A stretch of 64,000 nucleotides of DNA, from positions 17,925-81,924 of the forward strand of contig CAMOFO010000004.1 of NCBI GenBank assembly GCA_946613525.1. Direction: 5' to 3'. The DNA comes from an uncultured bacterium. Its GTDB lineage: Bacteria > Bacteroidota > Bacteroidia > Bacteroidales > Bacteroidaceae. Both the position numbers and the translations under genes were made by a program. Within the stretch, counting starts at the first letter, position 1, and each line of letters starts with the position of its first letter. Under the pieces are notes generated by a model. The model saw only the letters and a program-made list of their open reading frames with translations. It had not been told where the DNA came from and did not search any database. Shown one piece after another: positions 1 through 64,000 of this stretch.

Positions 1-966
1 GCGGTCGATGTGCTGCATATCGTCGTCGAGCGTGTGCCACGTCGGGCCAAAGGAGCTCTGCGGACAGTCCTCGAAATAGGGAATGATGTCGATGGTGGGA
101 ATGCGAGCGTATTGGTTGAGCGGCAAGTGGTCGTCGTTGATTTGACCGCCTGTTGTTTTCGGGAAATAACTTGCAAAACCGGCTTGTTCAGCGGCTCGCC
201 ACACTTTTTCGACGATGGCCGAGGCAAATTGCTGCGAGAAGCGCTCTTGGAAGAAGCGCGCGCCCTGTCCGCCCACCATATCGAGGAGGATGCCGTAGCG
301 CACTTCATAGCGTTCGGGCAGGTTTTGGGCGAAATAATTCGAACCTAAAGCCCAACTGTTATCACTTTCTGCGTGGTTTTCTTCCCATTGCGGCGTGCCC
401 CAGTCCTCAGCGTCGAAGCAAATGAAGTCGATGCCGATGCTGGGTGATGAATTTTGGGTGGTGGGTGATGATAGCAGACGTGCGATTTCAAGCATCACGG
501 CCACGCCCGAAGCAGCATCGTTGGCAGCGACGATAGGCTTGCGCCAGTTGGCCTCGTCGGGGTCGTTGTCGGCCCACGGACGACTGTCCCAATGGGCACA
601 GAGCAGCACGCGCGTGGTCAGTTCCGGACGATACTTCGCAATGATGTTCGTGGCGTGGAGCGTCGTGCCGTCGTAGCCCGTGAGGTCGGCCTGCTGCGTG
701 CTGACCTCGCATCCATATTGCCGGAATTTGCTGATAATCCAGTCCTTACACCGCTCGTGACCCTCGGTATTCATCGCACGAGGGCCGAAATCGCACTGTG
801 CAGCGCAGAAAGCGTAGGCCGAATCAGCGGAAAAAGCCGGTCCGACGGGGCCAACTTCCACCTGTTCATCGCTCGAATGCGACGAAAGAATCGCTGGCAG
901 ATAGAGGGCTGCAGCGAGCCCTATCAGCACAACGACAAGGACGATTAAAAGGATTTTCTTCTTCAA
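1..966 (-). CDS. M28-family glutaminyl-peptide cyclotransferase (glutaminyl cyclase); 3' end runs off the window
   Basis: Not in the ORF track. Manual minus-strand translation gives RVLLCAHWDSRPWADNDP...AANDAASGVAVMLEIAR...CFDAEDWG...DMVGG...NDDHLP...IPTIDII...WHTLDDD. Probable TTG start at 966 followed by KKK and a hydrophobic anchor. Confidence 0.85.
   Translation of the reverse strand, partial: MKKKILLIVLVVVLIGLAAALYLPAILSSHSSDEQVEVGPVGPAFSADSAYAFCAAQCDFGPRAMNTEGHERCKDWIISKFRQYGCEVSTQQADLTGYDGTTLHATNIIAKYRPELTTRVLLCAHWDSRPWADNDPDEANWRKPIVAANDAASGVAVMLEIARLLSSPTTQNSSPSIGIDFICFDAEDWGTPQWEENHAESDNSWALGSNYFAQNLPERYEVRYGILLDMVGGQGARFFQERFSQQFASAIVEKVWRAAEQAGFASYFPKTTGGQINDDHLPLNQYARIPTIDIIPYFEDCPQSSFGPTWHTLDDDMQHIDR
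441..475. repeat. Degenerate heptamer array (TGGGTGA-type) in frame in the glutaminyl cyclase
   Basis: tgggtga tgaattt tgggtgg tgggtga tgatagc; encodes LSSPTTQNSSP. Confidence 0.5.
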
Positions 967-1008
967 TTTTAACCTTTGACTTTTAACCTTTAACTTTTAA
1001 CCTTTAAC
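967..1008. repeat. Six alternating heptamers TTTTAAC/CTTTAAC spanning the stop codon of the C26-M19 gene
   Basis: ttttaac ctttgac ttttaac ctttaac ttttaac ctttaac. Confidence 0.9.
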
Positions 1009-2786
1009 TTCTGAGCCTCTTCCATCACGCGCAACCAGTTTCCACCCCAGATTTTACGGATGTCTTGCTCGCTGTACCTCCGGCGAAGCAGATGCATCGT
1101 GAAATTCAGCGCCTCAGACGCGTCGGCAAAGCCCGCGACACCGCCGTCGCCGTCGAAATCGGTGCCGATGCCCACGTGGTCGATACCCATCACCTTGATG
1201 GCGTGCTCCAGATGCGCGATGGCGTCAAGAATCGAGGCCTGTCCGTCTTTGCGGAGGAAGCCAGCGTAGAGTGTCGTGTGCGCCACACCACCCTTGGCCG
1301 CGAGTCGGCGCAGCTGGTCGTCGGTGAGGTTCCGCGGATGGTCGCACAGCGCCCGACAGTTCGAGTGGCTGCACACGATGGGCGTCTTGCTGATGTCAAG
1401 CGCATCGTAGAAGCTTTTTTCTGCCGCGTGGCTGAGGTCAACCATCACGCCGTGGCGGTTCATCTCGGCAATGACCTGCTCTCCGAACGGGCTCACTCCG
1501 CCATGCGTGTTGCTGCCGCGCGCCGAGTCGCAGATGTCGTTGTCGCCATTATGGCAGAGCGTGATGTAGGTCACGCCGCGCTGCGCAAATCGACCGACGT
1601 TTTCGAGCTCGTGCTCCAGCGCAAGGCCGTTTTCAATGGCCAAAACGATGGATTTCAGCCCCATTCGCTTGTTTTCACGGAGGTCGTCGGGCGTGCGGGC
1701 GAGAGCCAAATACGACTTCTGCTGCTCGACGATGGCTTCAATCTGGTCGAAAATGCCGTTGGCGTATGCATTGGGCGTGAGTCCGGCCAAATGCGGCGCG
1801 AGCGACGAGAATTCCTCGTCGGGCTTTGGCTGCGGCAGATAGGCCGCCATCGTAACGCTGTCTAAACGCCCGTCGGTCATCTTGTGCAAATCGACGAGAA
1901 TGCGCGGGTCGCGCTGTTCGAAATGAATGCCTTGCGGGAAGAACATCGGCGTGTCGCAATGGGTGTCGAGCGACAGGACTTTTTCATGTATCTTTTTGGC
2001 TTCGTGATAGTTACGAGCTTCTTCCACGAGCCATCGAAAGAGCTTCAGGCCCTCTTCCTCCAACCACTCCGGATGCCATTGCACGCCCAGAATCGGCTTG
2101 TGCTCGGTGCTTTCCATCGCCTCGATGGTGCCGTCGGGAGCCGTCGCCGTGACGCGGAATCGCCTCCCGGGGTCGTCAACGGCCTGATGGTGCAGCGAAT
2201 TCACGAAAATTCGGATTTTCTCCGTCGAATCGGCGTTTTGAGGCTTCTCGGAAGCGTAAATCTCCGCCAAGCGGCTGTCGGGTTCGATGCTCACGCTGTG
2301 CGTCGGCTCCGAGCGGTGGCCGTCTTGCGAGTGCTTGATGCTGCTGCGCTCGGAAATGTCTTGCGCAACGTGTCCGTCGAGTGCCATCGCGAGCGTCTGC
2401 ATTCCGCGGCAGATGCCGAAAATGGGAATCTGGCGGTTGTAGGCCAGGCGCGTGACGAGCAGCTCGGCCAAGTCGCGTCGCGCATTGATGCCGCCGAGCT
2501 TCGGAGCGGGTTCCTCGCCCGCCCACAGCGGGTTGTAGTCGGCACCGCCGCTGAGCAGCAGTCCGTCGAGCTGCTCCAACACACTGACAATCACGCTCTC
2601 ATCGGCCACGGGCGGAATGATGACGGGCGTGCCGCCAGCCCGCACCACCTGTTCGTAGTAGGGGTCGCGCAGGGCGGCGTCTTCGCCGGTGTGGTTGGCC
2701 GTGATGCCAATCAGCGGACGCGGCTCGGCTTCAGGAAATCTGGCGTAAATCGCCTGAAGATGCGATGGCAAGTCGAATTTCTTCAT
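990..2786 (-). CDS. Fusion of peptidase C26 (class I glutamine amidotransferase-like) and M19 membrane dipeptidase
   Basis: N-terminal half has GICRGMQ and GVQWHPE; C-terminal half has DTHCD, IENG, VDLSH, SHSN, GTDFDG. Confidence 0.9.
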   Translation of the reverse strand: MKKFDLPSHLQAIYARFPEAEPRPLIGITANHTGEDAALRDPYYEQVVRAGGTPVIIPPVADESVIVSVLEQLDGLLLSGGADYNPLWAGEEPAPKLGGINARRDLAELLVTRLAYNRQIPIFGICRGMQTLAMALDGHVAQDISERSSIKHSQDGHRSEPTHSVSIEPDSRLAEIYASEKPQNADSTEKIRIFVNSLHHQAVDDPGRRFRVTATAPDGTIEAMESTEHKPILGVQWHPEWLEEEGLKLFRWLVEEARNYHEAKKIHEKVLSLDTHCDTPMFFPQGIHFEQRDPRILVDLHKMTDGRLDSVTMAAYLPQPKPDEEFSSLAPHLAGLTPNAYANGIFDQIEAIVEQQKSYLALARTPDDLRENKRMGLKSIVLAIENGLALEHELENVGRFAQRGVTYITLCHNGDNDICDSARGSNTHGGVSPFGEQVIAEMNRHGVMVDLSHAAEKSFYDALDISKTPIVCSHSNCRALCDHPRNLTDDQLRRLAAKGGVAHTTLYAGFLRKDGQASILDAIAHLEHAIKVMGIDHVGIGTDFDGDGGVAGFADASEALNFTMHLLRRRYSEQDIRKIWGGNWLRVMEEAQKLKVKS

Positions 2787-3712
2787 TATTTTTCGTTTTC
2801 TTTCTCAATACCGATGAGTTCCACGGTGAAAATGAGCGTGGAGAAGGGCTTGATGGTGCCAGCCTGACGCTCGCCGTAGGCCAGTTCCTGCGGGATGTAG
2901 AGTTCCCACTTCGAGCCGACGGGCATCAGCTGCAGGGCCTCGGTCCAGCCTTTGATGACCTTGTCGCAGCGGAATTTCGAGGTTTGCGGATTGCGCTTGT
3001 AGGAGCTGTCGAACACGTTGCCGTCGATGGTTTTTCCTTCGTATTTCACCTCCACGGTCTGCTCCTTCGTCGGTTTTTCGCCCTCACCCATCGTGATGAC
3101 CTTGTATTGCAGGCCACTGGGCAGCGTCACCACGCCCTCTTTCTTGGCGTTTTCAGCAATCCACTGCTCGTTTTCGGCCTTGTAGGCTGCGTTCATAGCC
3201 TCTTTCACGGCTCTGCTCTTCGCTTCAAAATAGGCTTGGGCGGCGGAGTCGGTATAGACGCTGTTGTCGCCCGCGAGCGAGGCCACGAAGCCGCGGTGGA
3301 AAATCTCTTCGCTGATGGCTACGTCAGAACCCTCGAACTCTCCCTTCATGCTCGGCAGAATGCGCTGCTTGGCCATCTGTGCGATTTGCATTCCGGCGAG
3401 ATAGGCCACATACGCGGGGTCGTTTTCCTTCTTCGTGGCCTCTTGGAAGCCTTTCACGAAGTCGGCCATGTAGGCCGTATCGACCTTCATCGCCTGCTGT
3501 AGGTAGGGAATGAGGCCCTGCGTGGCCACTTTTCCAGCGGCGAAGCTCAACGAGTCGTTGGCCGAGGCCAGCACCACGGGTTGCTCTACACAGCAGTCGG
3601 AGACGGTGACCGTCTCCGATTGCTTTTTCTTGGTTTTCTTCTTGGCGGCGTCAGCCGTGCTCAGTGTTGCACTCAGCACGATTGCCGTTGCCAACAATGC
3701 GATTTTCTTCAT
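2786..3712 (-). CDS. FKBP-type peptidyl-prolyl isomerase, exported
   Basis: Signal peptide; SGLQY, YEG..IDG..FDSS, VIKGWTEAL, IPQELAYG. Confidence 0.92.
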   Translation of the reverse strand: MKKIALLATAIVLSATLSTADAAKKKTKKKQSETVTVSDCCVEQPVVLASANDSLSFAAGKVATQGLIPYLQQAMKVDTAYMADFVKGFQEATKKENDPAYVAYLAGMQIAQMAKQRILPSMKGEFEGSDVAISEEIFHRGFVASLAGDNSVYTDSAAQAYFEAKSRAVKEAMNAAYKAENEQWIAENAKKEGVVTLPSGLQYKVITMGEGEKPTKEQTVEVKYEGKTIDGNVFDSSYKRNPQTSKFRCDKVIKGWTEALQLMPVGSKWELYIPQELAYGERQAGTIKPFSTLIFTVELIGIEKENEK

Positions 3713-3733
3713 GATTCTGTGAATCTGTGATGA

Positions 3734-4642
3734 TTACTTCGTGCTCTGCAGTTCGATTTTGAAGATCAGGGCCGAGAAAGGCTTGATTTTGTCGGAAGCC
3801 TGACGCTCGCCGTAGGCCAGTTCCTGCGGGATATAGACTTCCCATGTGGAGCCGGCGGGCATGTTGGTCAGCGCTTTCGTGAAGCCCTTGATGAAGCCGT
3901 TGGCACGTGCGCTGATGGCGTCGCCGCGGTTGTAGGAGCTGTCGAACACCTCACCGTCGATGGTCTTGCCTTCGTAGTGGATTTTCACCTCGGAAGTGTC
4001 TTTCGGCATAGCGCCGGTGCCTTCCTTCAGCACTTTGTACTGGATGAACGACTTTGCTTTCGTGCCGTCGGGCTTGTCGTATTCCACTTCCAGCGTCTTG
4101 ACACCGTCTTTCTTGGCGTTTTCGGCAAGGAATTTCTCGCCAGCCTCCTTTACATCGGCAAACTGCTTCAGCGCAACAGCGGCCTTGATTTGCTGCATCT
4201 TGGCCTCAGCCACTGTGCGAGCCTGCTCCATGTCCATCTTCTGGTTTTTGCCAGTGGTTCCAGCCACGAATCCAGCCATGAAATTCTTCAGCGAGATGGT
4301 CTGCGTGGAATCTTCACCGAACACTTCGCGGTTGATGCCAGGCATCATCTGCGTGGCAATCTGCTGACCGATTTGGATACCGGCGTAGTAGGCATTTTTC
4401 TTCTTGTCGTCGCCAGCGTTGGCACCGTCGTTCAGACCCTTGATAAAGTCGTTGATGTAGGCAGTGTCCACCTGCATACGATCCACGAGATACTCTTTCA
4501 GCCCCTGCGTCTGGGCAAGACCGATGGCGTAGCTCATCGAATCGACGTCACTTTTCAGATTTGCTGTCGGGGTTCCGTTGCCACACGAAGAGAAAGTGGC
4601 AGCGGCAATAGCCATAGCGGCTACAAATGTCATTTTTTTCAT
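3734..4642 (-). CDS. FKBP-type peptidyl-prolyl isomerase, lipoprotein
   Basis: Lipobox FSSC; DSMSYAIG; HYEGKTIDGEVFDSS; IPQELAYG. Confidence 0.92.
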   Translation of the reverse strand: MKKMTFVAAMAIAAATFSSCGNGTPTANLKSDVDSMSYAIGLAQTQGLKEYLVDRMQVDTAYINDFIKGLNDGANAGDDKKKNAYYAGIQIGQQIATQMMPGINREVFGEDSTQTISLKNFMAGFVAGTTGKNQKMDMEQARTVAEAKMQQIKAAVALKQFADVKEAGEKFLAENAKKDGVKTLEVEYDKPDGTKAKSFIQYKVLKEGTGAMPKDTSEVKIHYEGKTIDGEVFDSSYNRGDAISARANGFIKGFTKALTNMPAGSTWEVYIPQELAYGERQASDKIKPFSALIFKIELQSTK

Positions 4643-4643
4643 T

Positions 4644-4684
4644 TTGATAATTGTTAATTGTTAATTGTTAATGTTAATTGAATT
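4644..4684. repeat. TTGTTAA heptamer array filling the gap between two FKBP genes
   Basis: ttgataa ttgttaa ttgttaa ttgttaa tgttaa ttgaatt. Confidence 0.85.
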
Positions 4685-5288
4685 AGATTACTTCTATCAG
4701 TTCCACGTCGAAAACCAAGGCCGAGAAGGGCGGAATCGAGCCGCCGGCACCGCGCTCGCCATAACCCAAATGATAGGGAATGAAGAAGCGATACTTGGCA
4801 CCCTCTTGCATGAGCTGCAAACCCTCGGTCCAACCCGCGATGACGCCGTTCAGCGGGAACGTGGCGGGCTGGCCGCGCTGAATGCTGCTGTCGAAGAGCG
4901 TGCCATCGACGAGCATTCCCTCGTAGTGGCATTTCACTTGGTCGGTGGCTTTCGGTTTTCTGCCGTTGCCCTCGCGCAACACTTGGTATTGCAGGCCGCT
5001 GGGCAGCGTCACCACGCCGTCTTTCTTGCCGTTTTCAGCCAGATATTTCTCACCTTGTTCTTTCTGGGCCTTGTGCCGTTCAGCCGCCGAGGCACGCTGT
5101 TTTTCCTCTTGCTTCTGGAAAAATTCCTGCACAATCATCTGGGCCTCCTGCGCATCAAGTTGCGTCTTTCCGCCAGCCATCACGTCCTTGATGGCCTGTG
5201 CGAAGTCGTCGATATTGAGTCCTTCGGCTCCCATGTCGCTCAGTTGGCGTCCGATGCCCAGTCCCAAAGCATAGCTTATTTTGTCCAT
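4683..5288 (-). CDS. FKBP-type peptidyl-prolyl isomerase (FklB/Mip-like, cytoplasmic)
   Basis: MDKISYALG; LPSGLQY; CHYEG; FDSS; VIAGWTEGL. Confidence 0.93.
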   Translation of the reverse strand: MDKISYALGLGIGRQLSDMGAEGLNIDDFAQAIKDVMAGGKTQLDAQEAQMIVQEFFQKQEEKQRASAAERHKAQKEQGEKYLAENGKKDGVVTLPSGLQYQVLREGNGRKPKATDQVKCHYEGMLVDGTLFDSSIQRGQPATFPLNGVIAGWTEGLQLMQEGAKYRFFIPYHLGYGERGAGGSIPPFSALVFDVELIEVI

Positions 5289-5337
5289 TTTTTATGAATT
5301 TTTCTTTTATAAAAATAATAATGTGTAAAATTTCGTG

Positions 5338-5396
5338 CAAAGTTACAATTTTTCTCCGATTGTGATGCATTATTTCGAGAAAAATCATTATTTTTG
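5338..5396. promoter_or_regulatory. Divergent Bacteroidetes -7 promoter elements for the FKBP operon and cobB
   Basis: TAACTTTG on minus (5338-5345) and TATTTTTG on plus (5389-5396) match TAnnTTTG. Confidence 0.6.
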
Positions 5397-5439
5397 TGGA
5401 ATATTAAGGACTACTGAACCATTTTTATGTGATTTTGAG

Positions 5440-6147
5440 ATGAAAAAACTTGTATTTTTGACCGGTGCAGGCATGTCGGTGGAGAGTGGTTTCAAGACCT
5501 TCCGAGGTGCCGGCGGACTGTGGGAAGACTTTCCCGTGGAACAGGTGGCGAGCCACGAAGGCTGGCTCACCGACCCTGTATTAGTGAACAACTTCTACAA
5601 TCGGTTGCGCAAAAAACTGTTCGAGGCACAGCCCAACGAAGGCCACAAGCTGATTGCCGACCTGCAACGCGACTTCGACGTGACGGTCATCACGCAAAAC
5701 GTTGATAACCTGCACGAAAAGGCAGGCTCAAAAAATGTGATTCACCTGCACGGCGAGCTCACGAAAGTGTGCTCTTCCGACGACCAATTCGACGAGCGAT
5801 ACGTGTGCAAGCTGACCGAAGACAACTGCGAGGTGGCCGAGGGCGAAAAGGCTGGCGACGGCTCGCTGCTGCGCCCGTTTATCGTGTTTTTCGGCGAGAG
5901 CGTTCCTATGATTGCACCCGCCGCCGAGAAGGTGGGCGAGGCCGACGTGCTCGTCATCATCGGCACGTCGCTCAACGTGTATCCCGCGGCCGGACTCGCC
6001 CACTACGTGAAGCCCGGCACGCCCATCTACCTCATTGACCCCGACGACGTGAGCACCAGCGGCATCCCCAACCTCACGCACATCCAAAAAGGAGCGAGCG
6101 AGGGAATGAAGGAATTCGCAGAGAAGGTTAAAGGGTTAAAGAGTTAA
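5440..6147 (+). CDS. cobB: SIR2-family NAD-dependent deacylase
   Basis: LTGAGMSVESG..TFR, TQNVDNLHE, HLHG, IGTSL; start placed at ATG 5440 (MKKLVF). Confidence 0.93.
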   Translation: MKKLVFLTGAGMSVESGFKTFRGAGGLWEDFPVEQVASHEGWLTDPVLVNNFYNRLRKKLFEAQPNEGHKLIADLQRDFDVTVITQNVDNLHEKAGSKNVIHLHGELTKVCSSDDQFDERYVCKLTEDNCEVAEGEKAGDGSLLRPFIVFFGESVPMIAPAAEKVGEADVLVIIGTSLNVYPAAGLAHYVKPGTPIYLIDPDDVSTSGIPNLTHIQKGASEGMKEFAEKVKGLKS

Positions 6148-6182
6148 AGGGTTAAAGAGTTAAAGGGTTAAAGAGTTAAAGG
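6127..6182. repeat. Seven perfectly alternating octamers GTTAAAGG/GTTAAAGA containing the cobB stop codon
   Basis: Read directly; TAA at 6145-6147 lies in unit 3. Confidence 0.95.
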
Positions 6183-6231
6183 GTGAATCCTTTCAAAGAA
6201 GTAATCATAATTTTAAATTTTAATTCCAAAT

Positions 6232-7326
6232 ATGCAAGTTAATTTCCAGAAAATCCTGCCGCAATTCAAGCTCAGCGGCGAGGTGGCCGAAGTGAAGCCC
6301 TTGGGCAACGGCCTCATCAACGACACGTACAGAGTGAAAACCACGTCGGACAACACGCCCGACTACGTCTTGCAACGCATCAACAACGTCATTTTCACGA
6401 ATGTCGATTTGCTGCAGCACAACATCGAGGTGGTGACGCGCCACATCCGCAAGAAACTCGAGGCGCGCGGCGAAAACGACATTGACCGCAAGGTGCTGAC
6501 CTTCATCGAAACCAACGACGGAAAGACCTATTTCCACGACGACGAAGACCGCTACTGGCGCATGATGGTGTTCATCCCAGGCGCACAGACCTTCGAAACC
6601 GTCAATCCCGAGTACAGCTATCTGGCCGGCGTGGCCTTCGGCGACTTCGAAAAGTTGCTCGTGGATGTGCCCGAACCGCTCGGCGACACCATTCCCGATT
6701 TCCACAACATGGAATTCCGCATGCAGCAGCTGCGCGAAGTGGTGGAGAAAGACCCCGTGGGGCGCGTGGCCGGCGTGAAAGACATTCTCGACCTGTTTGA
6801 AAAAGATGCCGAAAGAATGTGCCAAGGCGAAAGGCTCTTCCGCGAGGGCAAGCTGCCGCGCCGCATCTGCCACTGCGACACGAAGGTGAACAACATGATG
6901 TTCGATGCCGAAACGGGCAAGTTCCTGCTCGTCATCGACCTCGACACCGTGATGCCAAGCCTCTTCTTCAGCGACTACGGCGACTTCCTGCGCTCCGCGG
7001 CCAACACCACCGCCGAAGATGACCCGAACCTCGACGATGTGGGCTTCAACGAAGAACTTTTCAAGGCTTTCACGCGCGGCTACGTGGAGTCGGCAGGCGA
7101 ATTCCTCACGCCGCTCGAAATCGAGCTGCTGCCCTACGCCGTGGAACTCTTCCCCTTCATGCAGTCGGTGCGCTTCATGTGGGACTACCTCTCGGGCGAC
7201 CACTACTGGAAGTGCAACTACCCCGAGCACAACCTCGACCGCGCGAAAAACCAACTGCGACTCTATCAGGAGGCCTGCAAGCGCGAGCCGATGATGACGG
7301 AGTTCATTAAAAGCCTCACCCCCTAA
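6232..7326 (+). CDS. Aminoglycoside-phosphotransferase-fold kinase (N-acetylhexosamine kinase / MdsC-like)
   Basis: LGNGLINDTY, HCDTKVNN, VIDLDT, DYGDFLRS. Confidence 0.85.
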   Translation: MQVNFQKILPQFKLSGEVAEVKPLGNGLINDTYRVKTTSDNTPDYVLQRINNVIFTNVDLLQHNIEVVTRHIRKKLEARGENDIDRKVLTFIETNDGKTYFHDDEDRYWRMMVFIPGAQTFETVNPEYSYLAGVAFGDFEKLLVDVPEPLGDTIPDFHNMEFRMQQLREVVEKDPVGRVAGVKDILDLFEKDAERMCQGERLFREGKLPRRICHCDTKVNNMMFDAETGKFLLVIDLDTVMPSLFFSDYGDFLRSAANTTAEDDPNLDDVGFNEELFKAFTRGYVESAGEFLTPLEIELLPYAVELFPFMQSVRFMWDYLSGDHYWKCNYPEHNLDRAKNQLRLYQEACKREPMMTEFIKSLTP

Positions 7327-7331
7327 TTTCT

Positions 7332-7422
7332 TTCGAGGGTACGGCGGTCAGCCTCTTCGAGGCCGAGGGTGCGAGAATACTGTTCTCGCGCCTCCGTACC
7401 CACGCACCTCCGTACCTACGAA
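7332..7422. repeat. Intergenic inverted element built from GGTACG/GGTGCG octamer arms
   Basis: Left arm ttcgagggtacgg...gagggtgcgagaa, loop tactg, right arm ttctcgcgcctccgtacccacgcacctccgtacctacgaa. Confidence 0.8.
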
Positions 7423-7434
7423 TAACTTTTTGAA

Positions 7435-8202
7435 ATGACGATGACTATCAAGAAAATAAAAGCACCCCGCGAACTGCGGGCCGAAGACGTGCCTCAGCTC
7501 ATGCTGGCGCATCAGGTGAAATACGAGAAAGTGGCGTGTTTGAACTGGGCGGAGGCATTTCCCGTGCATCCGCAGATGGAAGTGGCAATGGCGCACACGG
7601 GCGACAATCTGCTGCTACACTATCGCGTGGAAGAAGACTGCATCCGTGCCGCTGCCGAGCAAGACGGTGGGCGCGTGTGGGAAGATTCGTGCTGCGAAAT
7701 CTTCCTGCAAGCCCCATCACCCATCACCCAACACTCAACACCCAACATCCAACACCCAACACCCAGCAAAAATAATCTCCCTTCCCCGAAGGGAGGGGCC
7801 GGGGTTGAGTCGCCTTACTTCAACCTCGAATGTAACTGCGCCGGAACGCTGCTCATCGCGAAAGGTCACGACCGTCACGACCGACAGCCGGCTCCGGAAG
7901 ATGTTCTGAAAAGTGTGGGTCGATGGTCGTCGCTGACCTCAGAAGCCACGCCGCAACCCAACGGACGCTACGTGCTACCCTTGGAAAACGGTGATTTCCA
8001 CTGGCACATGGCACTCGTGGTGCCCGCCACGGCACTGTTCGGCAGCGGCATCGACGATTTCTCGGGACTCACGCTGCGCGGCAACATTTATAAATGTGGT
8101 GACTGCCTGCGCGAGCCGCATTTCCTGTCGCTGTTTCCCATCGAGACGCCCCAGCCCGACTTCCATCGGCCTGAGTTCTTTCAAGAATTGAGGTTTGAGT
8201 GA
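7435..8202 (+). CDS. Carbohydrate-binding family 9-like protein carrying an in-frame repeat insertion
   Basis: VWEDSCCE, YFNLECNCAG, GNIYKCGD, PDFHRPEFF; overlaps the 3' end of convergent argH by 22 bp. Confidence 0.8.
   Translation: MTMTIKKIKAPRELRAEDVPQLMLAHQVKYEKVACLNWAEAFPVHPQMEVAMAHTGDNLLLHYRVEEDCIRAAAEQDGGRVWEDSCCEIFLQAPSPITQHSTPNIQHPTPSKNNLPSPKGGAGVESPYFNLECNCAGTLLIAKGHDRHDRQPAPEDVLKSVGRWSSLTSEATPQPNGRYVLPLENGDFHWHMALVVPATALFGSGIDDFSGLTLRGNIYKCGDCLREPHFLSLFPIETPQPDFHRPEFFQELRFE
7714..7811. repeat. Eight CCAACAC-type heptamers followed by a REP-like palindrome, in frame
   Basis: ccatcac ccatcac ccaacac tcaacac ccaacat ccaacac ccaacac ccagcaa, then ctcccttccccgaagggaggggccggggttgagtc (7777-7811). 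Confidence 0.9.
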
Positions 8203-9566
8203 CGGTTTTTCACCGTTTTCAGTTGTTCGAGCACGCTCTCGCGACCCGTTCCGCCCTTGGAAATGCGTTTGTTCACGCAGGTTTCGAGGGCGATTTCGTC
8301 GTAGAGGTCGGCCTCGAACAAGGGCGAGAACGAGTGGTAGTCCTCGAGCGGAAGGCTTTCGAGGTCGGTGCCCGAATCGATGCAGAACGCCACGATTTGT
8401 CCCGTAATCTTATAGGCATTCCGGAACGGCATCCCTTTCTTCGTGAGGTAGTCGGCCAAGTCGGTGGCATTGATGAAACCCTCTTTGGCAGCGGCACGCA
8501 TCCGCTCCTTTCGCACTGTCATCGTTTCAACCATGGGCGCGAACACGCGCAGACTGGTTTTCAGCGTGTCGATGCTGTCGAAAATGCCTTCCTTGTCTTC
8601 CTGCATATCCTTGTTGTAGGCCAGCGGAAGGCCTTTCAGCGTGGTGAGAAGCGCCATCAGATGGCCATAGACGCGCCCCGTTTTTCCACGGATAAGCTCG
8701 GCCATGTCGGCGTTCTTCTTCTGCGGCATAATCGACGAACCCGTCGTGAACGAATCGCTGAGTTCCACGAAGCCAAACTCCCAGCTCGACCACAGAATCA
8801 GCTCTTCGCAGAAGCGCGAGAGGTGCATCATCGTGATGGCAAACGCTCCCATCAGTTCGAGGCAGAAATCGCGGTCGGAAACGCCGTCGATGCTGTTCAG
8901 GCAGGGCTCGCGGAAGCCCAGTTCGCGGGCCTCGAAGTCGCGGTCGGTGGGATAGGTGGTTCCGGCGAGGGCACACGAGCCAATCGGGCTGACGTTCATA
9001 CGGCGCACGGCATCGGAAATGCGGTCGGCATCGCGCATGAACATGGCGCAGTAGGCCAACAGATGCTGGGCAAACGAGATGGGCTGCGCCCGTTGCAGGT
9101 GCGTGTAGCCCGGAAGAATCGTATCTACATGGTTTTCAGCCACTTTCACGACGGCATCAATCGCCTCATTCAGCAGCTGCGCGATTTCCTCGCACGCATC
9201 GCGCAAGTAGAGGCGCAGGTCGAGGGCCACTTGGTCGTTGCGACTGCGTGCCGTGTGGAGCTTTTTTCCAACGTCGCCGATGCGGCGCGTCAGTTCGCCT
9301 TCCACAAACATGTGGATGTCTTCGCATTTGGGGTCGATTTCGAGTTTTCCACACTCGATTTCTTCCAAAATCTCACCCAACGAAGCCACGATTTCCTCAC
9401 ATTCCTCACGCGAGATAATCTGCTGACGTGCAAGCATTTGCGCGTGAACAACCGAACCCGTAATATCTTGCCGCCACATCCGCTGGTCGAAGCCTATCGA
9501 GGCGTTGAACGCATCGGCAACTTCGTTGAGCGGCTGCTTGAAGCGGCCTGTCCATAGCTTTTCCAT
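8181..9566 (-). CDS. argH: Argininosuccinate lyase
   Basis: KLWTGRF, EDIH, LHTARSRNDQ, GYTHLQRAQP, GSSIMPQKKN. Confidence 0.97.
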   Translation of the reverse strand: MEKLWTGRFKQPLNEVADAFNASIGFDQRMWRQDITGSVVHAQMLARQQIISREECEEIVASLGEILEEIECGKLEIDPKCEDIHMFVEGELTRRIGDVGKKLHTARSRNDQVALDLRLYLRDACEEIAQLLNEAIDAVVKVAENHVDTILPGYTHLQRAQPISFAQHLLAYCAMFMRDADRISDAVRRMNVSPIGSCALAGTTYPTDRDFEARELGFREPCLNSIDGVSDRDFCLELMGAFAITMMHLSRFCEELILWSSWEFGFVELSDSFTTGSSIMPQKKNADMAELIRGKTGRVYGHLMALLTTLKGLPLAYNKDMQEDKEGIFDSIDTLKTSLRVFAPMVETMTVRKERMRAAAKEGFINATDLADYLTKKGMPFRNAYKITGQIVAFCIDSGTDLESLPLEDYHSFSPLFEADLYDEIALETCVNKRISKGGTGRESVLEQLKTVKNRHSNLNS

Positions 9567-9568
9567 AA

Positions 9569-9597
9569 CTGAACTCCTGAACTCCTGTAACTCCTCA
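9569..9597. repeat. CTGAACTC octamer array forming the argG-argH spacer
   Basis: ctgaactc ctgaactc ctgtaactc ctca; includes the argG TGA. Confidence 0.85.
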
Positions 9598-10824
9598 AAT
9601 CCCGTTCCTCTGCTTCATTTTGGCATAGACCGCCGTGCTGAGGCTGTAAAGGTTGATAAATCCGTCGGCATCTTTCTGGTCGAACACCTCGTCGGCCTCG
9701 AAGGTGGCCACTTCCTCGTCGTAGAGCGAATAGGGCGAGCACACGCCAGCAGGGAAGATGTTGCCCTTGTAGAGCCTGAGCCTGACGTCGCCCGTCACGG
9801 TTTCCTGCGTCTTGTCGATGAAGGCTTGCAGCGACTCGCGCAAGGGCGTCCACCAGTAGCCGTCGTAGAGAATTTCAGCAAATTTCACGGCCACGAGCTC
9901 CTTGTAGTGCATCGTGGCGCGGTCGAGTGTGATGGTTTCGAGCACCTGATGCGCCTTGTAGAGGATGGCGGCACCCGGATTTTCGTAGAGCCCGCGGCTC
10001 TTCATGCCCACGAGGCGGTTCTCCACCAGGTCGTCGAGGCCGATGCCGTTGGCACCGCCCAGCTCGTTGAGGCGTTTCAGAAGCGGCTTGGCACTCATTT
10101 TCTCGCCGTCGATGGCCGTGGCCACGCCTTTCTCGAAGTGGATGGTCAGGTAGGTCGGTTCGTCGGGCGCGTTCCACGGGGCCACACACATCTCCAGAAA
10201 GCCCTCCTTGTCGTATTGCGGCTCGTTCATCGGGTCTTCGAGGTCGAGTCCTTCGTGGCTCAGGTGCCAGATATTCTTGTCTTTCGAATAGTTCGTTTCG
10301 CGGCTGATTTTCAGCGGCACGTTGTGCGCCTCGGCATAGTCGATTTCCTCGTCGCGGCTCTTGATATTCCACTCGCGCCACGGCGCAATCACGCGCATAT
10401 CGGGCGCAAATGCCTTGATGGCCATTTCGAAGCGAACTTGGTCGTTGCCCTTGCCCGTGCAGCCGTGGCAGATGGCGTCGGCGTTCTCCTTGCGGGCGAT
10501 TTCCACCAGTCGTCGAGCGATGATGGGTCGGGCGATGGCCGTACCAAGCAGGTATTGCCCTTCGTACTTCGCACCGGCCTTCACGGCCTCAAAACCCACC
10601 TCTGTCAGGAATTCCTCCGTCAGATCCTCCACATACAGCTTCGAGGCCCCCGTCTTCAGGGCCTTCGCCTCGAGTCCTTCGAGCTCGCTGCCCTGCCCCA
10701 CGTCGCCCGAGACAGCAACCACTTCGCAGTCGTTGTAGTTCTCCTTGAGCCAGGGGATGATGATCGACGTATCCAAGCCTCCACTGTAGGCCAAAACAAC
10801 CTTTTTCACTTTCGATTTTTCCAT
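9595..10824 (-). CDS. argG: Argininosuccinate synthase
   Basis: [39 protein letters not shown]. Confidence 0.97.
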
Positions 10825-10897
10825 TTTTCTCTAAAATTTACGATTTTTCTTTATAAAAACATTTCTCTCTCGTTCCAAACTGTTATATTTTTGGCTG

Positions 10898-11029
10898 CAA
10901 AAGTACAAAATTATAATTATTTCACCATATATTTTTTGACATTTTTTCATAAACATACCATCTTCATGGTCAAATACGAAAGATTTTTTACCAATTCCAT
11001 TGGAAAATCCAGATTTTTCACTATTTTTG
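10898..11029. promoter_or_regulatory. Divergent -7 elements for argG and for the AT-rich islet
   Basis: TACTTTTG on minus (10898-10905); TATTTTTG on plus (11022-11029). Confidence 0.55.
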
Positions 11030-11033
11030 CAAC

Positions 11034-11189
11034 ATGAAACGACATGGAAAGACGCAAGACCATATTGAGGAAGAAACTTTGGAAAGTTTCGGAAATAGAG
11101 TGGAAGAATCTATGGAAGTGCCACAGGGAACTTACTCCTTTGATGGTTCAATAGGAGAATTGGGAGGTTACAGGATTTATCTAAAATAG
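11034..11189 (+). CDS. 51-aa ORF, possibly a toxin C-terminal remnant, below the ORF-track cutoff
   Basis: ATG 4 nt after TATTTTTG; MKRHGKTQDHIEEETLESFGNRVEESMEVPQGTYSFDGSIGELGGYRIYLK; stop 7 nt before the next ATG. Confidence 0.4.
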   Translation: MKRHGKTQDHIEEETLESFGNRVEESMEVPQGTYSFDGSIGELGGYRIYLK

Positions 11190-11196
11190 TATCCTT

Positions 11197-11799
11197 ATGA
11201 GATATCGTATTCTATCCATCCTATTAATGGTGACCGCCATTACGTCATGCATCCAAATATCTGGTCTGACATCGGGTTTTTCGCATTTGACGAAACAGCA
11301 GCAGGAAAGGGTTGTTGCGTACAAGGGACGAATTGCCGATATTCATGACTATTCATACGTGTATGCCGTGGCTGTAGAGCAAGTAAAGGAGTTTCTATCA
11401 ACGCACGAAAAAGTCCTTGTATATGACTTTACGCCATTTTGCACCTCGGATAATTGCATTTCTCCGGACAAACTTAAGGATTTGTGCAGCGAAAAAGGCG
11501 TGGAATTGCTCGTAATATCAAATATTTACGATGATATTTTTCAGTCATTGAGTCCGAGGTTTCCGATGTTAATCATCAATATGGATGAATATGGTACAAA
11601 ACGCAGGTCGAAGTACATAGATGCCTTTTATGTCCCATTGTTGGGAAAAAACCAAAAAGAGATTGACTATGCATTATACCATTATTTCTATAAAGGTACC
11701 TATTTGGGAAGTTTTAAAAGTATCAAGGATATAAAAGAACTCTCTGGCGCAGGGGCGAAGCTCCCTCTACCTTTGCACCTGAGAAACAAGGACAAATAA
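11197..11799 (+). CDS. Hypothetical lipoprotein, AT-rich (immunity-like)
   Basis: Lipobox ITSC after a hydrophobic stretch; AT-rich codon usage. Confidence 0.7.
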   Translation: MRYRILSILLMVTAITSCIQISGLTSGFSHLTKQQQERVVAYKGRIADIHDYSYVYAVAVEQVKEFLSTHEKVLVYDFTPFCTSDNCISPDKLKDLCSEKGVELLVISNIYDDIFQSLSPRFPMLIINMDEYGTKRRSKYIDAFYVPLLGKNQKEIDYALYHYFYKGTYLGSFKSIKDIKELSGAGAKLPLPLHLRNKDK

Positions 11800-11899
11800 G
11801 GAAAGACTTTTCCTTGTCGGATGACGATTCGGCAACCTCGTGAAAAATTCTGACGCGAAAATTTCGTCAATCCAATATAATTTGCTAAATTTGCAGCGT

Positions 11900-12193
11900 A
11901 TGACGAAATCTTTCAACTACTACCCCTACGGCGGAGGCAGACAGTCTCCCGCAACTAGACTTGAACATGAATTTGACCATGCTGTTGATTATGAAGATAA
12001 TGCCCCTATTCATAGAAGCCGTCAGAAACAAGGTGTTAAAGAATATGATAACATGGAAGAATTCAGGGTTATAACAGGAAGTGAGAAAAAAACAGCAAAA
12101 GCAAACAAGGAGTCGATACGATTTGACCATAGAGGAAAAGCGTACGACGTTATATCTCCTATATCTACAAAAGAAAAATTTAAGAATGAATAA
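11900..12193 (+). pseudogene. Collapsed Rhs toxin: core motif fused directly to an HExxH metallopeptidase-type tail
   Basis: MTKSFNYYPYGG (Rhs core YYPYG motif) then SPATRLEHEFDHAVDY; ATG 6 nt after TAAATTTG (11886-11893). Confidence 0.55.
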
Positions 12194-12764
12194 AAAATTA
12201 TTTTTCCCATCAATATTATCTTTAATAGTGTTTGTCGCACCAATGATGTGTGCGTCATTGTTTCCGTGTTCATCTACTAATATAAAAAATAAATGCGCAG
12301 AAGATACGATATTTGTATCATACTTTATCCCAGAAATTGATAATTCTGTTAGAATAACATGTAAGATGATGTCTAGTTATTCTCATAAATTAAAAACGGA
12401 AGAGATTATACATCTTGATGATGAAGAATTTAAAAAGATACAATATTTACTTGCACTGAATGCCCAGATGATGCTTGATAAAGAGTGTGACGCAAGATTA
12501 ATTATTGAAACTGATTCTTTTAAAATGTGTATTGGAAATTTTGCGGATTTATCAAAAAAAACAGAATACCCATTTGAATCTACCATATATTTTATTAAGA
12601 GTAAGTCAGGATATTATAATTGTAAAAATTCAGAAGAATTAGCAGATGATAGACATATTATGAAATTTGGCATACCTTTAGATTATGTCTATCAAGAATA
12701 TAGGCCACAAAATCAATTGCAAATAAAAATAATGCGTAAAATTGCTTTTATCAAAAATAAATGA
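12186..12764 (+). CDS. Hypothetical exported protein, probable cognate immunity protein
   Basis: ATG overlaps the toxin-remnant stop (ATGAATAA); N-terminal hydrophobic segment; very AT-rich. Confidence 0.6.
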   Translation: MNKKLFFPSILSLIVFVAPMMCASLFPCSSTNIKNKCAEDTIFVSYFIPEIDNSVRITCKMMSSYSHKLKTEEIIHLDDEEFKKIQYLLALNAQMMLDKECDARLIIETDSFKMCIGNFADLSKKTEYPFESTIYFIKSKSGYYNCKNSEELADDRHIMKFGIPLDYVYQEYRPQNQLQIKIMRKIAFIKNK

Positions 12765-12991
12765 AAATCATTGTAGTTACTCGCGGAAAACATATTTACC
12801 CCTATACTGCCAACGGCAAGGAGCTCGACCGCCACAGCGGCCTCGACTGGTACGACTACGGCGCACGGTGGTATGATGGAATACGATTCAGCACAATGGA
12901 CAGATATGCGGAGAAATACTACGACCAAACCCCTTATGGCTATTGTGCAGGAACCCCAATTAACTATATTGATGTTCCGAAATTCGGCTGA
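12761..12991 (+). pseudogene. Orphan RHS repeat-associated core fragment without a toxin domain
   Basis: PYTANGKELDRHSGLDWYDYGARWYD..RFSTMDRYAEKYY..TPYGYCAGTPINYID, truncated where DPxG would be. Confidence 0.85.
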
Positions 12992-13093
12992 TAGAACTAT
13001 GTTTTTTTGAAAACACTTACGTCTTTTTGGAGTTTTTAGGAAGAACGCATAAAGATTTAGAAGGTTTTTTTCGCGTTTTTAAAATAGTTTTTG

Positions 13094-13131
13094 TAACTTT
13101 GTAGCCGATTTGTGTAAAAATAGGATAACTA
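13094..13131 (+). promoter_or_regulatory. Promoter/leader motif shared with the next T9SS cargo genes
   Basis: TAACTTTGTAGCC...AAAAATAGGATAACTA; compare about 16220-16258 and TAACTTTGCAGCGGATAACT near 21688. Confidence 0.65.
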
Positions 13132-13159
13132 TATTCAGACTAAAAACGAAGGTACAACG

Positions 13160-16100
13160 ATGAAAAGAATGATGATTTTAACCTACGCCATGCTGTTTGC
13201 CGTGGTGGTACAAGTTCAGCAGGCGGTGGCTTTGCCGCAGTTCAGCTCGGAAAAATGCTACAAGTTGATGCACGTGAGTACGGGCAGCTTCCTGCTCCTG
13301 CACGACAGTTACAACGAAACCAACGCCGTGAACGCCACGACGCTCGACGACCAGGGCTCGCTGTTCACCGTCACCCAAAGCGGCAGCGGCTACGTGTTTA
13401 CAAAGCGCGGCACCGACAAGACGCTGGGCATTTCCACGCAATTTCCGAAATGGAACACGTCGAACACGGGCGCAACTGCCTGGAAACTCACCGATGCCGG
13501 CGGCGACAACGTCTATATCACGTCGGAGAAGGGCTACCTCGCCCCCGAAGACGGCACCACGGGCAGCGGCGAGTATGTCTATACCAACAAGACGAAGGGC
13601 GACAACGCGAAATGGCAAATCGTGGATGGCACCGGCGACCTGCCCAACTACGTCGGCAGCATCACCAGCCGCAAATACTACCGCCTCATCAGCAATGCCT
13701 ACGACGGGAAAACGATGGCCGCCAACGCCAACGGCGGAATCAACCTCGCCACTGCGCCCAACCTGAACAAAAACGACTATGCCTACTACGCCCAAATCTG
13801 GCAGATTTCGGGAAACAACGGACGATACCAGTTCAAGAATCTGGCCTCGGGCAAGTCGATTGTAGGCTGGCCCGGACAGAGCCAACAGTGGAAAGTGGGC
13901 GCCAACGCCGCCAATTTCTACTCCGGCACGTCGAAGTCGGGCGAAAACACGGTGTTTTGGTTCGCCACCGTAAACAACCAGAACGAACACAAGTCGCTGC
14001 ATGCCGCCGGCGCTGCCGACCAGAACAACACGGTTGTGGGCTGGCAGGCCAGCTCAGCCGCCTCGAAGTGGCTGCTGTGGGAAGTGGAAGTGACGGACGA
14101 GGACCTAGCCAACGCCGAAGACTGGCAGAAGGCGTTCAACAGCAACGTAGGAAGTGAATACATCAAATTCTTTACAGACAACGCCTGCTCGCAGCTCAAG
14201 AGCGAATATGCCTCGATGAGCGACGACGAACTGCGCGAGGCGATGAACAACGTGCCGTCGATGATGCGCGAGGAGGCCGTGCGCGTGAAAAACGACCGAT
14301 GGGGAGCCAACGCCACTTGGAGCCGCTACGAAAAGGACTTCCGCATCCACGACTACGAAGTCTATTCCGCACCCGGCGTGTGGGGCAGCAAGCTCGGATT
14401 TGGCGATTTCGGACGACTCACGCAGCCCACCGGCATCAGGGCGAAAGCCGGAGAACTGGTCTATCTGTTCGTGAACGAAGCCGTCAAGACCGACGGCAAG
14501 CTCTGGGTGGAAATGCCCGTCGGCACGAAGAAGGAAGGCCCGCAGACAGAGCTACGCAAGGGCTGCAACATCCTCGTGCCCAGCGAAGATTGCGAGCTGT
14601 TCATCACCTATCAGAACACGAACACCGAAAAGCCGCTCTCGGCCTTCCCCGACATCAAAATCCACATCATCGGCGGAACCTGCAACGGCGCGTTCGACAT
14701 CGTTCGCGGCCACACCGACAAAGACTGGCAGTGGCTCAAGCAAAATATGTTCAAGGACAAATACCTCCACATCAGGACGAAATGCTACGTCTATTGCGGC
14801 CACCTCAACAGTCTGAAGTCGATGTCCGCACCCGTGAGGAGCATGCAAATGCAGGATTTCACCTTCGAAGCACAGGAAAGAACCATGACCACGCGCTTCC
14901 ACGACGGCTATTATCGTCCCACCGTGACCATCATCGACGCAAATGCCGCCATCAACCCCAACGCCGCCTATGGACGCGTGGAATGGGGCTATCTCGATGG
15001 CTACTACGTGTTCAACGAGGATATGCTGAAAAACGGCGGATGGTACACCAGCTGGGCCATGCCGCACGAACTGGGCCACCTCCACCAGAAGCCTCTGTGG
15101 CTGGCTGGCACTCGCGAAGGAAGCAACGAAGCCCTGGTGCAGATTTACACCCATTTGTGGGGAAAGAAAACGGCGAAAGGCCCTCAAAGTATTTTGGCGA
15201 ACCACTTCAACAAGGAAGGTGGAACGGGATGGATTGACATCCTGAAGTCCGACAAAGACATACAGTCGTTGTGTCAGAAAATTTGGTATCAGCTGTGGCT
15301 GTATTTCCATCAGAAGGGCGACGACGAATTCTTCCCGCGCTGGATTGAGTGCATCAAGAACAGAGGACTTTTCCAGAGCCGTTTCACCAGCTGGGAGAAT
15401 CCCGCCCTCATCGACAAGGACTATATGCGCATGGCACTGGCCGCCTGCGAAGCCTCGCAGACCGACCTCTACGAGTTTTTCAAGGTGTGGGGCTTCTTCA
15501 ACTACGCCGAAAACATGAACGATTGCAATGAAAACGGAGTCGTGCGCATCGCCGACTACGAAAACTACTACCTGAAAGTGCCGCGCAAGTCTGTGCCGGC
15601 GGAAGTGGCACAGATGGAAGCGTGGAAGAGGGAAATGCAGCGCTACCAGAAGAAGGCTCCGGGCGTGATGTTCATCAACAGCACGGCCGAGCAGGGAAAA
15701 ATCACAGCCGACGCCGAGGTGGCCAAATACTTCCCCTCGCTCGTGGGAACGAACGTAGAGAACTACGGGGCTGCCGACGACATGGGCTGCACGGGCTACT
15801 ACACCCGCTACGGCAAGAACGAGGCGAAAAATCTGGGCTTCAAGCTCAGCGGAACCACCGTCACCATCACGGGAAGCGGTGCCGTGGGCTTCAAGGTTTA
15901 CGACGACAAGGGCGAACTCATCAGAATCAGCTTCAAGAAGCAGTTCAGCGTGCCGAAAAACGTAGCCACTGGCATCACCAACGGCACCTATTCGCTCGTG
16001 GCCTCGCTCGGCGATGACACCGACCTGCTGCTCTCGGGTCCGCCCACGGAATATTCTACGGACACCAACGGCATCGAAGCGATTGACAACGGACAGCCGA

Positions 16101-16201
16101 CCACTGACAGCTATTACACCATCGACGGTGTGAAACTCCACGGCAAGCCCGCCGCAAAGGGAATTTACATCGTTGGAGGCAGGAAGGTCGTGATTCGGTA
16201 A
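13160..16201 (+). CDS. T9SS-secreted M60-like zinc metallopeptidase with N-terminal beta-trefoil-like modules
   Basis: Signal peptide; TQPTGI; HELGH followed by E in GTREGSN; C-terminal YYTIDGVKL..KP..KGIYIVGGRKVVIR. Confidence 0.8.
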   Translation: MKRMMILTYAMLFAVVVQVQQAVALPQFSSEKCYKLMHVSTGSFLLLHDSYNETNAVNATTLDDQGSLFTVTQSGSGYVFTKRGTDKTLGISTQFPKWNTSNTGATAWKLTDAGGDNVYITSEKGYLAPEDGTTGSGEYVYTNKTKGDNAKWQIVDGTGDLPNYVGSITSRKYYRLISNAYDGKTMAANANGGINLATAPNLNKNDYAYYAQIWQISGNNGRYQFKNLASGKSIVGWPGQSQQWKVGANAANFYSGTSKSGENTVFWFATVNNQNEHKSLHAAGAADQNNTVVGWQASSAASKWLLWEVEVTDEDLANAEDWQKAFNSNVGSEYIKFFTDNACSQLKSEYASMSDDELREAMNNVPSMMREEAVRVKNDRWGANATWSRYEKDFRIHDYEVYSAPGVWGSKLGFGDFGRLTQPTGIRAKAGELVYLFVNEAVKTDGKLWVEMPVGTKKEGPQTELRKGCNILVPSEDCELFITYQNTNTEKPLSAFPDIKIHIIGGTCNGAFDIVRGHTDKDWQWLKQNMFKDKYLHIRTKCYVYCGHLNSLKSMSAPVRSMQMQDFTFEAQERTMTTRFHDGYYRPTVTIIDANAAINPNAAYGRVEWGYLDGYYVFNEDMLKNGGWYTSWAMPHELGHLHQKPLWLAGTREGSNEALVQIYTHLWGKKTAKGPQSILANHFNKEGGTGWIDILKSDKDIQSLCQKIWYQLWLYFHQKGDDEFFPRWIECIKNRGLFQSRFTSWENPALIDKDYMRMALAACEASQTDLYEFFKVWGFFNYAENMNDCNENGVVRIADYENYYLKVPRKSVPAEVAQMEAWKREMQRYQKKAPGVMFINSTAEQGKITADAEVAKYFPSLVGTNVENYGAADDMGCTGYYTRYGKNEAKNLGFKLSGTTVTITGSGAVGFKVYDDKGELIRISFKKQFSVPKNVATGITNGTYSLVASLGDDTDLLLSGPPTEYSTDTNGIEAIDNGQPTTDSYYTIDGVKLHGKPAAKGIYIVGGRKVVIR

Positions 16202-16275
16202 AAAAAGAAATAGTCTTTGTAACTTTGTGGCCAAATTATTGAAAAAATAGGATAACTAAAAAAGGATAGACAACG

Positions 16276-19200
16276 ATGAAAAGAACGATGATTTTTGCCT
16301 GTGCCATGCTGTTTGCAGTGGCTTCAAAGGCGCAGTGGGACTTGGAAGGCCTCGCGGTGGACAAGTCGAAATGGATTGACTTCGCTCCGGCGTGGAATCC
16401 CGACCCTTATATCATGACACCCGGTGCCGGAAGCGCCGGAAGCGTGCAGCAGAATGCGGGCATGAGCAAGGGGAAAGGGCCTCGCATGGCACCGCAAAAA
16501 GCGGATGCAGTGGAATTGCCCGACCATTGGGACAATGGAGAGACGAAATACTTCCCGCCCGTGTTCAGTCAGGCTGGCGGCTCGTGCGGCGTTTCGTCGC
16601 GTGCCGGCTACATGCTCTGCGAGGAGCTGAACGCCTATCGCGGAACCGATGCCTCGCATCCCGACAACCGCTTGGCACCCAACGTGCAGCATCCCTTCGA
16701 CAACACCGGCCCGAACAAAAACACGATGGCCTATCAGATTGGATTCCCGAGCGTATCGACCTACGGCGGCTTCCCCTACAGCAACCTGATTGGCTTCTAC
16801 GGTCCGGAGTCCGACGCGGCAGGCTGGATGCAGGGCTACAACAAGTGGTACAAGACGATGCACAACCGCATTTGGGGCTCGTCGAGCATTCCCACGCCCG
16901 TCATTGGCTATCCCGAGGACAACCCCGACGACTGGGGACTGGGCGGATTCGGCCCGGGAGCGCTGGCCGCCAAGCGTTGGCTCTACAACCACAATGGCGA
17001 CGAGAGCTTCCAAACGGGCGGACTGCTGGGCCTTGGCGTGTCGTCGGGCTATAATCTCATCAAGATTCCCGCCACGACGGAGAACCGGAAAAACGGTCTG
17101 GCGAACATGGTTTACTGGGTGCCCGGTACTTCGGTTGACCACGCCATGACCATGTGCGGCTACGACGACCGCGTGGAGTTCGACATCGACGGCAATGGAA
17201 AGGTTGGCGAGCGCAAGAACAGCGACGGCTACGACGAGCGCGGCGCGTGGATAGTCGTCAATTCATGGGGCAACTGGGGCAACAACGGCTTCGTTTATGT
17301 TCCCTACGCCCTCGCAGCGCCCACTTGCAAGAAAAATGCAAGCGGAAAGGGCTATCTGCCCGTCGGCAACGGCTTTACGCCCGAGATGTGGCACATTCGC
17401 AAGGACTACACGCCTGCCCGCACCATCAAACTGAAAATCAGCTTCACCCAGCGCAGCGCCATCAGCCTGAAGGCAGGCATTTCCACGAATCTGAAGGCTT
17501 CTTCGCCGCAAAAGACCCTGACATTTGAGCATTTCAACTACAAAGGCGACGGCAACAACGACGGCAAGGACGCCATGACCCCGCTATTGGGCAAATGGGC
17601 CGACGGCATGCACTACGAACCGATGGAATTCGGATTCGACCTCAGCGACCTCATGGCCGACTTCGACCCCACGCAGCCGCTCAAGTTCTTCTTCATCGTC
17701 GAAAGTAAATCCACGGCGACGGGTGTCGGCGGCATCCACGAGGCTTCCATCATCGACTACACCTACAATCCGAACGGCATCGAAACGCCCTTCGTCATCG
17801 CGGGCGACAGCGTGATCATCGGCAACAAGGGCAAGCGAACCTCGATTTCCACGATTGTCTATGGCGAGGCCATCAATCCGCCGACGAACCTGAAAATTTC
17901 GGGTACGACCCTTTCGTGGGAGGCACCGCAGACTTCCTTCACCCCGACGGGCTACATCATTTATAAAAACGGCACGGAAATCGCCCAGACCGAGGGCAGC
18001 GTGAAGAGCTACAACGTCGGAACGGGCGAGGGAACCTACACCGTCAAGGCCATCTACGAACTCAACGGGCAGCGAAAGTTGTCGGCTTCGTCGGCCTCCG
18101 TCGAGGGCAATTATGCCTTCTCGAAGCGCTACATCACCAAAGTCGGGTCGCCCATCAGCAAACTCGCCGAACTGACAGACGGCATGACCGTGATTCTCTA
18201 CAACACGGGTCGCGCGAAATACATCTGCGATGCCGGCACCACGAACTACCAGCACAGGGCTGCCGCCCCGAAGAAAGGCCAGCCCAACAGCAGCGAATAC
18301 ATCTTCACGGTGCACAAAGTGGGCAACACCTTCACGTTTACCTCGGAAAACGGCAGTTTGCCGGCGTTCGAGGCGAACAACGTGGGCATTCCCGTGAGCG
18401 ACACGCCCGGACAGTTCACTGTGACGTTAGCCAGTTCGAGCGAAAAGACCTTCTTGCTGAAGAACGGGTCGTGGTATTTGAATGGCAACGAGAACGCGCC
18501 TGTCACGTGGAATGCTGGCGACAACAATTCGAAGCACAGAATCACGCCCGTCGAGTGCGACCCCGAGATTCAGGGGCTCGAAGACTATACGACGGTGACT
18601 GCAGAAAACCTGATGGAAGGCCAGATTGTGGCCCTGTATAACAACGGTCGCGGCTACTTCATCACCGACGAAAACGACAGCTATGGCATTTCAAAGACCG
18701 AACCCACAGGACAGTCGTACAACTACCTGTTCCGCGTAGGAAAAAATGCCGACGGAACTTTCACGTTCACTTCGCAGAGCGGTGCCATTCCCGCGCTTCC
18801 CCACAATGCGACATTCGCCCCGGGAAACACGGCTGAAAACTTCACGCTGACATCTGCCGGAACGGGTCTGTTCCACTTGCAAGGCGCCACTGCGGTGGCC
18901 TCTGCCGGCGGTCAGCAAGAGCGCCAATACCTGAACGGCAGCGAAACGGCACCCATTGGCTGGAACAGCACAGACGCGAACTCGGTCTATCGCCTCTATC
19001 CCGTGAAGACCTCCACCACGGAACCGAGCATCACCATCGCGGCCTCGACGCCGATTCAGGTCTTTACGCCCGTTCAGCTCAGTCTGAACGGCGATGCCGA
19101 CATCGCTTCGTGCGTGTGGACGGTGGAGGACAAGACCTATACGAGCACTTCGCCCACCGTCGTCTTCACGACTGCGGGCAGCAAGGTTGTCGAGTGTACT

Positions 19201-21663
19201 GCCGTGAACATGCGCGGAATGACCGCCACCGCCAAGAGAACGCTGACCGTGCAGGCTGCGCCCGAACTTTCGGCGGAATTCACCATGAGCAAGGAACAAA
19301 TTGCCGGTGGCGAGGCCGTCAGCTTCTTGGCCACGAACCAGTTGGCCGGTTGCAGCTACCACTGGGACCTTCCGGGAACGCAAATGCTCACAGCCGACAC
19401 GCGCAATGTTTCGGCGGTCTATATCGTCACAGGCGAGCACCAAGTGACGCTCACCGTGACGGCTCCCGACGGCACGACGAAGACCAACACGCAAACCATC
19501 GCCGTGCAGCAGGTGCCGCCAGCTCCGGACTTCAGCCTGTCGGACGCTGTCATTCAAAAGGGCGAGAGCGTGACGATTACCGACGAAACCCTCTACGGTC
19601 CGACGGCATGGGTGTGGACGCTGTTGGAAGAGAAGAACCTGCGCTATCAGAGCACCGAGCAGCATCCTACCTTCACGCCGGCACCGGGCCGATACGAATT
19701 GCAGGTGACGGCCACCAACGAAGTGGGCAGCGGAACCTTTACCCGCAAGCGCGCCCTGCTCGTGTGCAATGCCCCGTCGCTGACGGGTCTGGAATTTGCC
19801 GGCGGCAACAGTCGCGTCACGGCCAATCTTCCCGAAGGCATCACGAACGCCTGGACGATTGACTTCTGGATGAATCCGACCTCGCTCGATGAAACCAGCG
19901 CCGGTATTTTCGGCTCCAACGAGCTGAAACTCACATCGGATGCCGACGGCACGGCGACGCTCAAACGTGGAAATACGACGCTTTCCACCTCTGGAAACGG
20001 CTATTACGTCGTCGGCGAATGGCATCACTACGCCATCACCTACGGCAGCGGCACCGTCATCTTCTACCGCGATGGCATGGAATTTAGTCGTGCCGCTTGC
20101 TCCACGAGAGATTTCACCAACCACTTCACGTCGCTTCAAATCGGTGGTGCCGAAGCTCCGTTGCAAGGCATGATCGACGAGTTCCGCGTGTGGAACAAGA
20201 CACTCGCTGTGAACAAGCTCCGAGGCTATGCCGTCGCACCCATCGCGAATGTTTCCGATGCCGAGCAGAACGACGGCCTGTTGCTCTATTACCAGTTCAA
20301 CCAGACCGGCGGCAACTGCGCCGATGCCACTTCCTACGGCAACGAAGGCACGCGCCGCGATTTCGGTCCCGACGGCGATGCCTGGTCGGAGTCGCGCGGT
20401 GTGTTCGCCATCAATCTGGACAATGGCGGTGGCACGACGGTTGGCGGAATGTTGAACCAGACCTTCTACCGCGTCGTTGACGCATCCCGTGGCGAGCAGT
20501 CGGCTGCCTCGAAGGTGGTCGATGGCAAAGACGACACGATGTGGCAGCCCGAAACGGCCGCCTATCCGCTCAGCATCACCTTGGACAGAGACAAACTCGA
20601 CGAAATTCTGGCGCTCCGGCTCCATTCGTCGCATGGCAACGACGTCGCCTGCCTGCCCACGTCGCTCAGCATCTACGAGAGCGACGACGCCAGCACGTGG
20701 ACGACCGTTTTGGCGGATCGGGCTCTCGGCTTCAGCGGAAACTACAGCGACATCATGCTGCCAGACGCGATTACCCGTCGCTACGTGAAAATCGAGTTCC
20801 CGACAGGCGGAGCCAAACTCGCCCTCAACGAAATCTATTTCTTCGGAAAAGAGGGTGAAGTCGTTGACAACGAAGACGGCCAGTCGGATTCGGGCCACAC
20901 CATCACATGGCGCATCTGCGACAAGACAGGCGGGGAACTTTGGAAAATCTACAAACAGAAGAACGTGGTGCAGGGCACCCGAATCACCAAACTGCCCGAC
21001 GCCTATCGCATCAAGGGCTGTAACTATTCGGCTGTTTCCGCAACGGTCGAAGGCGACGTCACCATCGACGTGCGCTGCACATGGCCCACAAGCATGTTCA
21101 CGCCCAGCACGCCCGAGAATCCCGTCTATCACAACCTGAGAGTGAATGGCAAGTATGCCCGCTGGGATGCCGCCACAGGGCGCGTGTCGCTCAAGACGAC
21201 CAAGCCTGCTACCGACGAGGAAATCGGAAAATGGGCATTCTTCGGCAATCCTTACGCAGGATACCTCGTCGTGAACGCTGCCGAGCCGCGCGTGTTCCTC
21301 TCGTGCTTGTCGTCCGACAAGTCGTATTCCGTGTTGGATGGCAGCGGAACGCGCTTCAATGCCAGCAGTTCCAGCTATTCGGGCGGCGGCTTCCTCTTGC
21401 AGGTGATTCAGAACGTTTCCTATCTGAACGACTACGCCAACGAAGGACAACTGGCCATATGGGCCGATGCGAAGGCCACCAGCGGCGTGGGTTCGGCCTT
21501 CAAGGCGACGGTCGTCAGCGGTAGCTCTACGGGCATCGAGACCGTTGAAATCGAACCGTTCGCAGACGACAATTATTACACCATTGGCGGCGTAAAACTC
21601 AACGGAAAACCGACCGCGAAGGGGGTCTATATCCACCGCGGTAAAAAAATTATTGTCAAATAA
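16276..21663 (+). CDS. T9SS-secreted papain-like (C1) cysteine peptidase with FN3, PKD, LamG and F5/8-like domains
   Basis: SQAGGSCG (Q/C), DHAMTMCGYDD (H), WIVVNSWG (N); PKD-like repeats; WHHYAITY and GMIDEFRVWN (LamG); T9SS CTD. Confidence 0.8.
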   Translation: MKRTMIFACAMLFAVASKAQWDLEGLAVDKSKWIDFAPAWNPDPYIMTPGAGSAGSVQQNAGMSKGKGPRMAPQKADAVELPDHWDNGETKYFPPVFSQAGGSCGVSSRAGYMLCEELNAYRGTDASHPDNRLAPNVQHPFDNTGPNKNTMAYQIGFPSVSTYGGFPYSNLIGFYGPESDAAGWMQGYNKWYKTMHNRIWGSSSIPTPVIGYPEDNPDDWGLGGFGPGALAAKRWLYNHNGDESFQTGGLLGLGVSSGYNLIKIPATTENRKNGLANMVYWVPGTSVDHAMTMCGYDDRVEFDIDGNGKVGERKNSDGYDERGAWIVVNSWGNWGNNGFVYVPYALAAPTCKKNASGKGYLPVGNGFTPEMWHIRKDYTPARTIKLKISFTQRSAISLKAGISTNLKASSPQKTLTFEHFNYKGDGNNDGKDAMTPLLGKWADGMHYEPMEFGFDLSDLMADFDPTQPLKFFFIVESKSTATGVGGIHEASIIDYTYNPNGIETPFVIAGDSVIIGNKGKRTSISTIVYGEAINPPTNLKISGTTLSWEAPQTSFTPTGYIIYKNGTEIAQTEGSVKSYNVGTGEGTYTVKAIYELNGQRKLSASSASVEGNYAFSKRYITKVGSPISKLAELTDGMTVILYNTGRAKYICDAGTTNYQHRAAAPKKGQPNSSEYIFTVHKVGNTFTFTSENGSLPAFEANNVGIPVSDTPGQFTVTLASSSEKTFLLKNGSWYLNGNENAPVTWNAGDNNSKHRITPVECDPEIQGLEDYTTVTAENLMEGQIVALYNNGRGYFITDENDSYGISKTEPTGQSYNYLFRVGKNADGTFTFTSQSGAIPALPHNATFAPGNTAENFTLTSAGTGLFHLQGATAVASAGGQQERQYLNGSETAPIGWNSTDANSVYRLYPVKTSTTEPSITIAASTPIQVFTPVQLSLNGDADIASCVWTVEDKTYTSTSPTVVFTTAGSKVVECTAVNMRGMTATAKRTLTVQAAPELSAEFTMSKEQIAGGEAVSFLATNQLAGCSYHWDLPGTQMLTADTRNVSAVYIVTGEHQVTLTVTAPDGTTKTNTQTIAVQQVPPAPDFSLSDAVIQKGESVTITDETLYGPTAWVWTLLEEKNLRYQSTEQHPTFTPAPGRYELQVTATNEVGSGTFTRKRALLVCNAPSLTGLEFAGGNSRVTANLPEGITNAWTIDFWMNPTSLDETSAGIFGSNELKLTSDADGTATLKRGNTTLSTSGNGYYVVGEWHHYAITYGSGTVIFYRDGMEFSRAACSTRDFTNHFTSLQIGGAEAPLQGMIDEFRVWNKTLAVNKLRGYAVAPIANVSDAEQNDGLLLYYQFNQTGGNCADATSYGNEGTRRDFGPDGDAWSESRGVFAINLDNGGGTTVGGMLNQTFYRVVDASRGEQSAASKVVDGKDDTMWQPETAAYPLSITLDRDKLDEILALRLHSSHGNDVACLPTSLSIYESDDASTWTTVLADRALGFSGNYSDIMLPDAITRRYVKIEFPTGGAKLALNEIYFFGKEGEVVDNEDGQSDSGHTITWRICDKTGGELWKIYKQKNVVQGTRITKLPDAYRIKGCNYSAVSATVEGDVTIDVRCTWPTSMFTPSTPENPVYHNLRVNGKYARWDAATGRVSLKTTKPATDEEIGKWAFFGNPYAGYLVVNAAEPRVFLSCLSSDKSYSVLDGSGTRFNASSSSYSGGGFLLQVIQNVSYLNDYANEGQLAIWADAKATSGVGSAFKATVVSGSSTGIETVEIEPFADDNYYTIGGVKLNGKPTAKGVYIHRGKKIIVK

Positions 21664-21724
21664 ATGTCATGTTTCCAAATATTTTCATAACTTTGCAGCG
21701 GATAACTTTTAAAAACCTGAAAGA

Positions 21725-24700
21725 ATGAAAAAGATGATGCTTTTTGCTTGCGCCCTGCTGTTTGCAGTCACCACGCAGGCACAGTGGGACTTCAGCACTG
21801 ATACAGACTACTTACTGAAGCACGTCACGTCGGGCAAGTACCTGCTCTTGCACGATAGTTACGAAGAAACCAACCAAGTGAATGCCACAACGCTGGAAGG
21901 CGAAGGCTCGCTGTTCACCATCACGAAGAAAGGCAGCGGCTACGTGTTCACCAAAAAAGGCACGGAACTGACCTTGAGCCTCTCGACCAACGGTAAGTTT
22001 GCCGGATGGAACACCTCGAACAAGGGTGGCACCGCATGGACACTCGCCGATGCCGGCGACGACTGCGTCTATATCAAGTCGAGCAAAGGCTACCTCGCTC
22101 CCAACGACGGCGGCGGGGCTGGCGCGTATGTCTATACCGACAAGGGTGAAGGCAGCAACTCGAAGTGGCAAATCGTCGATGCTGTGGGCGAGCTCCCGAA
22201 CTACGTCAGCACCATCACCAGCGGCAAATACTACCGGCTGGTGAGCTACACGAACTCGGGAGTGTCGATGACCGACGGCGGCGGCGGACTGGTCACCTCG
22301 GCCAGCAGCAAGAAGAACTACAGCCAAGTATGGCTGCTGACTGCCAACGGCACGGGCTACAAGTTCCAGAACCTGCTCACCGGAAAGTACATCACAAGCG
22401 CACCCGGCACCAGCAACCAGTGGAAAACGGGCAACTCAGGTGCCACTTTCTACGTTGGAACATCGACCGCTGACGACAAGACGCTCTTCTTCTTCTCGAC
22501 AACGAAAAGCGGCAGCGGAGCCAATCCGAACACCTACGACGCCCTGCACTCCGCACCCCACCAGAGCAACAACGTGGTGGGATGGGTAGGCAACGCCGAC
22601 GCCTCGAAATGGATGTTGGACATGGTCGATGAAACCAAAATCGACTTCGACGCCATCCACGACCTGCAGCAGGCCGTGAATACCAACTATACCAACCAGC
22701 TGACGAACTTCTACGAAGACTACGCCTGCACACAGCTCAAGAGCGAATTCGCCTCGATGAGCGACGACGCACTGCGCGAGGCCATGAGTGCCCTGCCCTC
22801 CACACTGCGCGAGGAGGCCGTGCGCGTGAAGAACGACAAGTGGAACGACAACGCCACTTGGAACAAATACGAGAAAGACTTCCGCATCCACGACTATGAG
22901 GTCTATTCCGAACCCGGCGTCTGGGCCAACAAGCTCAGCCTCGGAGCCTTCGGGCGCCTCACCCAGCCCACGGGCATCCGCCTGAAGTCGGGCGACTTGG
23001 TGTTCCTGCACGTCAACGCCAATGTGGCCGACAGCGACGGACACCTCTATGCCGAACTGGTGTCGGGCGTGGATCTCTACGGAACACAAGTCACGCTGAA
23101 GCGCGGCTACAACGCTATCGTCGCATCCAACGACTGCGAAATCTTCATCACCTACAACTGCACGAACACAGAAAAGAAACTCTCGAACTATCCCAATATC
23201 AAGGTTCACATTGTCGGCGGCACGTGCAACGGCACCTTCGACATGAGTCGCGGCCACACCGAGAAGGACTGGAAGTGGCTCCTGCAGAATATGTTCAGCG
23301 ACACCTACCTGCACCTGCGCTCGCAGTACCACGTGATGAACTGCTACCTCGACCGCGTGAAAAACGCCGAGAACATGACGGGGGCACTGAAAATCTGGGA
23401 CTTCGTGTTCGAGAACCTCGAAAAACTCATGACCACGCGATTCAACGACGGCTATTACCGCCCGATTATGCTCGTGTTCGATGCCTCGGGCAATAATCCC
23501 AACTGGTCGTGGGGCCGCGTCTCCATGCCTGGAATGTGGGGCAACGGCGCACTCAACTACAACAGCCTGCTCTACACAGGCGGAGCTGGCGGACAACAGT
23601 GGGTCATCGAGCACGAGGAAGGCCATGGCCACCAGAATCCCATCAACCTCAGCGGAACCACTGAGGTCAGCAACAACGGTCTGGCACAGATCGTGAACCA
23701 CCTCTGGGGCTATCGTACCAGCCGTGGACGCGCCCAGCACCACACCTACGACTACTTCAACGAGGGTGTGGCTTGGGTCGATTACCCACGCCGACCCGAA
23801 TGCCTGTGGCTGACCAACAAACTGTGGTATCAGCTCTGGCTCTACTTCCACATGAAGGGCGACGACGGCTTCTTCGCACGCTGGATGGACAAGCTCCGCG
23901 CCATGGACGGCGGCATCAAGAAGGCCGGCGGCAACAACATCGCCCGCCAGACAGCCTCGCGCACCATCTCCGAACTGCAAGGAAAGACCAGCACATGGGG
24001 CAGCTGGACCAGCGAATACATGCGCATGGCACTGGCCGCCTGCGAAGCCTCGCAGACCGACCTCTACGAGTTCTTCAAGATGTGGGGATTCTTCGGCTTC
24101 TCCGACGAGGTGAAGACCACTGGAGACTTCGACGACACGAAGAACGGCATCTACCGCATCAGCGACTATTCCCACTTCTTCGTGCGTGTGCCCATCCGCG
24201 GCAACAAGGTCGATGAAGACGCCATCAAGTGGTGCAAGGACAAGATGCAGAGCTATCCTAACAAGGCTCCCGGCGCGATGTTCATCAACGACACGGGCGA
24301 ACTCACGCAAATCGACGCCGATGCCGAATGTCTGAAATACGACCCGAAACTGGCCGGCACCAAGCGGCAGTATGCCGACGGCGAATCCCAACAGAACCAA
24401 AACGGACTGGGCACCTACACCCACTTCGGCAAGAACGAGCTGACAACCCTGACCTTCAAGGTCAGCGGCACGAGAGTGATTGTCACGGGCAACGGCGCTG
24501 TGGGCTTCAAGATCTATGACGACAAGGGAGAACTCGTCTGGGTGAGCAACAGAAAATCATTCACGACGAACAGCACCATCGCCGAAGGCATCACCAACGG
24601 CACCTACTCGCTCGTGGCCTCGCTCGGCGACGACACCGACCTGCTGCTCAGCGGTCCTGAAACCGATTATGCCAAGAATGATCCGAATGGCATCAATACA

Positions 24701-24820
24701 GTTGATAGTTCAAAGTTGACAGTTGATAGTTATTATACTATCGACGGTGTGAAGCTCATCGGGAAACCAACCAAGAAAGGCATCTACATCGTAGATGGCA
24801 AAAAAGTGGTCGTGAAGTAA
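21725..24820 (+). CDS. T9SS-secreted M60-like zinc metallopeptidase, paralog of 13160-16201
   Basis: HEEGHGHQ...GTTEVSNN; collinear with the first copy; T9SS CTD. Confidence 0.8.
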   Translation: MKKMMLFACALLFAVTTQAQWDFSTDTDYLLKHVTSGKYLLLHDSYEETNQVNATTLEGEGSLFTITKKGSGYVFTKKGTELTLSLSTNGKFAGWNTSNKGGTAWTLADAGDDCVYIKSSKGYLAPNDGGGAGAYVYTDKGEGSNSKWQIVDAVGELPNYVSTITSGKYYRLVSYTNSGVSMTDGGGGLVTSASSKKNYSQVWLLTANGTGYKFQNLLTGKYITSAPGTSNQWKTGNSGATFYVGTSTADDKTLFFFSTTKSGSGANPNTYDALHSAPHQSNNVVGWVGNADASKWMLDMVDETKIDFDAIHDLQQAVNTNYTNQLTNFYEDYACTQLKSEFASMSDDALREAMSALPSTLREEAVRVKNDKWNDNATWNKYEKDFRIHDYEVYSEPGVWANKLSLGAFGRLTQPTGIRLKSGDLVFLHVNANVADSDGHLYAELVSGVDLYGTQVTLKRGYNAIVASNDCEIFITYNCTNTEKKLSNYPNIKVHIVGGTCNGTFDMSRGHTEKDWKWLLQNMFSDTYLHLRSQYHVMNCYLDRVKNAENMTGALKIWDFVFENLEKLMTTRFNDGYYRPIMLVFDASGNNPNWSWGRVSMPGMWGNGALNYNSLLYTGGAGGQQWVIEHEEGHGHQNPINLSGTTEVSNNGLAQIVNHLWGYRTSRGRAQHHTYDYFNEGVAWVDYPRRPECLWLTNKLWYQLWLYFHMKGDDGFFARWMDKLRAMDGGIKKAGGNNIARQTASRTISELQGKTSTWGSWTSEYMRMALAACEASQTDLYEFFKMWGFFGFSDEVKTTGDFDDTKNGIYRISDYSHFFVRVPIRGNKVDEDAIKWCKDKMQSYPNKAPGAMFINDTGELTQIDADAECLKYDPKLAGTKRQYADGESQQNQNGLGTYTHFGKNELTTLTFKVSGTRVIVTGNGAVGFKIYDDKGELVWVSNRKSFTTNSTIAEGITNGTYSLVASLGDDTDLLLSGPETDYAKNDPNGINTVDSSKLTVDSYYTIDGVKLIGKPTKKGIYIVDGKKVVVK
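24700..24731. repeat. AGTTGAN heptamer array in the linker before the T9SS CTD
   Basis: agttgat agttcaa agttgac agttgat agtt. Confidence 0.8.
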
Positions 24821-24822
24821 CC

Positions 24823-24854
24823 AAAGATGCGCTTCGGAAACGGAGCGCATCTTT
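24823..24854 (+). terminator. Hairpin (intrinsic terminator or attenuator) after the second M60 gene
   Basis: aaagatgcgcttcg gaaa cggagcgcatcttt. Confidence 0.7.
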
Positions 24855-24867
24855 AACCCAATAGCGT

Positions 24868-27459
24868 ATGAAGAAAATGTATATACAAATCAAGGTGGCA
24901 ACCTTGGTAGCCCTGTGCTGCCTGAGTCTGTGGCCGGCAACGGCAGAAGCCCAGAGTAGCGAGAAATTCGTACTCGTCTATTACGACGAGGGACGACTTG
25001 ACGCCTTCCCCGAAACCGTGGTGACCGAAAGGAAAAACGCCAACAACCAACTGTGCATCAAGACCGTTTCCGACACAGCGTTCTACTACAACGAAAACCG
25101 CGTCGATTCGGTGGTGGTGCGCTCGCGCGACGAGCTGAGCAGCCGCTTCGCCAGCATCACGCAGCTGAAGCTGAACAACAAGTACAACGACCAAGTCTAT
25201 GACGACGTCTATGCCAACATCATCGGCGACAGCATCATCACAGCCGAAGTGGCAGCCATCGGAAAATGGCTCACGCCCTCGATTCAACTTTCCGACGAGA
25301 CGGCCCACGTCTATGTAGGCCGCGAACGCCAAGAAACCAAAATGACGCGTCGCAGCTATGCCAACGATGTCTATTACACCGTGGCCAAGCCCAACCAGCG
25401 TATGTTCACGCAGACGAAAGTCAAAGACGAGGTTTGGAGCGATGCCGTCGGGCAATACACCGAGACACCCGTGACACTGACGGCCACATCGTTCTCCTCG
25501 AACCTGCCCGGACAGACAGGAGAGGGCTTCGAGCAGATGATCGACGGCAACGTCAGCACCATCTGGCACTCTACGTGGAACGTGACAGACCCCACAGAAA
25601 AGGAAACCATCATCAATACGCATCCCTATCTCGACATCGCACTGCCCGAGCAGCTGCGACGCATCCGCTTCGGCTACACCACGCGCAACACCGGAGTCTA
25701 CTGGCCACTGTCGCTGACGCTGCTGGCCTCGACCGACGGTGAAAACTGGACCGAAATCAAGCAATTCACCGCCGACAACGACGGGCTGCCGCGAGCCGCC
25801 GGAACGGAATTCCTGAGCGATGTCATCGACCTCGGACGCAACTACCGCCACCTGCGCCTCTACTTGAACAGTGCGGCACACCGCCTCTACATGGTTCTCG
25901 CCGAGTTCCAACTCAAGAAGGTGCAGCTCAACGCCAATCCCCGCGAGAGCGAGCTCATCGAGCCTGCTGAATACCGCTACCAGATGGAGCCCTTCGGACG
26001 ACGCTATCGCGTGCATTTCGACTGGCTCACCGACCGCTCTACCAACGTGCCGGTGGTGAACATCGACGTGGAGAACGGCGACGTCATTGCAAGCAAGAAG
26101 TATTACTACAACGCAACCATCACCATCGACGGTACCGGCGTGTTCCCCTCGATGGAAACCACCGACATACAAATCAAGGGACGCGGCAACTCCTCGTGGC
26201 AACAGCCACAGGTCTATTGGTACGGCGACCAGCCCTTTACCTACGGCTACTACAAAAATCCCTATCGCATCAAATTCCCCGAGAAGCGCAAGCCCTTCGG
26301 ACTCACCAACGGCAAAAACTGGGTGCTCCTGGCCAACAAGCAGGCGGGGTCGATGATGTCGAACGCCATCGGCATGAAGGCGGCCTGCCTCGTGGGAACA
26401 GTTGCAGCCAACCACATCGTGCCCGTCGAACTCTATATCAATGGAGAATACTTCGGCAACTACAACTTCACGGAGAAGGTAGGCCTGTCGAACAACAGCG
26501 TAGAGCTGGCTGACGAAACGCGCGCCACGCTGCTGGAGCTCGACACCTACTACGATGAGACCTACAAGTTCCGCTCCAAGCAATACAACCTGCCCGTGAA
26601 CATCAAGGAACCCGAGTTCGACGAAGAAGACACCGAAACGCAACTGACGATGGAAATGATCCAAACGGAGTTCAACAACTTCATGGACGTGGTGAAGGGA
26701 GGGCAGAATCTCTCCGACATCGTAGATATCGAGTCGCTCGCCAAGTTCCTGATGCTCAACGAGTTGATTCTAAACCACGAAATCAAGCACCCGAAGAGCA
26801 CCTTCCTCTACAATCCCGAAGTGGCGAGCTCGACCAGCAAGTTCTACTTCGGGCCCGTCTGGGACCTCGACTGGGCCTTCGGCTACGAGACCAATAGGCA
26901 ATACTTCACAACAGACTATTCCACCGACTTCTACACCTCGATGACCTCGATGGCCGGACGGCGCTTCATCTACGACCTGCGCTATGTCAGCAACGAGCTC
27001 GACAGGGCCATCTACAAGGCTTGGCGACGCTTCGTGAAGTACCAGCTCGAGGAACTGATCGACTTCTGCGACGACTATTACGCCTACGCCCGTCCGTCGT
27101 TCGAGCGCAACGCCAACGAAGCCTATTGGGGCGACGGCCTGAACTACAAGGCCACAACCGAAAACGCGAAGAAATGGCTGCGCAACAGGGCGCAGAGCGT
27201 GTTCTCCAAGCTCACGGCGTATGACATTCCCGACGACGACGCACCCATCATCGACTCGTTCGACGATGCCGGCGACAATCCAGGCGACACCAACGGCATC
27301 GACATCAAGGAGCGCCAGACGCTCGACGAAAACAGCCTCGCCGACGTCTATGACATCAACGGACGGCTCCTGAAGCGCGGCGTGTCGGTGTTCGACCTGC
27401 GCACGGGTCTGAAGCCTGGCATCTATATCGTGAATGGCAAGAAAATGATTATCCGATAA
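24868..27459 (+). CDS. T9SS-secreted CotH-family kinase with an F5/8-like domain
   Basis: IKGRGNSSW, KNWVLLAN, VELYINGEYFGNY, HPKS, FGPVWDLDWAFG; CTD VYDINGR...PGIYIVNGKKMIIR. Confidence 0.85.
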   Translation: MKKMYIQIKVATLVALCCLSLWPATAEAQSSEKFVLVYYDEGRLDAFPETVVTERKNANNQLCIKTVSDTAFYYNENRVDSVVVRSRDELSSRFASITQLKLNNKYNDQVYDDVYANIIGDSIITAEVAAIGKWLTPSIQLSDETAHVYVGRERQETKMTRRSYANDVYYTVAKPNQRMFTQTKVKDEVWSDAVGQYTETPVTLTATSFSSNLPGQTGEGFEQMIDGNVSTIWHSTWNVTDPTEKETIINTHPYLDIALPEQLRRIRFGYTTRNTGVYWPLSLTLLASTDGENWTEIKQFTADNDGLPRAAGTEFLSDVIDLGRNYRHLRLYLNSAAHRLYMVLAEFQLKKVQLNANPRESELIEPAEYRYQMEPFGRRYRVHFDWLTDRSTNVPVVNIDVENGDVIASKKYYYNATITIDGTGVFPSMETTDIQIKGRGNSSWQQPQVYWYGDQPFTYGYYKNPYRIKFPEKRKPFGLTNGKNWVLLANKQAGSMMSNAIGMKAACLVGTVAANHIVPVELYINGEYFGNYNFTEKVGLSNNSVELADETRATLLELDTYYDETYKFRSKQYNLPVNIKEPEFDEEDTETQLTMEMIQTEFNNFMDVVKGGQNLSDIVDIESLAKFLMLNELILNHEIKHPKSTFLYNPEVASSTSKFYFGPVWDLDWAFGYETNRQYFTTDYSTDFYTSMTSMAGRRFIYDLRYVSNELDRAIYKAWRRFVKYQLEELIDFCDDYYAYARPSFERNANEAYWGDGLNYKATTENAKKWLRNRAQSVFSKLTAYDIPDDDAPIIDSFDDAGDNPGDTNGIDIKERQTLDENSLADVYDINGRLLKRGVSVFDLRTGLKPGIYIVNGKKMIIR

Positions 27460-27466
27460 CGCTAAA

Positions 27467-27498
27467 TTCGGGGTTACGAAGGTGCGGAGGTACGAAAA
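27467..27498. repeat. Single purine-rich octamer arm between the CotH gene and argS
   Basis: ttcggggttacgaaggtgcggaggtacgaaaa; same family as 7332 and 29039. Confidence 0.7.
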
Positions 27499-27507
27499 AA
27501 TTAGATT

Positions 27508-29403
27508 ATGATGATAGAACAGCAAATTGTGGGCGGCGTCGTGGCTGCCGTGAGTGAGTTATACGGCCAGACCGTGGCCGAAAATCAGGTGCAGCTGCAG
27601 AAAACGCGCAGCGAATTCGAGGGAAACCTCACGGTGGTGACGTTTCCGTTTGTGCGGATGGCGCGAAAAAGCCCCGAACAGGTCGGTGAAGACATCGGAC
27701 AGTGGCTCGTGGCGCATCGCAGCGAGGCAGTGGGCGGTTTCAACGTCGTGAAGGGCTTCCTGAACCTCGTTGTGGCTCCGCAGGCGTGGCTACAGCTGCT
27801 CGCCGACATCGACCATGACGAGAATTGGGGTTATAAAGCCCCCCTGTCGTCCCCCGAGGGGGACACAAATGTCCAAAACAAGGGTAATGAAGCCCCCTCG
27901 GGGGCAGTAGGGGGGGGCTTATGTATGATTGAATACTCCTCGCCCAACACCAACAAACCGCTGCACCTCGGCCACGTCCGCAACAACCTGCTCGGTTGGT
28001 CGCTGGCGAAAATTATGGAGGCCAACGGCTGGAAAGTAGTAAAGACGAACATCGTCAACGACCGCGGTATCCACATCTGTAAGTCGATGCTCGCGTGGCA
28101 GAAGTGGGGCAACGGCGAAACGCCCGAGTCGAGCGGCAAGAAAGGCGACCACCTCATCGGCGACTACTATGTGCTTTTCGACAAGCACTATCGCGAGGAA
28201 ATCAAGCAACTCGTGGCCGGCGGCATGGACGAGGAGCAGGCTAAGCAAGAGGCTCCGCTCATCAAGGAAGCACGCGAGATGCTCGTGAAATGGGAGCAGA
28301 ACGACCCCGAGGTGCGCGCGCTGTGGAAGATGATGAACGACTGGGTGTATGCCGGATTCGACGAGACCTACAAGGCGCTCGGCGTGTCGTTCGATAAGAT
28401 TTACTACGAGTCGGAAACCTACCTCGCAGGCAAGAAAAAAGTCGAAGAAGGCCTCGAAAAAGGGCTCTTCTTCCGCAAGGACGACGGCTCAGTATGGGCC
28501 GACTTCACCGACGAGGGCCTCGACCAAAAGCTCCTGCTGCGTAGCGACGGCACCAGCGTCTATATGACGCAAGACATCGGCACGGCGCAGATGCGCTTCA
28601 ACGACTACCCCATCGACAAGATGATCTACGTCGTGGGCAACGAGCAAAACTACCATTTCCAAGTGCTCTCGCTGCTGCTCGACCGCCTCGGCTTCAAGTG
28701 GGGCAAGGAACTCGTGCATTTCTCCTACGGCATGGTGGAGCTGCCCAGCGGCAAGATGAAGTCGAGGGAGGGCACCGTGGTCGATGCCGACGACCTGATT
28801 GCGTCGATGATTGAAAACGCCCGTCGGATGAGCGAAGACAAGGTGAACAAGCTCGAAGGCATCAGCGACGAGGAAAAGAGCGAAATCGCCCGCATCGTGG
28901 GCATGGGAGCCCTGAAATACTTCATCCTGAAGGTCGATGCCCGAAAAAACATGCTTTTCAACCCCGAGGAAAGCATCGATTTCAATGGCAACACGGGGCC
29001 GTTCATTCAATATACGCACGCGAGGATCAGGAGTATTCTTCGGAGGTACGAAGCCACGGAGGTACGGAGGTGCGAGAATAGTTCAAGTGCAGAGACTAAT
29101 CTCGTACCCCCGAACCCCCGAACCCCCGAACCCCCGAATGCTAAAGAAACCGCCCTCATCCAGAAACTCAGCGAGTTCCCCGCCGTCGTCGAGCAGGCAG
29201 GCAAGGACTATTCGCCCTCGGGCATCGCCAACTACTGCTACGAGCTGACGAAAGAGTTCAACCAGTTCTATCACGACTACAGCATCCTCAACGCCGAGAC
29301 CGACGAAGCCCGACAGCTGCGCCTCACCATCGCCCGCAACGTGGCCAAAACGCTGAAAAACGGCATGGCGCTGCTCGGAATCGAAGTACCAGAGAGGATG
29401 TAA
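27508..29403 (+). CDS. argS: Arginyl-tRNA synthetase with two in-frame repeat insertions
   Basis: IEYSSPNTNKPLHLGHVRN, GKMKSREG, GNTGPFIQY, LLGIEVPERM. Confidence 0.97.
   Translation: MMIEQQIVGGVVAAVSELYGQTVAENQVQLQKTRSEFEGNLTVVTFPFVRMARKSPEQVGEDIGQWLVAHRSEAVGGFNVVKGFLNLVVAPQAWLQLLADIDHDENWGYKAPLSSPEGDTNVQNKGNEAPSGAVGGGLCMIEYSSPNTNKPLHLGHVRNNLLGWSLAKIMEANGWKVVKTNIVNDRGIHICKSMLAWQKWGNGETPESSGKKGDHLIGDYYVLFDKHYREEIKQLVAGGMDEEQAKQEAPLIKEAREMLVKWEQNDPEVRALWKMMNDWVYAGFDETYKALGVSFDKIYYESETYLAGKKKVEEGLEKGLFFRKDDGSVWADFTDEGLDQKLLLRSDGTSVYMTQDIGTAQMRFNDYPIDKMIYVVGNEQNYHFQVLSLLLDRLGFKWGKELVHFSYGMVELPSGKMKSREGTVVDADDLIASMIENARRMSEDKVNKLEGISDEEKSEIARIVGMGALKYFILKVDARKNMLFNPEESIDFNGNTGPFIQYTHARIRSILRRYEATEVRRCENSSSAETNLVPPNPRTPEPPNAKETALIQKLSEFPAVVEQAGKDYSPSGIANYCYELTKEFNQFYHDYSILNAETDEARQLRLTIARNVAKTLKNGMALLGIEVPERM
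27836..27920. repeat. Inverted doublet of REP-like palindromes (REPIN-like) in frame in argS
   Basis: aagcccccctgtcgtcccccgagggggac...gccccctcgggggcagtaggggggggctt. Confidence 0.9.
29039..29138. repeat. Inverted octamer-arm element in frame in argS
   Basis: ttcggaggtacgaagccacggaggtacggaggtgcgagaatag...ctaatctcgtacccccgaacccccgaacccccgaacccccgaa. Confidence 0.9.
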
Positions 29404-29416
29404 AAAAAATATAGTT

Positions 29417-29986
29417 ATGAAAACAATATTGATATCTGGAACGATTGTTTTAATAGGCGTCATCCTGTGGTATTTATTTTCTTCGTGTAGCCCAAAGAAA
29501 GAGAATTCATCAAATGTTATTGAAAAGGAATTTGTTGGAAAGGGTTCCATTTTTGTCACCAATATGACAAAAGAAGAACTTCTTCGTGCAATAGAAGATT
29601 TTATGAGGATATACACACAAGACGGTCACCCATATACACGACCAGCAATCCAAGAAAAGTCACAAGGATTTTTGTTGACTTTCGATGACAATATCGATTA
29701 TTTTGGCTTCTGTTTCTGGGTGAACTATTTGGTTTATAGCGATAAGGCGGTTCGACACAACGACCACGTTACAGGTTGGTTGCAAGTGAAAGATGTTGAA
29801 GACGAGAAGATCCGCTTTTTTGCTCACCAGACCTTAATGCTATACATCCCGTCATCGGACGCGGAATACGACAATGTATATTTCACAACGAGCGATGGAA
29901 AATGTTTTAAACAAGAATTTTCCGATTCTCGATTGTTGGAACAGCAAACGTCTGTTCTCAAGCCATATCAATCCATTCCCCAATAA
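29417..29986 (+). CDS. Hypothetical membrane-anchored protein, AT-rich
   Basis: N-terminal hydrophobic helix; base composition differs sharply from argS and rnhA. Confidence 0.7.
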   Translation: MKTILISGTIVLIGVILWYLFSSCSPKKENSSNVIEKEFVGKGSIFVTNMTKEELLRAIEDFMRIYTQDGHPYTRPAIQEKSQGFLLTFDDNIDYFGFCFWVNYLVYSDKAVRHNDHVTGWLQVKDVEDEKIRFFAHQTLMLYIPSSDAEYDNVYFTTSDGKCFKQEFSDSRLLEQQTSVLKPYQSIPQ

Positions 29987-29989
29987 GCG

Positions 29990-30457
29990 ATGAACCTGAC
30001 GAATCCACCCGACTATCGCCACGACACGGTGCTTCCGCTTCATCCCGAAGTGAAGGCCAATGCTTGGGCCGTCGATGCCGCCTGCTCGGGCAACCCGGGC
30101 CCGATGGAGTATCAGGCAGTGGATTTGCAGACGGGGCAGCGCGTGTTCCACTTCGGCCCCATCCACGGCACCAACAACATCGGGGAGTTTCTCGCCATCG
30201 TCCACGCGCTGGCACTCCTGCAGCAGCAAGGACGCCACGACACCACCATCTACAGCGACTCCTACAACGCCATCCTATGGGTGAACAAGCGCAAGTGCAA
30301 AACCAAACTCGCCCTCACGCCCCAGACCAAGGAAACCCACCAAATCATCCAGCGAGCCGAACGATGGCTCAACACCCACACATGGCGAAATCCAATTGTG
30401 AAATGGGAAACACAAAAGTGGGGAGAAGTGCCCGCCGACTTCGGAAGAAAACGTTAA
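29990..30457 (+). CDS. rnhA: Ribonuclease HI (catalytic domain only)
   Basis: AVDAACSGNPG, TNNIGEFLAIVHAL, IYSDS, KWET.KWGEVPADFGRK. Confidence 0.9.
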   Translation: MNLTNPPDYRHDTVLPLHPEVKANAWAVDAACSGNPGPMEYQAVDLQTGQRVFHFGPIHGTNNIGEFLAIVHALALLQQQGRHDTTIYSDSYNAILWVNKRKCKTKLALTPQTKETHQIIQRAERWLNTHTWRNPIVKWETQKWGEVPADFGRKR

Positions 30458-30584
30458 ACTACGTTTTTATTTCTCCGTTTTAAGTTAATTTTATATAATA
30501 CTATATCTGAAACGCATAAAAATTTCATTTTTATCAAGGTATTTCGTTATCTTTGTACACTTAAACTAATTTTTCGGCTAGAAA

Positions 30585-30854
30585 ATGAACTCAAGACAAA
30601 AAACAAGCGCACGACGCGCCTACACCCGGCCCGAAGTCTGGGTGGTGCCATGCCAAATTCCGGCTATCATGGGACCGTCGAGGATTCATGCCGCAGGCAG
30701 CGACTGGATCAACAATCCTGAGTCGGGTTTGAATTGGAATGACGGACTCCCTTCCACTTACAATCCGTCTGGATCTTTCGGATTTAAGTCGGTATGGGAA
30801 GCCAAAGCCAAGGTACTTCAAGACGGACAAATCGTAGAAGTGCCTCTCGATTGA
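30585..30854 (+). CDS. Small peptide ORF heading the adhesin operon
   Basis: Follows TATCTTTG (30548-30555); motifs AYTRPEV and FGFKSVWE. Confidence 0.55.
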   Translation: MNSRQKTSARRAYTRPEVWVVPCQIPAIMGPSRIHAAGSDWINNPESGLNWNDGLPSTYNPSGSFGFKSVWEAKAKVLQDGQIVEVPLD

Positions 30855-30898
30855 GACAAAAAGAATTTCTGTATTTTGAAATCAGCGAAGAAAAGAAG

Positions 30899-33800
30899 AT
30901 GGACATGAAGAGAATCATAGCAGGGTATGCCATGGCGACAGCCGTGGTACTTGGGTTTACGGCCTGTTCTGAAAAAATTGAAGGCACAGGAGGTGAAGAC
31001 AGTCAGAGTATTGGCATTGGTGTCGCCGTGAAACAAGGATGGGACGAACCCATTGAGAAGCGCAATGCCCGATTTGCCCAAATTGCTGCAAAAAAAGCTG
31101 CAGCAGGAGTGAAAGATGTACTCGCCTTCAACGAATCGTTCGAAGGCAAGACCCTTTATTTGTGGTGTGATGAAATCGACGGCATCAGCGGCAAAGGTCA
31201 TTCCATTACCGTCGAATCTGACGAAAACGCTGACGAGCAGACACGCGGCACACTCATGAGCGGCGACGACGGCAGTGGAAATTTCGCGAAATCGACGTTC
31301 TACGACAATTTCGACATCTATGGAGAGAAGGCCACAAGCGGAACTTCTGCCAACTACAAGCCTGGAAGTGTCAACGATTGGACACTGACCAGAAATTTCA
31401 CATGGAGCGACGACAACAACTATACATTCTATGGCGTGGCTCCAGCTTCGGCTGCCGGTGTAAACGCATCGACAACGGGACTCACCTATAACACCCCCTT
31501 GGCATCCACCGCTCAGCAGGACATCATGGTGGGACCATCCACCGCCAAACGCACCGACCGCAAAATGCTCTTCGACTTCAAGCACGTGCTCTCAGCCGTC
31601 AGGTTCAAATTGGGAAGCGATTTTGCAACTGGCTACACCATCAAAAAAATTGAATTGACAAACGTTTCCACACAGGGAACATATACTTTCAGCACGGGAA
31701 ACTGGGTTAATACCAACCCGAACACCGTCTATGCCGACGATCTGAATTTCGTGACAACCAACCATTTAAACTCGCTCATCACCAGCGACGGAACGCCAAA
31801 CGACCCAAACGACATCGGCACGACCTTCGTCTTGCTACCGCAAACGCTTGGCAGCAATTCATATGCCATTATCACGCTGGAAGATAACGAAAACCCAGGA
31901 ACCGACCTTCATTTCCAGGCATCACTCAATGGGCAGACGTGGGAAAAAGGCCACGCATATACCTACACGATTGCAAACACACCCTACAAGTCAGAATTCA
32001 CCTTCGAGGTGGAAAACAATCCAGAATTCACCTATGACGGAAAAGTTTCCACGACACCCACGCCCAGCACCAACCAGTTCAAAGTGGTGAGCTACTACAG
32101 AGGACGTTCTGGAGCCGCTCCAGAACCCGTGGCATGGACGATTACGGGCTACGAGGAATCGACAGACAACGGCGCGACATGGACATCGGTGTCACCCACC
32201 GCACCCGACTGGCTGACCAACATCGGCAAAACCAGCGGAGCAGGAGACACGGGAGGCGGAGAAACCTTCACGACTGCCGTAGAGGGACAGGAGTCTCTTC
32301 AATTGCGCAGGCAGGGCGAGCTTCGTTCACGTCCGACGAAAGGCACAGCAGATGCCCCCTACGACCTCTCGCTCTACAAGGTCGACAACGAAACATCTTG
32401 GGGAGGCCGCTCCACGGCCAACTGCTACATTGTGCGGCAGGGAGGGTACTACAAGATTCCACTCGTTATGGGCAACACCATCACGAGAGGAAAAATCTAT
32501 ACGCCTGAAAAACATGAAGGAATTATAAAATTTGCCGACCGTGAATATACGGTGAACGACAATCAGAAAACAGAGAAAACAGATAAGTATGGGAATATTA
32601 CAACCCCAGCAACTCCGACCCAAGTTTCTGGGTCTTATGTTTATGGATCGGATATCTTCGTCGATTATAACAATCAGCTCGTCACTGCTGCGAACTACAA
32701 AGTCGAAGCTACAAAAGCAGATGTTTATTGGCACGATTTCCAACACACAGGAAGCCAAACAGAGTTGATAGTCATCAAAGACGTCAATGTCGTTTCCGAT
32801 AACTCCGACCCGAATGTAGACAAATATCTAACCTTTACTGTTGACCCCAAGACCATACAGCAAGGCAACGCAGTCATTGTCGTGAGAAATGCTGGAGGAA
32901 CCATCACATGGAGCTGGCACATCTATGTCACCGACCGCAACTGGTTGACAGAGGTGACCGACATCAAAACTAGAACTTGGAATAGCGTAAGTCCAGCAGA
33001 CTTCACGATGGCCAACTACAACCTCGGATTCGTAGAAATGGCCAAAAACGGGAGCACCTATACCTACCCCAGGCGAATCATCAGGGTTACCTTCCAGCAA
33101 GAAAAATCTGGAACCACCTGCACAAGAACCATCACACAGAAAGAAGGAACCGTCCCTGCAAACTTCGACTACTTCTGGGACACCAAATACCAGTGGGGAC
33201 GCAAAGATGCCTTCCCTGGAAATGGAGTTGGAACCACCGCGGGTGACCAAGAAGGTTCTCCAAGCTCGGGGTGGCTTAAGTCTGGTAGTAAAACCGGACC
33301 TTACAAGTGCAAATACTACCCCGAAGGTACGTACAACCCCGGTAAAGATGTGTCGGGCGGTGCCACCTATGGCTATGCCATTCAGCATCCTGCAGAGAGG
33401 ATTAGAGGCTCAGGAACTCTTCCCGCCAAAGGAATGTGGAGCAATCAATTCTATGCGAATGCGTGGTCTGCCACAGAAACAATAGTGAGATGTGGCACGA
33501 AAACAGGCTCCGGAGTCAACGATCCAAAGGGGGATTTGATGTACCCACTCAACTCTGTGAATCCAGTTGTAAAAACGATATACGACCCCTGTCCCGCAGG
33601 TTTTAAGGTTCCGCCATCTGGCGTGTTCTCTAATTTCAGTAAATCGGGAAACTCTGCAACGGGTACTAACAGGAACATTAGTGGGAGTTTCAGTGTGGGT
33701 TATAATTTTTATGCCATAGACACTAGCGGTACCACCCTCTTCTTCCCAGCTGCAGGACGCCTGCAAGACTCTGGATTGAGAAATTATTTGACCAACAGCT

Positions 33801-34066
33801 GGGTCTGGTCGGCAACACCTGGTGTAATGCATGATGTTTATGGTAACACATCTGCCACTCGTCTCCACTCCGCTACTGCGGGAATGGCGGGATCTTTCCA
33901 CTTGAGTTTCACCAACGAACAAGTAAACCCGGGAAACCACAACCAGAGCACCATGCCGCAATCGGTGCGTCCGATAGTAGATACTCACGTAAATCGCATC
34001 TACCACGATAATACCGACATCCGCCCGAATGAGGATGGAGGCAACAAGTCGATTGATTTGAATTAA
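30899..34066 (+). CDS. Fimbrillin/Mfa-like lipoprotein adhesin (type V pilus tip-like)
   Basis: Lipobox FTAC; QTRG maturation motif; FDFKHVLSAVRF; TANCYIV; WSWHIYVT; YQWGRKD; KTIYDPCP; FFPAAG; SVRP. Confidence 0.75.
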   Translation: MDMKRIIAGYAMATAVVLGFTACSEKIEGTGGEDSQSIGIGVAVKQGWDEPIEKRNARFAQIAAKKAAAGVKDVLAFNESFEGKTLYLWCDEIDGISGKGHSITVESDENADEQTRGTLMSGDDGSGNFAKSTFYDNFDIYGEKATSGTSANYKPGSVNDWTLTRNFTWSDDNNYTFYGVAPASAAGVNASTTGLTYNTPLASTAQQDIMVGPSTAKRTDRKMLFDFKHVLSAVRFKLGSDFATGYTIKKIELTNVSTQGTYTFSTGNWVNTNPNTVYADDLNFVTTNHLNSLITSDGTPNDPNDIGTTFVLLPQTLGSNSYAIITLEDNENPGTDLHFQASLNGQTWEKGHAYTYTIANTPYKSEFTFEVENNPEFTYDGKVSTTPTPSTNQFKVVSYYRGRSGAAPEPVAWTITGYEESTDNGATWTSVSPTAPDWLTNIGKTSGAGDTGGGETFTTAVEGQESLQLRRQGELRSRPTKGTADAPYDLSLYKVDNETSWGGRSTANCYIVRQGGYYKIPLVMGNTITRGKIYTPEKHEGIIKFADREYTVNDNQKTEKTDKYGNITTPATPTQVSGSYVYGSDIFVDYNNQLVTAANYKVEATKADVYWHDFQHTGSQTELIVIKDVNVVSDNSDPNVDKYLTFTVDPKTIQQGNAVIVVRNAGGTITWSWHIYVTDRNWLTEVTDIKTRTWNSVSPADFTMANYNLGFVEMAKNGSTYTYPRRIIRVTFQQEKSGTTCTRTITQKEGTVPANFDYFWDTKYQWGRKDAFPGNGVGTTAGDQEGSPSSGWLKSGSKTGPYKCKYYPEGTYNPGKDVSGGATYGYAIQHPAERIRGSGTLPAKGMWSNQFYANAWSATETIVRCGTKTGSGVNDPKGDLMYPLNSVNPVVKTIYDPCPAGFKVPPSGVFSNFSKSGNSATGTNRNISGSFSVGYNFYAIDTSGTTLFFPAAGRLQDSGLRNYLTNSWVWSATPGVMHDVYGNTSATRLHSATAGMAGSFHLSFTNEQVNPGNHNQSTMPQSVRPIVDTHVNRIYHDNTDIRPNEDGGNKSIDLN

Positions 34067-34095
34067 TAGCAAAATGTAACTAAAAAAACGGAGAG

Positions 34096-36963
34096 ATGAA
34101 ACAGCGTTTTTTCAAAATAATGACCATTGCTGCCGGCATTGTGATGGCATCGTGCAGCGACTTCGATGGAATAAACACCGAGAATCAGACTGGCAAAGGA
34201 ATCCGATTCATAACGGACATTTCGCAAGACTGGAAAGCGGAAAAGGAGAACACCCGCAAGAAAATGCGGAAACAGCCTATCCATGCCGTGCCCATGCAGT
34301 CGTCCGACGGCACTCAACTTTGGCTAAAGGGCGTCACCACCAATGGAATAAGGAACGCGAAGCAGGAAATGGAGGCAGAAAACAATACGCGCGGACAAAC
34401 CATTGAGGAAGTGGCAAACATGAGCGATTTCAGTTCCTTCAGCTACAAGACCGACAACAGCGTTCTCTATACAAACATCAAGTCCACAGCTAAAGGAATT
34501 TTGGAGAAAGAGTACGCATGGCCTGAAGGTACGCAGTTGAAGTTCTTCGCCGTGTATCCCTACGATAGGACCGCAAACTTCGGTGTCGATCTATCGACGG
34601 GGCTCACCTACAATTTCACCGTGAACGCCAACGTCACGGAGCAAAAAGACCTGATGTATGCAGTGACGGGAATTCTTGATTACAATGAAAATCAGACCGC
34701 ACCGCTCCATTTCGTCCATGCACTCACCGCAATCGATTTTGTGATGGGCAATTTCGCCTTTGAAGGATACGTACAGAGAATCACCCTGAAAAATGTCTAT
34801 ACCAGCGGAACGCTCACGTTGCCAACAGAAAAGACAACCTATTCAGGAGAAACGGGGGAAGCCACTTGGAGCAACCTCGGCAACCGAAAAGACATCGTCA
34901 TTGATGGTTTGAACGCAAACATTCAGGAAGGGAATGTGAAAATAACCTCTTCGGAAAACAATACGACGCTGCTGATGATTCCACAAAGACTCGAAGGAGT
35001 GGAAGTAGAAATCATCATCGATGTCAACGGACACATCCTCACCGTAAGCGGTTCGCTCGCAGATACAGATCCAGAGGCATCAGCTTGGGTTGCTGGAACC
35101 ACCCGCACCTATACTTTCAACTCTACGAAAGACATCAGCGGTTTTACGCTCACCCTGAACACACCAGAAAATCTCAGTCAATTGAATTATAACGCTGCCA
35201 GTCTATTATTCGGTATAGATAGCTATGAGTTGTATGGCGACGGCAGCAGAGAAGAAGTGGAATGGGAAGTTGCTGATATCGTTTACAGTACAGGCGAAGG
35301 CGACGGCAGCGGTTGGGTAGAAATCACACCATCTGGCAGCGGAGGAAGTTCTGAAAATGTTTCATTGGAGATAGCACAAGAGCCCTTGGTAGATAAGCTG
35401 GCAGCACGCAACGCAGCCTTGAAAGCCGCCACTGTCAGAGGTTCCGCAGCAGAACCCTACGACCTCTCTACACACGGCATCAATGGAGAACCAACGGAAA
35501 TGAACACGGCCAACTGCTACATCATCAGCGCTCCGGGATTCTACAAACTGCCATTAGTCCACGGAAATGCTATCAAAGGTGGATTTGACAACCCCAGCAG
35601 CTACACATCTACATCTACATCTGCAGATTCCCATTTGGCGAGTTTCCAAAACTACCGCCGCATTGACGATTACACTAGCGAAGATATCACGAGCCCATGG
35701 CTTCGCGTAAACGGCGGCAACAAAGAGCCCGTCAAAGCACTTATCGTATGGAGTGACATCGTAGATAAAGTAATTGATAACACTTCTGAATACGAAGGTG
35801 AAACTTATGAAGACTTCCACTACGAACCATTTATCCTAAAGGGCACAACCATCACTGAACCCACGATTGATGGTGACTACTTGAAATTTGAAGTCACACA
35901 AGAAAAAATTGAACAGGGCAATGTAGTGGTGGCCGTGAAAGATGACTCTGATGTCATCATGTGGAGCTGGCATCTGTGGTTTACCACTCCAGACGCGTTG
36001 CAGACGAAAACATTTACTAACTACAACGACTATCAATCTAAAATCGCCGCAGAAAACCTCGGTCAAAAATATAGCAAATGGCTCGCGTCTCCCTATGAAA
36101 GACCGCGCACTGCCACGGTGACTATTCGCCAGAAAAGAGCACCTGCTGGCGAAGAGCCGAAAACGGCTTCTTTCACCATCGTACAGAGTTCAGGAATAGA
36201 AGCTTTCTCTGAGTCTCTTATGTACCAATTTGGTAGAAAAGACGCTTTCCCCGGGTTAGATGTTATTAGAATTCCAAAATACTATAACAACGAAGTTAAT
36301 CCTACAGTTCGCACCGCAACAAGTTCTGTCGCAATTCACCAATCTATCCAATCCCCCCTGACTCTATATGGGACGGGAGGTAGTAACTGGTCTTTCAGAA
36401 TGTATAGGAACCTATGGGCCGCCAATGCGTGGGGGATTAGCGACGATGTCGTAAAAACCATCTACGACCCCTGTCCCGTCGGATTCCACGTTCCCCGTGG
36501 CGATTTCCTTGATGGAATTATCAGGAACAAACCAAGCAATACTCTTGCGGAAAACTATGCCAGTCAGATTAGTGACAGATATCGTCTCAATGTAAAACAA
36601 CCTGGTCGTTTATATAGAGGATATGGATATCTAGGTATGTACATCTACACCAACTGTTCACAGAGTGCATCAGAAAAAGATAGCAAAATGAGCGAAACGG
36701 TGTATTTCCCCACTACTGGTTCTCGGTATCTTTTAAGCACCAATCTGCAAACGGAATCAGTTGCGAACAGTGCGTGCTATTGGACAGCCTCTCCAATAAG
36801 CTCTTCTAATGGAAAACATATGTATTTTAGTACTTCCACCTCTTCAGATTATTATGATTCTTATTGGATAGTTTCAACAAGGGCACGACAAACCTACACC
36901 TACAATTTTGATCAACGATCTTCATTAGTTGATGCCAAGGCTGTGCGTCCTGTAGCTGATTAG
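34096..36963 (+). CDS. Fimbrillin/Mfa-like lipoprotein adhesin, paralog of the upstream gene
   Basis: Lipobox MASC; NTRG; LHFVHALTAI; TANCYII; WSWHLWFT; YQFGRKD; KTIYDPCP; AVRPV. Confidence 0.75.
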   Translation: MKQRFFKIMTIAAGIVMASCSDFDGINTENQTGKGIRFITDISQDWKAEKENTRKKMRKQPIHAVPMQSSDGTQLWLKGVTTNGIRNAKQEMEAENNTRGQTIEEVANMSDFSSFSYKTDNSVLYTNIKSTAKGILEKEYAWPEGTQLKFFAVYPYDRTANFGVDLSTGLTYNFTVNANVTEQKDLMYAVTGILDYNENQTAPLHFVHALTAIDFVMGNFAFEGYVQRITLKNVYTSGTLTLPTEKTTYSGETGEATWSNLGNRKDIVIDGLNANIQEGNVKITSSENNTTLLMIPQRLEGVEVEIIIDVNGHILTVSGSLADTDPEASAWVAGTTRTYTFNSTKDISGFTLTLNTPENLSQLNYNAASLLFGIDSYELYGDGSREEVEWEVADIVYSTGEGDGSGWVEITPSGSGGSSENVSLEIAQEPLVDKLAARNAALKAATVRGSAAEPYDLSTHGINGEPTEMNTANCYIISAPGFYKLPLVHGNAIKGGFDNPSSYTSTSTSADSHLASFQNYRRIDDYTSEDITSPWLRVNGGNKEPVKALIVWSDIVDKVIDNTSEYEGETYEDFHYEPFILKGTTITEPTIDGDYLKFEVTQEKIEQGNVVVAVKDDSDVIMWSWHLWFTTPDALQTKTFTNYNDYQSKIAAENLGQKYSKWLASPYERPRTATVTIRQKRAPAGEEPKTASFTIVQSSGIEAFSESLMYQFGRKDAFPGLDVIRIPKYYNNEVNPTVRTATSSVAIHQSIQSPLTLYGTGGSNWSFRMYRNLWAANAWGISDDVVKTIYDPCPVGFHVPRGDFLDGIIRNKPSNTLAENYASQISDRYRLNVKQPGRLYRGYGYLGMYIYTNCSQSASEKDSKMSETVYFPTTGSRYLLSTNLQTESVANSACYWTASPISSSNGKHMYFSTSTSSDYYDSYWIVSTRARQTYTYNFDQRSSLVDAKAVRPVAD

Positions 36964-37010
36964 GGATAAAACAAAGGTAGTTCCTCTGCAGAAATCATGA
37001 GCATCATCAC

Positions 37011-37054
37011 CTGCGGCGGCCTCCCTCGGAAAGGGAAGTCGCCGCAGTGTTTTT
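37011..37054 (+). terminator. Intrinsic terminator after the adhesin operon
   Basis: ctgcggcggcctccct cgga aagggaagtcgccgcag followed by tgtttttt. Confidence 0.75.
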
Positions 37055-37132
37055 GGGTGTTTGCATCAAAAAAAATCGGAACATTTGCGTTTTTTGGAGA
37101 AATTCGCTATCTTTGCACAAAGTAGAATTACC

Positions 37133-37765
37133 ATGTCACACTTTAAAAAACTGATTTCTCGAAAATTTATTTTTTCCTTTAGTTTTGTCGCCATCGTTCT
37201 ACTCATAGCGACAATAGCGGTCTGTAACCATTTGGTGGAACGCGCCGCCGACAGAAAGACTTATGACGACATCTCCACTCTGCCTCACAACGAGGTGGCT
37301 CTTGTGCTGGGTGCCCCACCCCTGCTTCATGAAGGAAAGGTTAATCCCTATTTTGTCAAGCGGATGGAAGCTGCCGCCGCCCTGTACCATGCAGGGAAAA
37401 TCGACAAAATTCTATTGAGTGGAAGGGTTTCGCACAATGGGTTCAACGAACCGCAGGAAATGAGGGCTACACTCATGGAAAAAGATGTGCCAGACAGCAT
37501 TCTCGTGCTTGACGAAGCAGGCACACGTACTCTGGAATCAGTGGTCAGGTGCAAAAAAGTGTTCGGACTGCATCGTTTGACGATTATTTCGCAGCAATTC
37601 CACAACAAACGGGCACTCTACATCGCCCGTGCGCATGGTATCGACGCGGTGGCTTTCAATGCCAATGATGTGCCAAGGCATCGCTGGCTGAGCAGAATGA
37701 AGTTACGCGAATGGTTAGCACGGTACAAGGCCGTCGTGGAAGTGACGCTGTCTGAGAAAGACTAA
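37133..37765 (+). CDS. SanA/YdcF-family (DUF218) protein
   Basis: N-terminal TM; ALVLGA, NPYF..R..AA..LY, LLSG, NEP..M, RTLESV, ISQQFHNKRA; promoter TTTG-20nt-TATCTTTG at 37084-37115. Confidence 0.85.
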   Translation: MSHFKKLISRKFIFSFSFVAIVLLIATIAVCNHLVERAADRKTYDDISTLPHNEVALVLGAPPLLHEGKVNPYFVKRMEAAAALYHAGKIDKILLSGRVSHNGFNEPQEMRATLMEKDVPDSILVLDEAGTRTLESVVRCKKVFGLHRLTIISQQFHNKRALYIARAHGIDAVAFNANDVPRHRWLSRMKLREWLARYKAVVEVTLSEKD

Positions 37766-38742
37766 GAATGATAGCAAACAATGGTGTTGCCATCGAACTG
37801 CTCGCGGCGGAACGCCGTGGCTGTTTCGGGGATTTTCGGGGAAAGAGTTGAAGGTTGAGGGTTGAGGGTTGAGGGTTGAAGGTTGAGGGCTTTTTCCACG
37901 CGGATTTCGTCCCAGAGATTTTTGTCGAGAAACGACTGGAGCGTTTCCCTGCCTCCCTCGACAATGAGCGACTGCAGCTGCTGCTCGCGGCATCGCTCAA
38001 AAAGTTCTTCTATTGTTCGACACTCATTTTCCGCCTCCATCATAGCCCCCTCTCCTCGAATTACAAACCTCACCGGATTTTTGCCCGCCCACTCCCTCAC
38101 ATTGAGTTGCGGATGCTCGCGCTCCCACGTGACGCGTCCCACGACGATGGCATCTTCCTCGGCGCGAAGCTTATGGACGAGCATTTTCGTGAACGGCGTA
38201 GAGATGGCGAGGGGGTTTCCGCAGTCGTCGAGGTAGCCGTCGGCGGTTTGCGCCCATTTCAGGATGATGTAAGGTCGGTTTTTCTCGTGGAAAGTGAAAA
38301 AACGGCGGTTTAGATGGCGACATTCCTTTTCGAGCACACCCACGACAACTTCGATGCCGGCATCACGAAGCCGTTTGACGCCGCGCCCCTGCACCTCGGC
38401 AAACGGGTCGATGCAACCCACGACGACGCGGCGAACACCCTTTCGGACGATGAGGTCGCTGCAGGGTGGCGTTTTCCCGTGGTGCGAGCAGGGTTCGAGC
38501 GACACGTAGAGCGTGGCCTCGGGCAGCAGTTTTTCGTCGTCGGCGCTCACCGACGCAAAGGCGTTCACCTCGGCGTGGCCCTCGCCACAGCGCACGTGGT
38601 AGCCCTCGCCCAGAATCCGCCCGCCGGCCACGATCACACAGCCCACCATCGGATTCGGTCGCGACAGGTTTCGTCCGCACGCCGCCAGTTGGATGCAGCG
38701 TCGCATGAATTTTTCGTCAGTCAACGTTTGTGATTTCTCCAT
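37762..38742 (-). CDS. ribD: Bifunctional riboflavin deaminase/reductase
   Basis: PNPMVG, HAEVNA, LEPCSHHGKTPPC, LKWAQTADG, IVEGG; start placed at ATG 38742. Confidence 0.95.
   Translation of the reverse strand: MEKSQTLTDEKFMRRCIQLAACGRNLSRPNPMVGCVIVAGGRILGEGYHVRCGEGHAEVNAFASVSADDEKLLPEATLYVSLEPCSHHGKTPPCSDLIVRKGVRRVVVGCIDPFAEVQGRGVKRLRDAGIEVVVGVLEKECRHLNRRFFTFHEKNRPYIILKWAQTADGYLDDCGNPLAISTPFTKMLVHKLRAEEDAIVVGRVTWEREHPQLNVREWAGKNPVRFVIRGEGAMMEAENECRTIEELFERCREQQLQSLIVEGGRETLQSFLDKNLWDEIRVEKALNLQPSTLNPQPSTLSPKIPETATAFRREQFDGNTIVCYHS
37847..37888. repeat. Six GTTGAGG/GTTGAAG heptamers (42 nt) in frame in ribD
   Basis: Encodes LNLQPSTLNPQPST. Confidence 0.95.
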
Positions 38743-38761
38743 TTTTTCGTATATTTGCACC

Positions 38762-39793
38762 ATGACTTACCGCGAACTCTGTCAGCGGCTGGCCTCGGTC
38801 TATGACATGGACGAGGCTCGCGCCGTGGTCCGCCTGCTTCTCGGCGAGCGATTCGGCTTGTCGATGGCCGACATTTTGTGCGACAAAGTTACGGAATTAT
38901 CGGCAGACGACCGCACGGAATTGGAAAAAATGATGCGTCGGCTTGAAAATGGCGAGCCCGTGCAGTATGTGCTGGGCTATGCCACGTTCTGCGGTCGGCG
39001 CTTTCGCGTGACTCCCGACGTGCTGATTCCACGGCCAGAAACCGAAGAACTTTGCCAATGGCTGATCTCGGGAGTTCAGGAGTTCGGGAGTTCAGGAGTT
39101 CAGGAGAAATCTCACTCCACACTCCACACTCCACGCTCCACACTCCTCACTCCTCACCCCTCACTCCACACTCCTCACTCCTCACTCCACACTCCACACT
39201 CCACACTCCTCACTCCACACTCCTCAATATTAGACATCGGAACGGGCAGCGGCTGCATTGCCGTGACACTGGCGGCGGAGTGGCCCGAGGCGCAGGTATC
39301 GGCATGGGACATTTCCGAAAAAGCCCTGAAAATCGCGCGGGAGAATGCGGAGCGGAACGGCGCAAATGTTGATTTCGAGCAAGTCGATATCCTAAACCCA
39401 TTCAACCCTCAACCCTCAACCCTCAACATTCAACACCTAACACCCAACACCCAACACCCAACACTCAACACCCAGCACCCAACCTTCAACATTCTCATCA
39501 GCAACCCGCCCTACGTTTGCGAGAGCGAGAAAGCAGCGATGGAACGGAACGTGCTGCAACACGAGCCGCACTTGGCGCTCTTCGTGCCCGACGACGACCC
39601 TCTGCGCTTCTATCGCGCCATCGCCGAGTATGCCCGCCACGCGCTGAAGCCCAACGGATGGCTGTTTTTTGAAATCAACCCTGCGTATGCCGACGACATC
39701 GTGCAGATGCTGCAAGAAATGCAGTTCGAACAAGTGACGCTGAAAACAGATTCGTTTGGAAAAAAGCGGTTTTTAAGAACTAAAATCAAATAA
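38762..39793 (+). CDS. prmC: Release factor glutamine methyltransferase with two large repeat insertions
   Basis: EPVQYVLG, VLIPRPETEEL, LDIGTGSGCIA, ISNPPY, EPHLALF, FFEIN. Confidence 0.95.
   Translation: MTYRELCQRLASVYDMDEARAVVRLLLGERFGLSMADILCDKVTELSADDRTELEKMMRRLENGEPVQYVLGYATFCGRRFRVTPDVLIPRPETEELCQWLISGVQEFGSSGVQEKSHSTLHTPRSTLLTPHPSLHTPHSSLHTPHSTLLTPHSSILDIGTGSGCIAVTLAAEWPEAQVSAWDISEKALKIARENAERNGANVDFEQVDILNPFNPQPSTLNIQHLTPNTQHPTLNTQHPTFNILISNPPYVCESEKAAMERNVLQHEPHLALFVPDDDPLRFYRAIAEYARHALKPNGWLFFEINPAYADDIVQMLQEMQFEQVTLKTDSFGKKRFLRTKIK
39071..39226. repeat. 4.5 GGAGTTCA octamers followed by 16 C(A/T)CACTC heptamers, in frame in prmC
   Basis: Counted directly: octamers 39071-39106, heptamers 39111-39222. 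Confidence 0.97.
39402..39492. repeat. 13 TCAACCC/CCAACAC heptamers in frame in prmC
   Basis: Counted directly; lies just before NPPY. Confidence 0.97.
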
Positions 39794-39857
39794 ATTTTGT
39801 ATTCTGCCAACTAATGTGTATCTTTGCAAACAAACTATTGCATAAAACGACAGAAAT

Positions 39858-41333
39858 ATGAAAAAGAATTTGCTGATTTTGCTGTCGCTCGTGCTGATGA
39901 GCACTGCGACATGGGCAGGAAGAAAAATTGAACGTCCGAAACTGGTGGTCGGACTCGTTGTGGACCAAATGCGCTGGGACTACCTCTACTATTACTACGA
40001 AGACTTCGTGGAGGGCGGCCTGAAGCGGCTCGTCGATGAGGGATTCTCGTGCGAAAACACGATGATCAACTACGTGCCGACGGTGACGGCCATCGGCCAC
40101 ACGAGCATCTATACGGGCTCTACGCCCGCGCTGCATGGCATCTGCGGCAATTCGTTTTTCGAGAAGGGGAAGAGCATCAACTGCTGCGGCGACCCCACCG
40201 TGCGGAGCGTAGGCAGCGACTCGAAGGCTGGAAAGGTGTCGCCGCGAAACATGTGGGCCAACACCATCGGCGACCAGCTGCGCCTCTCGAACGACTTCAA
40301 GTCGCGCGTGTTTGGCGTGGCGCTGAAAGACCGTGCGGCCATCCTGCCTGCCGGCCATTCGGCCAACGCCGCCTACTGGTTCGACAAGTCCGTGGGCCAC
40401 TTCATTTCCTCGACCTACTACATGCAGGAACTGCCGAAATGGGTGCGTGACTTCAACAAGCAACACGCCATGAAGCCCGGCGACGACCCGAAAATGAAGC
40501 CCGAAGGCGTCACGCTCACCTTCAAAATGGCCGAGGCACTGCTCGAAAACGAGCGCCTGGGCTCGGGCGACGTCACCGATATGCTCTGCGTGAGCATCTC
40601 CTCGACCGACGCCATCGGCCATGAATACGGCACGCGCGCCGAACAAACCGTCGCAGCCTACAAGCAGCTCGACAAAGACCTCGCCCACTTCCTCAGAGTG
40701 CTCGACCGTCGCCTCGGACAAGGGCAATACCTGCTCTTCCTCTCTGCCGACCACGGCGGAGCCCACAACCCCAATTTCATGCGCCAGCACAAGCTCCCTG
40801 CCGACGGATGGGGCACGGGCAACACGGTGAAAGCCATCAACCAGCGACTGGCCGCGAAATACGGAGTGGACAATTTGGCTCTGGGCCACTATTCCGACTT
40901 CATCTACCTGAACCACGCCCGCATCGACAGTGCCGGCCTCGACATTCACGAGGTGAAGCGTGAGGCGATTCGCGAAATCGAGAAAAACGACAAGATTCTC
41001 TATGCCGTCGATTGCGAGAATGCCGCTTCAGCACCCATTCCGCAACTCGTCCGCGAGCGCATCGTGAACGGCTACAACCGCCATCGCTCGGGCGACATCT
41101 ACGCCCTGCCCCGTTCGCAAATGTTCACGTGGGAGTTCAAAGACGACTACATCGGCACCACCCACGGCGAATGGAACCCCTACGACTCGCACATTCCGCT
41201 CGTGTTCTTCGGCTGGAACGTGAAACACGGTGCCACGACGAAGCCCACGCGCATCGTCGATATCGCCCCGACGGTCTGCGCCCTGCTCCACATCCAGATG
41301 CCGAACGCCAGCATTGGCGACGCGATTTTTTGA
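39858..41333 (+). CDS. pafA: Alkaline phosphatase, PafA type
   Basis: PKLVVGLVVDQMRWDYL, PTVTAIGH (Thr nucleophile), KDRAAILPAGH, SADHG, THG; promoter at 39796-39826. Confidence 0.9.
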   Translation: MKKNLLILLSLVLMSTATWAGRKIERPKLVVGLVVDQMRWDYLYYYYEDFVEGGLKRLVDEGFSCENTMINYVPTVTAIGHTSIYTGSTPALHGICGNSFFEKGKSINCCGDPTVRSVGSDSKAGKVSPRNMWANTIGDQLRLSNDFKSRVFGVALKDRAAILPAGHSANAAYWFDKSVGHFISSTYYMQELPKWVRDFNKQHAMKPGDDPKMKPEGVTLTFKMAEALLENERLGSGDVTDMLCVSISSTDAIGHEYGTRAEQTVAAYKQLDKDLAHFLRVLDRRLGQGQYLLFLSADHGGAHNPNFMRQHKLPADGWGTGNTVKAINQRLAAKYGVDNLALGHYSDFIYLNHARIDSAGLDIHEVKREAIREIEKNDKILYAVDCENAASAPIPQLVRERIVNGYNRHRSGDIYALPRSQMFTWEFKDDYIGTTHGEWNPYDSHIPLVFFGWNVKHGATTKPTRIVDIAPTVCALLHIQMPNASIGDAIF

Positions 41334-41421
41334 ATTGTCAGACATAAAAATACAGGAGTAAGGAGTTAGACAAGTTTATTAAGTCTATGGACAAGTACTT
41401 GCTGAAAGATTGCAATAAATT

Positions 41422-41832
41422 ATGGAGAAAATAGTTAAATTAGGCATAGTAGTGCTGTTTATGTCCTTTTTACATGGTGCTTGTACAACAAGGACACCTG
41501 AAAAGATTCTGGAACAACAGTTTAATATTAGCCTAAAGGATTTTGATTATCAAGTTGAAACCTTTGAGGAACAATGGAATCCTAACGGAGATGGATATGC
41601 GTATATTATTTTCAAATTCAATGAATTAACCGAGAATAATATCAATTATCTTCTGTCGTCAGGACTTAAGGAATTACCTATACCAGATAGAAAAGAAATT
41701 CCTGACCGATTTTTATGCGATAATGGTTACTACTTATTTGAGAAGGTGGGTTCAAACGACGAAAGAGATTATAAATTGTTTGTCGTTGACACCGAAAATA
41801 ATAAGGCCGTTCTATATTATCAATATATGTGA
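41422..41832 (+). CDS. Hypothetical lipoprotein, AT-rich
   Basis: Hydrophobic signal ending HGAC; low GC. Confidence 0.7.
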   Translation: MEKIVKLGIVVLFMSFLHGACTTRTPEKILEQQFNISLKDFDYQVETFEEQWNPNGDGYAYIIFKFNELTENNINYLLSSGLKELPIPDRKEIPDRFLCDNGYYLFEKVGSNDERDYKLFVVDTENNKAVLYYQYM

Positions 41833-41862
41833 AATTCTGTTGGTCAAATAATGTAATAGCCT

Positions 41863-42294
41863 ATGTCAACTATTAAGCCAAACATCAGGGTATTTGTAAT
41901 ACAGATGGTTTATTTTGTATTACGGTTCTGCCTGAAGCCTATTTTCCATACGCCATGCATCGGATGTGAACGAGTTTACTATGTTCAAACCGATATTGAA
42001 ATAGCATTGGAAATAGTTCTGTTTTTGGGACTCACATTTGGAATGTGCTACCATATCCTCAAGACGAAAAGAATGTTTGTTACTTCACTTCTGATGGGAT
42101 TCTCCTTGTGGATTTTATTCGAATTGTCGAAATACATTGAATATTCGACGGGGTTTTTACCCCATTATGGTGATGTGCCAGTGGCCATCAGCTTCATTCT
42201 GTCTTTAGTGGGAACAATTGTCTACATGAGTGTGTTGTACCTTATCTGTCTGTTTGTAAAGCGCTATGTAATTGCTCCTGTTGAAGGCAGATAA
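41863..42294 (+). CDS. Hypothetical integral membrane protein, AT-rich
   Basis: About four hydrophobic segments; low GC. Confidence 0.65.
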   Translation: MSTIKPNIRVFVIQMVYFVLRFCLKPIFHTPCIGCERVYYVQTDIEIALEIVLFLGLTFGMCYHILKTKRMFVTSLLMGFSLWILFELSKYIEYSTGFLPHYGDVPVAISFILSLVGTIVYMSVLYLICLFVKRYVIAPVEGR

Positions 42295-42323
42295 CTTGGT
42301 CATTAAATCTGATGATGAAAAGT

Positions 42324-42360
42324 CGAGGATGGACAAACCAGAGCCATCCTCGCCTTTTTT
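42324..42360 (+). terminator. Intrinsic terminator closing the AT-rich islet
   Basis: cgaggatgg...ccatcctcg followed by cc and a T run. Confidence 0.7.
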
Positions 42361-42410
42361 GAAAATTTACTTGCCTTGTTTTTTCGTTTTTTATACTATG
42401 CGCGATGTCG

Positions 42411-42704
42411 CTAAGCGTAGGCAGTAGCCATTTTTTTATTAGGCACGCTGACAACATCCTCTCCCAACGCGGAAGAAATTTTGCATATCGTGGCCAGCGT
42501 AAGATTATGTGTACCTGAAAGCCATCGGCTTACCTCGGTTTCCGTCTTTCCAAGCAGGCGGGCAAGGTCTTTTTGCGACATTCCTCGGGTTTCGAGAATG
42601 TCATAGATTCGGTTGGCTATGGCCACCGACATTTCCATTTGCAGCTTTGTCTCGGATGAAATTGTGCTGCGAATTTCATCCATCACTTTGTTTGTTCTCA
42701 TCAT
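42411..42704 (-). CDS. XRE/Cro-C1 HTH protein, probable antitoxin
   Basis: GMSQKDLARLLGKTETEVSRWLSGTHNLTLATI. Confidence 0.85.
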   Translation of the reverse strand: MMRTNKVMDEIRSTISSETKLQMEMSVAIANRIYDILETRGMSQKDLARLLGKTETEVSRWLSGTHNLTLATICKISSALGEDVVSVPNKKMATAYA

Positions 42705-42716
42705 ATCTCCTTTCCT

Positions 42717-43199
42717 TTATTCGTCTTCGATAGCAAATGCCAGTTCCCCAAGCAATTCGGTTCCTTTCACGACAATCACCTTGCCTTTCTCTCTTTGTTT
42801 CAGTTCGATATCGATTTTCTGAAGCAGCTTCACCTGCCGATGCAGATTTTCGTCTTCCTCATAAGTGGCTGTGTTCTTCAGTCCTCCATTGCCGAGAATG
42901 AGTATCTTTGCTTGAATGTTTAGCAAGTAGAGCCTCAAAGAAGTGGTTTCGAGATGGGATGGCAGGGCCATCACCCTGTCACGCCTCGTTCCTTCATAGC
43001 GGAAATGCATATCCCTCGCCCCGTCGCGCTTGATGATATCAAGTCGATAGACCAACTGACGCACATCGTCGGGAAAAGTGTCTTTGTACGTCAGCAGGAA
43101 TTTCTCAAACTCGGAGTATTCCTCTCCCTCAAAATGTGGCGAGTAAAGGCTGACCTTCTCACCATCTTCTAAAAGTTCGATAAGCAAATTCCTTTTCAT
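42717..43199 (-). CDS. Hypothetical protein, probable RelE/HigB-like toxin
   Basis: Directly upstream of the HTH gene; LRLY...ILILGNGGLK resembles the RelE/Gp49 C-terminal pattern. Confidence 0.55.
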   Translation of the reverse strand: MKRNLLIELLEDGEKVSLYSPHFEGEEYSEFEKFLLTYKDTFPDDVRQLVYRLDIIKRDGARDMHFRYEGTRRDRVMALPSHLETTSLRLYLLNIQAKILILGNGGLKNTATYEEDENLHRQVKLLQKIDIELKQREKGKVIVVKGTELLGELAFAIEDE

Positions 43200-43218
43200 A
43201 TTCACCTTTTTTCTGCTG

Positions 43219-43296
43219 CAAAGATAAACATAAAAGTTGATTCCGCCAAATTTTTAGAAAATATTTTGGCCGTAATATCTATTATCCGTATTTTTG
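43219..43296. promoter_or_regulatory. Back-to-back Bacteroidetes promoters
   Basis: Minus: TTTG (43247-43250), 20 nt, TATCTTTG (43219-43226). Plus: TTTG (43265-43268), 20 nt, TATTTTTG (43289-43296). Confidence 0.75.
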
Positions 43297-43338
43297 CAGT
43301 GGAAACACCGAAAAGGTGGTAATTTGCATGAAAATACG

Positions 43339-44631
43339 ATGGAAGCTTTATTGCACTACGTCTGGAAGCATAAGCTGTGGCCGCTGAAACCACTTGCGAC
43401 CACCAGCGGCGAGCCTGTGGAGGTGATTGACACGGGCTTGCACAACCGCAATGCCGGCCCCGACTTCTTCAATGCGAAGGTGAAAATCGGCGAAACGCTG
43501 TGGGTGGGCAACGTGGAAATCCACGACCGCGCCACCGACTGGAACGCCCACGGCCACCAGCACGACGCAGCCTACGACAACGTGGTGCTGCACGTCTGCA
43601 GAGAGGTGAACGGCACGGCCACGACGGCCTCGGGACGCACGCTGCCGCAGTTGCAGCTCGACGTGCCGCCTTCGGTGCTCCAAAACTATCGGCAGTTGCT
43701 CCATGCCGACCGCTATCCGCCGTGCTATCAGCTGATTCCGTCGCTCTCGCCGCTCACCATCCACTCGTGGCTCAGTGCGCTGCAAACCGAACGGCTGGAG
43801 CAGAAAACCGAGGCCATCAAGCGGCGTGTGGCGCAGTGCAATGGCTCGTGGGAACAGGCTTATTTCACCACCCTGGCCCGCAATTTCGGCTTCGGCATCA
43901 ACGGCGACGCCTTCGAGCAGTGGGCACGCAGCGTGCCGCTCTCGGCGGTCGGCCACCACCGCGACGACCTTTTCCAGATTGAGGCCATTTTCATGGGTCA
44001 GGCCGGTCTGACAGACCTCGGAAACCTGCCCAAACGCCATCGCGAAAGGGCTGAAAATGACGACTATTTCATCCGGCTTCGCAACGAATACCACTTTCTG
44101 CAGCGAAAATTCTCCTTGCAGCCCATCGACCCGAAACTCTGGCGATTCCTGCGCCTGCGACCGCAGAATTTTCCGCATATCCGCCTCGCACAACTCGCCC
44201 GGCTCTACCATCAGGAAACGGCCTCGCTCAGCCAAATCGTGGATTGCGCCACGGTGGAAGACCTCGAAAAGGCTCTCGCCACGCGCGTCACACCCTATTG
44301 GCAGACGCACTATCTGTTCGGAGCCGACAGTCCCACGAGCGAGAAACGCCTTTCCGCAAGCTCGCGCCGACTGATGATTATCAACACGGTGATTCCCATG
44401 CTCTTCGCATACGGTCGCCATCGCCACGACGAAAAACTCTGCGACCGAGCCTTCGACTTGCTGGAAGAACTCGGTGCAGAGCAGAACCATATCACCCGTA
44501 TGTGGAGCGAGTGCGGACTCAGCGTCCGCTCGGCAGCCGACACGCAGGCACTCATTCAACTCAAGAACGAATACTGCGACCGGAAAGACTGCCTGCGCTG
44601 CAGAATCGGGTATGAATACTTGAAGAAATAA
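43339..44631 (+). CDS. DUF2851 family protein
   Basis: MEALLHYVWKH, AGPDFFNAK, WVGNVEIH, YDNVVLHV, RLRPQNFPHIR, C-terminal C...CLRC.IG. Confidence 0.85.
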   Translation: MEALLHYVWKHKLWPLKPLATTSGEPVEVIDTGLHNRNAGPDFFNAKVKIGETLWVGNVEIHDRATDWNAHGHQHDAAYDNVVLHVCREVNGTATTASGRTLPQLQLDVPPSVLQNYRQLLHADRYPPCYQLIPSLSPLTIHSWLSALQTERLEQKTEAIKRRVAQCNGSWEQAYFTTLARNFGFGINGDAFEQWARSVPLSAVGHHRDDLFQIEAIFMGQAGLTDLGNLPKRHRERAENDDYFIRLRNEYHFLQRKFSLQPIDPKLWRFLRLRPQNFPHIRLAQLARLYHQETASLSQIVDCATVEDLEKALATRVTPYWQTHYLFGADSPTSEKRLSASSRRLMIINTVIPMLFAYGRHRHDEKLCDRAFDLLEELGAEQNHITRMWSECGLSVRSAADTQALIQLKNEYCDRKDCLRCRIGYEYLKK

Positions 44632-44634
44632 GCC

Positions 44635-45120
44635 TTAGAGATAGATGCCGAAGCCCACGCGGAACCCGATTTTCGAGTATTCGCTGTGGTCGTTGAACGA
44701 CTGCTGGTAATAGACCGAGGGTTCAATCGTCACCGTGCGGCTGATGAAATAGGCATAGCCCACTTCCACGCCCGGCATCACGTCGTTGTAGCCGCCGGCA
44801 CCGTGGGCATACTTCACGTTGGCACCGAGGAAAATACCGTTCTGCAAGATGTAGTAGCGACCACCGGCACCCAGCTCCACCGTGTCGAACTTCATCGAGC
44901 CGCCCCGATGGTTCCATCCGGCAACGCCATAGAGCAGCACGTTGTCGGCCACGAAAAAGCCGGCCTGCCCCTGCAATCCGATGTTAAACTTCTCCGAACC
45001 ACTGTAGCTCAGGTTCAGGCCCGTGAGCGCTGCGTTGGCATAGAGCTTGCCCTGTTCAAACTGTGCGTGTGCGAGCAACGGCATGATCGCCGCGGCAATG
45101 ATAACAAAGATTTTTTTCAT
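44635..45120 (-). CDS. Small outer-membrane beta-barrel protein
   Basis: Signal peptide AHA-Q; alternating aromatic strands; C-terminal GFGIYL. Confidence 0.8.
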   Translation of the reverse strand: MKKIFVIIAAAIMPLLAHAQFEQGKLYANAALTGLNLSYSGSEKFNIGLQGQAGFFVADNVLLYGVAGWNHRGGSMKFDTVELGAGGRYYILQNGIFLGANVKYAHGAGGYNDVMPGVEVGYAYFISRTVTIEPSVYYQQSFNDHSEYSKIGFRVGFGIYL

Positions 45121-45275
45121 GTTGATTTTGGTATTGTTAATGGTTTTTTGCATGACAAAGGTAAGCATTTCTTTTGATTTACTCAACATTCTGGCTCAAA
45201 AATAACGCTTTTTTTTGTTCTTTATGAAAAAAATCCCTACTTTTGCAGTTGTAAAATCAGATTTCAGGAGAAAAT

Positions 45276-45611
45276 ATGCAAGAAACAAGACAAAATAAGG
45301 TGGCGCGACTGATGCAGAAAGAGCTGGCGCAGATTTTTCAGGAGCAGACGCGAGCCATGCACGGCATGATGGTGTCGGTGACGCGCACGAAGGTGTCGCC
45401 CGACTTGGGCGTCTGCACGGCCTATCTGAGCGTTTTCCCGAGCGAAAAGGCCGAGGAAACGGTGCACAACGTCAATGAGAATATGAAAACCATCCGCTTC
45501 GAGCTGGGCAAGCGCATCGGGAAACAGGTGCGCATCATTCCCGAACTGCGCTTTTTCCTCGATGACTCGCTGGATTATATTGAACGCATTGACGAGCTTT
45601 TGAAGAAATGA
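45276..45611 (+). CDS. rbfA: Ribosome-binding factor A
   Basis: RQNKVARL.QKELA.IF, VSPDL, RIIPELRFFLDDSLDY. Confidence 0.95.
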   Translation: MQETRQNKVARLMQKELAQIFQEQTRAMHGMMVSVTRTKVSPDLGVCTAYLSVFPSEKAEETVHNVNENMKTIRFELGKRIGKQVRIIPELRFFLDDSLDYIERIDELLKK

Positions 45612-46834
45612 GTTTTCCTTTCTATATCGCCCGTCGCTACTTGTTTTCCAAGAAATCGACGAACGCCATCAACGTGATTTCCGCGATTTCGATGGCGGGC
45701 GTGGTTGTGGCTACGATGGCACTGGTCATCGTGATGAGCGTTTTCAACGGCTTCCACGACCTCGTGGCCTCGTTCTCCACACAGTTCGACCCGCAGCTCA
45801 AAGTGATTCCGACGGAGGGAAAAACCGCCCCTGCCGATGACCCGATCCTAACGGAAATCCGCCAGCTGCCCGAGGTAGATGTGGCAACGGAGTGCGTTGA
45901 AGACCAAGCACTTGCGATGTTTCGCGACAAGCAGTCGATGGTGATATTGAAGGGCGTTGACGACAATTTCGACGAGCTCACCCACATTCGCGAGGTGACC
46001 TATGGCGACGGCGAATTTCAGCTGCGCACCGTCGATTTGATGTACGGCACGCTGGGCATCCGCCTGGCGCAGGACTTGGGCATGGGGGCGCGCTTCGGCG
46101 ACTATCTGCGCATCTACGCGCCGCGTCGCGACGGCCAGCTCGACCTCGCGAACCCCTCGGACGGATTCGTAGTCGATTCGCTGATTTCTCCGGGCGTGGT
46201 TTTCTCCACGCGACAGGGCAAATACGACAAAAGCTACATCATCTGCCCAGTTGCCTTCACGCGGCTGCTCTTCGACCAGCAGGGGATGCTCTCATCGCTC
46301 GAACTGCGACTGAAGAACGGCAGCAACCTCAACGCCGTGAAGCGCGAGATGCGGCGAATCGCGGGCGACAAATATCACGTGCTCGACCGCTTCGAGCAGC
46401 AGGCCGACACGTTCAAAATCATGCAAATCGAGAAGCTGATTGCCTACCTTTTCCTCACGTTCATCCTCGTGGTGGCCTGCTTCAACATCATCGGCTCGCT
46501 CTCGATGCTCATCATCGACAAGAAAAACGACATCGCCACGCTGCGCAACCTCGGTGCCAACGACCGTCAGATTACGCGCATCTTCCTGTTTGAAGGCCGC
46601 CTGATTGCCGCCATCGGAGCCGTCATCGGCATTCTTCTGGGGCTGCTGCTCTGCTGGCTGCAACAGGAGTTCGGACTGGTGGGCATGGGTGGCAGCACGG
46701 GAATGTTCGTCATCAATGCCTATCCCGTGAGCGTACATTATAGCGACGTGCTCGTGATTTTCCTCACGGTGATTGCCGTGAGCTGGGTGGCCGTGTGGTA
46801 TCCCGTGCGGTATTTTTCGCGAAAATTGTTGTAA
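45608..46834 (+). CDS. FtsX/LolE-like ABC permease
   Basis: IARRYLFSKK, VMSVFNGF, FNIIGSLSM, IATLRNLGA. Confidence 0.9.
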   Translation: MSFPFYIARRYLFSKKSTNAINVISAISMAGVVVATMALVIVMSVFNGFHDLVASFSTQFDPQLKVIPTEGKTAPADDPILTEIRQLPEVDVATECVEDQALAMFRDKQSMVILKGVDDNFDELTHIREVTYGDGEFQLRTVDLMYGTLGIRLAQDLGMGARFGDYLRIYAPRRDGQLDLANPSDGFVVDSLISPGVVFSTRQGKYDKSYIICPVAFTRLLFDQQGMLSSLELRLKNGSNLNAVKREMRRIAGDKYHVLDRFEQQADTFKIMQIEKLIAYLFLTFILVVACFNIIGSLSMLIIDKKNDIATLRNLGANDRQITRIFLFEGRLIAAIGAVIGILLGLLLCWLQQEFGLVGMGGSTGMFVINAYPVSVHYSDVLVIFLTVIAVSWVAVWYPVRYFSRKLL

Positions 46835-46841
46835 AAAAAAG

Positions 46842-47714
46842 CTATTGCAGGTCGATGTGCTGCGCGAAGATTTTCTGCTGAAGGAAGATTCGGGCACTTT
46901 CCTGGAATTTTTCAGGGTTTTCGGTGGTGAAATAGCGTGTTTGACCGTTTTTCGTACAGTGTTTTTCGATTTCAGGATGCCGCTGCAAGTAGTTTTCAAG
47001 GCTCTCGGCCACGTAGTGTCCCTGCGAGATGATTTCTACGCCATCGGGAATATGACTCTTGATTTTCGGCAGCAAGAGCGGATAGTGGGTGCAGCCGAGG
47101 ATGACGGCATCGATTTTCGGGTCTTGCCCCATGAGTTGGTCGATGCGTTTCTTGACGAAATAGTCGGCGCCCGACGAGTTGGCCTCGCCAGCCTCTACGA
47201 TGGCTGCCCAGAGCGGACAGGCCACGCTGGTGAGTTGGATGTCGGGAAAGAATTTCTGGATTTCAAGCTGATAGCTCTCGCTACGCACGGTGCCTTCGGT
47301 GGCGAGCAGGCCCACGTGGCGCGTCTTCGTTTTCTGGCCGATGATTTCCGCCGTGGGACGGATGACGCCGAGGACACGACGAGGAAGTTGAGAGTTGAAA
47401 GTTGAGAGTTGAAAGTTTTCGGCTGAATTGGATTCTAATAGCGGAAGATCGTGCTGCTGGATGGTGCGCAGGGCCTTGGCCGAGGCCGTGTTACAGCCGA
47501 GAATGACCAAGTGGCAACCCATTTCGAAAAGTCTCAAAACGGCCTGGCGGGTGAACTGATAGACCACCTCGAAGGAGCGGCCACCGTAGGGCGCACGGGC
47601 GTTGTCGCCCAGATAGAGATAGTCGTATTCGGGCAGTCGGCTGCGGATGCTGTCGAGCACGGTCAGGCCTCCGTAGCCAGAGTCGAAAATGCCGATGGGA
47701 CCCGTCGCTGTCAC
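46842..47714 (-). CDS. murI: Glutamate racemase
   Basis: IGIFDSGYGGLTV, GCNTAS, LGCTHYP; GTG start overlaps the upstream TGA. Confidence 0.95.
   Translation of the reverse strand: MTATGPIGIFDSGYGGLTVLDSIRSRLPEYDYLYLGDNARAPYGGRSFEVVYQFTRQAVLRLFEMGCHLVILGCNTASAKALRTIQQHDLPLLESNSAENFQLSTFNSQLPRRVLGVIRPTAEIIGQKTKTRHVGLLATEGTVRSESYQLEIQKFFPDIQLTSVACPLWAAIVEAGEANSSGADYFVKKRIDQLMGQDPKIDAVILGCTHYPLLLPKIKSHIPDGVEIISQGHYVAESLENYLQRHPEIEKHCTKNGQTRYFTTENPEKFQESARIFLQQKIFAQHIDLQ
47387..47417. repeat. Four alternating GTTGAGA/GTTGAAA heptamers in frame in murI
   Basis: Encodes NFQLSTFNSQ. Confidence 0.9.
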
Positions 47715-48259
47715 GGTTTTTTCTTTTCTAACTCCGCGATGATGGCTGCGGTGACGTTCTGTCCGACGAAGGCATCGACGTAGGGCAGTGCGTTGTTGTC
47801 GGCATTGAGGATGAAGGCGTAGCCATTCTGCCTGCCGACGCTTTCCACAGCTGCCGACAGCCTCTCTTTCAGAGGTTTCATGGCCTCGGCCTCGGCCTTT
47901 GCGAGCAGTTCGCGCGCCTTTTCCTTGAAGGCCATGTTGCGCTGCATCAGGTCGGTAAGCTCAGCCTGTCGCTTTTTGTAGATGGAGGGTTCGAAACTGC
48001 GCTGTCCTTCGAGGAAGTCTTCGTATTTTCGGTTGAATTCGTCCTCGGCGCGTTTCATTTCCGCATCGTACTGGCTGCGCAGACGGTTCATCTTCTCCCT
48101 GACGGCAGCCAGGTCGGGCATCGACTGCAGCACCGTTTCGTAGCTGAAATAGCCGAAAATGGCACTTTTCTCGACGTTCAAAGGAGCATCGGCAGCCGTC
48201 TGTGCGACGGCTGCCATGCTCATGATTGCGCATACTGCAAGGATGCAGAGTCTTTTCAT
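47711..48259 (-). CDS. OmpH/Skp chaperone 3
   Basis: Signal peptide, FGYFSY, coiled coil, GYAFILN. Confidence 0.85.
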   Translation of the reverse strand: MKRLCILAVCAIMSMAAVAQTAADAPLNVEKSAIFGYFSYETVLQSMPDLAAVREKMNRLRSQYDAEMKRAEDEFNRKYEDFLEGQRSFEPSIYKKRQAELTDLMQRNMAFKEKARELLAKAEAEAMKPLKERLSAAVESVGRQNGYAFILNADNNALPYVDAFVGQNVTAAIIAELEKKKP

Positions 48260-48261
48260 AT

Positions 48262-48759
48262 TTATTTCAGTTTGAGCACTTCCGTCTTGCACTCGCTCGT
48301 GACGTCGGTCACCTGCGTGGCGCTGATGAAGGGCAGCGAGCCTTTCATGACGATGATGGAATACTTGCCGTTGTTGCCCACGTTTTCGATGGCCTTGGCC
48401 ACTTTCGACTGGATGGGCGTGAGCAGTTCTTCCTGCTTCTTCTGCAGGGCCTGGCCGTTGTCGTTGTAGGCCTGCTGGATTTTCTGGTTCAGGTCCATCA
48501 GACTCTGTTCGGTTTCCTGCTGCTTGGTGGCGTTCATCGTCGATTTCATTTTGTCGTACTCTTGAGCCTTGGTTTGCAGTTCCTTCTGCATTTCCTGCAG
48601 TTGATTTTCATACTCCTTGGCGAGTGCCTGCAATTCGCCCTGTGCTTTGGCGTATTCGGGCAGATTCTGAGCCACAGCGTCCATATCGACGCATCCGATT
48701 TTCTGTGCCTGCATGGCCATCGGAGCCAGCAGCATCAATGCTAAAAAGATTTTTTTCAT
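48262..48759 (-). CDS. OmpH/Skp chaperone 2
   Basis: AQKIGCVD, LPEY, Q/E/K-rich coiled coil, DVT..C...L. Confidence 0.9.
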   Translation of the reverse strand: MKKIFLALMLLAPMAMQAQKIGCVDMDAVAQNLPEYAKAQGELQALAKEYENQLQEMQKELQTKAQEYDKMKSTMNATKQQETEQSLMDLNQKIQQAYNDNGQALQKKQEELLTPIQSKVAKAIENVGNNGKYSIIVMKGSLPFISATQVTDVTSECKTEVLKLK

Positions 48760-48792
48760 TGTTGTTTGAATATTGATTAAATTGTTAATGAT

Positions 48793-49305
48793 TTAATATC
48801 CCAACTTCTGCAACACCTCGTTCGAGATATCCACGCTGGGCGAGCCGAAGATGATGCCGGCGGCCTCGCTCGCACGGTCGAGCACAAGGCTATAGCCGCG
48901 CGTCTCGGAGATTTCCTTCACCGTGTTGTAGATTTCCTCCTGAATGGGTCCCATCAGGCTCTCGCGCTTCTTGAACAACTCGCCCTCGGGTCCGAAATAC
49001 TTGCGTTTCAGGTCGCTGGCCTCCTTTTCCTTCTGCATGATGGCGTCTTGCTTCTCTTTTTTCTGCTCTTGCGAGAGGAACACCACCTCGTTCTGGTAGT
49101 TCTTGTACATGGTTTGCGCCTCGGTGTTCAGCGCTTCCACCTCGGCCTGCCACTTCTTCGACACTTGGTTGAGCTGCTCGTTGGCGCGCTCGTAGGCCGG
49201 AATGTTTCTCAGGATGTACTCCATGTCGAGCAGCGCGAACTTCTGGGCGCTGGCCGACGTGAAACTGCAGATTGCGCAAATGGCGCAGATGATGACTTTC
49301 TTCAT
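48793..49305 (-). CDS. OmpH/Skp chaperone 1
   Basis: AQKFALLDMEYIL..IPAY, KYFGPEGELFKKR, DISNEVL.KLGY. Confidence 0.92.
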   Translation of the reverse strand: MKKVIICAICAICSFTSASAQKFALLDMEYILRNIPAYERANEQLNQVSKKWQAEVEALNTEAQTMYKNYQNEVVFLSQEQKKEKQDAIMQKEKEASDLKRKYFGPEGELFKKRESLMGPIQEEIYNTVKEISETRGYSLVLDRASEAAGIIFGSPSVDISNEVLQKLGY

Positions 49306-49388
49306 ATTCTTTTCGTTTTATGGATTACACGTTTTGTTTGACTTTCTCCGAGTCTAAAAGTTGCTATTTGTTTCAGATTATTAACAAT

Positions 49389-49420
49389 TCAACACCTCAA
49401 CATTCAACCCTCAACATTCA
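49389..49420. repeat. TCAACAT/TCAACCC heptamers beginning at the bamA stop codon
   Basis: tcaacacc tcaacat tcaaccc tcaacat tca. Confidence 0.8.
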
Positions 49421-52114
49421 AAACTCTTGTCCGAGAATAAAGTGGAAGTGCGAGCCGCCACGCTTCAGATTGCGGTCTTGGTAGATTTTGTCGAAGCCGT
49501 AGGCCCAGTCGATACCCATCAGACCGACCATCGGCAGGAAGATGCGCACGCCGATGCCTGCCGAGCGTTTCATGTTGAAGGGATTGAATTTCTTCGCGTC
49601 GGCCCACGCGTTACCGCCTTCGAGGAAGGCCAGTCCATAGATGGTGGTGTTACCGAGCATGAAGGGATAGCGCAGTTCGAGCGTGAAGCGGTCGTAGGCG
49701 TAGGCGTTGTAGTAGCTGCTCGTGCCGGCCTCGAAGGCTGCGGTGTTCGAGATGGAGCCGTTTTCATAGCCGCGCAGTCCGATGGTTTCCTCGGCGTAGC
49801 CATAGCTGTAGCCGCTCATGCCGTCGCCACCCACGTAGAAGGTCTCGAAGGGCGATTTCTTGTACTGGTTATAGGCTCCGAGGAGACCGAACTCCACGCG
49901 CGTCATCAGCACCAAGGGCTTCGCGCCTCGCGTGAGTGCCGTGAAGGTGCGTCCCTTGAACTTCCATTTGTGGTATTCAATCCAGCGATATTTCTCTTGT
50001 TGCTCTTGCGAATAGGTGGCCGAATAGGGGTTGTTGGCCAGATTCTTGTAGTCTTTCTTGTCCCAGAGCGACCATGGCGGCGTGAGCTGCACCGAGGCCG
50101 TGAACTCCGAGCCGCTGCGCGGGAAGAGCGGGTTGTCGGTAGAGGAGCGGCTGAGCGAGAGGTTCAGGCTGATGTTGTTGGCGTTTCCGTTGCTCATGAT
50201 GGCGAAATATTGCCAGTTTTTGAGCGAGTAGCGCGTGAAGGAGAGCTGGGCCGAGAGGAAGAAATAGTCGTCGGGCCAGCGCAGTCGCTTACCCCATCCG
50301 AGCGTTACGCCGTAGAGCTTGATGTATTTGTCGGGGTCGTAGTAGTTTTCGTAGTTGTTGTAATAATAGTTGTTGCCGTAGCCATAGAGCATATTCATAT
50401 AGTTGTTCATATAGCCGCTGTTGTAGTAGGAGCTCGACACGTCGGTCTGCTTCGAAAAGAACGCGCTCACGGAGAACTGGATGGGGCGCTTGTTGCCGAA
50501 CCAGTTGGTGGAGTAGCTCGCGTTGTACGACTGGTAATAGCGTCCGTTGGTCTGCGCATTGATGCCGAGCGTTTCGCCGTCGCCGATGGGCATGATGCCG
50601 CGGTGTTCCTTGTTCTTGTTGAAGAGGTTGGCCATCGAGAAGTTGTTGAGCTTCAGACCCACGCGTCCGATGATGCCCGTCTGTCCCCATCCGAGCGAGA
50701 ACTCGACTTGGTCGTTCGATTTCGACTCCAGATTCCAGTTGATATCGACCGTGCCGTTCTCGCCATTGGGCTTTACATCAGGCTCCATTTTCTCGGGGTC
50801 GAAATGTCCCGACGAGGCAATTTCACGCGCCGAACGCATCAGTGCGTCCCTTGAGAAGAGGTCGCCGGGCTTGGTGCGCAGCTCGCGGCGGATGACGTTC
50901 TCGTAGAGGCGGTCGTTGCCGTTGATGCGCACGCGGTTGATGTAGGCCTGCGGGCCTTCGGAAATGCGCACTTCGAGGTCGATGGAGTCGCCCTCGGTCT
51001 TGATTTCAGTGGGTTGGATTTGGCAGAAGAGGTAGCCGTTGTTCCAATATTCGTTGCTGATGGCGTCTTCGTCGGAATGGAGGCGACTATTCAGCAGTTT
51101 CTGGTTATAGACGTCGCCCTTCTTCATGTCGAGCACGCGCACGAGGGCATCGGTGGGATAAACCGTGTTGCCCACCCACGAAATGTTTCTAAGGAAATAT
51201 TTCTGGCCCTCATCCACCTTCACATACACGTTCACATGCTTCGGGTCCACCGTCCACACGCTGTCTTCCACAATCATGGCATCGCGGAAGCCCATTTCAT
51301 TGTACTTATCCAAGAGGCTTTTCTTGGCCTCTTTCCAACGCTCGGGCGTGAATTTCTTGGCCTTGAAAAGGGTGGCGAGCTTGCCGGCCTCGTTCACTTT
51401 CCCCAGCGCGCCTTTTTTGAACAGTCCGCCCTTGATTTTCTTGTCGGGGAGTTGGTCGTTGCCCTCGATGATGATGCTGCGCACCTTCATTTTCTCCTTT
51501 TTGTCGATGACGATGTCGAGAATCACCTTGTTTTTCTCTGCCACGTCGTCGCGCTGCATCACGTCGATTTCAGCGTTTTGGAAGCCCTTGTCGTCGAAAT
51601 ATTTCTTGGCGAGCAGCTTGGCGCGGTCGAGCACGTTGGGATGGATGCTCATGCCGCTGGTGAGGCCGAGTTTCTTCTCAAGGTCGTCGCGCTCCGACTT
51701 CTTGATGCCCACGTAGTTGATTTGCGACACGCGCGGCCGTCCGGCCAGTGCCACGTGCAGATAGATGCGGTTGCCCACGATGGAATCGGCGGAAATCGAC
51801 ACCTCGGAGAAGAGTCCGTGGCGCCAATAGCGCTTCACGGCATCGGTGATTTGCGAGCCCGGCACCTCAATTTCCTGTCCTACGGTGAGACCCGAGATGC
51901 CCGCAATGGCATAGTCTTCGTAGCCGTCCATGCCCGAGATGTTGATGCCTCCGAGGACGTAGGTGCGCGGCGTGCCAGCATAGGTGATGTCGGGGTATTC
52001 GATGACATCCTGGGCTCTCAAAGTGAAAAGTGAAGAGTGAAAAGTGAACAATGCCAGGAGCACGATTCCTTTCCACGTGTCGCTTTTCTTTCTACTTTCT
52101 AAGATATATCTCAT
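49418..52114 (-). CDS. bamA: Outer membrane protein assembly factor BamA
   Basis: POTRA repeats, VIRRELRTKPG, LRGYEN, C-terminal FHFILGQEF; start placed at ATG 52114. Confidence 0.95.
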   Translation of the reverse strand: MRYILESRKKSDTWKGIVLLALFTFHSSLFTLRAQDVIEYPDITYAGTPRTYVLGGINISGMDGYEDYAIAGISGLTVGQEIEVPGSQITDAVKRYWRHGLFSEVSISADSIVGNRIYLHVALAGRPRVSQINYVGIKKSERDDLEKKLGLTSGMSIHPNVLDRAKLLAKKYFDDKGFQNAEIDVMQRDDVAEKNKVILDIVIDKKEKMKVRSIIIEGNDQLPDKKIKGGLFKKGALGKVNEAGKLATLFKAKKFTPERWKEAKKSLLDKYNEMGFRDAMIVEDSVWTVDPKHVNVYVKVDEGQKYFLRNISWVGNTVYPTDALVRVLDMKKGDVYNQKLLNSRLHSDEDAISNEYWNNGYLFCQIQPTEIKTEGDSIDLEVRISEGPQAYINRVRINGNDRLYENVIRRELRTKPGDLFSRDALMRSAREIASSGHFDPEKMEPDVKPNGENGTVDINWNLESKSNDQVEFSLGWGQTGIIGRVGLKLNNFSMANLFNKNKEHRGIMPIGDGETLGINAQTNGRYYQSYNASYSTNWFGNKRPIQFSVSAFFSKQTDVSSSYYNSGYMNNYMNMLYGYGNNYYYNNYENYYDPDKYIKLYGVTLGWGKRLRWPDDYFFLSAQLSFTRYSLKNWQYFAIMSNGNANNISLNLSLSRSSTDNPLFPRSGSEFTASVQLTPPWSLWDKKDYKNLANNPYSATYSQEQQEKYRWIEYHKWKFKGRTFTALTRGAKPLVLMTRVEFGLLGAYNQYKKSPFETFYVGGDGMSGYSYGYAEETIGLRGYENGSISNTAAFEAGTSSYYNAYAYDRFTLELRYPFMLGNTTIYGLAFLEGGNAWADAKKFNPFNMKRSAGIGVRIFLPMVGLMGIDWAYGFDKIYQDRNLKRGGSHFHFILGQEF
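52022..52049. repeat. Four AGTGAA(A/G/C) heptamers encoding part of the BamA signal peptide
   Basis: agtgaaa agtgaag agtgaaa agtgaac; encodes LFTFHSSLFT. Confidence 0.9.
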
Positions 52115-52133
52115 AGCTGTTATTTTTCGTTTT

Positions 52134-52886
52134 TCACTTTTCGTTTCCTTCCACCTGCGCCTCGGTCTTTCCGAAACGACGCTGGCGGCTCTGGAAGCTT
52201 TCGATGGCCTTGTGCAGGTCGGCTTCGGCGAAGTCGGGCCAGTAGGTGTCGCAGAAATAGAGCTCGGAATAGGCGATTTGCCAGAGCAGATAGTTCGAGA
52301 TGCGCAACTCGCCACCCGTGCGGATGAGCAGGTCGGGGTCGGGCATGAAGCGCGTCTGCAAGTGCTGGGCGACGGTTTCCTCGGTGATGTCTTTGGGGAA
52401 GAGTCCACCCGTTTTCAGGAATTTTGTCGTTCCAAGCGAGTCGTGGACTTCCGCCACGATTTCCCTGACGGCCTCGGCAATTTCCCAACGGCTTGAGTAG
52501 CTCAGCGCCACCACCATTGTCATAGTGTCGTTTCCGGCAGTGTGTTCCTCGGTTTCGCGCAGTTTCTGCTGCACGTCGTCGGGCAGTCGCTTCATGTCGC
52601 CGATGACGCGGAATCGCACGTTGTGCTTCATGAAAATCTCGTCTTCGAGCGAGGTCAGCACGAGTCCCATCAGGGCCGACACCTCGTCGGCAGGACGGTT
52701 CCAGTTTTCCGTCGAGAAGGTGTAGAGCGTGAGGTATTTCACGCCCAGCCGCACACATTCGGCGGTGATTCGCCGCACGGTTTCCACGCCGGCCTGATGT
52801 CCGGCATTGCGGGGCATTCCCTTCTCGGTGGCCCAGCGTCCGTTGCCGTCCATGATGATGGCGATATGTTCGGGTATTTTCTTCAT
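52134..52886 (-). CDS. uppS: Undecaprenyl diphosphate synthase
   Basis: [40 protein letters not shown]. Confidence 0.97.
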
Positions 52887-52893
52887 TCTTTCC

Positions 52894-53652
52894 TTATTCT
52901 TTCCAGCACGTCACGCAACGCTCCTTGAAGCTGTAGGTGAGCGTCACGAGCAGTGCCGAGTAACAGTCCGTATTCTTGAAGGCTCCGCTCGACTTCACGC
53001 CGTAGGGGTCTTTCACGCCGTCGAGCTCGTCGCTCAGCGAGAAGTGGATGCCCCACTCCACGCCCAGGTTCAGCCGACTGGCCAGTTTGTATTTCACGCC
53101 GATGCCGAGGGGCACATTGCCCGTGAACACGTTTTTCGGGCCGCCCGAAACGAAAGTGGCGCCGATGCCTCCGAAAATGAAGGGTGTGAGCCGCTTTGCT
53201 CCGCGATAGTCGCGCCCCGTGCCGTAGGGCCAGAAGTTGTATTCAAACACGCAACTGGCGTCCACGAGCGTGTGGTTGAAGGCGTAAGAGAGGCGGTCGC
53301 CGTTCCACTCGTTGCCATCTGTCATCGAGGGGTAGTAGGTTTCCACATCTTTCGACGACCCTTTCAACTTGCCCCACGAGGCCGTGAATTTCAGTCCCGA
53401 GTGGGGATTGAACAGCGTTCTGAATACTGCCGTGGCCATCGGTTGCAGGTTTTTCGTGAGATTGCCGTTGAAGTCGCCGAGATAGCCCGTCAGTCCGGCT
53501 CCGGCACCGATTTCCATCGCATATTCAGGGTCGCTCTGGGCGTTGGTGGAAGACGGCAGGAAGAGCAATAAAACGCAGACCCATCCCCAACCCCTCCCTA
53601 AGGGGCGGGGAGCAAGGCGTCTTGTAGAATTGTTTTCCCTTGTCATCTTCAT
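52894..53652 (-). CDS. porG: PorG/DUF6089-like outer-membrane beta-barrel
   Basis: [23 protein letters not shown]-terminal CxxC; position upstream of uppS-bamA-skp as recalled for Porphyromonas. Confidence 0.65.
53578..53612. repeat. REP-like palindrome within the porG-like signal region
   Basis: gacccatccccaacccctccctaaggggcggggag; encodes [12 protein letters not shown]. Confidence 0.8.
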
Positions 53653-53656
53653 CCGC

Positions 53657-54754
53657 TTATCGGTTCCACTTCATTCGGTTCAGATACCCGCGCCACGCTT
53701 GCTTCGTGGTCTCGTTGATGAGCCAGAGGTTCTGCTCGGCGTCGGCCACCAGCGCATGGCGGCTATTGACGTCGATGCCTTCGGGGAGGGAGATATTCTC
53801 CTTCTGATGCCACGTGAGGCCACAGTCTTCGCTCACGTAGATAGCCGTGTAGGGCGTCTGCATGCAGGCTCCGAGGCCTTGTCCGCCGATGGCCAGCAGC
53901 AGGTTGCCGTAGGCCGTCACTTGCAAGTCGCGCATCCGCGGCAGCTGGCTGCGGTTTTCTGCCGTGGGCGTGTAGAAGAACCACGACGCATTTTCGTCAT
54001 CGGAATCCACGATTTTGCTCCACACCATCGCGGTGGTGTCGGCGGCGTGGCTTTCCGCGCTGCGATTGCCCACGAGAATCATCCGATAGGCATCGTCGCT
54101 GGTCTTCAAGGGCAGTTTCACGAGGTTCAGGTCGGTTGTCGGGAGCCAGTCGGCATCGGTGTCGAGAGCGTCTTCGCCAACCACTTCACCCACGTTGGAA
54201 GGCTGCGTGCGAAGGGCCAGGAGGCTCGCCATTTCGTCGTCTGTCAGCGAGGCTTGCGACCAGTGGAAATCGTCGCCGTTCTGCTGGTGGACGCGCACCT
54301 CGACCATGTATTTCCGGAAGCTCGAGCCCGACTGGTTATAAACGCGGAACTCCACAGGCTTCGAGAAGTCGATGGAGTCGGTACTGGAATAGAGCACAAG
54401 GCTGTCGCGCTGGCCGTCTTTCGTGTGCAGGTTGATGAGTATCGACCCTGCGTTTTTCACCGTCGCCGTGCAAATGGCGCGCGACACGTCGGTGTTCTGC
54501 GGCAAGGAGTCGAGGTTATAGACTAGTCCACGTTGTTGGTCGATGGAGAAAGCGAAGCTGCTTCCCACGACGTTGGCGGTGTAGGTACTGTCCTCGCCCG
54601 TCGAACTCTTCGTGTGCACCGTGCATTTCAGCGTTCCCAACGAGAATGAGGAGAGCGCCGTGTCTTCGTAATACACCGTGTTCACTTCGTTGTCTTTCAG
54701 ACACGACGACAACATCAGAATCGATATCACTAAAAGGCCAAAACCCTTATTCAT
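53657..54754 (-). CDS. Lipoprotein (DUF6242-like)
   Basis: Lipobox LSSC; FSIDQ..G.VYNLDSLP; conserved position before porG-uppS. Confidence 0.7.
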   Translation of the reverse strand: MNKGFGLLVISILMLSSCLKDNEVNTVYYEDTALSSFSLGTLKCTVHTKSSTGEDSTYTANVVGSSFAFSIDQQRGLVYNLDSLPQNTDVSRAICTATVKNAGSILINLHTKDGQRDSLVLYSSTDSIDFSKPVEFRVYNQSGSSFRKYMVEVRVHQQNGDDFHWSQASLTDDEMASLLALRTQPSNVGEVVGEDALDTDADWLPTTDLNLVKLPLKTSDDAYRMILVGNRSAESHAADTTAMVWSKIVDSDDENASWFFYTPTAENRSQLPRMRDLQVTAYGNLLLAIGGQGLGACMQTPYTAIYVSEDCGLTWHQKENISLPEGIDVNSRHALVADAEQNLWLINETTKQAWRGYLNRMKWNR

Positions 54755-54928
54755 GGTTATTTCACTATTTACGATTTCTACTTTACTTGCATTTTCAGCC
54801 TGCAAATATAGTCAGAAAAACGCAAATACACGTTCTTTATTATGTAAAATATTCATTTATAAAGACTTTTTTAAGGTTTATTTAGTCAAATGGAGTTTAC
54901 TTTTGCGCTTTGGAAATGCGATTTTCCG

Positions 54929-54970
54929 AAAAAAAATCCCGTAAGCATTCGCTGCCCACGGGACTTTTTT
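54929..54970. terminator. Bidirectional-type terminator after the fructan operon
   Basis: A run, tcccgt...acggga, T run. Confidence 0.7.
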
Positions 54971-55003
54971 CAAGAGAAAAAATGGTTATAGTGTGTTATG
55001 ATG

Positions 55004-55894
55004 CTAATCTCTCAGGCGATGAAGCAACTCGGCAGGCAGCGCGGGCATGGCGCCGTTTTGCGTGCAGACGTAGGCCGAGACCTCGACTGCGAGCTCATGG
55101 GCTTCGGCGATGCTTTTTCCGCTGAGGATGGCCGAACAGAACGAGCCCGTAAACGAGTCGCCGGCGCCCACCGTGTCGGCCACTTGCACCTTGGGCGTTT
55201 CGCGGAAGAACATCTGGCCCGGGGCGAACACATACGAACCGTTGGTGCCGCAGGTGAGCACGAGCATATCCAGATTGTATTTGCCAAGGATGAGCCAGCA
55301 TTTGTTTTCCATGTCGAGACCCGGATAGCCAAACATCCGACCGATAATAACGAGTTCTTCATCGTTGATTTTCAGCACGTTACAGCGTTGCATCGACTCT
55401 TGAATCACCTCGCGCGTGTAGAAATTCTGCCGCAGGTTGATGTCGAAGATTTTCATGCAGTCTTTCGGTGTGGCATCGAGGAAACGATGGATGTTTTCGC
55501 GCGACACGACGTTGCGCTGCGCCAGCGAACCGAAGCACACGGCACGGCAGTTGCGGGCTGCCTCCTCGATTTCGGGCGTGAAGGGAATGTTGTCCCAGGC
55601 CACGTTTTCGCGGATGTCGTAAGTGGGAATGCCCTGTTCGTCGAGCGTCACCTGCACGGTGCCCGTGGGATAAGGCACGCGCGGCATCAGGTAGCGCAAC
55701 TGGTGTTCTTCGAGGGCTACGATGGTTTCTTCGGCGAGTTTGTCCTCTCCGAGCGCACTCACGGCCAGCGCATTGTCTTGTCCGAGGAACTGGCCTGCGT
55801 GATAGGCGAAGTTGGCTGGTGCTCCGCCGAGTTTCTTTCCTTCGGGCAGCACGTCCCAGAGTGCTTCGCCGAGGCCTACTACTAATTGTTTCAT
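55004..55894 (-). CDS. PfkB-family fructokinase
   Basis: GEALWD, GGAPANFA, FDINLR, DTVGAGDSF; fructan PUL context. Confidence 0.92.
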   Translation of the reverse strand: MKQLVVGLGEALWDVLPEGKKLGGAPANFAYHAGQFLGQDNALAVSALGEDKLAEETIVALEEHQLRYLMPRVPYPTGTVQVTLDEQGIPTYDIRENVAWDNIPFTPEIEEAARNCRAVCFGSLAQRNVVSRENIHRFLDATPKDCMKIFDINLRQNFYTREVIQESMQRCNVLKINDEELVIIGRMFGYPGLDMENKCWLILGKYNLDMLVLTCGTNGSYVFAPGQMFFRETPKVQVADTVGAGDSFTGSFCSAILSGKSIAEAHELAVEVSAYVCTQNGAMPALPAELLHRLRD

Positions 55895-55912
55895 ATTTTC
55901 TAAAGGGTTTTT

Positions 55913-55981
55913 AAGGGGAGTGAAAGGGGAGTGAAGGGGACGAATGTCTGAACTTCTGAAACACCTGTAACTCCTGAACTA
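55913..55981. repeat. Composite intergenic repeat (AAGGGGAGTGA x2-3 plus CTGAACT-type octamers)
   Basis: aaggggagtga aaggggagtga aggggacgaa tgt ctgaactt ctgaaacac ctgtaactc ctgaacta. Confidence 0.8.
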
Positions 55982-57142
55982 CTTCGTTGAAACCTTCGGT
56001 ATATACGTAAACAGATAGACGACACCCACGGCCATCACCAGCACGGCGCCGGCCTGTCCCATTGCGTCGCTCATAAAGCCCATCAACAGCGGGAAAACAG
56101 TGCCTCCGAACAGACCCATAATCATCAGTCCGCTGACCTCGTTTTGCTTCTCTGGCATCGAGGTGAGCGCCTGCGCGAAGCAGATGGAGAAGATGTTGGA
56201 GTTGCCGTAGCCCACGAGTGCGATGGCAGTGTAGAGCACCCATTTCTCAGTGCCCACGAAGAGCAGCAGCATCGACAGCGCCATCATCACCACCGAGGCG
56301 ATGAAGAACGTGCGGTTGCTCAGCACGCGCAGGAAGAACGAGCCCGTCAAGCAGCCGATGGTGCGGAAAATGAAATAGAGCGACGTGGCAAAAGCCGCCT
56401 CGTTCAGGCTCATTCCAAGGCGTTCCATCAGGATTTTCGGGGCGGTGGTATTCGTACCCACGTCGATGCCCACGTGACACATGATGCCGAGGAACGACAG
56501 CAGCACAATGGGCGTTCCGAGCAGCTTGAAGCACTCGACAAACGACGAGGCCTTGCCCTCGGCGCGCTCTTCGTGAATCGGCGTGAAGCCCAGCAACAGC
56601 GTAGCCAGAATGCCCACCACGAAATAAATCAGGAAGAGCACGCGCCAGTCGAGTCCGAACGAGGGAATCACCTGCGTGGCACCCCACATGGCGAGATATG
56701 GCGCAAGGAACGAGGCAATGGCCTTCACGAACTGCCCGAAGGTGAGCGTGGATGCGAGGTTCTTATCGCCGAGCACGGTCGAAACCAGCGGATTGAGCGA
56801 GGTCTGCATCAGCGTGTTGCCAATGCCGAGCAGCGAGAACGCGATGAGCATCACAGCGAAGGAATTGCCGAAAAGCGGGATGAAGAGCGACACGGCAGTC
56901 ACCACGAGCGACAGCAGCACCGTTTTCTTGCGTCCGATGCGGTTCATCAGCATCCCCGTGGGAACGCTGAAAATCAGGAACCAGAAGAACACGAGCGAGG
57001 GGAAGATGTTGGCCACGGAGTCGGTGAGTCCGAGGTCTTCCTTCACATAGTTCGAGGCAATGCCTACGAGATCGACGAAGCCCATGCAGAAGAAGCAGAG
57101 CATCACCGACAGAATGGCGGTTTTCTTTGTATTTTGTTGCAT
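55979..57142 (-). CDS. MFS sugar (fructose) permease, FucP-like
   Basis: About 12 TM segments; MNRIGRK; QTSLNPL; PUL context. Confidence 0.88.
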   Translation of the reverse strand: MQQNTKKTAILSVMLCFFCMGFVDLVGIASNYVKEDLGLTDSVANIFPSLVFFWFLIFSVPTGMLMNRIGRKKTVLLSLVVTAVSLFIPLFGNSFAVMLIAFSLLGIGNTLMQTSLNPLVSTVLGDKNLASTLTFGQFVKAIASFLAPYLAMWGATQVIPSFGLDWRVLFLIYFVVGILATLLLGFTPIHEERAEGKASSFVECFKLLGTPIVLLSFLGIMCHVGIDVGTNTTAPKILMERLGMSLNEAAFATSLYFIFRTIGCLTGSFFLRVLSNRTFFIASVVMMALSMLLLFVGTEKWVLYTAIALVGYGNSNIFSICFAQALTSMPEKQNEVSGLMIMGLFGGTVFPLLMGFMSDAMGQAGAVLVMAVGVVYLFTYIPKVSTK

Positions 57143-57143
57143 A

Positions 57144-58823
57144 TTATTTGAAGGGATAAATGGTTACTTTAGCATTGTTGGTGACTTTGATTTGCGTGTA
57201 GGGCTCGGTGGGGAACACCAAGTTGGTCATCGCCATACGGCCCTCGGCATCGAAGGCTTCGAGCGAGCAGTGGTCGATGAAGATGCGCAGCTGCTTCACG
57301 GCGCCGTAGGTGGGAGCCACTGTCTTGCAGGGGAAAGCCTCGCTGAAGCTGGCGTAAGTGCGCGTGCGATCCATCGAGAAGGTATTTTTCAGGGCGTCGT
57401 ACTCCATCACCACCTGTTCGCCGAGCGCGTTGGAGAGGGTGATTTCGGTGGAACCCTTCAGGTCGATGACCAATTCGCCCGTCTGGGGCAGTTTCTTGCT
57501 GGTTTTGCCGCGCAGGGCCAGCATTTCCTTCGAGGGCGTGACGCCGCAGTAGGTTTGTCCGTTGTACTCGAAGAGGTCGAGGTCGCGGGGAATCGAGTTG
57601 GCCGAGCGGAACTGCTTCGTGGGAACCTGGTTGGCATATTGCCAGTTCGACATCCACGCCAGGGCCACCTTGCGGCCATCGGGGGCATTGTCGAAGGTAA
57701 CCGTAGCGTAGTGGTCCTTGCCGTAGTCCATCCAGCGCGTGTCCTTGTGTTCGCAGGTGAACTTCCTGCCGTCGAAATCGCCGATGAAATACTGCGTGGC
57801 CGATCCGCCGAAGGGTCCGCCCGGGTTGATGTTGCAGATGAGCATCCACTTTTGCTTGCCGGTGCCGCGCACGGGCATCTTGATGAGGTCGGGACACTCC
57901 CAAACGCCGTCGTGGCAGCCGTAGTCCGTGCCGAAAGCGCTTTCGTAGTTCCAGTCGGTGAGGTTGTCGGAGGTGTAGATGCGCATCTCCTGCCCCACGG
58001 CGACGATGAGGTTCCACTTGTTGATGTCGGGATTCCAGAAGCATTTCGGGTCGCGGAAGTCCTCTTGCTTACTCACGAGCACGGGGTTTCCCTTGAATTT
58101 CGAGAAGGTTTTGCCATTGTCGGTGGAAATGGCCATCGACTGCATCTGGCTCCTCTCGCCCGCCGAGGTGTAGAAGGCCACCACGCGGTTGTTTTTCCCA
58201 TCGACCACGCACGAGCCGCTGAAAATCGAGCCCAGCGCGTCGGGTTCGATGGCTGCGGGCTGCGCCTCCCAGTGGATGAGGTCGCGCGAGGTGGAGTGGC
58301 CCCACGTCATGTTCTCCCACTGCGAGCCGTAGGGATTCCATTGGTAATAGAGATGCCACACGCCGTCTTTGTAGAACATTCCGTTCGGGTCGTTCATCCA
58401 GCCGTAGGCGGGCGAGTGATGAAATTGCGGGCGGAATTTCTCGCGGTTGGCGGTGTCGAACGATTCGCTTTGCTTCATTTCGCGCCAGCAGAGGAAGTCT
58501 TTCATTGCGCCCGTGAAGCGACGGTCGCCGTGGAAAAAGATATCGAGCAGCACCTCGTCGGAGTTGAAACGCCGAATGTCCAAGGGCACGTAGTAATCGA
58601 CCCTGTCAACGGCCAGCCGCACGTTCAGTTTCTGCACCTGCTGGTTGTCGGCCAGCACGCGGATGGTAGCGTTATCTTCGCGTTCCTGAACGGGCAGCAG
58701 CAGGTATTTTCCCTTCGCGTCCACGCGCAGCATAGCGTGTTGATCCGACAGGATTTCCGGCTTCTGTGCGCTTGCGGAGAGGCAGCCCAGAAGCACGACT
58801 GCGATGGTTAAAAGTCTTTTCAT
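57144..58823 (-). CDS. GH32 beta-fructofuranosidase/levanase, periplasmic, with an N-terminal extra domain
   Basis: WMNDPNG, FSGS, FRDPK, WECPD, DYGKDHYA. Confidence 0.93.
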   Translation of the reverse strand: MKRLLTIAVVLLGCLSASAQKPEILSDQHAMLRVDAKGKYLLLPVQEREDNATIRVLADNQQVQKLNVRLAVDRVDYYVPLDIRRFNSDEVLLDIFFHGDRRFTGAMKDFLCWREMKQSESFDTANREKFRPQFHHSPAYGWMNDPNGMFYKDGVWHLYYQWNPYGSQWENMTWGHSTSRDLIHWEAQPAAIEPDALGSIFSGSCVVDGKNNRVVAFYTSAGERSQMQSMAISTDNGKTFSKFKGNPVLVSKQEDFRDPKCFWNPDINKWNLIVAVGQEMRIYTSDNLTDWNYESAFGTDYGCHDGVWECPDLIKMPVRGTGKQKWMLICNINPGGPFGGSATQYFIGDFDGRKFTCEHKDTRWMDYGKDHYATVTFDNAPDGRKVALAWMSNWQYANQVPTKQFRSANSIPRDLDLFEYNGQTYCGVTPSKEMLALRGKTSKKLPQTGELVIDLKGSTEITLSNALGEQVVMEYDALKNTFSMDRTRTYASFSEAFPCKTVAPTYGAVKQLRIFIDHCSLEAFDAEGRMAMTNLVFPTEPYTQIKVTNNAKVTIYPFK

Positions 58824-58859
58824 TTTTTTTGCGTTTAGGTTGATGGCTGTAATTTTGTT

Positions 58860-60356
58860 TTAGAAGCATTTGCTCAGGCGTCGCATCTTCACCTCGCTAT
58901 TGGCTCCCGAAACGCTGATTTGGTTGTAGATGGAGCTGGGGAACACGAGGTTCGTCATCGACATCGAGCCCGTTTCGGTGAAGATTTCCACCGACGACTG
59001 ATCGACGAAAATGTCGAGCGTGACGCTGTTTCCAGTGACTTTGAGCGGTGCCTGCATCGAGGGGATGGAGAACGCACCGTTGAAGTTGGTCTTGCCCGTG
59101 GCCGAGGTGCGATGCGCCGTGAGCGAGCGGGCCGAAGCATTGAGGTCGAAGGAGAATTTCTCGCCCGCGGCGTTGCTGAGCGTAACGGTGGAATTCTTGT
59201 CGAGGCCGATGGTCAGTCGGAGCTGATAGGCCTCCTTCGCGTCGATGCTGCCACTGACATTCTGCCAGCCAGAGGCGATTTGGCTGATTTCGCTGACGAC
59301 GGTGTTCGTCAAGAGCGGTTTTCCGTCGTATTCCACGAGTTTCAGCTCTCGCGGCAGCGTCATCGCCGAGCGCCACGGCGTGCAGGGCACGTCGCCGGCA
59401 TACTGCCAGTTGTTCATCCATCCGATGAGGATTCGGCGACTGCCCGTATTCGACCAAGTAACGCCGGCATAGTTGTCCATGCCGTAGTCGAGCCAGAGCG
59501 GATAGTCGAGCTCGTCGGCCTTGAAGGTCGTGCCGTCGAAGTCGCCCACGAAATACATCGTGCCCGAGCCGAGAATCGGTCCGCCTGGGTTCACGCTGAC
59601 GAGCAGCACCCATTTATTTCCCATCTGAATCAGGTCGGGACATTCCCACTGCAAGCTGGGGCGACCTGCCAGCGGCACGTGGAAGGTGCTCAGGTGCTGC
59701 CAGCTCTTGAGGTCTTTCGAGCCGAACAGCTCAATGCCCATTTTCCAGCCTTTGGCCAACGCCATCACCCACTGTTGCGAAGCCTCGTGCCAGAACACCT
59801 TCGGGTCGCGCTGGTTGTCGTCGTTGTTGCGGATGACGGGGTTGCCCACGTAGCGGTTGAAAGTCTTGCCGCCGTCGGTGGAATAGGCCAACGACTGCTG
59901 CTGTACGTTGCTGGCAGAGGTGTAGAGCGCAATCATGGCACCTGCGCCGAAGCCAGCCGTGTTGTCCTTATCGATTACTGCCGAGCCAGAGAAAATGTCG
60001 CCCAAATCATCGCGCGTCATAGCCACGGCCTGCTCCTTCCAGTGCAGCAGGTCGGTCGAGGTGGCGTGTCCCCACGACATGTTTCCCCACGAATTTCCCT
60101 GCGGATTGTACTGATAGAACAGGTGATACACGCCGTCGGCATAGACCATGCCGTTCGGGTCGTTTATCCAGTTTTTCGCGGGCGAGAAATGGATTTGCGG
60201 TCTGTAGAGCTCGTTGTAGCTGACCTGCGGCGTGGGGTCGTCGGGTTCGGGTTGGGGAATGTCGTTCTGCGGAGAGTCGTCAGACCCGCAGCCAACGGCG
60301 ACGGCAGCAACGAAAGCTGCCATCGCCATTGGTTTCAAGAATCGCGGAATCATCAT
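58860..60356 (-). CDS. GH32 fructanase, lipoprotein
   Basis: Lipobox AVGC with a Pro/Asp tether; WINDPNG, RDPK, WECPD. Confidence 0.92.
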   Translation of the reverse strand: MMIPRFLKPMAMAAFVAAVAVGCGSDDSPQNDIPQPEPDDPTPQVSYNELYRPQIHFSPAKNWINDPNGMVYADGVYHLFYQYNPQGNSWGNMSWGHATSTDLLHWKEQAVAMTRDDLGDIFSGSAVIDKDNTAGFGAGAMIALYTSASNVQQQSLAYSTDGGKTFNRYVGNPVIRNNDDNQRDPKVFWHEASQQWVMALAKGWKMGIELFGSKDLKSWQHLSTFHVPLAGRPSLQWECPDLIQMGNKWVLLVSVNPGGPILGSGTMYFVGDFDGTTFKADELDYPLWLDYGMDNYAGVTWSNTGSRRILIGWMNNWQYAGDVPCTPWRSAMTLPRELKLVEYDGKPLLTNTVVSEISQIASGWQNVSGSIDAKEAYQLRLTIGLDKNSTVTLSNAAGEKFSFDLNASARSLTAHRTSATGKTNFNGAFSIPSMQAPLKVTGNSVTLDIFVDQSSVEIFTETGSMSMTNLVFPSSIYNQISVSGANSEVKMRRLSKCF

Positions 60357-60359
60357 TAT

Positions 60360-61880
60360 TTATCGCGTTTTCAGGTATTCTAACGAATTCTTAGCCAGCG
60401 TGAGCACGTTGTCCTGATAGATGTTGTTCTTCGGATGAGCACTCTTGTCGGGCGTGCCGTCGGTGTTCTTCATCGAGAACTCGCAGCCGCCGTTGCCGAT
60501 GCAGAGGATGGTTCCTTGGAACTCGGTGTTGCCCTGCTGGGCTTCCCACACGTTCATCTGGCTTACCCAGTCGATTTGGCTGTCCCACGTGCCGAGCGGA
60601 TAGATGCCGTAGGTCTGCGTGAGCTGCGTGTAGCAGGCTTCCTCTTGGTTGCCGATGCCCGTGTAGAGTGCCGGCAGGTTGAAGAAGAGGCAGTTGTGGT
60701 CTTCCGTCCAGCCCGGACCCTTGAAGGCGATGAGCTTCGTGCGGTCGGTCGATTCCACTTCCAGACCCTTATAGATGGGGTGCGAGGAGTGGTCTTTCGA
60801 GAACCTGCCGCCGGGATTGAGCTGCACGGCCATCTTCCAGACGTCGTTGTTGATGCCGCCCGCGCCGGTGCCGATGGCACGGTCGTTGTTCTTCATGTCG
60901 TCGAGATTGATACGTCCGAGGTGGCCTACATAGGTGGTGGCGTGGCTCCAGAGGAGCATCGAGCCGCCCAGCCTGTACCACTCCTTGATGATGGGCGTGG
61001 CCGTTGCAACCACGTCGGGAATGGCGAACACTTCAGCTTCGCTGACGCCTTCGAGGTCGCGCAGCCAGAACAGCACGCGGAAGGGTTCCACGTCGTCGGC
61101 ACTCTTGATGCTGCTGAAGGGCACGAACTGCGCCGTGGGATACTGCTCGTGCAGCCACAGCCAGGCCGAAGCCTCGTCGTCGTCGCCGTCGGCAATCAGT
61201 TTTTCGGGCGTGTCATAGACGCTCAGGAAGCCGATGGCGGTCTTGCCGATGCGCAGCGAAGAGGTGGTGGCGAGCGACGTTCCCTTGTCGTTGACAGCCA
61301 CGAGGGTGACGGTCCACGTGTCGCCCGTTTCTACGTTGCTGATGGTGTAGTTCGTGGCAGTTCCGGGGAGCGTCTCGCTGATGGTCTGCTTGCCGTTGGT
61401 GGCGGTGAAGAGGATGCTGGTGGCATCGGCAGCACGATTCCACTCCACGAGGGCATCGTAGCCGCCGGCCTTATCCACCTGCGACATCTGCACGCCGCTG
61501 ATGCTGGTGGCTCCCTCGCGGGTGTAGGTTTTCACCACACCACTCGAGAAATTCGTGCCGTCGGTGAGTTTGAAGACGTATTCAAAAGGCACGTTCGTGG
61601 GCACGTTGCGCTGCGTGTAGCTCGTTCCGCTGACGGTTTCCGAGGCCGAGAGCGTTCCGTTGCGATAGATGGTCACCTGCATTTTTCGGTCGGCACCCTG
61701 CGAGGGCCACGTGAGGATGTAGTCGTCGCCCGAGAGCTGACCCGTGATTTGGCTGACATCGGGGGCGCTGAGCTTCATGGCCTCGCGCTCGAAGTCTTTG
61801 TCTTGGCAGGAAGTGAAGAGTCCGGCACTGCCGCAGCAGAACAGTCCTGCAATGAAGATTTTCAATATTCTGGTAATCAT
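60360..61880 (-). CDS. Surface glycan-binding lipoprotein (DUF4960-like)
   Basis: Lipobox FTSC; Ig/FN3-like modules; GDDDEASAWLW; directly after susD. Confidence 0.75.
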   Translation of the reverse strand: MITRILKIFIAGLFCCGSAGLFTSCQDKDFEREAMKLSAPDVSQITGQLSGDDYILTWPSQGADRKMQVTIYRNGTLSASETVSGTSYTQRNVPTNVPFEYVFKLTDGTNFSSGVVKTYTREGATSISGVQMSQVDKAGGYDALVEWNRAADATSILFTATNGKQTISETLPGTATNYTISNVETGDTWTVTLVAVNDKGTSLATTSSLRIGKTAIGFLSVYDTPEKLIADGDDDEASAWLWLHEQYPTAQFVPFSSIKSADDVEPFRVLFWLRDLEGVSEAEVFAIPDVVATATPIIKEWYRLGGSMLLWSHATTYVGHLGRINLDDMKNNDRAIGTGAGGINNDVWKMAVQLNPGGRFSKDHSSHPIYKGLEVESTDRTKLIAFKGPGWTEDHNCLFFNLPALYTGIGNQEEACYTQLTQTYGIYPLGTWDSQIDWVSQMNVWEAQQGNTEFQGTILCIGNGGCEFSMKNTDGTPDKSAHPKNNIYQDNVLTLAKNSLEYLKTR

Positions 61881-61915
61881 AACTGTAATCTATTTACTTT
61901 GAACTATTAACTGGA

Positions 61916-63682
61916 TTAATTATATCCCCTGTTCTGCGTGTAGAGTCCGGGCACGTAGTAGAGCTGGATGTAGGGCAGCGGGAAGTACTCGTTCTTGGCG
62001 GGCGTGTAGTGCGCGTCTTTGTAGTACTGGGCGTAGGTCTGGCCGTCGTAAACGACGTTCTGCTCCACCTCGAAGAACTTGTTGAGCGTCTGCGAGGCGA
62101 TGCCCCAGCGGCGCAGCGAGAAGTAGCGGTCGTTCTCCATCGCCATCTCCAGGCGACGCTCCCACTGCAGGCACTCGCGGGCCTTTTCCTTGCTCTGGAA
62201 ATAGCTCGACGGATAGAGCGCGATGTCGCACTGGTCCTTGGCGTAGCCGATGTGCTTGTCGATGGAGTTCTTTGCACGCTGGCGAATGTCGTTGATGATG
62301 CTGCGAGCCTCTTCGAGCGCACCCGTTTCGATGAGTGCCTCGGCACGCATCAGCATCACGTCGGTGTAGCGGAACACGTAGTCGTTCATGGCGAAGGCCT
62401 GCCACGGGTTGTCGAAGGTTTCGCCCTTCGAGCGCTGCGGCACTTCCTTCAGCGAAGCGTAGTAGCCGTAGGTGTTCGGCGTGCGCGAATTGTCCTTCGT
62501 CATGGTGTATGCCGCCTCGTATTTGTAGGGGAAAGTCGGCATTCCAACCGTGTGGAAGAGGCGCGGATCCCATTTCTGAGCAGTGGGCTTGCCATTGATG
62601 GGGTAGGCAATTTCGTCGTTGTAGTCGTCGAACATGGGCAGTCCGTCTTTCGTCTTGAAGGCGTTCACGAGGTTCTGCGTGGGCTTGTGAAAGTCCCATC
62701 CGCACGACCAGATGCCCCAGCAGCCGTTGAGCATATTCGACCAGTTGGCGCGTCCGAAGCGTGTGTTGTCATCCTCGTAGCCAGAGTGTTGCACGGCAAA
62801 CACGCTCTCCTTCGAATTCTTGTATTCGGGCAGGAAAATGTCGCCGTAGTCCTCCAGATAGCCGTATTGCGAGTTCTTCACGTCGTTGGTGTATTTGAGC
62901 ACCTCCTGCATGTACTGCGCATTGATGTGGCTCACGCCGTTGGTGGCCTCGTAGCCGTCGCCCCAGGCCATCGTCAGATAGCACTTGGCCAGATAGGCCG
63001 CAGCGGCAATCTTGTTGGCGCGACCGCCTTCGCTCTGCTGTGCGGGCAGCACGTCGTAGGCGAACTTGAAGTCGTCGATGATTTTCTGCATCAGCTCCTC
63101 GTGGGTGAACTGGTCGTTGCGCGTCTGCTCCTCGGTGTGGTTTTTATAAACTTCCTCGTCGATCCAAGGCACCTGATACCACATCTGCACCAGCTTGAAA
63201 TAGAAGTGGGCGCGCAGGAATCGCACCTCGCCCTCACGAATCTTCTTCAGCTCGGCACCGAGTTTCTCGTCGCCGAAGTTCTCGAGCGACACCAGTGCGC
63301 GGTTGCAACGCGAGACGCTGCAATAGAAGTGATACCACTGCTCGTCCATGTGGTCGGGCGTCGATGCAGTGAGCGTTGACCACACCTCTACGGGGTGGTA
63401 GTTCGTGTCGGTGGTGCCCGAGCCGCCCTTCATGGCGTCATCGGAAGAGACGTCGCCGTAGGGCCAGAGGTTGAACGGATAGGTGTACCAGTCGTCGCCC
63501 AGCTTGGCGTAGGCGGCTGTCACCATCTCGTTGGGCTGGCTCATGGCCAGTTCTTCGCTGATGACGCCCTGCGGCTCTACGTCGATGAAATCGTTGCAGG
63601 AAGAGAGGAGCCCCCCTCCAACTCCCCCGAGGGGGAGAGCCGTCAACATATATGCTGCAAATTTGATGATATTCTTTTTCAT
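61916..63682 (-). CDS. SusD/RagB-family lipoprotein
   Basis: LSSC; GEVRFLRAHFYF; DPRL; FRYTDVMLMRAEA; ERRLEMAME..R...LRRWG; QNRGY. Confidence 0.95.
   Translation of the reverse strand: MKKNIIKFAAYMLTALPLGGVGGGLLSSCNDFIDVEPQGVISEELAMSQPNEMVTAAYAKLGDDWYTYPFNLWPYGDVSSDDAMKGGSGTTDTNYHPVEVWSTLTASTPDHMDEQWYHFYCSVSRCNRALVSLENFGDEKLGAELKKIREGEVRFLRAHFYFKLVQMWYQVPWIDEEVYKNHTEEQTRNDQFTHEELMQKIIDDFKFAYDVLPAQQSEGGRANKIAAAAYLAKCYLTMAWGDGYEATNGVSHINAQYMQEVLKYTNDVKNSQYGYLEDYGDIFLPEYKNSKESVFAVQHSGYEDDNTRFGRANWSNMLNGCWGIWSCGWDFHKPTQNLVNAFKTKDGLPMFDDYNDEIAYPINGKPTAQKWDPRLFHTVGMPTFPYKYEAAYTMTKDNSRTPNTYGYYASLKEVPQRSKGETFDNPWQAFAMNDYVFRYTDVMLMRAEALIETGALEEARSIINDIRQRAKNSIDKHIGYAKDQCDIALYPSSYFQSKEKARECLQWERRLEMAMENDRYFSLRRWGIASQTLNKFFEVEQNVVYDGQTYAQYYKDAHYTPAKNEYFPLPYIQLYYVPGLYTQNRGYN
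63608..63639. repeat. REP-like palindrome inside the SusD signal peptide
   Basis: gagcccccctccaactcccccgagggggagag; same CCCCCGAGGGGG core as in argS. Confidence 0.85.
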
Positions 63683-63719
63683 ATTCTTTACTTTTTTTAT
63701 GTTGTTTATTTCTATCTAT

Positions 63720-63754
63720 TCCCTCCCATTCAGGGGAGGGTTAGGGAGGGGTCT
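63720..63754. repeat. REP-like palindrome abutting the susC stop codon
   Basis: tccctcccattcaggggagggttagggaggggtct. Confidence 0.85.
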
Positions 63755-64000
63755 TTAGAAGCTGGCCTGAAGTCCGAGCGTGAACGAGGTATTGTTAGGA
63801 TACATCCAGCGCGGATTCTCGGGGTCGGAGCAGGTCAGCGAGCTCGACTTCAGCGTGAGCAGGTTGTGACCCGACACGTAGAATCGCAGGTTGGTCATGC
63901 GCAGCTTCTCAATGACGCTCTTCGGCAGGTTGTAGCCGAGTTGCACTTGGCGGAGCTTCGCATAGGAGCCGTTCTCCACGAAATAGCTCGAGGTGCGGTT
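63755..64000 (-). CDS. SusC/RagA TonB-dependent transporter, C-terminal end (partial)
   Basis: SYFVENGSYAKLRQVQLGYNLP...YVSGHNLLT...DPE...YP...GLQASF. Confidence 0.93.
   Translation of the reverse strand, partial: NRTSSYFVENGSYAKLRQVQLGYNLPKSVIEKLRMTNLRFYVSGHNLLTLKSSSLTCSDPENPRWMYPNNTSFTLGLQASF

Follow-up and report, generated by a model that had tools for sequence, protein, structure and literature searches.

Tandem arrays of 7- and 8-nt units are scattered through the 64-kb window (the whole stretch of DNA that was analysed) and through the rest of its genome, that of a rumen or gut Prevotella. We are inclined to regard them as the Bacteroidales form of the long simple sequence repeats (SSRs) with 5–11-nt units, resembling STRR, that are known in cyanobacteria, Xanthomonas, Beggiatoaceae and Geobacter, their lengths changing by whole units through slippage. 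The class of array is already known, if unexplained; here it occurs clade-wide and is linked to a small gene family, PF05635. A first-pass annotation of the window had put the arrays forward as a candidate undescribed system, on the premise that periods 7 and 8 at such density are not what plain slippage would give. Dispersed hepta- and octamer families between and inside genes are, however, in print (PMC2700814, PMC4679880, PMC4692102), and the premise is not supported either: heptanucleotides are reported as the commonest class of long SSR in many bacteria and are ascribed to slippage (Mrazek 2007, as quoted in PMC4679880 and PMC4692102), and the arrays here differ between strains by whole-unit steps.

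The genome (2.115 Mb, 82.5% complete) was searched using Tandem Repeats Finder (TRF), with triplet shuffles and Markov-5 simulations as null models. At three copies or more there are 273 period-7 arrays, where the shuffles give 1.3 and the simulations 4.7, and 115 of period 8, where they give 1.7 and 2.7, and the excess at these periods that had been noticed in the window therefore extends genome-wide. Periods 6, 10 and 11 are slightly raised (34, 16 and 24 arrays), the remaining periods lie close to background, and higher-order periods of 14, 16 and 21 nt are present in arrays. A phase probe, consisting of AAC or AAT five times at a fixed spacing, found 34 AAC and 60 AAT loci at spacing 7 and 13 and 29 at spacing 8 across the genome, compared to none in shuffles, and 0–1 loci at spacings of 5, 6, 9 and 10. 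By both measures the heptamer is the dominant period.

The 388 arrays draw on 73 different heptamers and 37 octamers, the top eight units accounting for 133 arrays. Many units combine GTT with purines when read on one strand, and AAC with pyrimidines when read on the other, in agreement with the earlier description of GT with a purine-rich tail, and a second group contains AATT. Different unit types had also been described as joined within one element, and this is borne out by 46 neighbouring pairs of arrays no more than 80 nt apart, against about 8 expected. Inverted pairing is not the norm: 6 of the 46 adjacent pairs look inverted, and genome-wide an inverted partner exists for 41 of 462 arrays (5 expected), leaving roughly 90% without one. 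At period 7 the excess, taken at TRF score 16 because the copy-number mode at score 30 is partly a threshold artefact, peaks at 4–5 copies (+85) and is slight at 2–2.5 copies (+19); at periods 6 and 9 the counts fall steadily from two copies onward. A general 7-nt duplication process was rejected, because two-copy duplicates outside arrays have no special excess at 7–8 nt (125 versus 83). Favoured units recur at many unlinked loci, and when each locus of the eight commonest units was compared, the flanks of arrays sharing a unit were unrelated and no termini were seen.

In the window, TRF identified at least three copies of a 7- or 8-nt unit at 16 loci, as listed in Table 1 (the first being called from 968), together with an 11-mer array at 55913, a 9-mer at 55951 and a 16-mer at 7387; hardly any other period reaches three copies. 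The 21 sites listed by the first-pass annotation comprise 16 clear arrays and five degenerate traces of 2–3 units (441, 7332, 16084, 27467 and 41351), which fall below the TRF threshold, while 29106 and 55951 are additions to its list. The trace at 16084 is all that is present in the M60-like paralog at 13160–16201. We note that one of the arg genes, at 8181–9566, is Clostridia-like.

Table 1. Tandem arrays of the 64-kb window and the PrmC reading frame, in window coordinates.
Unit and copies	Coordinates	Strand	Position and remarks
GGGTGAT-like, ~3 units	441..471		degenerate trace, below TRF threshold
(TTTAACC/TTTTAAC) x5.9	967..1010		period-14 higher order; GTTAAAG on - strand, sense for both neighbours; overlaps stop of M19 dipeptidase/C26 gene 990-2786(-)
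(TTGTTAA) x5.4	4644..4680		ends 1 nt upstream of ATG of gene 3734-4642(-)
(GGTTAAAG) x7.4	6126..6184		perfect 16-nt higher-order repeat; contains stop codon of SIR2-family gene 5335-6147(+)
16-mer x2.1 with ACCTCCGT-type octamers	7387..7420		immediately upstream of CBM9 gene start
(CCCAACA/CCCATCA) x7.6	7713..7765		in CBM9_2 gene 7435-8202(+), residues ~93-110; Pfam match cut in two
(CTGAACTC) x3.2	9569..9595		fills junction of two arg genes, 9595-10824(-) and 8181-9566(-)
(ACAGTTG) x4.9	24698..24731		C-terminal region of M60-like peptidase 21725-24820(+)
(CGGAGGTA) x3.9	29041..29071		in frame, DALR anticodon-binding domain of arginyl-tRNA synthetase (ArgRS) 27508-29403(+)
(ACCCCCGA) x4.1, perfect	29106..29138		second in-frame array of ArgRS DALR domain
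(GTTGAGG) x6.1	37847..37889		in frame, RibD C-terminal tail past RibD_C domain, gene 37762-38763(-)
PrmC ORF	38693-39793	+	probable start 38762
(GGAGTTCA) x4.5, 36 nt	39071..39106	+	in frame in PrmC; encodes SGVQEFGSSGVQ
(CACTCCA) x15.9, 111 nt	39113..39223	+	in frame in PrmC, immediately ahead of GTGSG motif
(TCAACMC) x12.9, 90 nt	39402..39491	+	in frame in PrmC, immediately ahead of NPPY
(AAGTTGA) x4.7	47385..47417		in frame, Asp/Glu-racemase-family gene 46842-47714(-), residues ~99-110
(ATTCAAC) x4.9	49387..49421		junction right past BamA stop (49418); sense (-) strand GTTGAAT
(AAAGTGA) x4.1	52020-52048		5' part of BamA ORF; inverted pair with 52123-52146
(TTTTTCG/TTTTCAC) x3.4	52123-52146		approximate complement of 52020-52048
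(AAGGGGAGTGA) x2.6, then (AACTCCTGA) x3.1	55913..55978		between convergent genes 54998-55885(+) and 55979-57142(-, MFS)

On crude ORF calls, ORFs hold 187 of the 388 arrays, and 140 of these are over 150 nt away from both ends, and units that are not a multiple of three are therefore not confined here to intergenic DNA. The arrays sit in real Pfam domains with the frame kept, as in ArgRS, CBM9, the racemase-family protein and PrmC. Within ORFs, arrays have AAC in the sense orientation in 64 cases and in the antisense orientation in 21, and inside genes it is mostly the strand free of stop codons that is the sense strand. Arrays persist only where they are tolerated, namely at gene junctions, at protein termini, in linkers and in surface loops.

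Strain variants were compared as proteins. Among PrmC variants with 93–99% identity in the rest of the protein, each of the two tracts (39113 and 39402) changes in length by blocks of seven residues; that is, at the protein level, copy number at a fixed site differs among close strains. The only in-gene changes observed keep the frame, three heptamers being 21 nt or seven residues. The first PrmC site (39113..39223) carries another unit family in two strain variants, P0009 and P0011, and the ortholog P0080 has neither tract. Among relatives, the loop of the racemase-family protein is filled, occupied by other unit families, or empty, and one relative with a 95% identical protein has a different repeat peptide in the same loop, implying a different unit family. 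Empty orthologous sites, which the first-pass annotation had envisaged, are thus found in both proteins. Phase-variation (contingency) SSR loci were considered and rejected, since the coding arrays are in housekeeping enzymes and all 11 of 11 strain variants are in frame, with tracts changing in 7-residue steps.

Whole units, then, are added to existing arrays and lost from them. These changes would come from replication slippage, with its optimum around 7–8 nt, and the reading frame would filter its products inside genes; long-lived loci may replace their unit sequence through mutation combined with slippage-driven homogenisation, or through allelic recombination. Slippage leaves unexplained how arrays are seeded, why a genome has few unit families, and why these are the families of the PF05635 cassette arms described below. 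Plain slippage also does not predict the few unit families, the mode of 4–5 units or the replacement of one family by another at one site, and both the ordinary frequency of two-copy duplications at 7–8 nt and the covariation of array load with PF05635 genes enclosed by inverted arrays count against it. To our knowledge, the preference of bacteria for 7-nt units has been a question since 2007, and a polymerase footprint is the only idea published. A fixed property of the polymerase is hard to square with array load, because the load is patchy within one genus.

This patchiness was seen in a survey with the phase probe, which detects only AAY-phased heptamers. Arrays occur in 125 of 150 Prevotella genomes (83%), with a median of 25 probe hits; the study genome, with 69, is at about the 70th percentile. 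Among 151 Prevotella genomes (G000 included), 25 have no hits and 24 have more than 100. Other Bacteroidales, sampled at about one genome per genus, have arrays in 119 of 150 cases (79%), and Clostridia in 29 of 121, mostly at 1–2 loci each. The arrays are therefore a clade-wide property with lineage-specific units, and no element peculiar to the study genome.

The PF05635 (four-helix-bundle) genes suggest a different reading, which we consider possible though unlikely: that the dispersed arrays and the IVS-like cassettes in which inverted arrays enclose these genes form one system, in which a dedicated process seeds the arrays and slippage merely resizes them. Solo arrays would then be cassette arms or their remnants, or else sites that are made, copied or bound by the PF05635 family. 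In support of this, all three clear PF05635 genes of the study genome (C18, C26 and C29) are bracketed by mutually complementary arrays, as are 23 of the 30 copies found in five further Prevotella genomes, compared to 3.5% of mismatched flank pairs; the two arms co-vary, because every copy uses a unit of its own. In array-poor genomes such arms flank only 5 of 19 copies. Array load co-varies with the gene, which is present in 77 of the 82 Prevotella genomes with at least 20 probe hits but in 8 of the 34 with no more than one (Spearman 0.62), and at order level, with about one genome per genus, in 62 of 67 versus 20 of 37 (Spearman 0.57), both correlations being uncontrolled for kinship. Of the gene families that the first-pass annotation had proposed to check for bracketing by arrays or co-occurrence with them, the four-helix-bundle/IVS family is thus positive within Bacteroidales; RAYT, DUF559 and reverse transcriptases do not track the arrays, as set out below.

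No other gene in the study genome is enclosed by gene-sized inverted arrays, which also favours a single system; C4:106000/106734, a candidate second cargo cassette, proved to be two arrays within one RibF-like gene. Solo arrays match the study genome's arm units in 58 of 457 cases, against 4–8 for letter-shuffled units. Among the arrays of the window, 6126 and 9569/39071 correspond to arms of the C18 cassette and L095, the unit of 6126..6184 being that of the C18 arms. A parallel exists in the 23S rRNA intervening sequence (IVS) of Coxiella, where strain-variable GACAGAT heptamers precede the S23p ORF (PMC4990558).

Against a single system, about nine arrays in ten have no inverted partner, and the association breaks down in either direction, G070, G188 and G225 being array-rich without PF05635 and G295, G226 and G266 having the gene without arrays. 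The association is absent in Clostridia, where the gene occurs in 10 of 28 probe-positive genomes and 26 of 92 probe-negative ones. No enzymatic activity is known for the protein, a small bundle of helices, neither target-site duplication nor movement was seen, and the probe and kinship limits given above apply to the correlations. The window contig (C4) has no PF05635 match, the window holding solo arrays and a sole short inverted "hairpin" pair, 52020/52123. The RNA fold of a whole cassette (491 nt) is not significant (z = -1.26), with the arms paired in both the MFE and centroid structures, and one PF05635 protein has a sub-threshold likeness to Avd (37.6 bits, cut-off 80). The broader proposal, that a dedicated process tied to this 23S-IVS/Avd-like family seeds or maintains the Bacteroidales arrays and, by extension, the heptamer excess of many bacteria, solo arrays being cassette spin-offs or targets and not chance microsatellites, strikes us as more doubtful still.

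It is improbable that the arrays are selected cis-acting elements, such as sites bound by a protein specific for single-stranded nucleic acid, or spacers at operon junctions that tune translation or the processing of mRNA. Their usual size and their unit families would then be fixed by selection, which fits the characteristic 4–5 units, the few families and the many arrays that adjoin start or stop codons (4644, 1 nt from an ATG; 9569, at a junction; 6126, which supplies a stop), and like proposals have been made for similar repeats, TAACTGA in Beggiatoaceae and the four-repeat elements of Geobacter (PMC4679880, PMC2700814). However, a regulatory role is unlikely for the nearly half of arrays that are in ORFs, mostly deep inside and in essential enzymes among others; moreover, close strains differ in copy number and even in unit family, and whole Prevotella species have no arrays.

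Very improbable are the two origins that the first-pass annotation had put forward, a non-autonomous mobile element (MITE/REP-like, with RAYT or another transposase) and templated repeat addition, here taken as the work of a reverse transcriptase (RT): identical units at many unlinked loci, and the clustering of arrays with each other and with GC-rich palindromes, would suit them, but they are unsupported because RAYT, RT and DUF559 do not track the arrays, which change by unit steps and not as whole elements. A MITE/REP element with conserved ends or a fixed palindrome was rejected because, for the eight commonest units, no two loci share their flanks. Y1_Tnp/RAYT has no match in the study genome (82.5% complete) or in the array-rich G016 and G038, and does have matches in many array-free genomes (G006, G040, G067, G080 and G153). 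A DGR or other RT-templated sequence was rejected because the sole RT here is a retron-type (type VI-like) defence RT; in a 5-genome screen, RT and DUF559 showed no pattern.

Several known systems resemble the arrays. Rickettsia palindromic elements are conserved palindromic sequences of about 100–150 bp, found in frame in conserved proteins; they share the tolerance of in-frame repeats, but are not tandem 7-8-mers and have no unit-step variation. Long SSRs were surveyed by Mrazek, Guo and Shah (2007, PNAS 104:8472), and as that survey is reported in PMC4679880 and PMC4692102, heptanucleotides are the commonest class in many bacteria, with slippage proposed to produce them. The likeness lies in arrays longer than chance, in the abundance of heptamers and in patchiness among lineages. 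In the same reports, the ten richest genomes are not Bacteroidales (they are from Burkholderia, cyanobacteria, actinobacteria and Xanthomonas), and units not divisible by three lie outside genes, whereas at least about a third of the arrays here are in ORFs.

The STRR of Calothrix and Nostoc and the GGGAATC and GGGGAYT repeats of Xanthomonas and Nostoc (PMC4692102) likewise have few favoured heptamers at dispersed loci, lengths that vary among close relatives at conserved positions, and occasional inverted pairs. They are mostly intergenic and G-rich with one or a few dominant units, whereas the arrays here use dozens of units (GTT-plus-purine and AATT types), include octamers and often lie in frame in coding sequence. 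Direct repeats of TAACTGA occur in marine Beggiatoaceae, some cyanobacteria and five Bacteroidetes, and other heptamers in intergenic regions of Gramella and Aequorivita, with empty sites in relatives (PMC4679880). They too form 2–6-copy arrays a few nt from start codons and occasionally in ORFs, but consist of one unit, proposed as a translational regulator site with horizontal spread, in contrast to the many unit families and the order-wide spread here. The closest match in size and layout is Geobacter metallireducens, with families of about four tandem hepta- or octamers between and within genes (PMC2700814), although it belongs to another phylum, its units are GC-rich and read as regulator binding sites, and that study has no strain or clade comparison. 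The 23S rRNA IVS with an ORF (Coxiella burnetii S23p, Leptospira; PMC4990558) resemble the cassettes in having a PF05635-family ORF in a long-stem loop with strain-variable heptamers beside it; the cassettes here lie between protein-coding genes and have stems made wholly of tandem units. A literature search on heptamer arrays in Prevotella or Bacteroidales, and on four-helix-bundle genes with repeats, found nothing relevant.

Prevotella provides a natural experiment, a single cultivable genus in which some species have hundreds of arrays and others none, which opens the way to comparison and to genetics, with PF05635 as a concrete candidate for a correlate of array load. Essential enzymes (PrmC, ArgRS, the racemase-family protein, RibD and the RibF-like protein) acquire from the arrays strain-variable peptides rich in His/Pro/Thr/Ser or Asn/Gln, and gene callers can be misled, because stop-free arrays lengthen ORFs. 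In metagenomics of the rumen and gut, the arrays can also serve directly as markers of strains. Metagenomes from sheep and other guts, spanning 11 studies, contain about half of the sampled words.

In the window, TRF identified 16 loci where a 7- or 8-nt unit is repeated three or more times. A 16-mer at 7387 and, at 55913/55951, an 11-mer paired with a 9-mer were also reported; periods other than 7 and 8 almost never reached three copies. The first-pass annotation had listed 21 sites, of which 16 are clear arrays and five (441, 7332, 16084, 27467 and 41351) are degenerate two- to three-unit traces; the arrays at 29106 and 55951 were absent from its list. The genome as a whole (G000; 2.115 Mb in 69 contigs, 82.5% complete, with the window on contig C4) contains 388 arrays of three or more copies (273 with period 7, 115 with period 8), or approximately one per 5.5 kb. 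Triplet shuffles give expected values of 1.3 and 1.7, respectively, and fifth-order Markov simulations 4.7 and 2.7. A sequence-independent phase probe, consisting of AAC or AAT five times at fixed spacing, matched at spacings 7 and 8 only. The TRF spectrum compared with shuffles thus confirms the dispersed arrays that the annotation described.

Among the 388 arrays, 73 different heptamers and 37 different octamers serve as the repeat unit, the eight commonest accounting for 133 arrays. Units frequently consist of AAC followed by pyrimidines (GTT followed by purines on the opposite strand), and another group carries AATT. Arrays mix variant units into imperfect mosaics, in which higher-order periods of 14, 16 or 21 nt are often perfect, and arrays with a common unit have unrelated flanks. 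Adjacent arrays less than 80 nt apart form 46 pairs compared to about 8 expected, only six of them inverted-like, and an inverted partner no more than 150 nt away was found for 41 of 462 arrays compared to 5 expected. With ORFs called crudely, 187 arrays fall inside an ORF (140 of them over 150 nt from both its ends), 98 run across an ORF end and 103 are intergenic. Within ORFs, the stop-free AAC strand is the sense strand in 64 cases versus 21. Arrays inside coding genes are real, and the table lists the window genes concerned with the other features discussed here.

Features of the window and of genome G000, with their coordinates
Feature	Sequence	Coordinates	Strand	Remarks
ArgRS	window			array(s) within DALR domain (Pfam)
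CBM9 domain	window			array within; Pfam match split in two
Asp/Glu-racemase-family domain	window			array within (Pfam)
RibD	window			array in tail (Pfam)
BamA	window			array at N-terminus (Pfam)
PrmC	window			36 + 111 nt preceding GTGSG and 90 nt preceding NPPY, all in frame
PrmC, ORF upstream of common start	window	38693-38761		23 codons
PrmC, probable start	window	38762		MTYRELCQ in close homologs
M60-like peptidase paralog	window	13160-16201		trace of repeat only, at 16084
M60-like peptidase paralog	window	21725-24820		clear repeat at 24698
Argininosuccinate-lyase-like gene (by motifs)	window	8181-9566	-	
Qualifying inverted array pair	window	52020/52123		sole such pair in window
GC-rich hairpin	window	3598-3618		
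GC-rich hairpin	window	48193-48213		
Imperfect hairpin	window	~7790-7812		past an array
RibF-like gene (by motif GFFDGVHQGHQ)	C4	105996-107042		locus L126, outside window
PF05635 gene	C18	14791-15156	-	among loci L123-L125
PF05635 gene	C26	5466-5864	+	among loci L123-L125
PF05635 gene	C29	20054-20434	-	among loci L123-L125
Retron-like RT	C3	3432-4298		L127:1933-2799

The longest ORF of PrmC begins upstream of the start shared by close homologs, which is probably the true one. In the M60-like peptidase paralogs the repeat-derived sequence is C-terminal, past Peptidase_M60_C. The RibF-like gene has three in-frame tracts, at its N-terminus, at QFNPQPSPTTHQPSTINHQNSTLNPQNSTF and at VQEFRSSEVQEFRSSGVQEFRS, and is a further housekeeping enzyme colonised more than once.

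Empty sites were sought in orthologs and were found in two families. A large protein collection contains PrmC variants that, tracts aside, share 93–99% identity with the window's protein; among these, each of the two tracts varies by blocks of seven residues (21 nt, or three heptamers). Variants P0009 and P0011 have another repeat peptide at site 1, EERGTRNED (a GAGGAAC-type unit), and both tracts are absent in the more distant ortholog P0080 (282 aa). In the racemase-family protein, the loop past QHDLPLL reads NFQLSTFNSQL in the window; a 95%-identical relative has PSPITHHPSP there, others have NCKLSIVNCKL, and in P0137 and P0172 the site is empty. On this evidence of filled and empty sites, the arrays are insertions relative to the orthologs. 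They change by whole units, with only frame-keeping changes surviving within genes, and some sites are long-lived, the unit family being replaced over time or by recombination.

Repeats of this kind are already published. Heptanucleotides were described in a 2007 study, as cited in PMC4679880 and PMC4692102, as the most frequent type of long simple sequence repeat in many bacteria, with polymerase slippage suggested as their origin. Published cases include the STRR heptamers of Calothrix, GGGAATC in Xanthomonas and GGGGAYT in Nostoc (PMC4692102), and TAACTGA repeats in Beggiatoaceae, cyanobacteria and five Bacteroidetes (PMC4679880). Geobacter metallireducens has about four tandem hepta- or octamers per element at dozens of sites, both inside and outside genes (PMC2700814). 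Our literature search found no account of heptamer or octamer arrays in Prevotella or Bacteroidales; the kind of repeat is therefore known and the lineage new, and the suggestion of an undescribed system was overstated. On balance we favor, with moderate confidence, the view that the arrays are a Bacteroidales member of this STRR/long-SSR class, which slippage would resize and which selection on frame and stop codons would filter.

Plain slippage does not entirely account for the arrays, on three results. Exact two-copy duplications of 7–8 nt outside arrays show no special excess (125 versus 83, a ratio resembling that of period 6). When the TRF threshold is set low, the excess of period 7 relative to shuffles rises from +19 at 2–2.5 copies to +85 at 4–5 and declines beyond, whereas periods 6 and 9 decay steadily with copy number; the typical array size is therefore near 30 nt, as it is in Geobacter. 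Finally, there are few unit families, and these recur at unlinked loci across the genome. The suspicion in the first-pass annotation that a dedicated trans-acting process may be at work is supported in part.

The array trait is a property of the clade, patchy within it. The genus, Prevotella, was assigned from the source names of PrmC homologs, and near-identical DNA is present in gut metagenomes, including those of sheep. A six-copy AAY heptamer probe, which detects only one phase class of heptamers, matched 125 of 150 genomes of the genus (median 25 hits), 119 of 150 from the order (about one per genus, G000 excluded) and 29 of 121 Clostridia, the last nearly all via one or two loci. With G000 included, 25 of the 151 Prevotella genomes have zero hits and 24 have more than 100; G000 itself, with 69, lies at about the 70th percentile. 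AACTCTC, AACATTC, AACACTC and AACTCCTG are among the unit families that members of the genus share, and units in other taxonomic families differ. Prevotella-type units (AACACTC, AACTATT) occur in a few Clostridia MAGs, for example G420 and contig C94 of G326, some on very short contigs, and may have entered these bins by contamination instead of being native.

A seeding process tied to cassettes of PF05635 (23S_rRNA_IVP; TIGR02436 four helix bundle protein; nearest solved structure 2RLD) is a live, if tentative, rival. This family, singled out beforehand as a possible companion of the arrays, does follow array load: with kinship ignored and load measured by the single-phase-class probe, it occurs in 77 of 82 array-rich versus 8 of 34 array-poor genomes of the genus (Spearman 0.62), and in 62 of 67 versus 20 of 37 in the order sample (0.57). 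The expected bracketing was also found: all three clear G000 copies lie between same-strand host genes and between 8–10-mer arrays that are reverse complements of one another and are predicted to base-pair. Five further Prevotella genomes hold 30 copies, of which 23 are bracketed likewise (compared to 3.5% of mismatched flank pairs), by a unit particular to each copy (period 6–11 nt). No other gene in G000 is enclosed by gene-sized inverted arrays, and 58 solo arrays match its own arm units versus 4–8 for shuffled units. Armed copies and dispersed arrays travel together. The layout is that of ORF-bearing 23S rRNA intervening sequences, except that the G000 cassettes stand outside rRNA; the Coxiella intervening sequence has strain-variable heptamers ahead of its ORF (PMC4990558).

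Against this link, about 90% of arrays are solo, and the protein has no known catalytic activity. Array-rich genomes G070, G188 and G225 lack the gene, while G295, G226 and G266 have several copies, all unarmed, and zero probe hits; in five array-poor genomes with the gene, 5 of 19 copies are armed. In Clostridia there is no association, the gene being present in 10 of 28 genomes that the probe hits and in 26 of the 92 that it does not. PF05635 is therefore neither necessary nor sufficient for arrays.

One host junction, preceding a gene that starts MAKNISFTLHFWRQNG or similar, carries a cassette in five Prevotella species (loci L093, L094, L097, L098 and L099, from G103, G097, G069, G127 and G005). 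Arm units differ among these, and the two arms remain complementary, which suggests an old insert with co-evolving arms or a recurrent target site.

That the arrays are selected cis-elements is a further, improbable rival. A mobile or RT-written origin is strongly disfavored, since array load does not follow RAYT/IS200 (Y1_Tnp) or, in a five-genome screen, RVT_1 and DUF559, all proposed earlier as candidate factors, and the sole RT in G000 is retron-like. This RT matches PADLOC RT_VI (E = 1e-70) and, below cut-off, the NCBIfam retron St85 family; the 404-aa ORF after it has no family match. The locus is probably an anti-phage retron.

In the species-representative genome collection, the argininosuccinate-lyase-like gene is matched best by Clostridia MAGs (Ruminococcaceae, Acutalibacteraceae; at most 75% identity), and its 80 best matches include no Bacteroidales. 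This would fit a horizontally acquired arg gene pair; the junction of the two genes is filled by an array. GC-rich perfect hairpins (8-bp stem, 3–6-nt loop), with stems mainly of C- or G-runs (CTCCCC...GGGGAG type), number 104 genome-wide versus 37 in shuffles, about threefold. They may represent terminators or another dispersed repeat family; 13 of 93 hairpin loci lie less than 60 nt from an array, compared to 3.6 expected.

Follow-up and report, generated by a model that had tools for sequence, protein, structure and literature searches.

Dispersed 7/8-nt tandem repeats and their strand polarity relative to transcription in a sheep-gut Bacteroidota genome

The STRR heptamers of heterocystous cyanobacteria, which Mazel et al. 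are said to have described in 1990, reportedly form several dispersed tandem families, mostly non-coding and of unknown function; to our knowledge, gene-end polarity and in-frame colonisation are not part of the original description. In Xanthomonas and Nostoc, the GGGAATC and GGGGA(C/T)T (GGGGAYT) repeats occur as tandem heptamer arrays at hundreds of dispersed sites; these arrays vary in copy number, are over-represented between co-oriented ORFs and have the G-rich strand as coding strand within 50 bp after stop codons (overlap with the stop included) and as non-coding strand just upstream of starts (Rehm 2015, PMC4692102). The TAACTGA direct repeats of Beggiatoaceae, cyanobacteria and five Bacteroidetes are intergenic and lie in a fixed 'forward' orientation a few nucleotides upstream of start codons; the unit contains stops, occurs in Bacteroidetes beside other heptamer repeats and is missing from the same junction in close relatives, and a role as post-transcriptional regulator has only been proposed (MacGregor 2015, PMC4679880). 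In addition, the 23S rRNA IVS of Coxiella burnetii forms a long stem from its inverted flanks, with an S23p-family ORF in the loop, and RNase III cleaves this stem (Warrier et al. 2016, PMC4990558).

Below we report 7/8-nt arrays in a sheep-gut Bacteroidota draft genome (82.5% complete), with a gene set of 1705 genes from a home-made ORF caller in which start codons are least certain. Overall, TRF (period 7 or 8, at least 3 copies) returns 417 rows in the genome versus 8 in a genome-sized 5th-order Markov simulation, and the merged arrays number 399, with 92 on a stop, 30 on a start only, 155 in CDS and 122 intergenic; 92 of 1665 gene stops fall within an array. The canonical units, 7 or 8 nt long, number at least 115; a TTGA/TCAA core is common to them, and the commonest of them (AAATTGT, ATTGAAC-type and AATTAAG) have no G runs. 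The arrays belong to the STRR / long-SSR / 'GGGAATC-type' kind known in cyanobacteria, Xanthomonas, Beggiatoaceae and some Bacteroidetes. They resemble the STRR in having several dispersed tandem heptamer families, while phylum and units are different. Repeats of this kind, with the same polarity, have already been published from Xanthomonas and Nostoc (Rehm 2015, PMC4692102), the likeness being in dispersed tandem arrays and G-rich-after-stop polarity; however, many units take the place of one here, few arrays are G4-capable, 39% of the arrays are in frame inside genes, and start-proximal arrays are A+C-rich and not simply antisense in their G-rich strand. Intergenic heptamers with fixed orientation and stop-bearing units are shared with the TAACTGA repeats, but TAACTGA is not among the 60 commonest units and the strongest positional preference is at and after stop codons. 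As in the Coxiella IVS, S23p ORFs are bracketed by complementary arms (3 of 3 clear copies here and 5 of 5 examined in relatives); unlike it, the cassettes lie between protein-coding genes and not in 23S rRNA, their stems are tandem 7/8-mers, and most arrays have neither S23p nor a partner arm.

In the window, which is the whole 64,000-nt stretch analysed, genes were named by Pfam and sites were taken from TRF and direct reading of sequence and translation:

967..1010, strand -: (GGTTAAA/AGTTAAA)n holding the Peptidase_C26-M19 stop (990-992), the last 6 residues KLKVKS being array-coded (TRF, translation, Pfam)
4644..4680, strand -: (TTAACAA)n filling the 40-nt spacer from the stop at 4683 to the next ATG at 4642 (TRF, sequence)
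6126..6184, strand +: (GGTTAAAG/AGTTAAAG)n holding the cobB (SIR2) stop (6145-6147), with the array-coded tail KVKGLKS (TRF, translation, Pfam)
7332..7422, no strand assigned: two-armed element that follows the stop at 7326 and precedes the ATG at 7435, with the G-rich octamer arm first and the complementary C-rich arm second
7713..7765, strand +: in-frame (CCCAACA/CCCATCA)n splitting a CBM9_2 domain, the sense strand being the stop-free one (TRF, Pfam)
9569..9595, strand -: (CAGGAGTT)n from the argG TGA (9595) to 2 nt short of the next ATG (TRF, sequence)
24698..24731, strand +: in-frame array in an M60-like peptidase gene, on the TTGA-bearing strand, with TCA replacing the would-be in-frame TGA (TRF, Pfam)
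27467..27500, strand +: lone G-rich octamer arm (GGTRCGRA-type) between the stop at 27459 and the argS ATG at 27508 (sequence)
29039..29138, strand +: in-frame two-armed element in argS, G-rich arm and then C-rich ACCCCCGA arm (TRF)
37847..37889, strand -: in-frame (CCTCAAC)n in ribD, the sense strand being the stop-free one (TRF)
39071..39491, strand +: in-frame inserts in prmC, (GGAGTTCA)4.5 and then (CACTCCA)16, later (TCAACAC/CCAACAC)13 (TRF, Pfam)
47385..47417, strand -: in-frame (TCAACTY)n in an Asp/Glu racemase (murI-like) gene (TRF, Pfam)
49387..49421, strand -: (GTTGAAT/GTTGAGG)n beginning at the bamA TGA (49418) (TRF, sequence)
52020..52048, strand -: in-frame (TTCACTT)n that encodes the hydrophobic stretch LFTFHSSLFT in the signal peptide of BamA (TRF)
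52123..52146, strand -: weak 3-unit purine-rich run at the uppS stop (52134), TRF score 34 (TRF, sequence)
55913..55978, strand -: purine-rich (TTCAGGAG-like)n arm abutting the MFS TAG (55979) and C-rich (CCCCTTCACT)n arm before the ATG at 55894

Six of these genes had been cited as having their stops inside, or at the beginning of, purine-rich arrays. The stops at 990 and 6145 are indeed inside an array and the TGAs of argG and bamA are its first bases, while the MFS stop abuts its array and the uppS run is weak. Rewritten C-termini hold for two of the six, C26-M19 and cobB: the BamA C-terminus (...GQEF) is native, its last residue being the end of the Omp85 profile (Pfam), and the uppS tail resembles those of its orthologs and looks native. 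For cobB, nine orthologs have variable tails, without an array at the corresponding place. Purine-rich arms, said to follow three further stops, are G-rich at 7326 and 27459, and that at 41333 has only about two units; C-rich arms do precede the ATGs at 7435 and 55894, but at 4642 the sense strand of (TTAACAA)n is A-rich, G-free and predicted to be structure-free (RNA fold MFE 0 kcal/mol). The in-frame arrays of ribD, prmC, murI, bamA and the CBM9_2 gene are all on the stop-free strand, as had been stated. The layout seen in the M60-like gene recurs about 89 nt ahead of the stop in at least 6 genes. At the place of (TTCACTT)n, BamA orthologs have ordinary signal peptides, and a similar array is present in two relatives. 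RNA folding gives -47.6 kcal/mol (z = -4.9) for the element at 7332..7422, -45.1 kcal/mol (z = -6.2) for that in argS and z = -4.2 for the first prmC insert; no significant fold is found for the G-rich arm at 27467..27500, and the two arms at 55913..55978 are non-complementary (z = -0.8).

On the whole, the arrays and their strand rule relative to transcription are real. Downstream of stops, the mRNA-sense strand is shown to be A/G-rich, usually with a TTGA or TTAA core, and in translated arrays the strand used is shown to be the complementary TCAA-type. The sense strand of stop-overlapping arrays is purine-rich in 78 of 90 and flips with the gene strand, also on the same contigs (Fisher p = 9e-13, where arrays of one genome, like those of kin genomes, are non-independent observations), and the polarity is repeated in 5 related species (R:Y 22:8). 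Random orientation of purely intergenic arrays had been named as the outcome that would speak against the rule; it is non-random, with A>T 70:21 in strictly intergenic co-directional arrays and, near stops, R 32:8 and G>C 30:12, compared with 0.55-0.65 (A>T) and 0.45-0.51 (G>C) in array-free spacers. The switch of G and C by position is significant for all arrays (Fisher p = 7.5e-7) and for strictly intergenic ones (p = 0.002). The other half of the rule, pyrimidine-rich arrays before starts, does not hold in general: R:Y is 44:27 over all start-proximal arrays and 29:24 among the strictly intergenic ones, and in the latter A+C-richness (39:11, with A>T 36:14) is the consistent property instead. 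By predicted folding, lone arrays are almost structure-free in either orientation. In stop-proximal arrays the sense RNA has slightly more structure than the antisense RNA (30:7), so the polarity is not accounted for by a tendency to avoid RNA structure.

Two-array spacers with opposite skew have the G-rich arm before the C-rich arm in 14 cases and the reverse in 1, in accordance with the original prediction, and all 8 clear S23p (PF05635) genes examined agree, with a 5' arm that is rich in purines and complementary to the 3' arm. Several of these spacers fold strongly (z -3 to -8). To say 'relative to transcription' adds nothing for complete elements, because a hairpin of G-arm and then C-arm reads identically on either strand. 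An inverted partner (at least 2 units, within 1.5 kb) is found for only 34 of 399 arrays, thus the hairpin architecture is a minority. In a crude duplex test of the S23p arms, 2 of 8 cases are clearly significant.

It is very unlikely that arrays originate in random orientation and that purifying selection on reading frames alone makes the apparent rule. CDS arrays do use the stop-free strand almost without exception (CAGGAGTT 13:1, AACTCTC 12:0), and where the TTGA strand is translated TCA stands in place of an in-frame TGA; however, the stop-free unit AACACCC is still 14:0 in CDS, and after stops, units that carry a stop on each strand (R:Y 56:8) are just as polar as those with a stop on neither (11:0). 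Strictly intergenic arrays are polar too, and genome-wide CDS arrays show no pile-up of read-through arrays at C-termini, only 3 being within 30 nt of a stop. ORF filtering is therefore an incomplete explanation. Arrays as selected all-frame stop cassettes, kept for ending translation in every frame and remodelling C-termini, as had been proposed, are hardly more probable. That they close reading frames is borne out, for all three sense frames are closed in 65% of after-stop arrays (within a median 34 nt) versus 6% of array-free 35-nt stretches after stops, a stop-bearing array closing every frame within three units, as neither 7 nor 8 is a multiple of 3, and 92 genes end in an array, about 53 of the proteins with an array-coded tail of 1-11 residues (4-34 nt). 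Yet arrays with a sense-strand stop are as frequent as base composition predicts (127 observed and 121.8 expected after stops; 36 and 38.4 in strictly intergenic arrays), which gives no sign of stops as a selected feature; a sense stop is lacking from 35 of the 162 arrays that follow stops, the polarity is independent of stops in the unit, the tails of BamA and uppS are native as noted, and 45 of 92 arrays begin at the native stop, against one third expected from random phase, which points to avoidance of tail change. The stop codons in arrays look like a by-product and not the purpose of the repeats. Unlikely as well is that the orientation is set by translation initiation, in which SD-less Bacteroidota mRNAs would need A-rich unstructured sequence before starts. 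This agrees with initiation in Flavobacterium, tuned by mRNA structure and upstream adenines (Baez et al. 2019, PMC6847099), with array-free spacers before starts that are already A-rich and G-poor (A 0.41, G 0.15), with the A+C-rich start-proximal arrays and with the structure-free array ahead of ATG 4642; but the bias near starts is little above background (78% vs 63%), the sense and antisense MFE there do not differ significantly (26:19), and G-richness after stops and in convergent spacers is left unexplained.

An origin at the DNA level can be considered, though we doubt it: a hairpin cassette with S23p but without a transposase (G-arm, cargo, C-arm), of fixed chirality, would insert at gene boundaries, the arrays would be its arms, or single arms where it has decayed, and polarity would be inherited, not selected in RNA. 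The bracketing of the S23p genes by arms made of each species' own common unit (for example ATTGAAC in G008) and the chirality of two-array spacers favour this, as do S23p copies tracking array density (rho 0.90 in 6 kin, hence non-independent, genomes) and two cargo-less copies that have a common 78-nt core with 91% identity. However, with chirality alone, lone arms in co-directional spacers should be purine-sense as often as pyrimidine-sense, where 154:46 is observed, and divergent spacers run counter to the prediction, being purine-rich 15:4 and G>C 12:7 on the nearest gene's sense strand; moreover, only 3-4 S23p genes are present for 399 arrays, and neither insertion-site duplications nor a mobility enzyme were found. 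An origin at the RNA level, hinted at in the original prediction, receives no direct support, the sole reverse transcriptase in the genome being retron-like. Least credible, to the point of being highly improbable, are G-quadruplex regulators as proposed for the GGGNATC repeats of Xanthomonas and Nostoc. Units such as GGGTTAAA and ACGGAGGT-type have sense G runs after stops, and polarity and location agree with Rehm et al. (PMC4692102), but the canonical motif (four G3+ runs with 1-7-nt loops, either strand) is present in only 29 of 399 arrays and the commonest units are without G runs.

With moderate confidence, then, we regard the arrays as genus-wide, fast-changing 7/8-nt repeats whose overlap with stops is passive and whose residual polarity most likely comes from a transcript-level constraint or function. 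Arrays differ between strains by whole units, another strain having an extra heptamer at 988 (C26-M19 array) and an extra octamer at 9568 (argG array); such units would be gained and lost by slippage, and the arrays would be kept at gene borders with a constant orientation towards the transcript. As stop-bearing arrays close every frame within three units, they can abut or replace the last few codons (up to 34 nt here) without harm, and stop-codon overlap would be a permissive consequence of this. Survival of the opposite strand would be confined to genes, in which it codes for P/T/S/Q/H-rich linkers or for signal peptides. The RNA runs consist of short contigs, none bridging arrays. As to the mechanism behind the polarity, we infer that what exceeds ORF filtering most likely acts on the transcript: the arrays may be elements of transcribed UTRs or intercistronic stretches and supply the arms of IVS-like hairpins that RNase III, which is present in this genome, could cleave.

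Dispersed arrays of tandem heptamer or octamer units are far more frequent in this genome, a 2.1-Mb draft in 69 contigs with 53% G+C and 82.5% completeness, than chance would give. Over the whole genome the TRF search returns 361 period-7 and 214 period-8 rows; the 417 rows with at least three copies merge into 399 arrays, while a fifth-order Markov simulation of equal size yields only 8 such rows. At least 115 canonical units are in use, the ten commonest making up roughly 40% of the arrays. Genes were called with our own ORF caller, which scores by codon log-odds, resolves overlaps greedily and makes a further pass to pick up long ORFs; it finds 1705 genes, assigns 92% of the genome to coding sequence, and is reliable for stops but less reliable for starts. 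Despite this coding density, 244 of the 399 arrays are located outside coding sequences or at their edges: 122 are intergenic, 83 lie on a stop codon, 30 on a start codon and 9 on both, and the remaining 155 are within coding sequences. Among the relatives, the non-coding and edge positions take 57 of 59 arrays. The counts by position come from home-made gene calls with uncertain start codons on a draft genome, and arrays of one unit family, as well as genomes of one genus, are non-independent samples.

The window (C4:17925-81924) encodes, according to Pfam, BamA, M60-like peptidases and a SusD/RagB protein, and SusD is a marker that assigns it to Bacteroidota; near-identical DNA is present in sheep-gut metagenomes, and an Rfam search of the window gives no match, rRNA or other. 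Pfam also upholds every gene name of the original prediction, namely Peptidase_C26 plus M19, SIR2 (cobB), argininosuccinate synthase (argG), POTRA plus Omp85 (bamA), undecaprenyl-diphosphate synthase (uppS), MFS_1, CBM9_2, PrmC, Asp/Glu racemase (murI) and RibD. The stop codons of C26-M19, cobB, argG, bamA, uppS and the MFS gene had been placed inside or at the beginning of an array, which holds for the former four. The C26-M19 and cobB stops sit within (GGTTAAAG-type)n arrays, which encode the last 6-7 residues (KLKVKS and KVKGLKS), and in argG and bamA the first trinucleotide of the array is the TGA stop. The MFS array, however, only adjoins the stop (55979), beginning directly 3' of TAG, and at the uppS stop (52134) there is a weak run of three units. 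As for arms, the G-rich ones expected 3' of stops are found after those at 7326 and 27459, with a marginal one at 41333; the C-rich ones expected 5' of ATGs are found at 7435 and 55894, but not at 4642, which is preceded by (TTAACAA)n, A-rich and G-free. In ribD, prmC, murI, bamA and the CBM9_2 gene, the strand translated in the in-frame arrays is always the one free of stops, as had been stated, and gives peptides rich in P/T/S/Q/H/N, or hydrophobic in BamA.

On the whole, the orientation of the arrays follows that of the genes. Stop-overlapping arrays have a purine-rich sense strand in 78 of 90 cases, and the polarity reverses with the gene strand (purine-rich to pyrimidine-rich 37:8 for plus-strand genes and 4:41 for minus-strand genes, Fisher p = 9e-13). 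Because the orientation flips with gene strand inside the same contigs, both kinds being present on 11 contigs, a replication-strand effect is ruled out. The after-stop units that carry a stop trinucleotide on both strands are purine-sense by 56:8, though either orientation ends an ORF, and those with stops on neither strand by 11:0. Only 3 arrays within coding sequences lie within 30 nt of the stop, such arrays being evenly distributed along genes, and the missing pile-up before stops argues against random orientation at 3' ends with read-through of stop-free arrays. Purely intergenic arrays, on whose orientation the original prediction had been made to depend, are polar rather than random: arrays touching no called gene in co-directional spacers show an excess of A over T on the sense strand by 70:21. 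With these controls, the gene-linked polarity is shown to exceed what ORF filtering can produce.

The bases that carry the polarity differ between the two gene ends. Near stops, G exceeds C on the sense strand by 65:11 in all arrays and 30:12 in strictly intergenic ones (purine-rich to pyrimidine-rich 68:9 and 32:8, respectively). Array-free spacers have a milder A-over-T bias of the same sign (0.55-0.65) and no G excess (0.45-0.51), therefore the G-richness after stops (65:11, background 0.48, p = 1e-11) is specific to arrays. Near starts, whose calls are uncertain, C exceeds G by 35:30 in all arrays and 33:20 in strictly intergenic ones, the latter being A+C-rich rather than G+T-rich by 39:11. 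From a G excess near stops, the arrays thus change to nearly equal G and C near starts, a significant difference (p = 7.5e-7, or 0.002 for strictly intergenic arrays). Stated accurately, the rule gives a sense strand rich in A everywhere, rich in G following stops, and poor in G and A+C-rich ahead of starts. The earlier wording, pyrimidine-rich before starts, fits only some arrays, those at 7435 and 55894 among them, and not the arrays in general (strictly intergenic, purine-rich to pyrimidine-rich 29:24). Purine content as the sole axis was rejected as well; it fits after stops, but before starts A+C content and the excess of A over T describe the arrays better.

As had been proposed, the arrays physically act as all-frame stops, since 65% of after-stop arrays close the three sense frames, at a median of 34 nt. 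The antisense strand does so in 44%, and among array-free 35-nt stretches that follow stops 6% do. Nevertheless, the stop codon does not look like the selected feature: 127 arrays with a sense stop are observed where 121.8 are expected with unit letters shuffled, and among strictly intergenic arrays 36 against 38.4. A TTGA or TTAA core is enriched about threefold (95 observed, 31 expected), and TTGA/TCAA is the most enriched tetramer in all 399 units (120 against 36). Related species have other units with the same core, such as ATTGAAC and AAGAATTG in G008, a related species of the same genus. Among the 92 stop-overlapping arrays, 39 start at most 3 nt from the stop codon while the others extend 4-34 nt into the ORF; the stop falls in the first unit in 45 of them, against one third by random phase (p = 0.003), and this excess suggests that tail changes are avoided. 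The claim that arrays rewrite C-termini was compared with orthologs and stands in part. It holds at C26-M19 and cobB, with the tails KLKVKS and KVKGLKS, respectively, array-coded; the nine cobB orthologs have variable tails of 4-14 residues after a conserved GASEGM(K/R)E and arrays in none, and the array here took the place of a non-conserved tail. It fails at uppS and BamA, whose tails are native: the 30 uppS loci, including that of this genome, share the same acidic or lysine-rich tail type, so there is no rewriting at uppS, and the BamA C-terminus is the last Omp85 profile position with the usual C-terminal Phe.

Array length and location vary between strains and species. A strain about 98% identical over the window, from a DNA run on another sample, is longer by exactly one heptamer at 988 and by one octamer at 9568, showing slippage by whole units. 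Contigs from other runs frequently end at arrays, and X13 and X14, the only RNA runs in which the window occurs, give short contigs over gene bodies of the window with the arrays unbridged. In five related species (1.2 Mb sampled) the array density is 22-133 per Mb, compared with 189 here; their arrays are in non-orthologous places and keep the polarity (purine-rich to pyrimidine-rich 22:8, A over T 21:8).

In-frame arrays account for 155 of 399 (39%) here, including those in argS, prmC, murI, ribD and bamA, and for 1 of 59 in the relatives (loci L048-L107, 1.2 Mb). In bamA, (TTCACTT)n encodes the hydrophobic core of the signal peptide (window 52020-52048); two related species (loci L025 and L042) have a similar array in the same place, and in most the signal peptide is ordinary. 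At window 24698-24731 and in at least five other genes, a TTGA-type heptamer array is located 88-97 nt 5' of the stop. The six genes have very different lengths, and every third unit has TTCA for the expected TTGA, which keeps the frame open; the arrays probably mark a shared C-terminal domain of secreted proteins. A protein search at E <= 1e-50 in 40 further genomes of the genus finds no ortholog of argG (window 9595-10824), which suggests that the argininosuccinate synthase of the window is of another argG type or was recently acquired. ORFs with negative codon-usage scores are present at window 10825-13160, 29417-29986, 34096-37765 and 41334-42700, and these stretches, atypical for the genome in composition, may be recently acquired DNA.

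There are 26 spacers with two arrays, and on the plus strand the order is G-rich then C-rich in 14 and the reverse in 1, in every gene-orientation context. The proposed order of arms is thus borne out, but not its definition relative to transcription; being identical on both strands, the G-then-C order expresses the chirality of the element itself, irrespective of transcription direction. Strong hairpins are predicted for 7327-7434 (z = -4.9), for the element in frame within argS (z = -6.2) and for others with z from -3 to -8; further pairs, such as that at 55895-55978 (z = -0.8), are not complementary. An inverted partner of two units or more is present within 1.5 kb for only 34 of the 399 arrays, with the purine arm on the left in 9 close pairs versus 5, and this search is a less clear measure than the G/C skew of two-array spacers. 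Some elements contain a gene of S23p (PF05635), the 23S-rRNA-IVS protein family, and others have no cargo.

S23p genes and related elements in this genome (G000)
C18:14774-15206, S23p gene between protein-coding genes, by profile search
C26:5439-5887, S23p gene between protein-coding genes, by profile search
C29:~20000-20600, S23p gene between protein-coding genes, by profile search
C65:1068-1192, cargo-less hairpin element with arms (GTTGAAT)n and (TTCAAMM)n
C19:3754-3882, second copy of this element, with the same arms and a 78-nt core at 91% identity
C28:18201-18363, element of the same build with a different core

PF05635 has three matches above cut-off and one weak match in this genome; this concerns 3 cassettes and not the 399 arrays. 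Each clear S23p gene has a purine- or G/T-rich array 5' and a complementary array 3', and the five clear copies examined in four relatives are all bracketed alike, with arms made of the species' own common unit. A crude and noisy duplex z-score for S23p arms with wide flanks is strong in 2 of 8 and informative in 2-3 of 8. The S23p copy number rises with array density over six genomes (rho 0.90), which is weak evidence since these genomes are kin. A gene for RNase III is encoded in the genome.

The units thus have a common core, the two-armed elements a fixed chirality, and the S23p cassettes their bracketing arms; the polarity would be either imposed at the transcript level or inherited from a polar hairpin element. 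The latter, a cassette origin in which the fixed chirality of the element is passed on to the arrays, is the main rival. Chirality alone predicts purine-sense and pyrimidine-sense lone arms in equal numbers, but the data give 154:46; in divergent spacers it would make the sense strand rich in C, but there the counts are 12:7 in the opposite way. A constraint at the transcript level is therefore favoured as what would cause the polarity. For start-proximal arrays, the orientation might be set by the A-rich leader of SD-less Bacteroidota (PMC6847099), an idea with little support, as its fit is weakly above background. Avoidance of RNA structure is not supported, the arrays being nearly structure-free both ways, with a near-start trend that is not significant and a near-stop trend in the wrong direction. 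An origin by reverse transcription was rejected, the single RVT_1 gene being retron-like and distant from both the arrays and the S23p genes. This sole reverse transcriptase (C3:3432-4298, locus L108:1315-2181) has the retron St85 family as its best NCBIfam match, below cut-off. Beyond the favoured transcript-level constraint, an improbable wider reading joins the arrays and the S23p four-helix-bundle genes into one system, a transposase-free, RNA-linked seeding of repeats across at least one Bacteroidota genus. The cassettes would be its source, or S23p a binding factor, and the transcript-polar TTGA-core family would spread to gene boundaries, give intercistronic processing stems and UTR elements, and, in this species, have colonised even essential genes as translated linkers.

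Similar repeats are known elsewhere. GGGAATC/GGGGAYT repeats were reported on the coding strand at most 50 bp after the stop, stop overlap included, and on the non-coding strand at most 50 bp upstream of ORFs (Rehm et al. 2015, PMC4692102). The arrays here are alike in being dispersed far above chance, in their excess at gene ends, in their G-rich sense strand after or over the stop, and in copy number differing between strains by whole units. Unlike those repeats, they have no general G-quadruplex unit with a four-unit preference, and G-quadruplexes are rejected as a general explanation, the canonical motif being found in 29 of 399 arrays. Heptamer repeats oriented forward upstream of starts were described in several genomes, Bacteroidetes included (MacGregor 2015, PMC4679880), but their TAACTGA is absent from the 60 commonest canonical units here, where TTGA/TCAA is common instead. 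In Coxiella, an intervening sequence (IVS) carrying S23p is excised by RNase III (PMC4990558). The cassettes here likewise have a PF05635 ORF inside the element, with complementary arms at C18, C26, C29 and five loci of relatives, but are located between protein-coding genes and not in helix 25 or helix 45 of 23S rRNA. Contingency repeats of phase variation, which are located in or before surface or adaptive genes and switch expression by unit change, do not match: the in-frame arrays here are in the housekeeping genes argS, prmC, murI, ribD and bamA, where a one-unit change would frameshift an essential gene, and the strain indels observed lie 3' of stops. To our knowledge, comparable heptamer and octamer arrays have been on record since 1990 from several phyla, with no function established.

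The polarity itself is already published for other heptamers, and this genome is a well-documented further case. New here are controls by which polarity proper is told apart from ORF filtering, the absence of stop enrichment, a TTGA core that is conserved, and an in-frame colonisation that is unusually heavy in this one species. With a polarity that survives the controls, stops that are not selected and a chirality linked to S23p, a transcript-level constraint or a polar origin remain. For annotation, about 5% of the genes end in repeat-coded residues and about 150 have in-frame repeat inserts, and both gene callers and ortholog alignments must allow for such tails and inserts.
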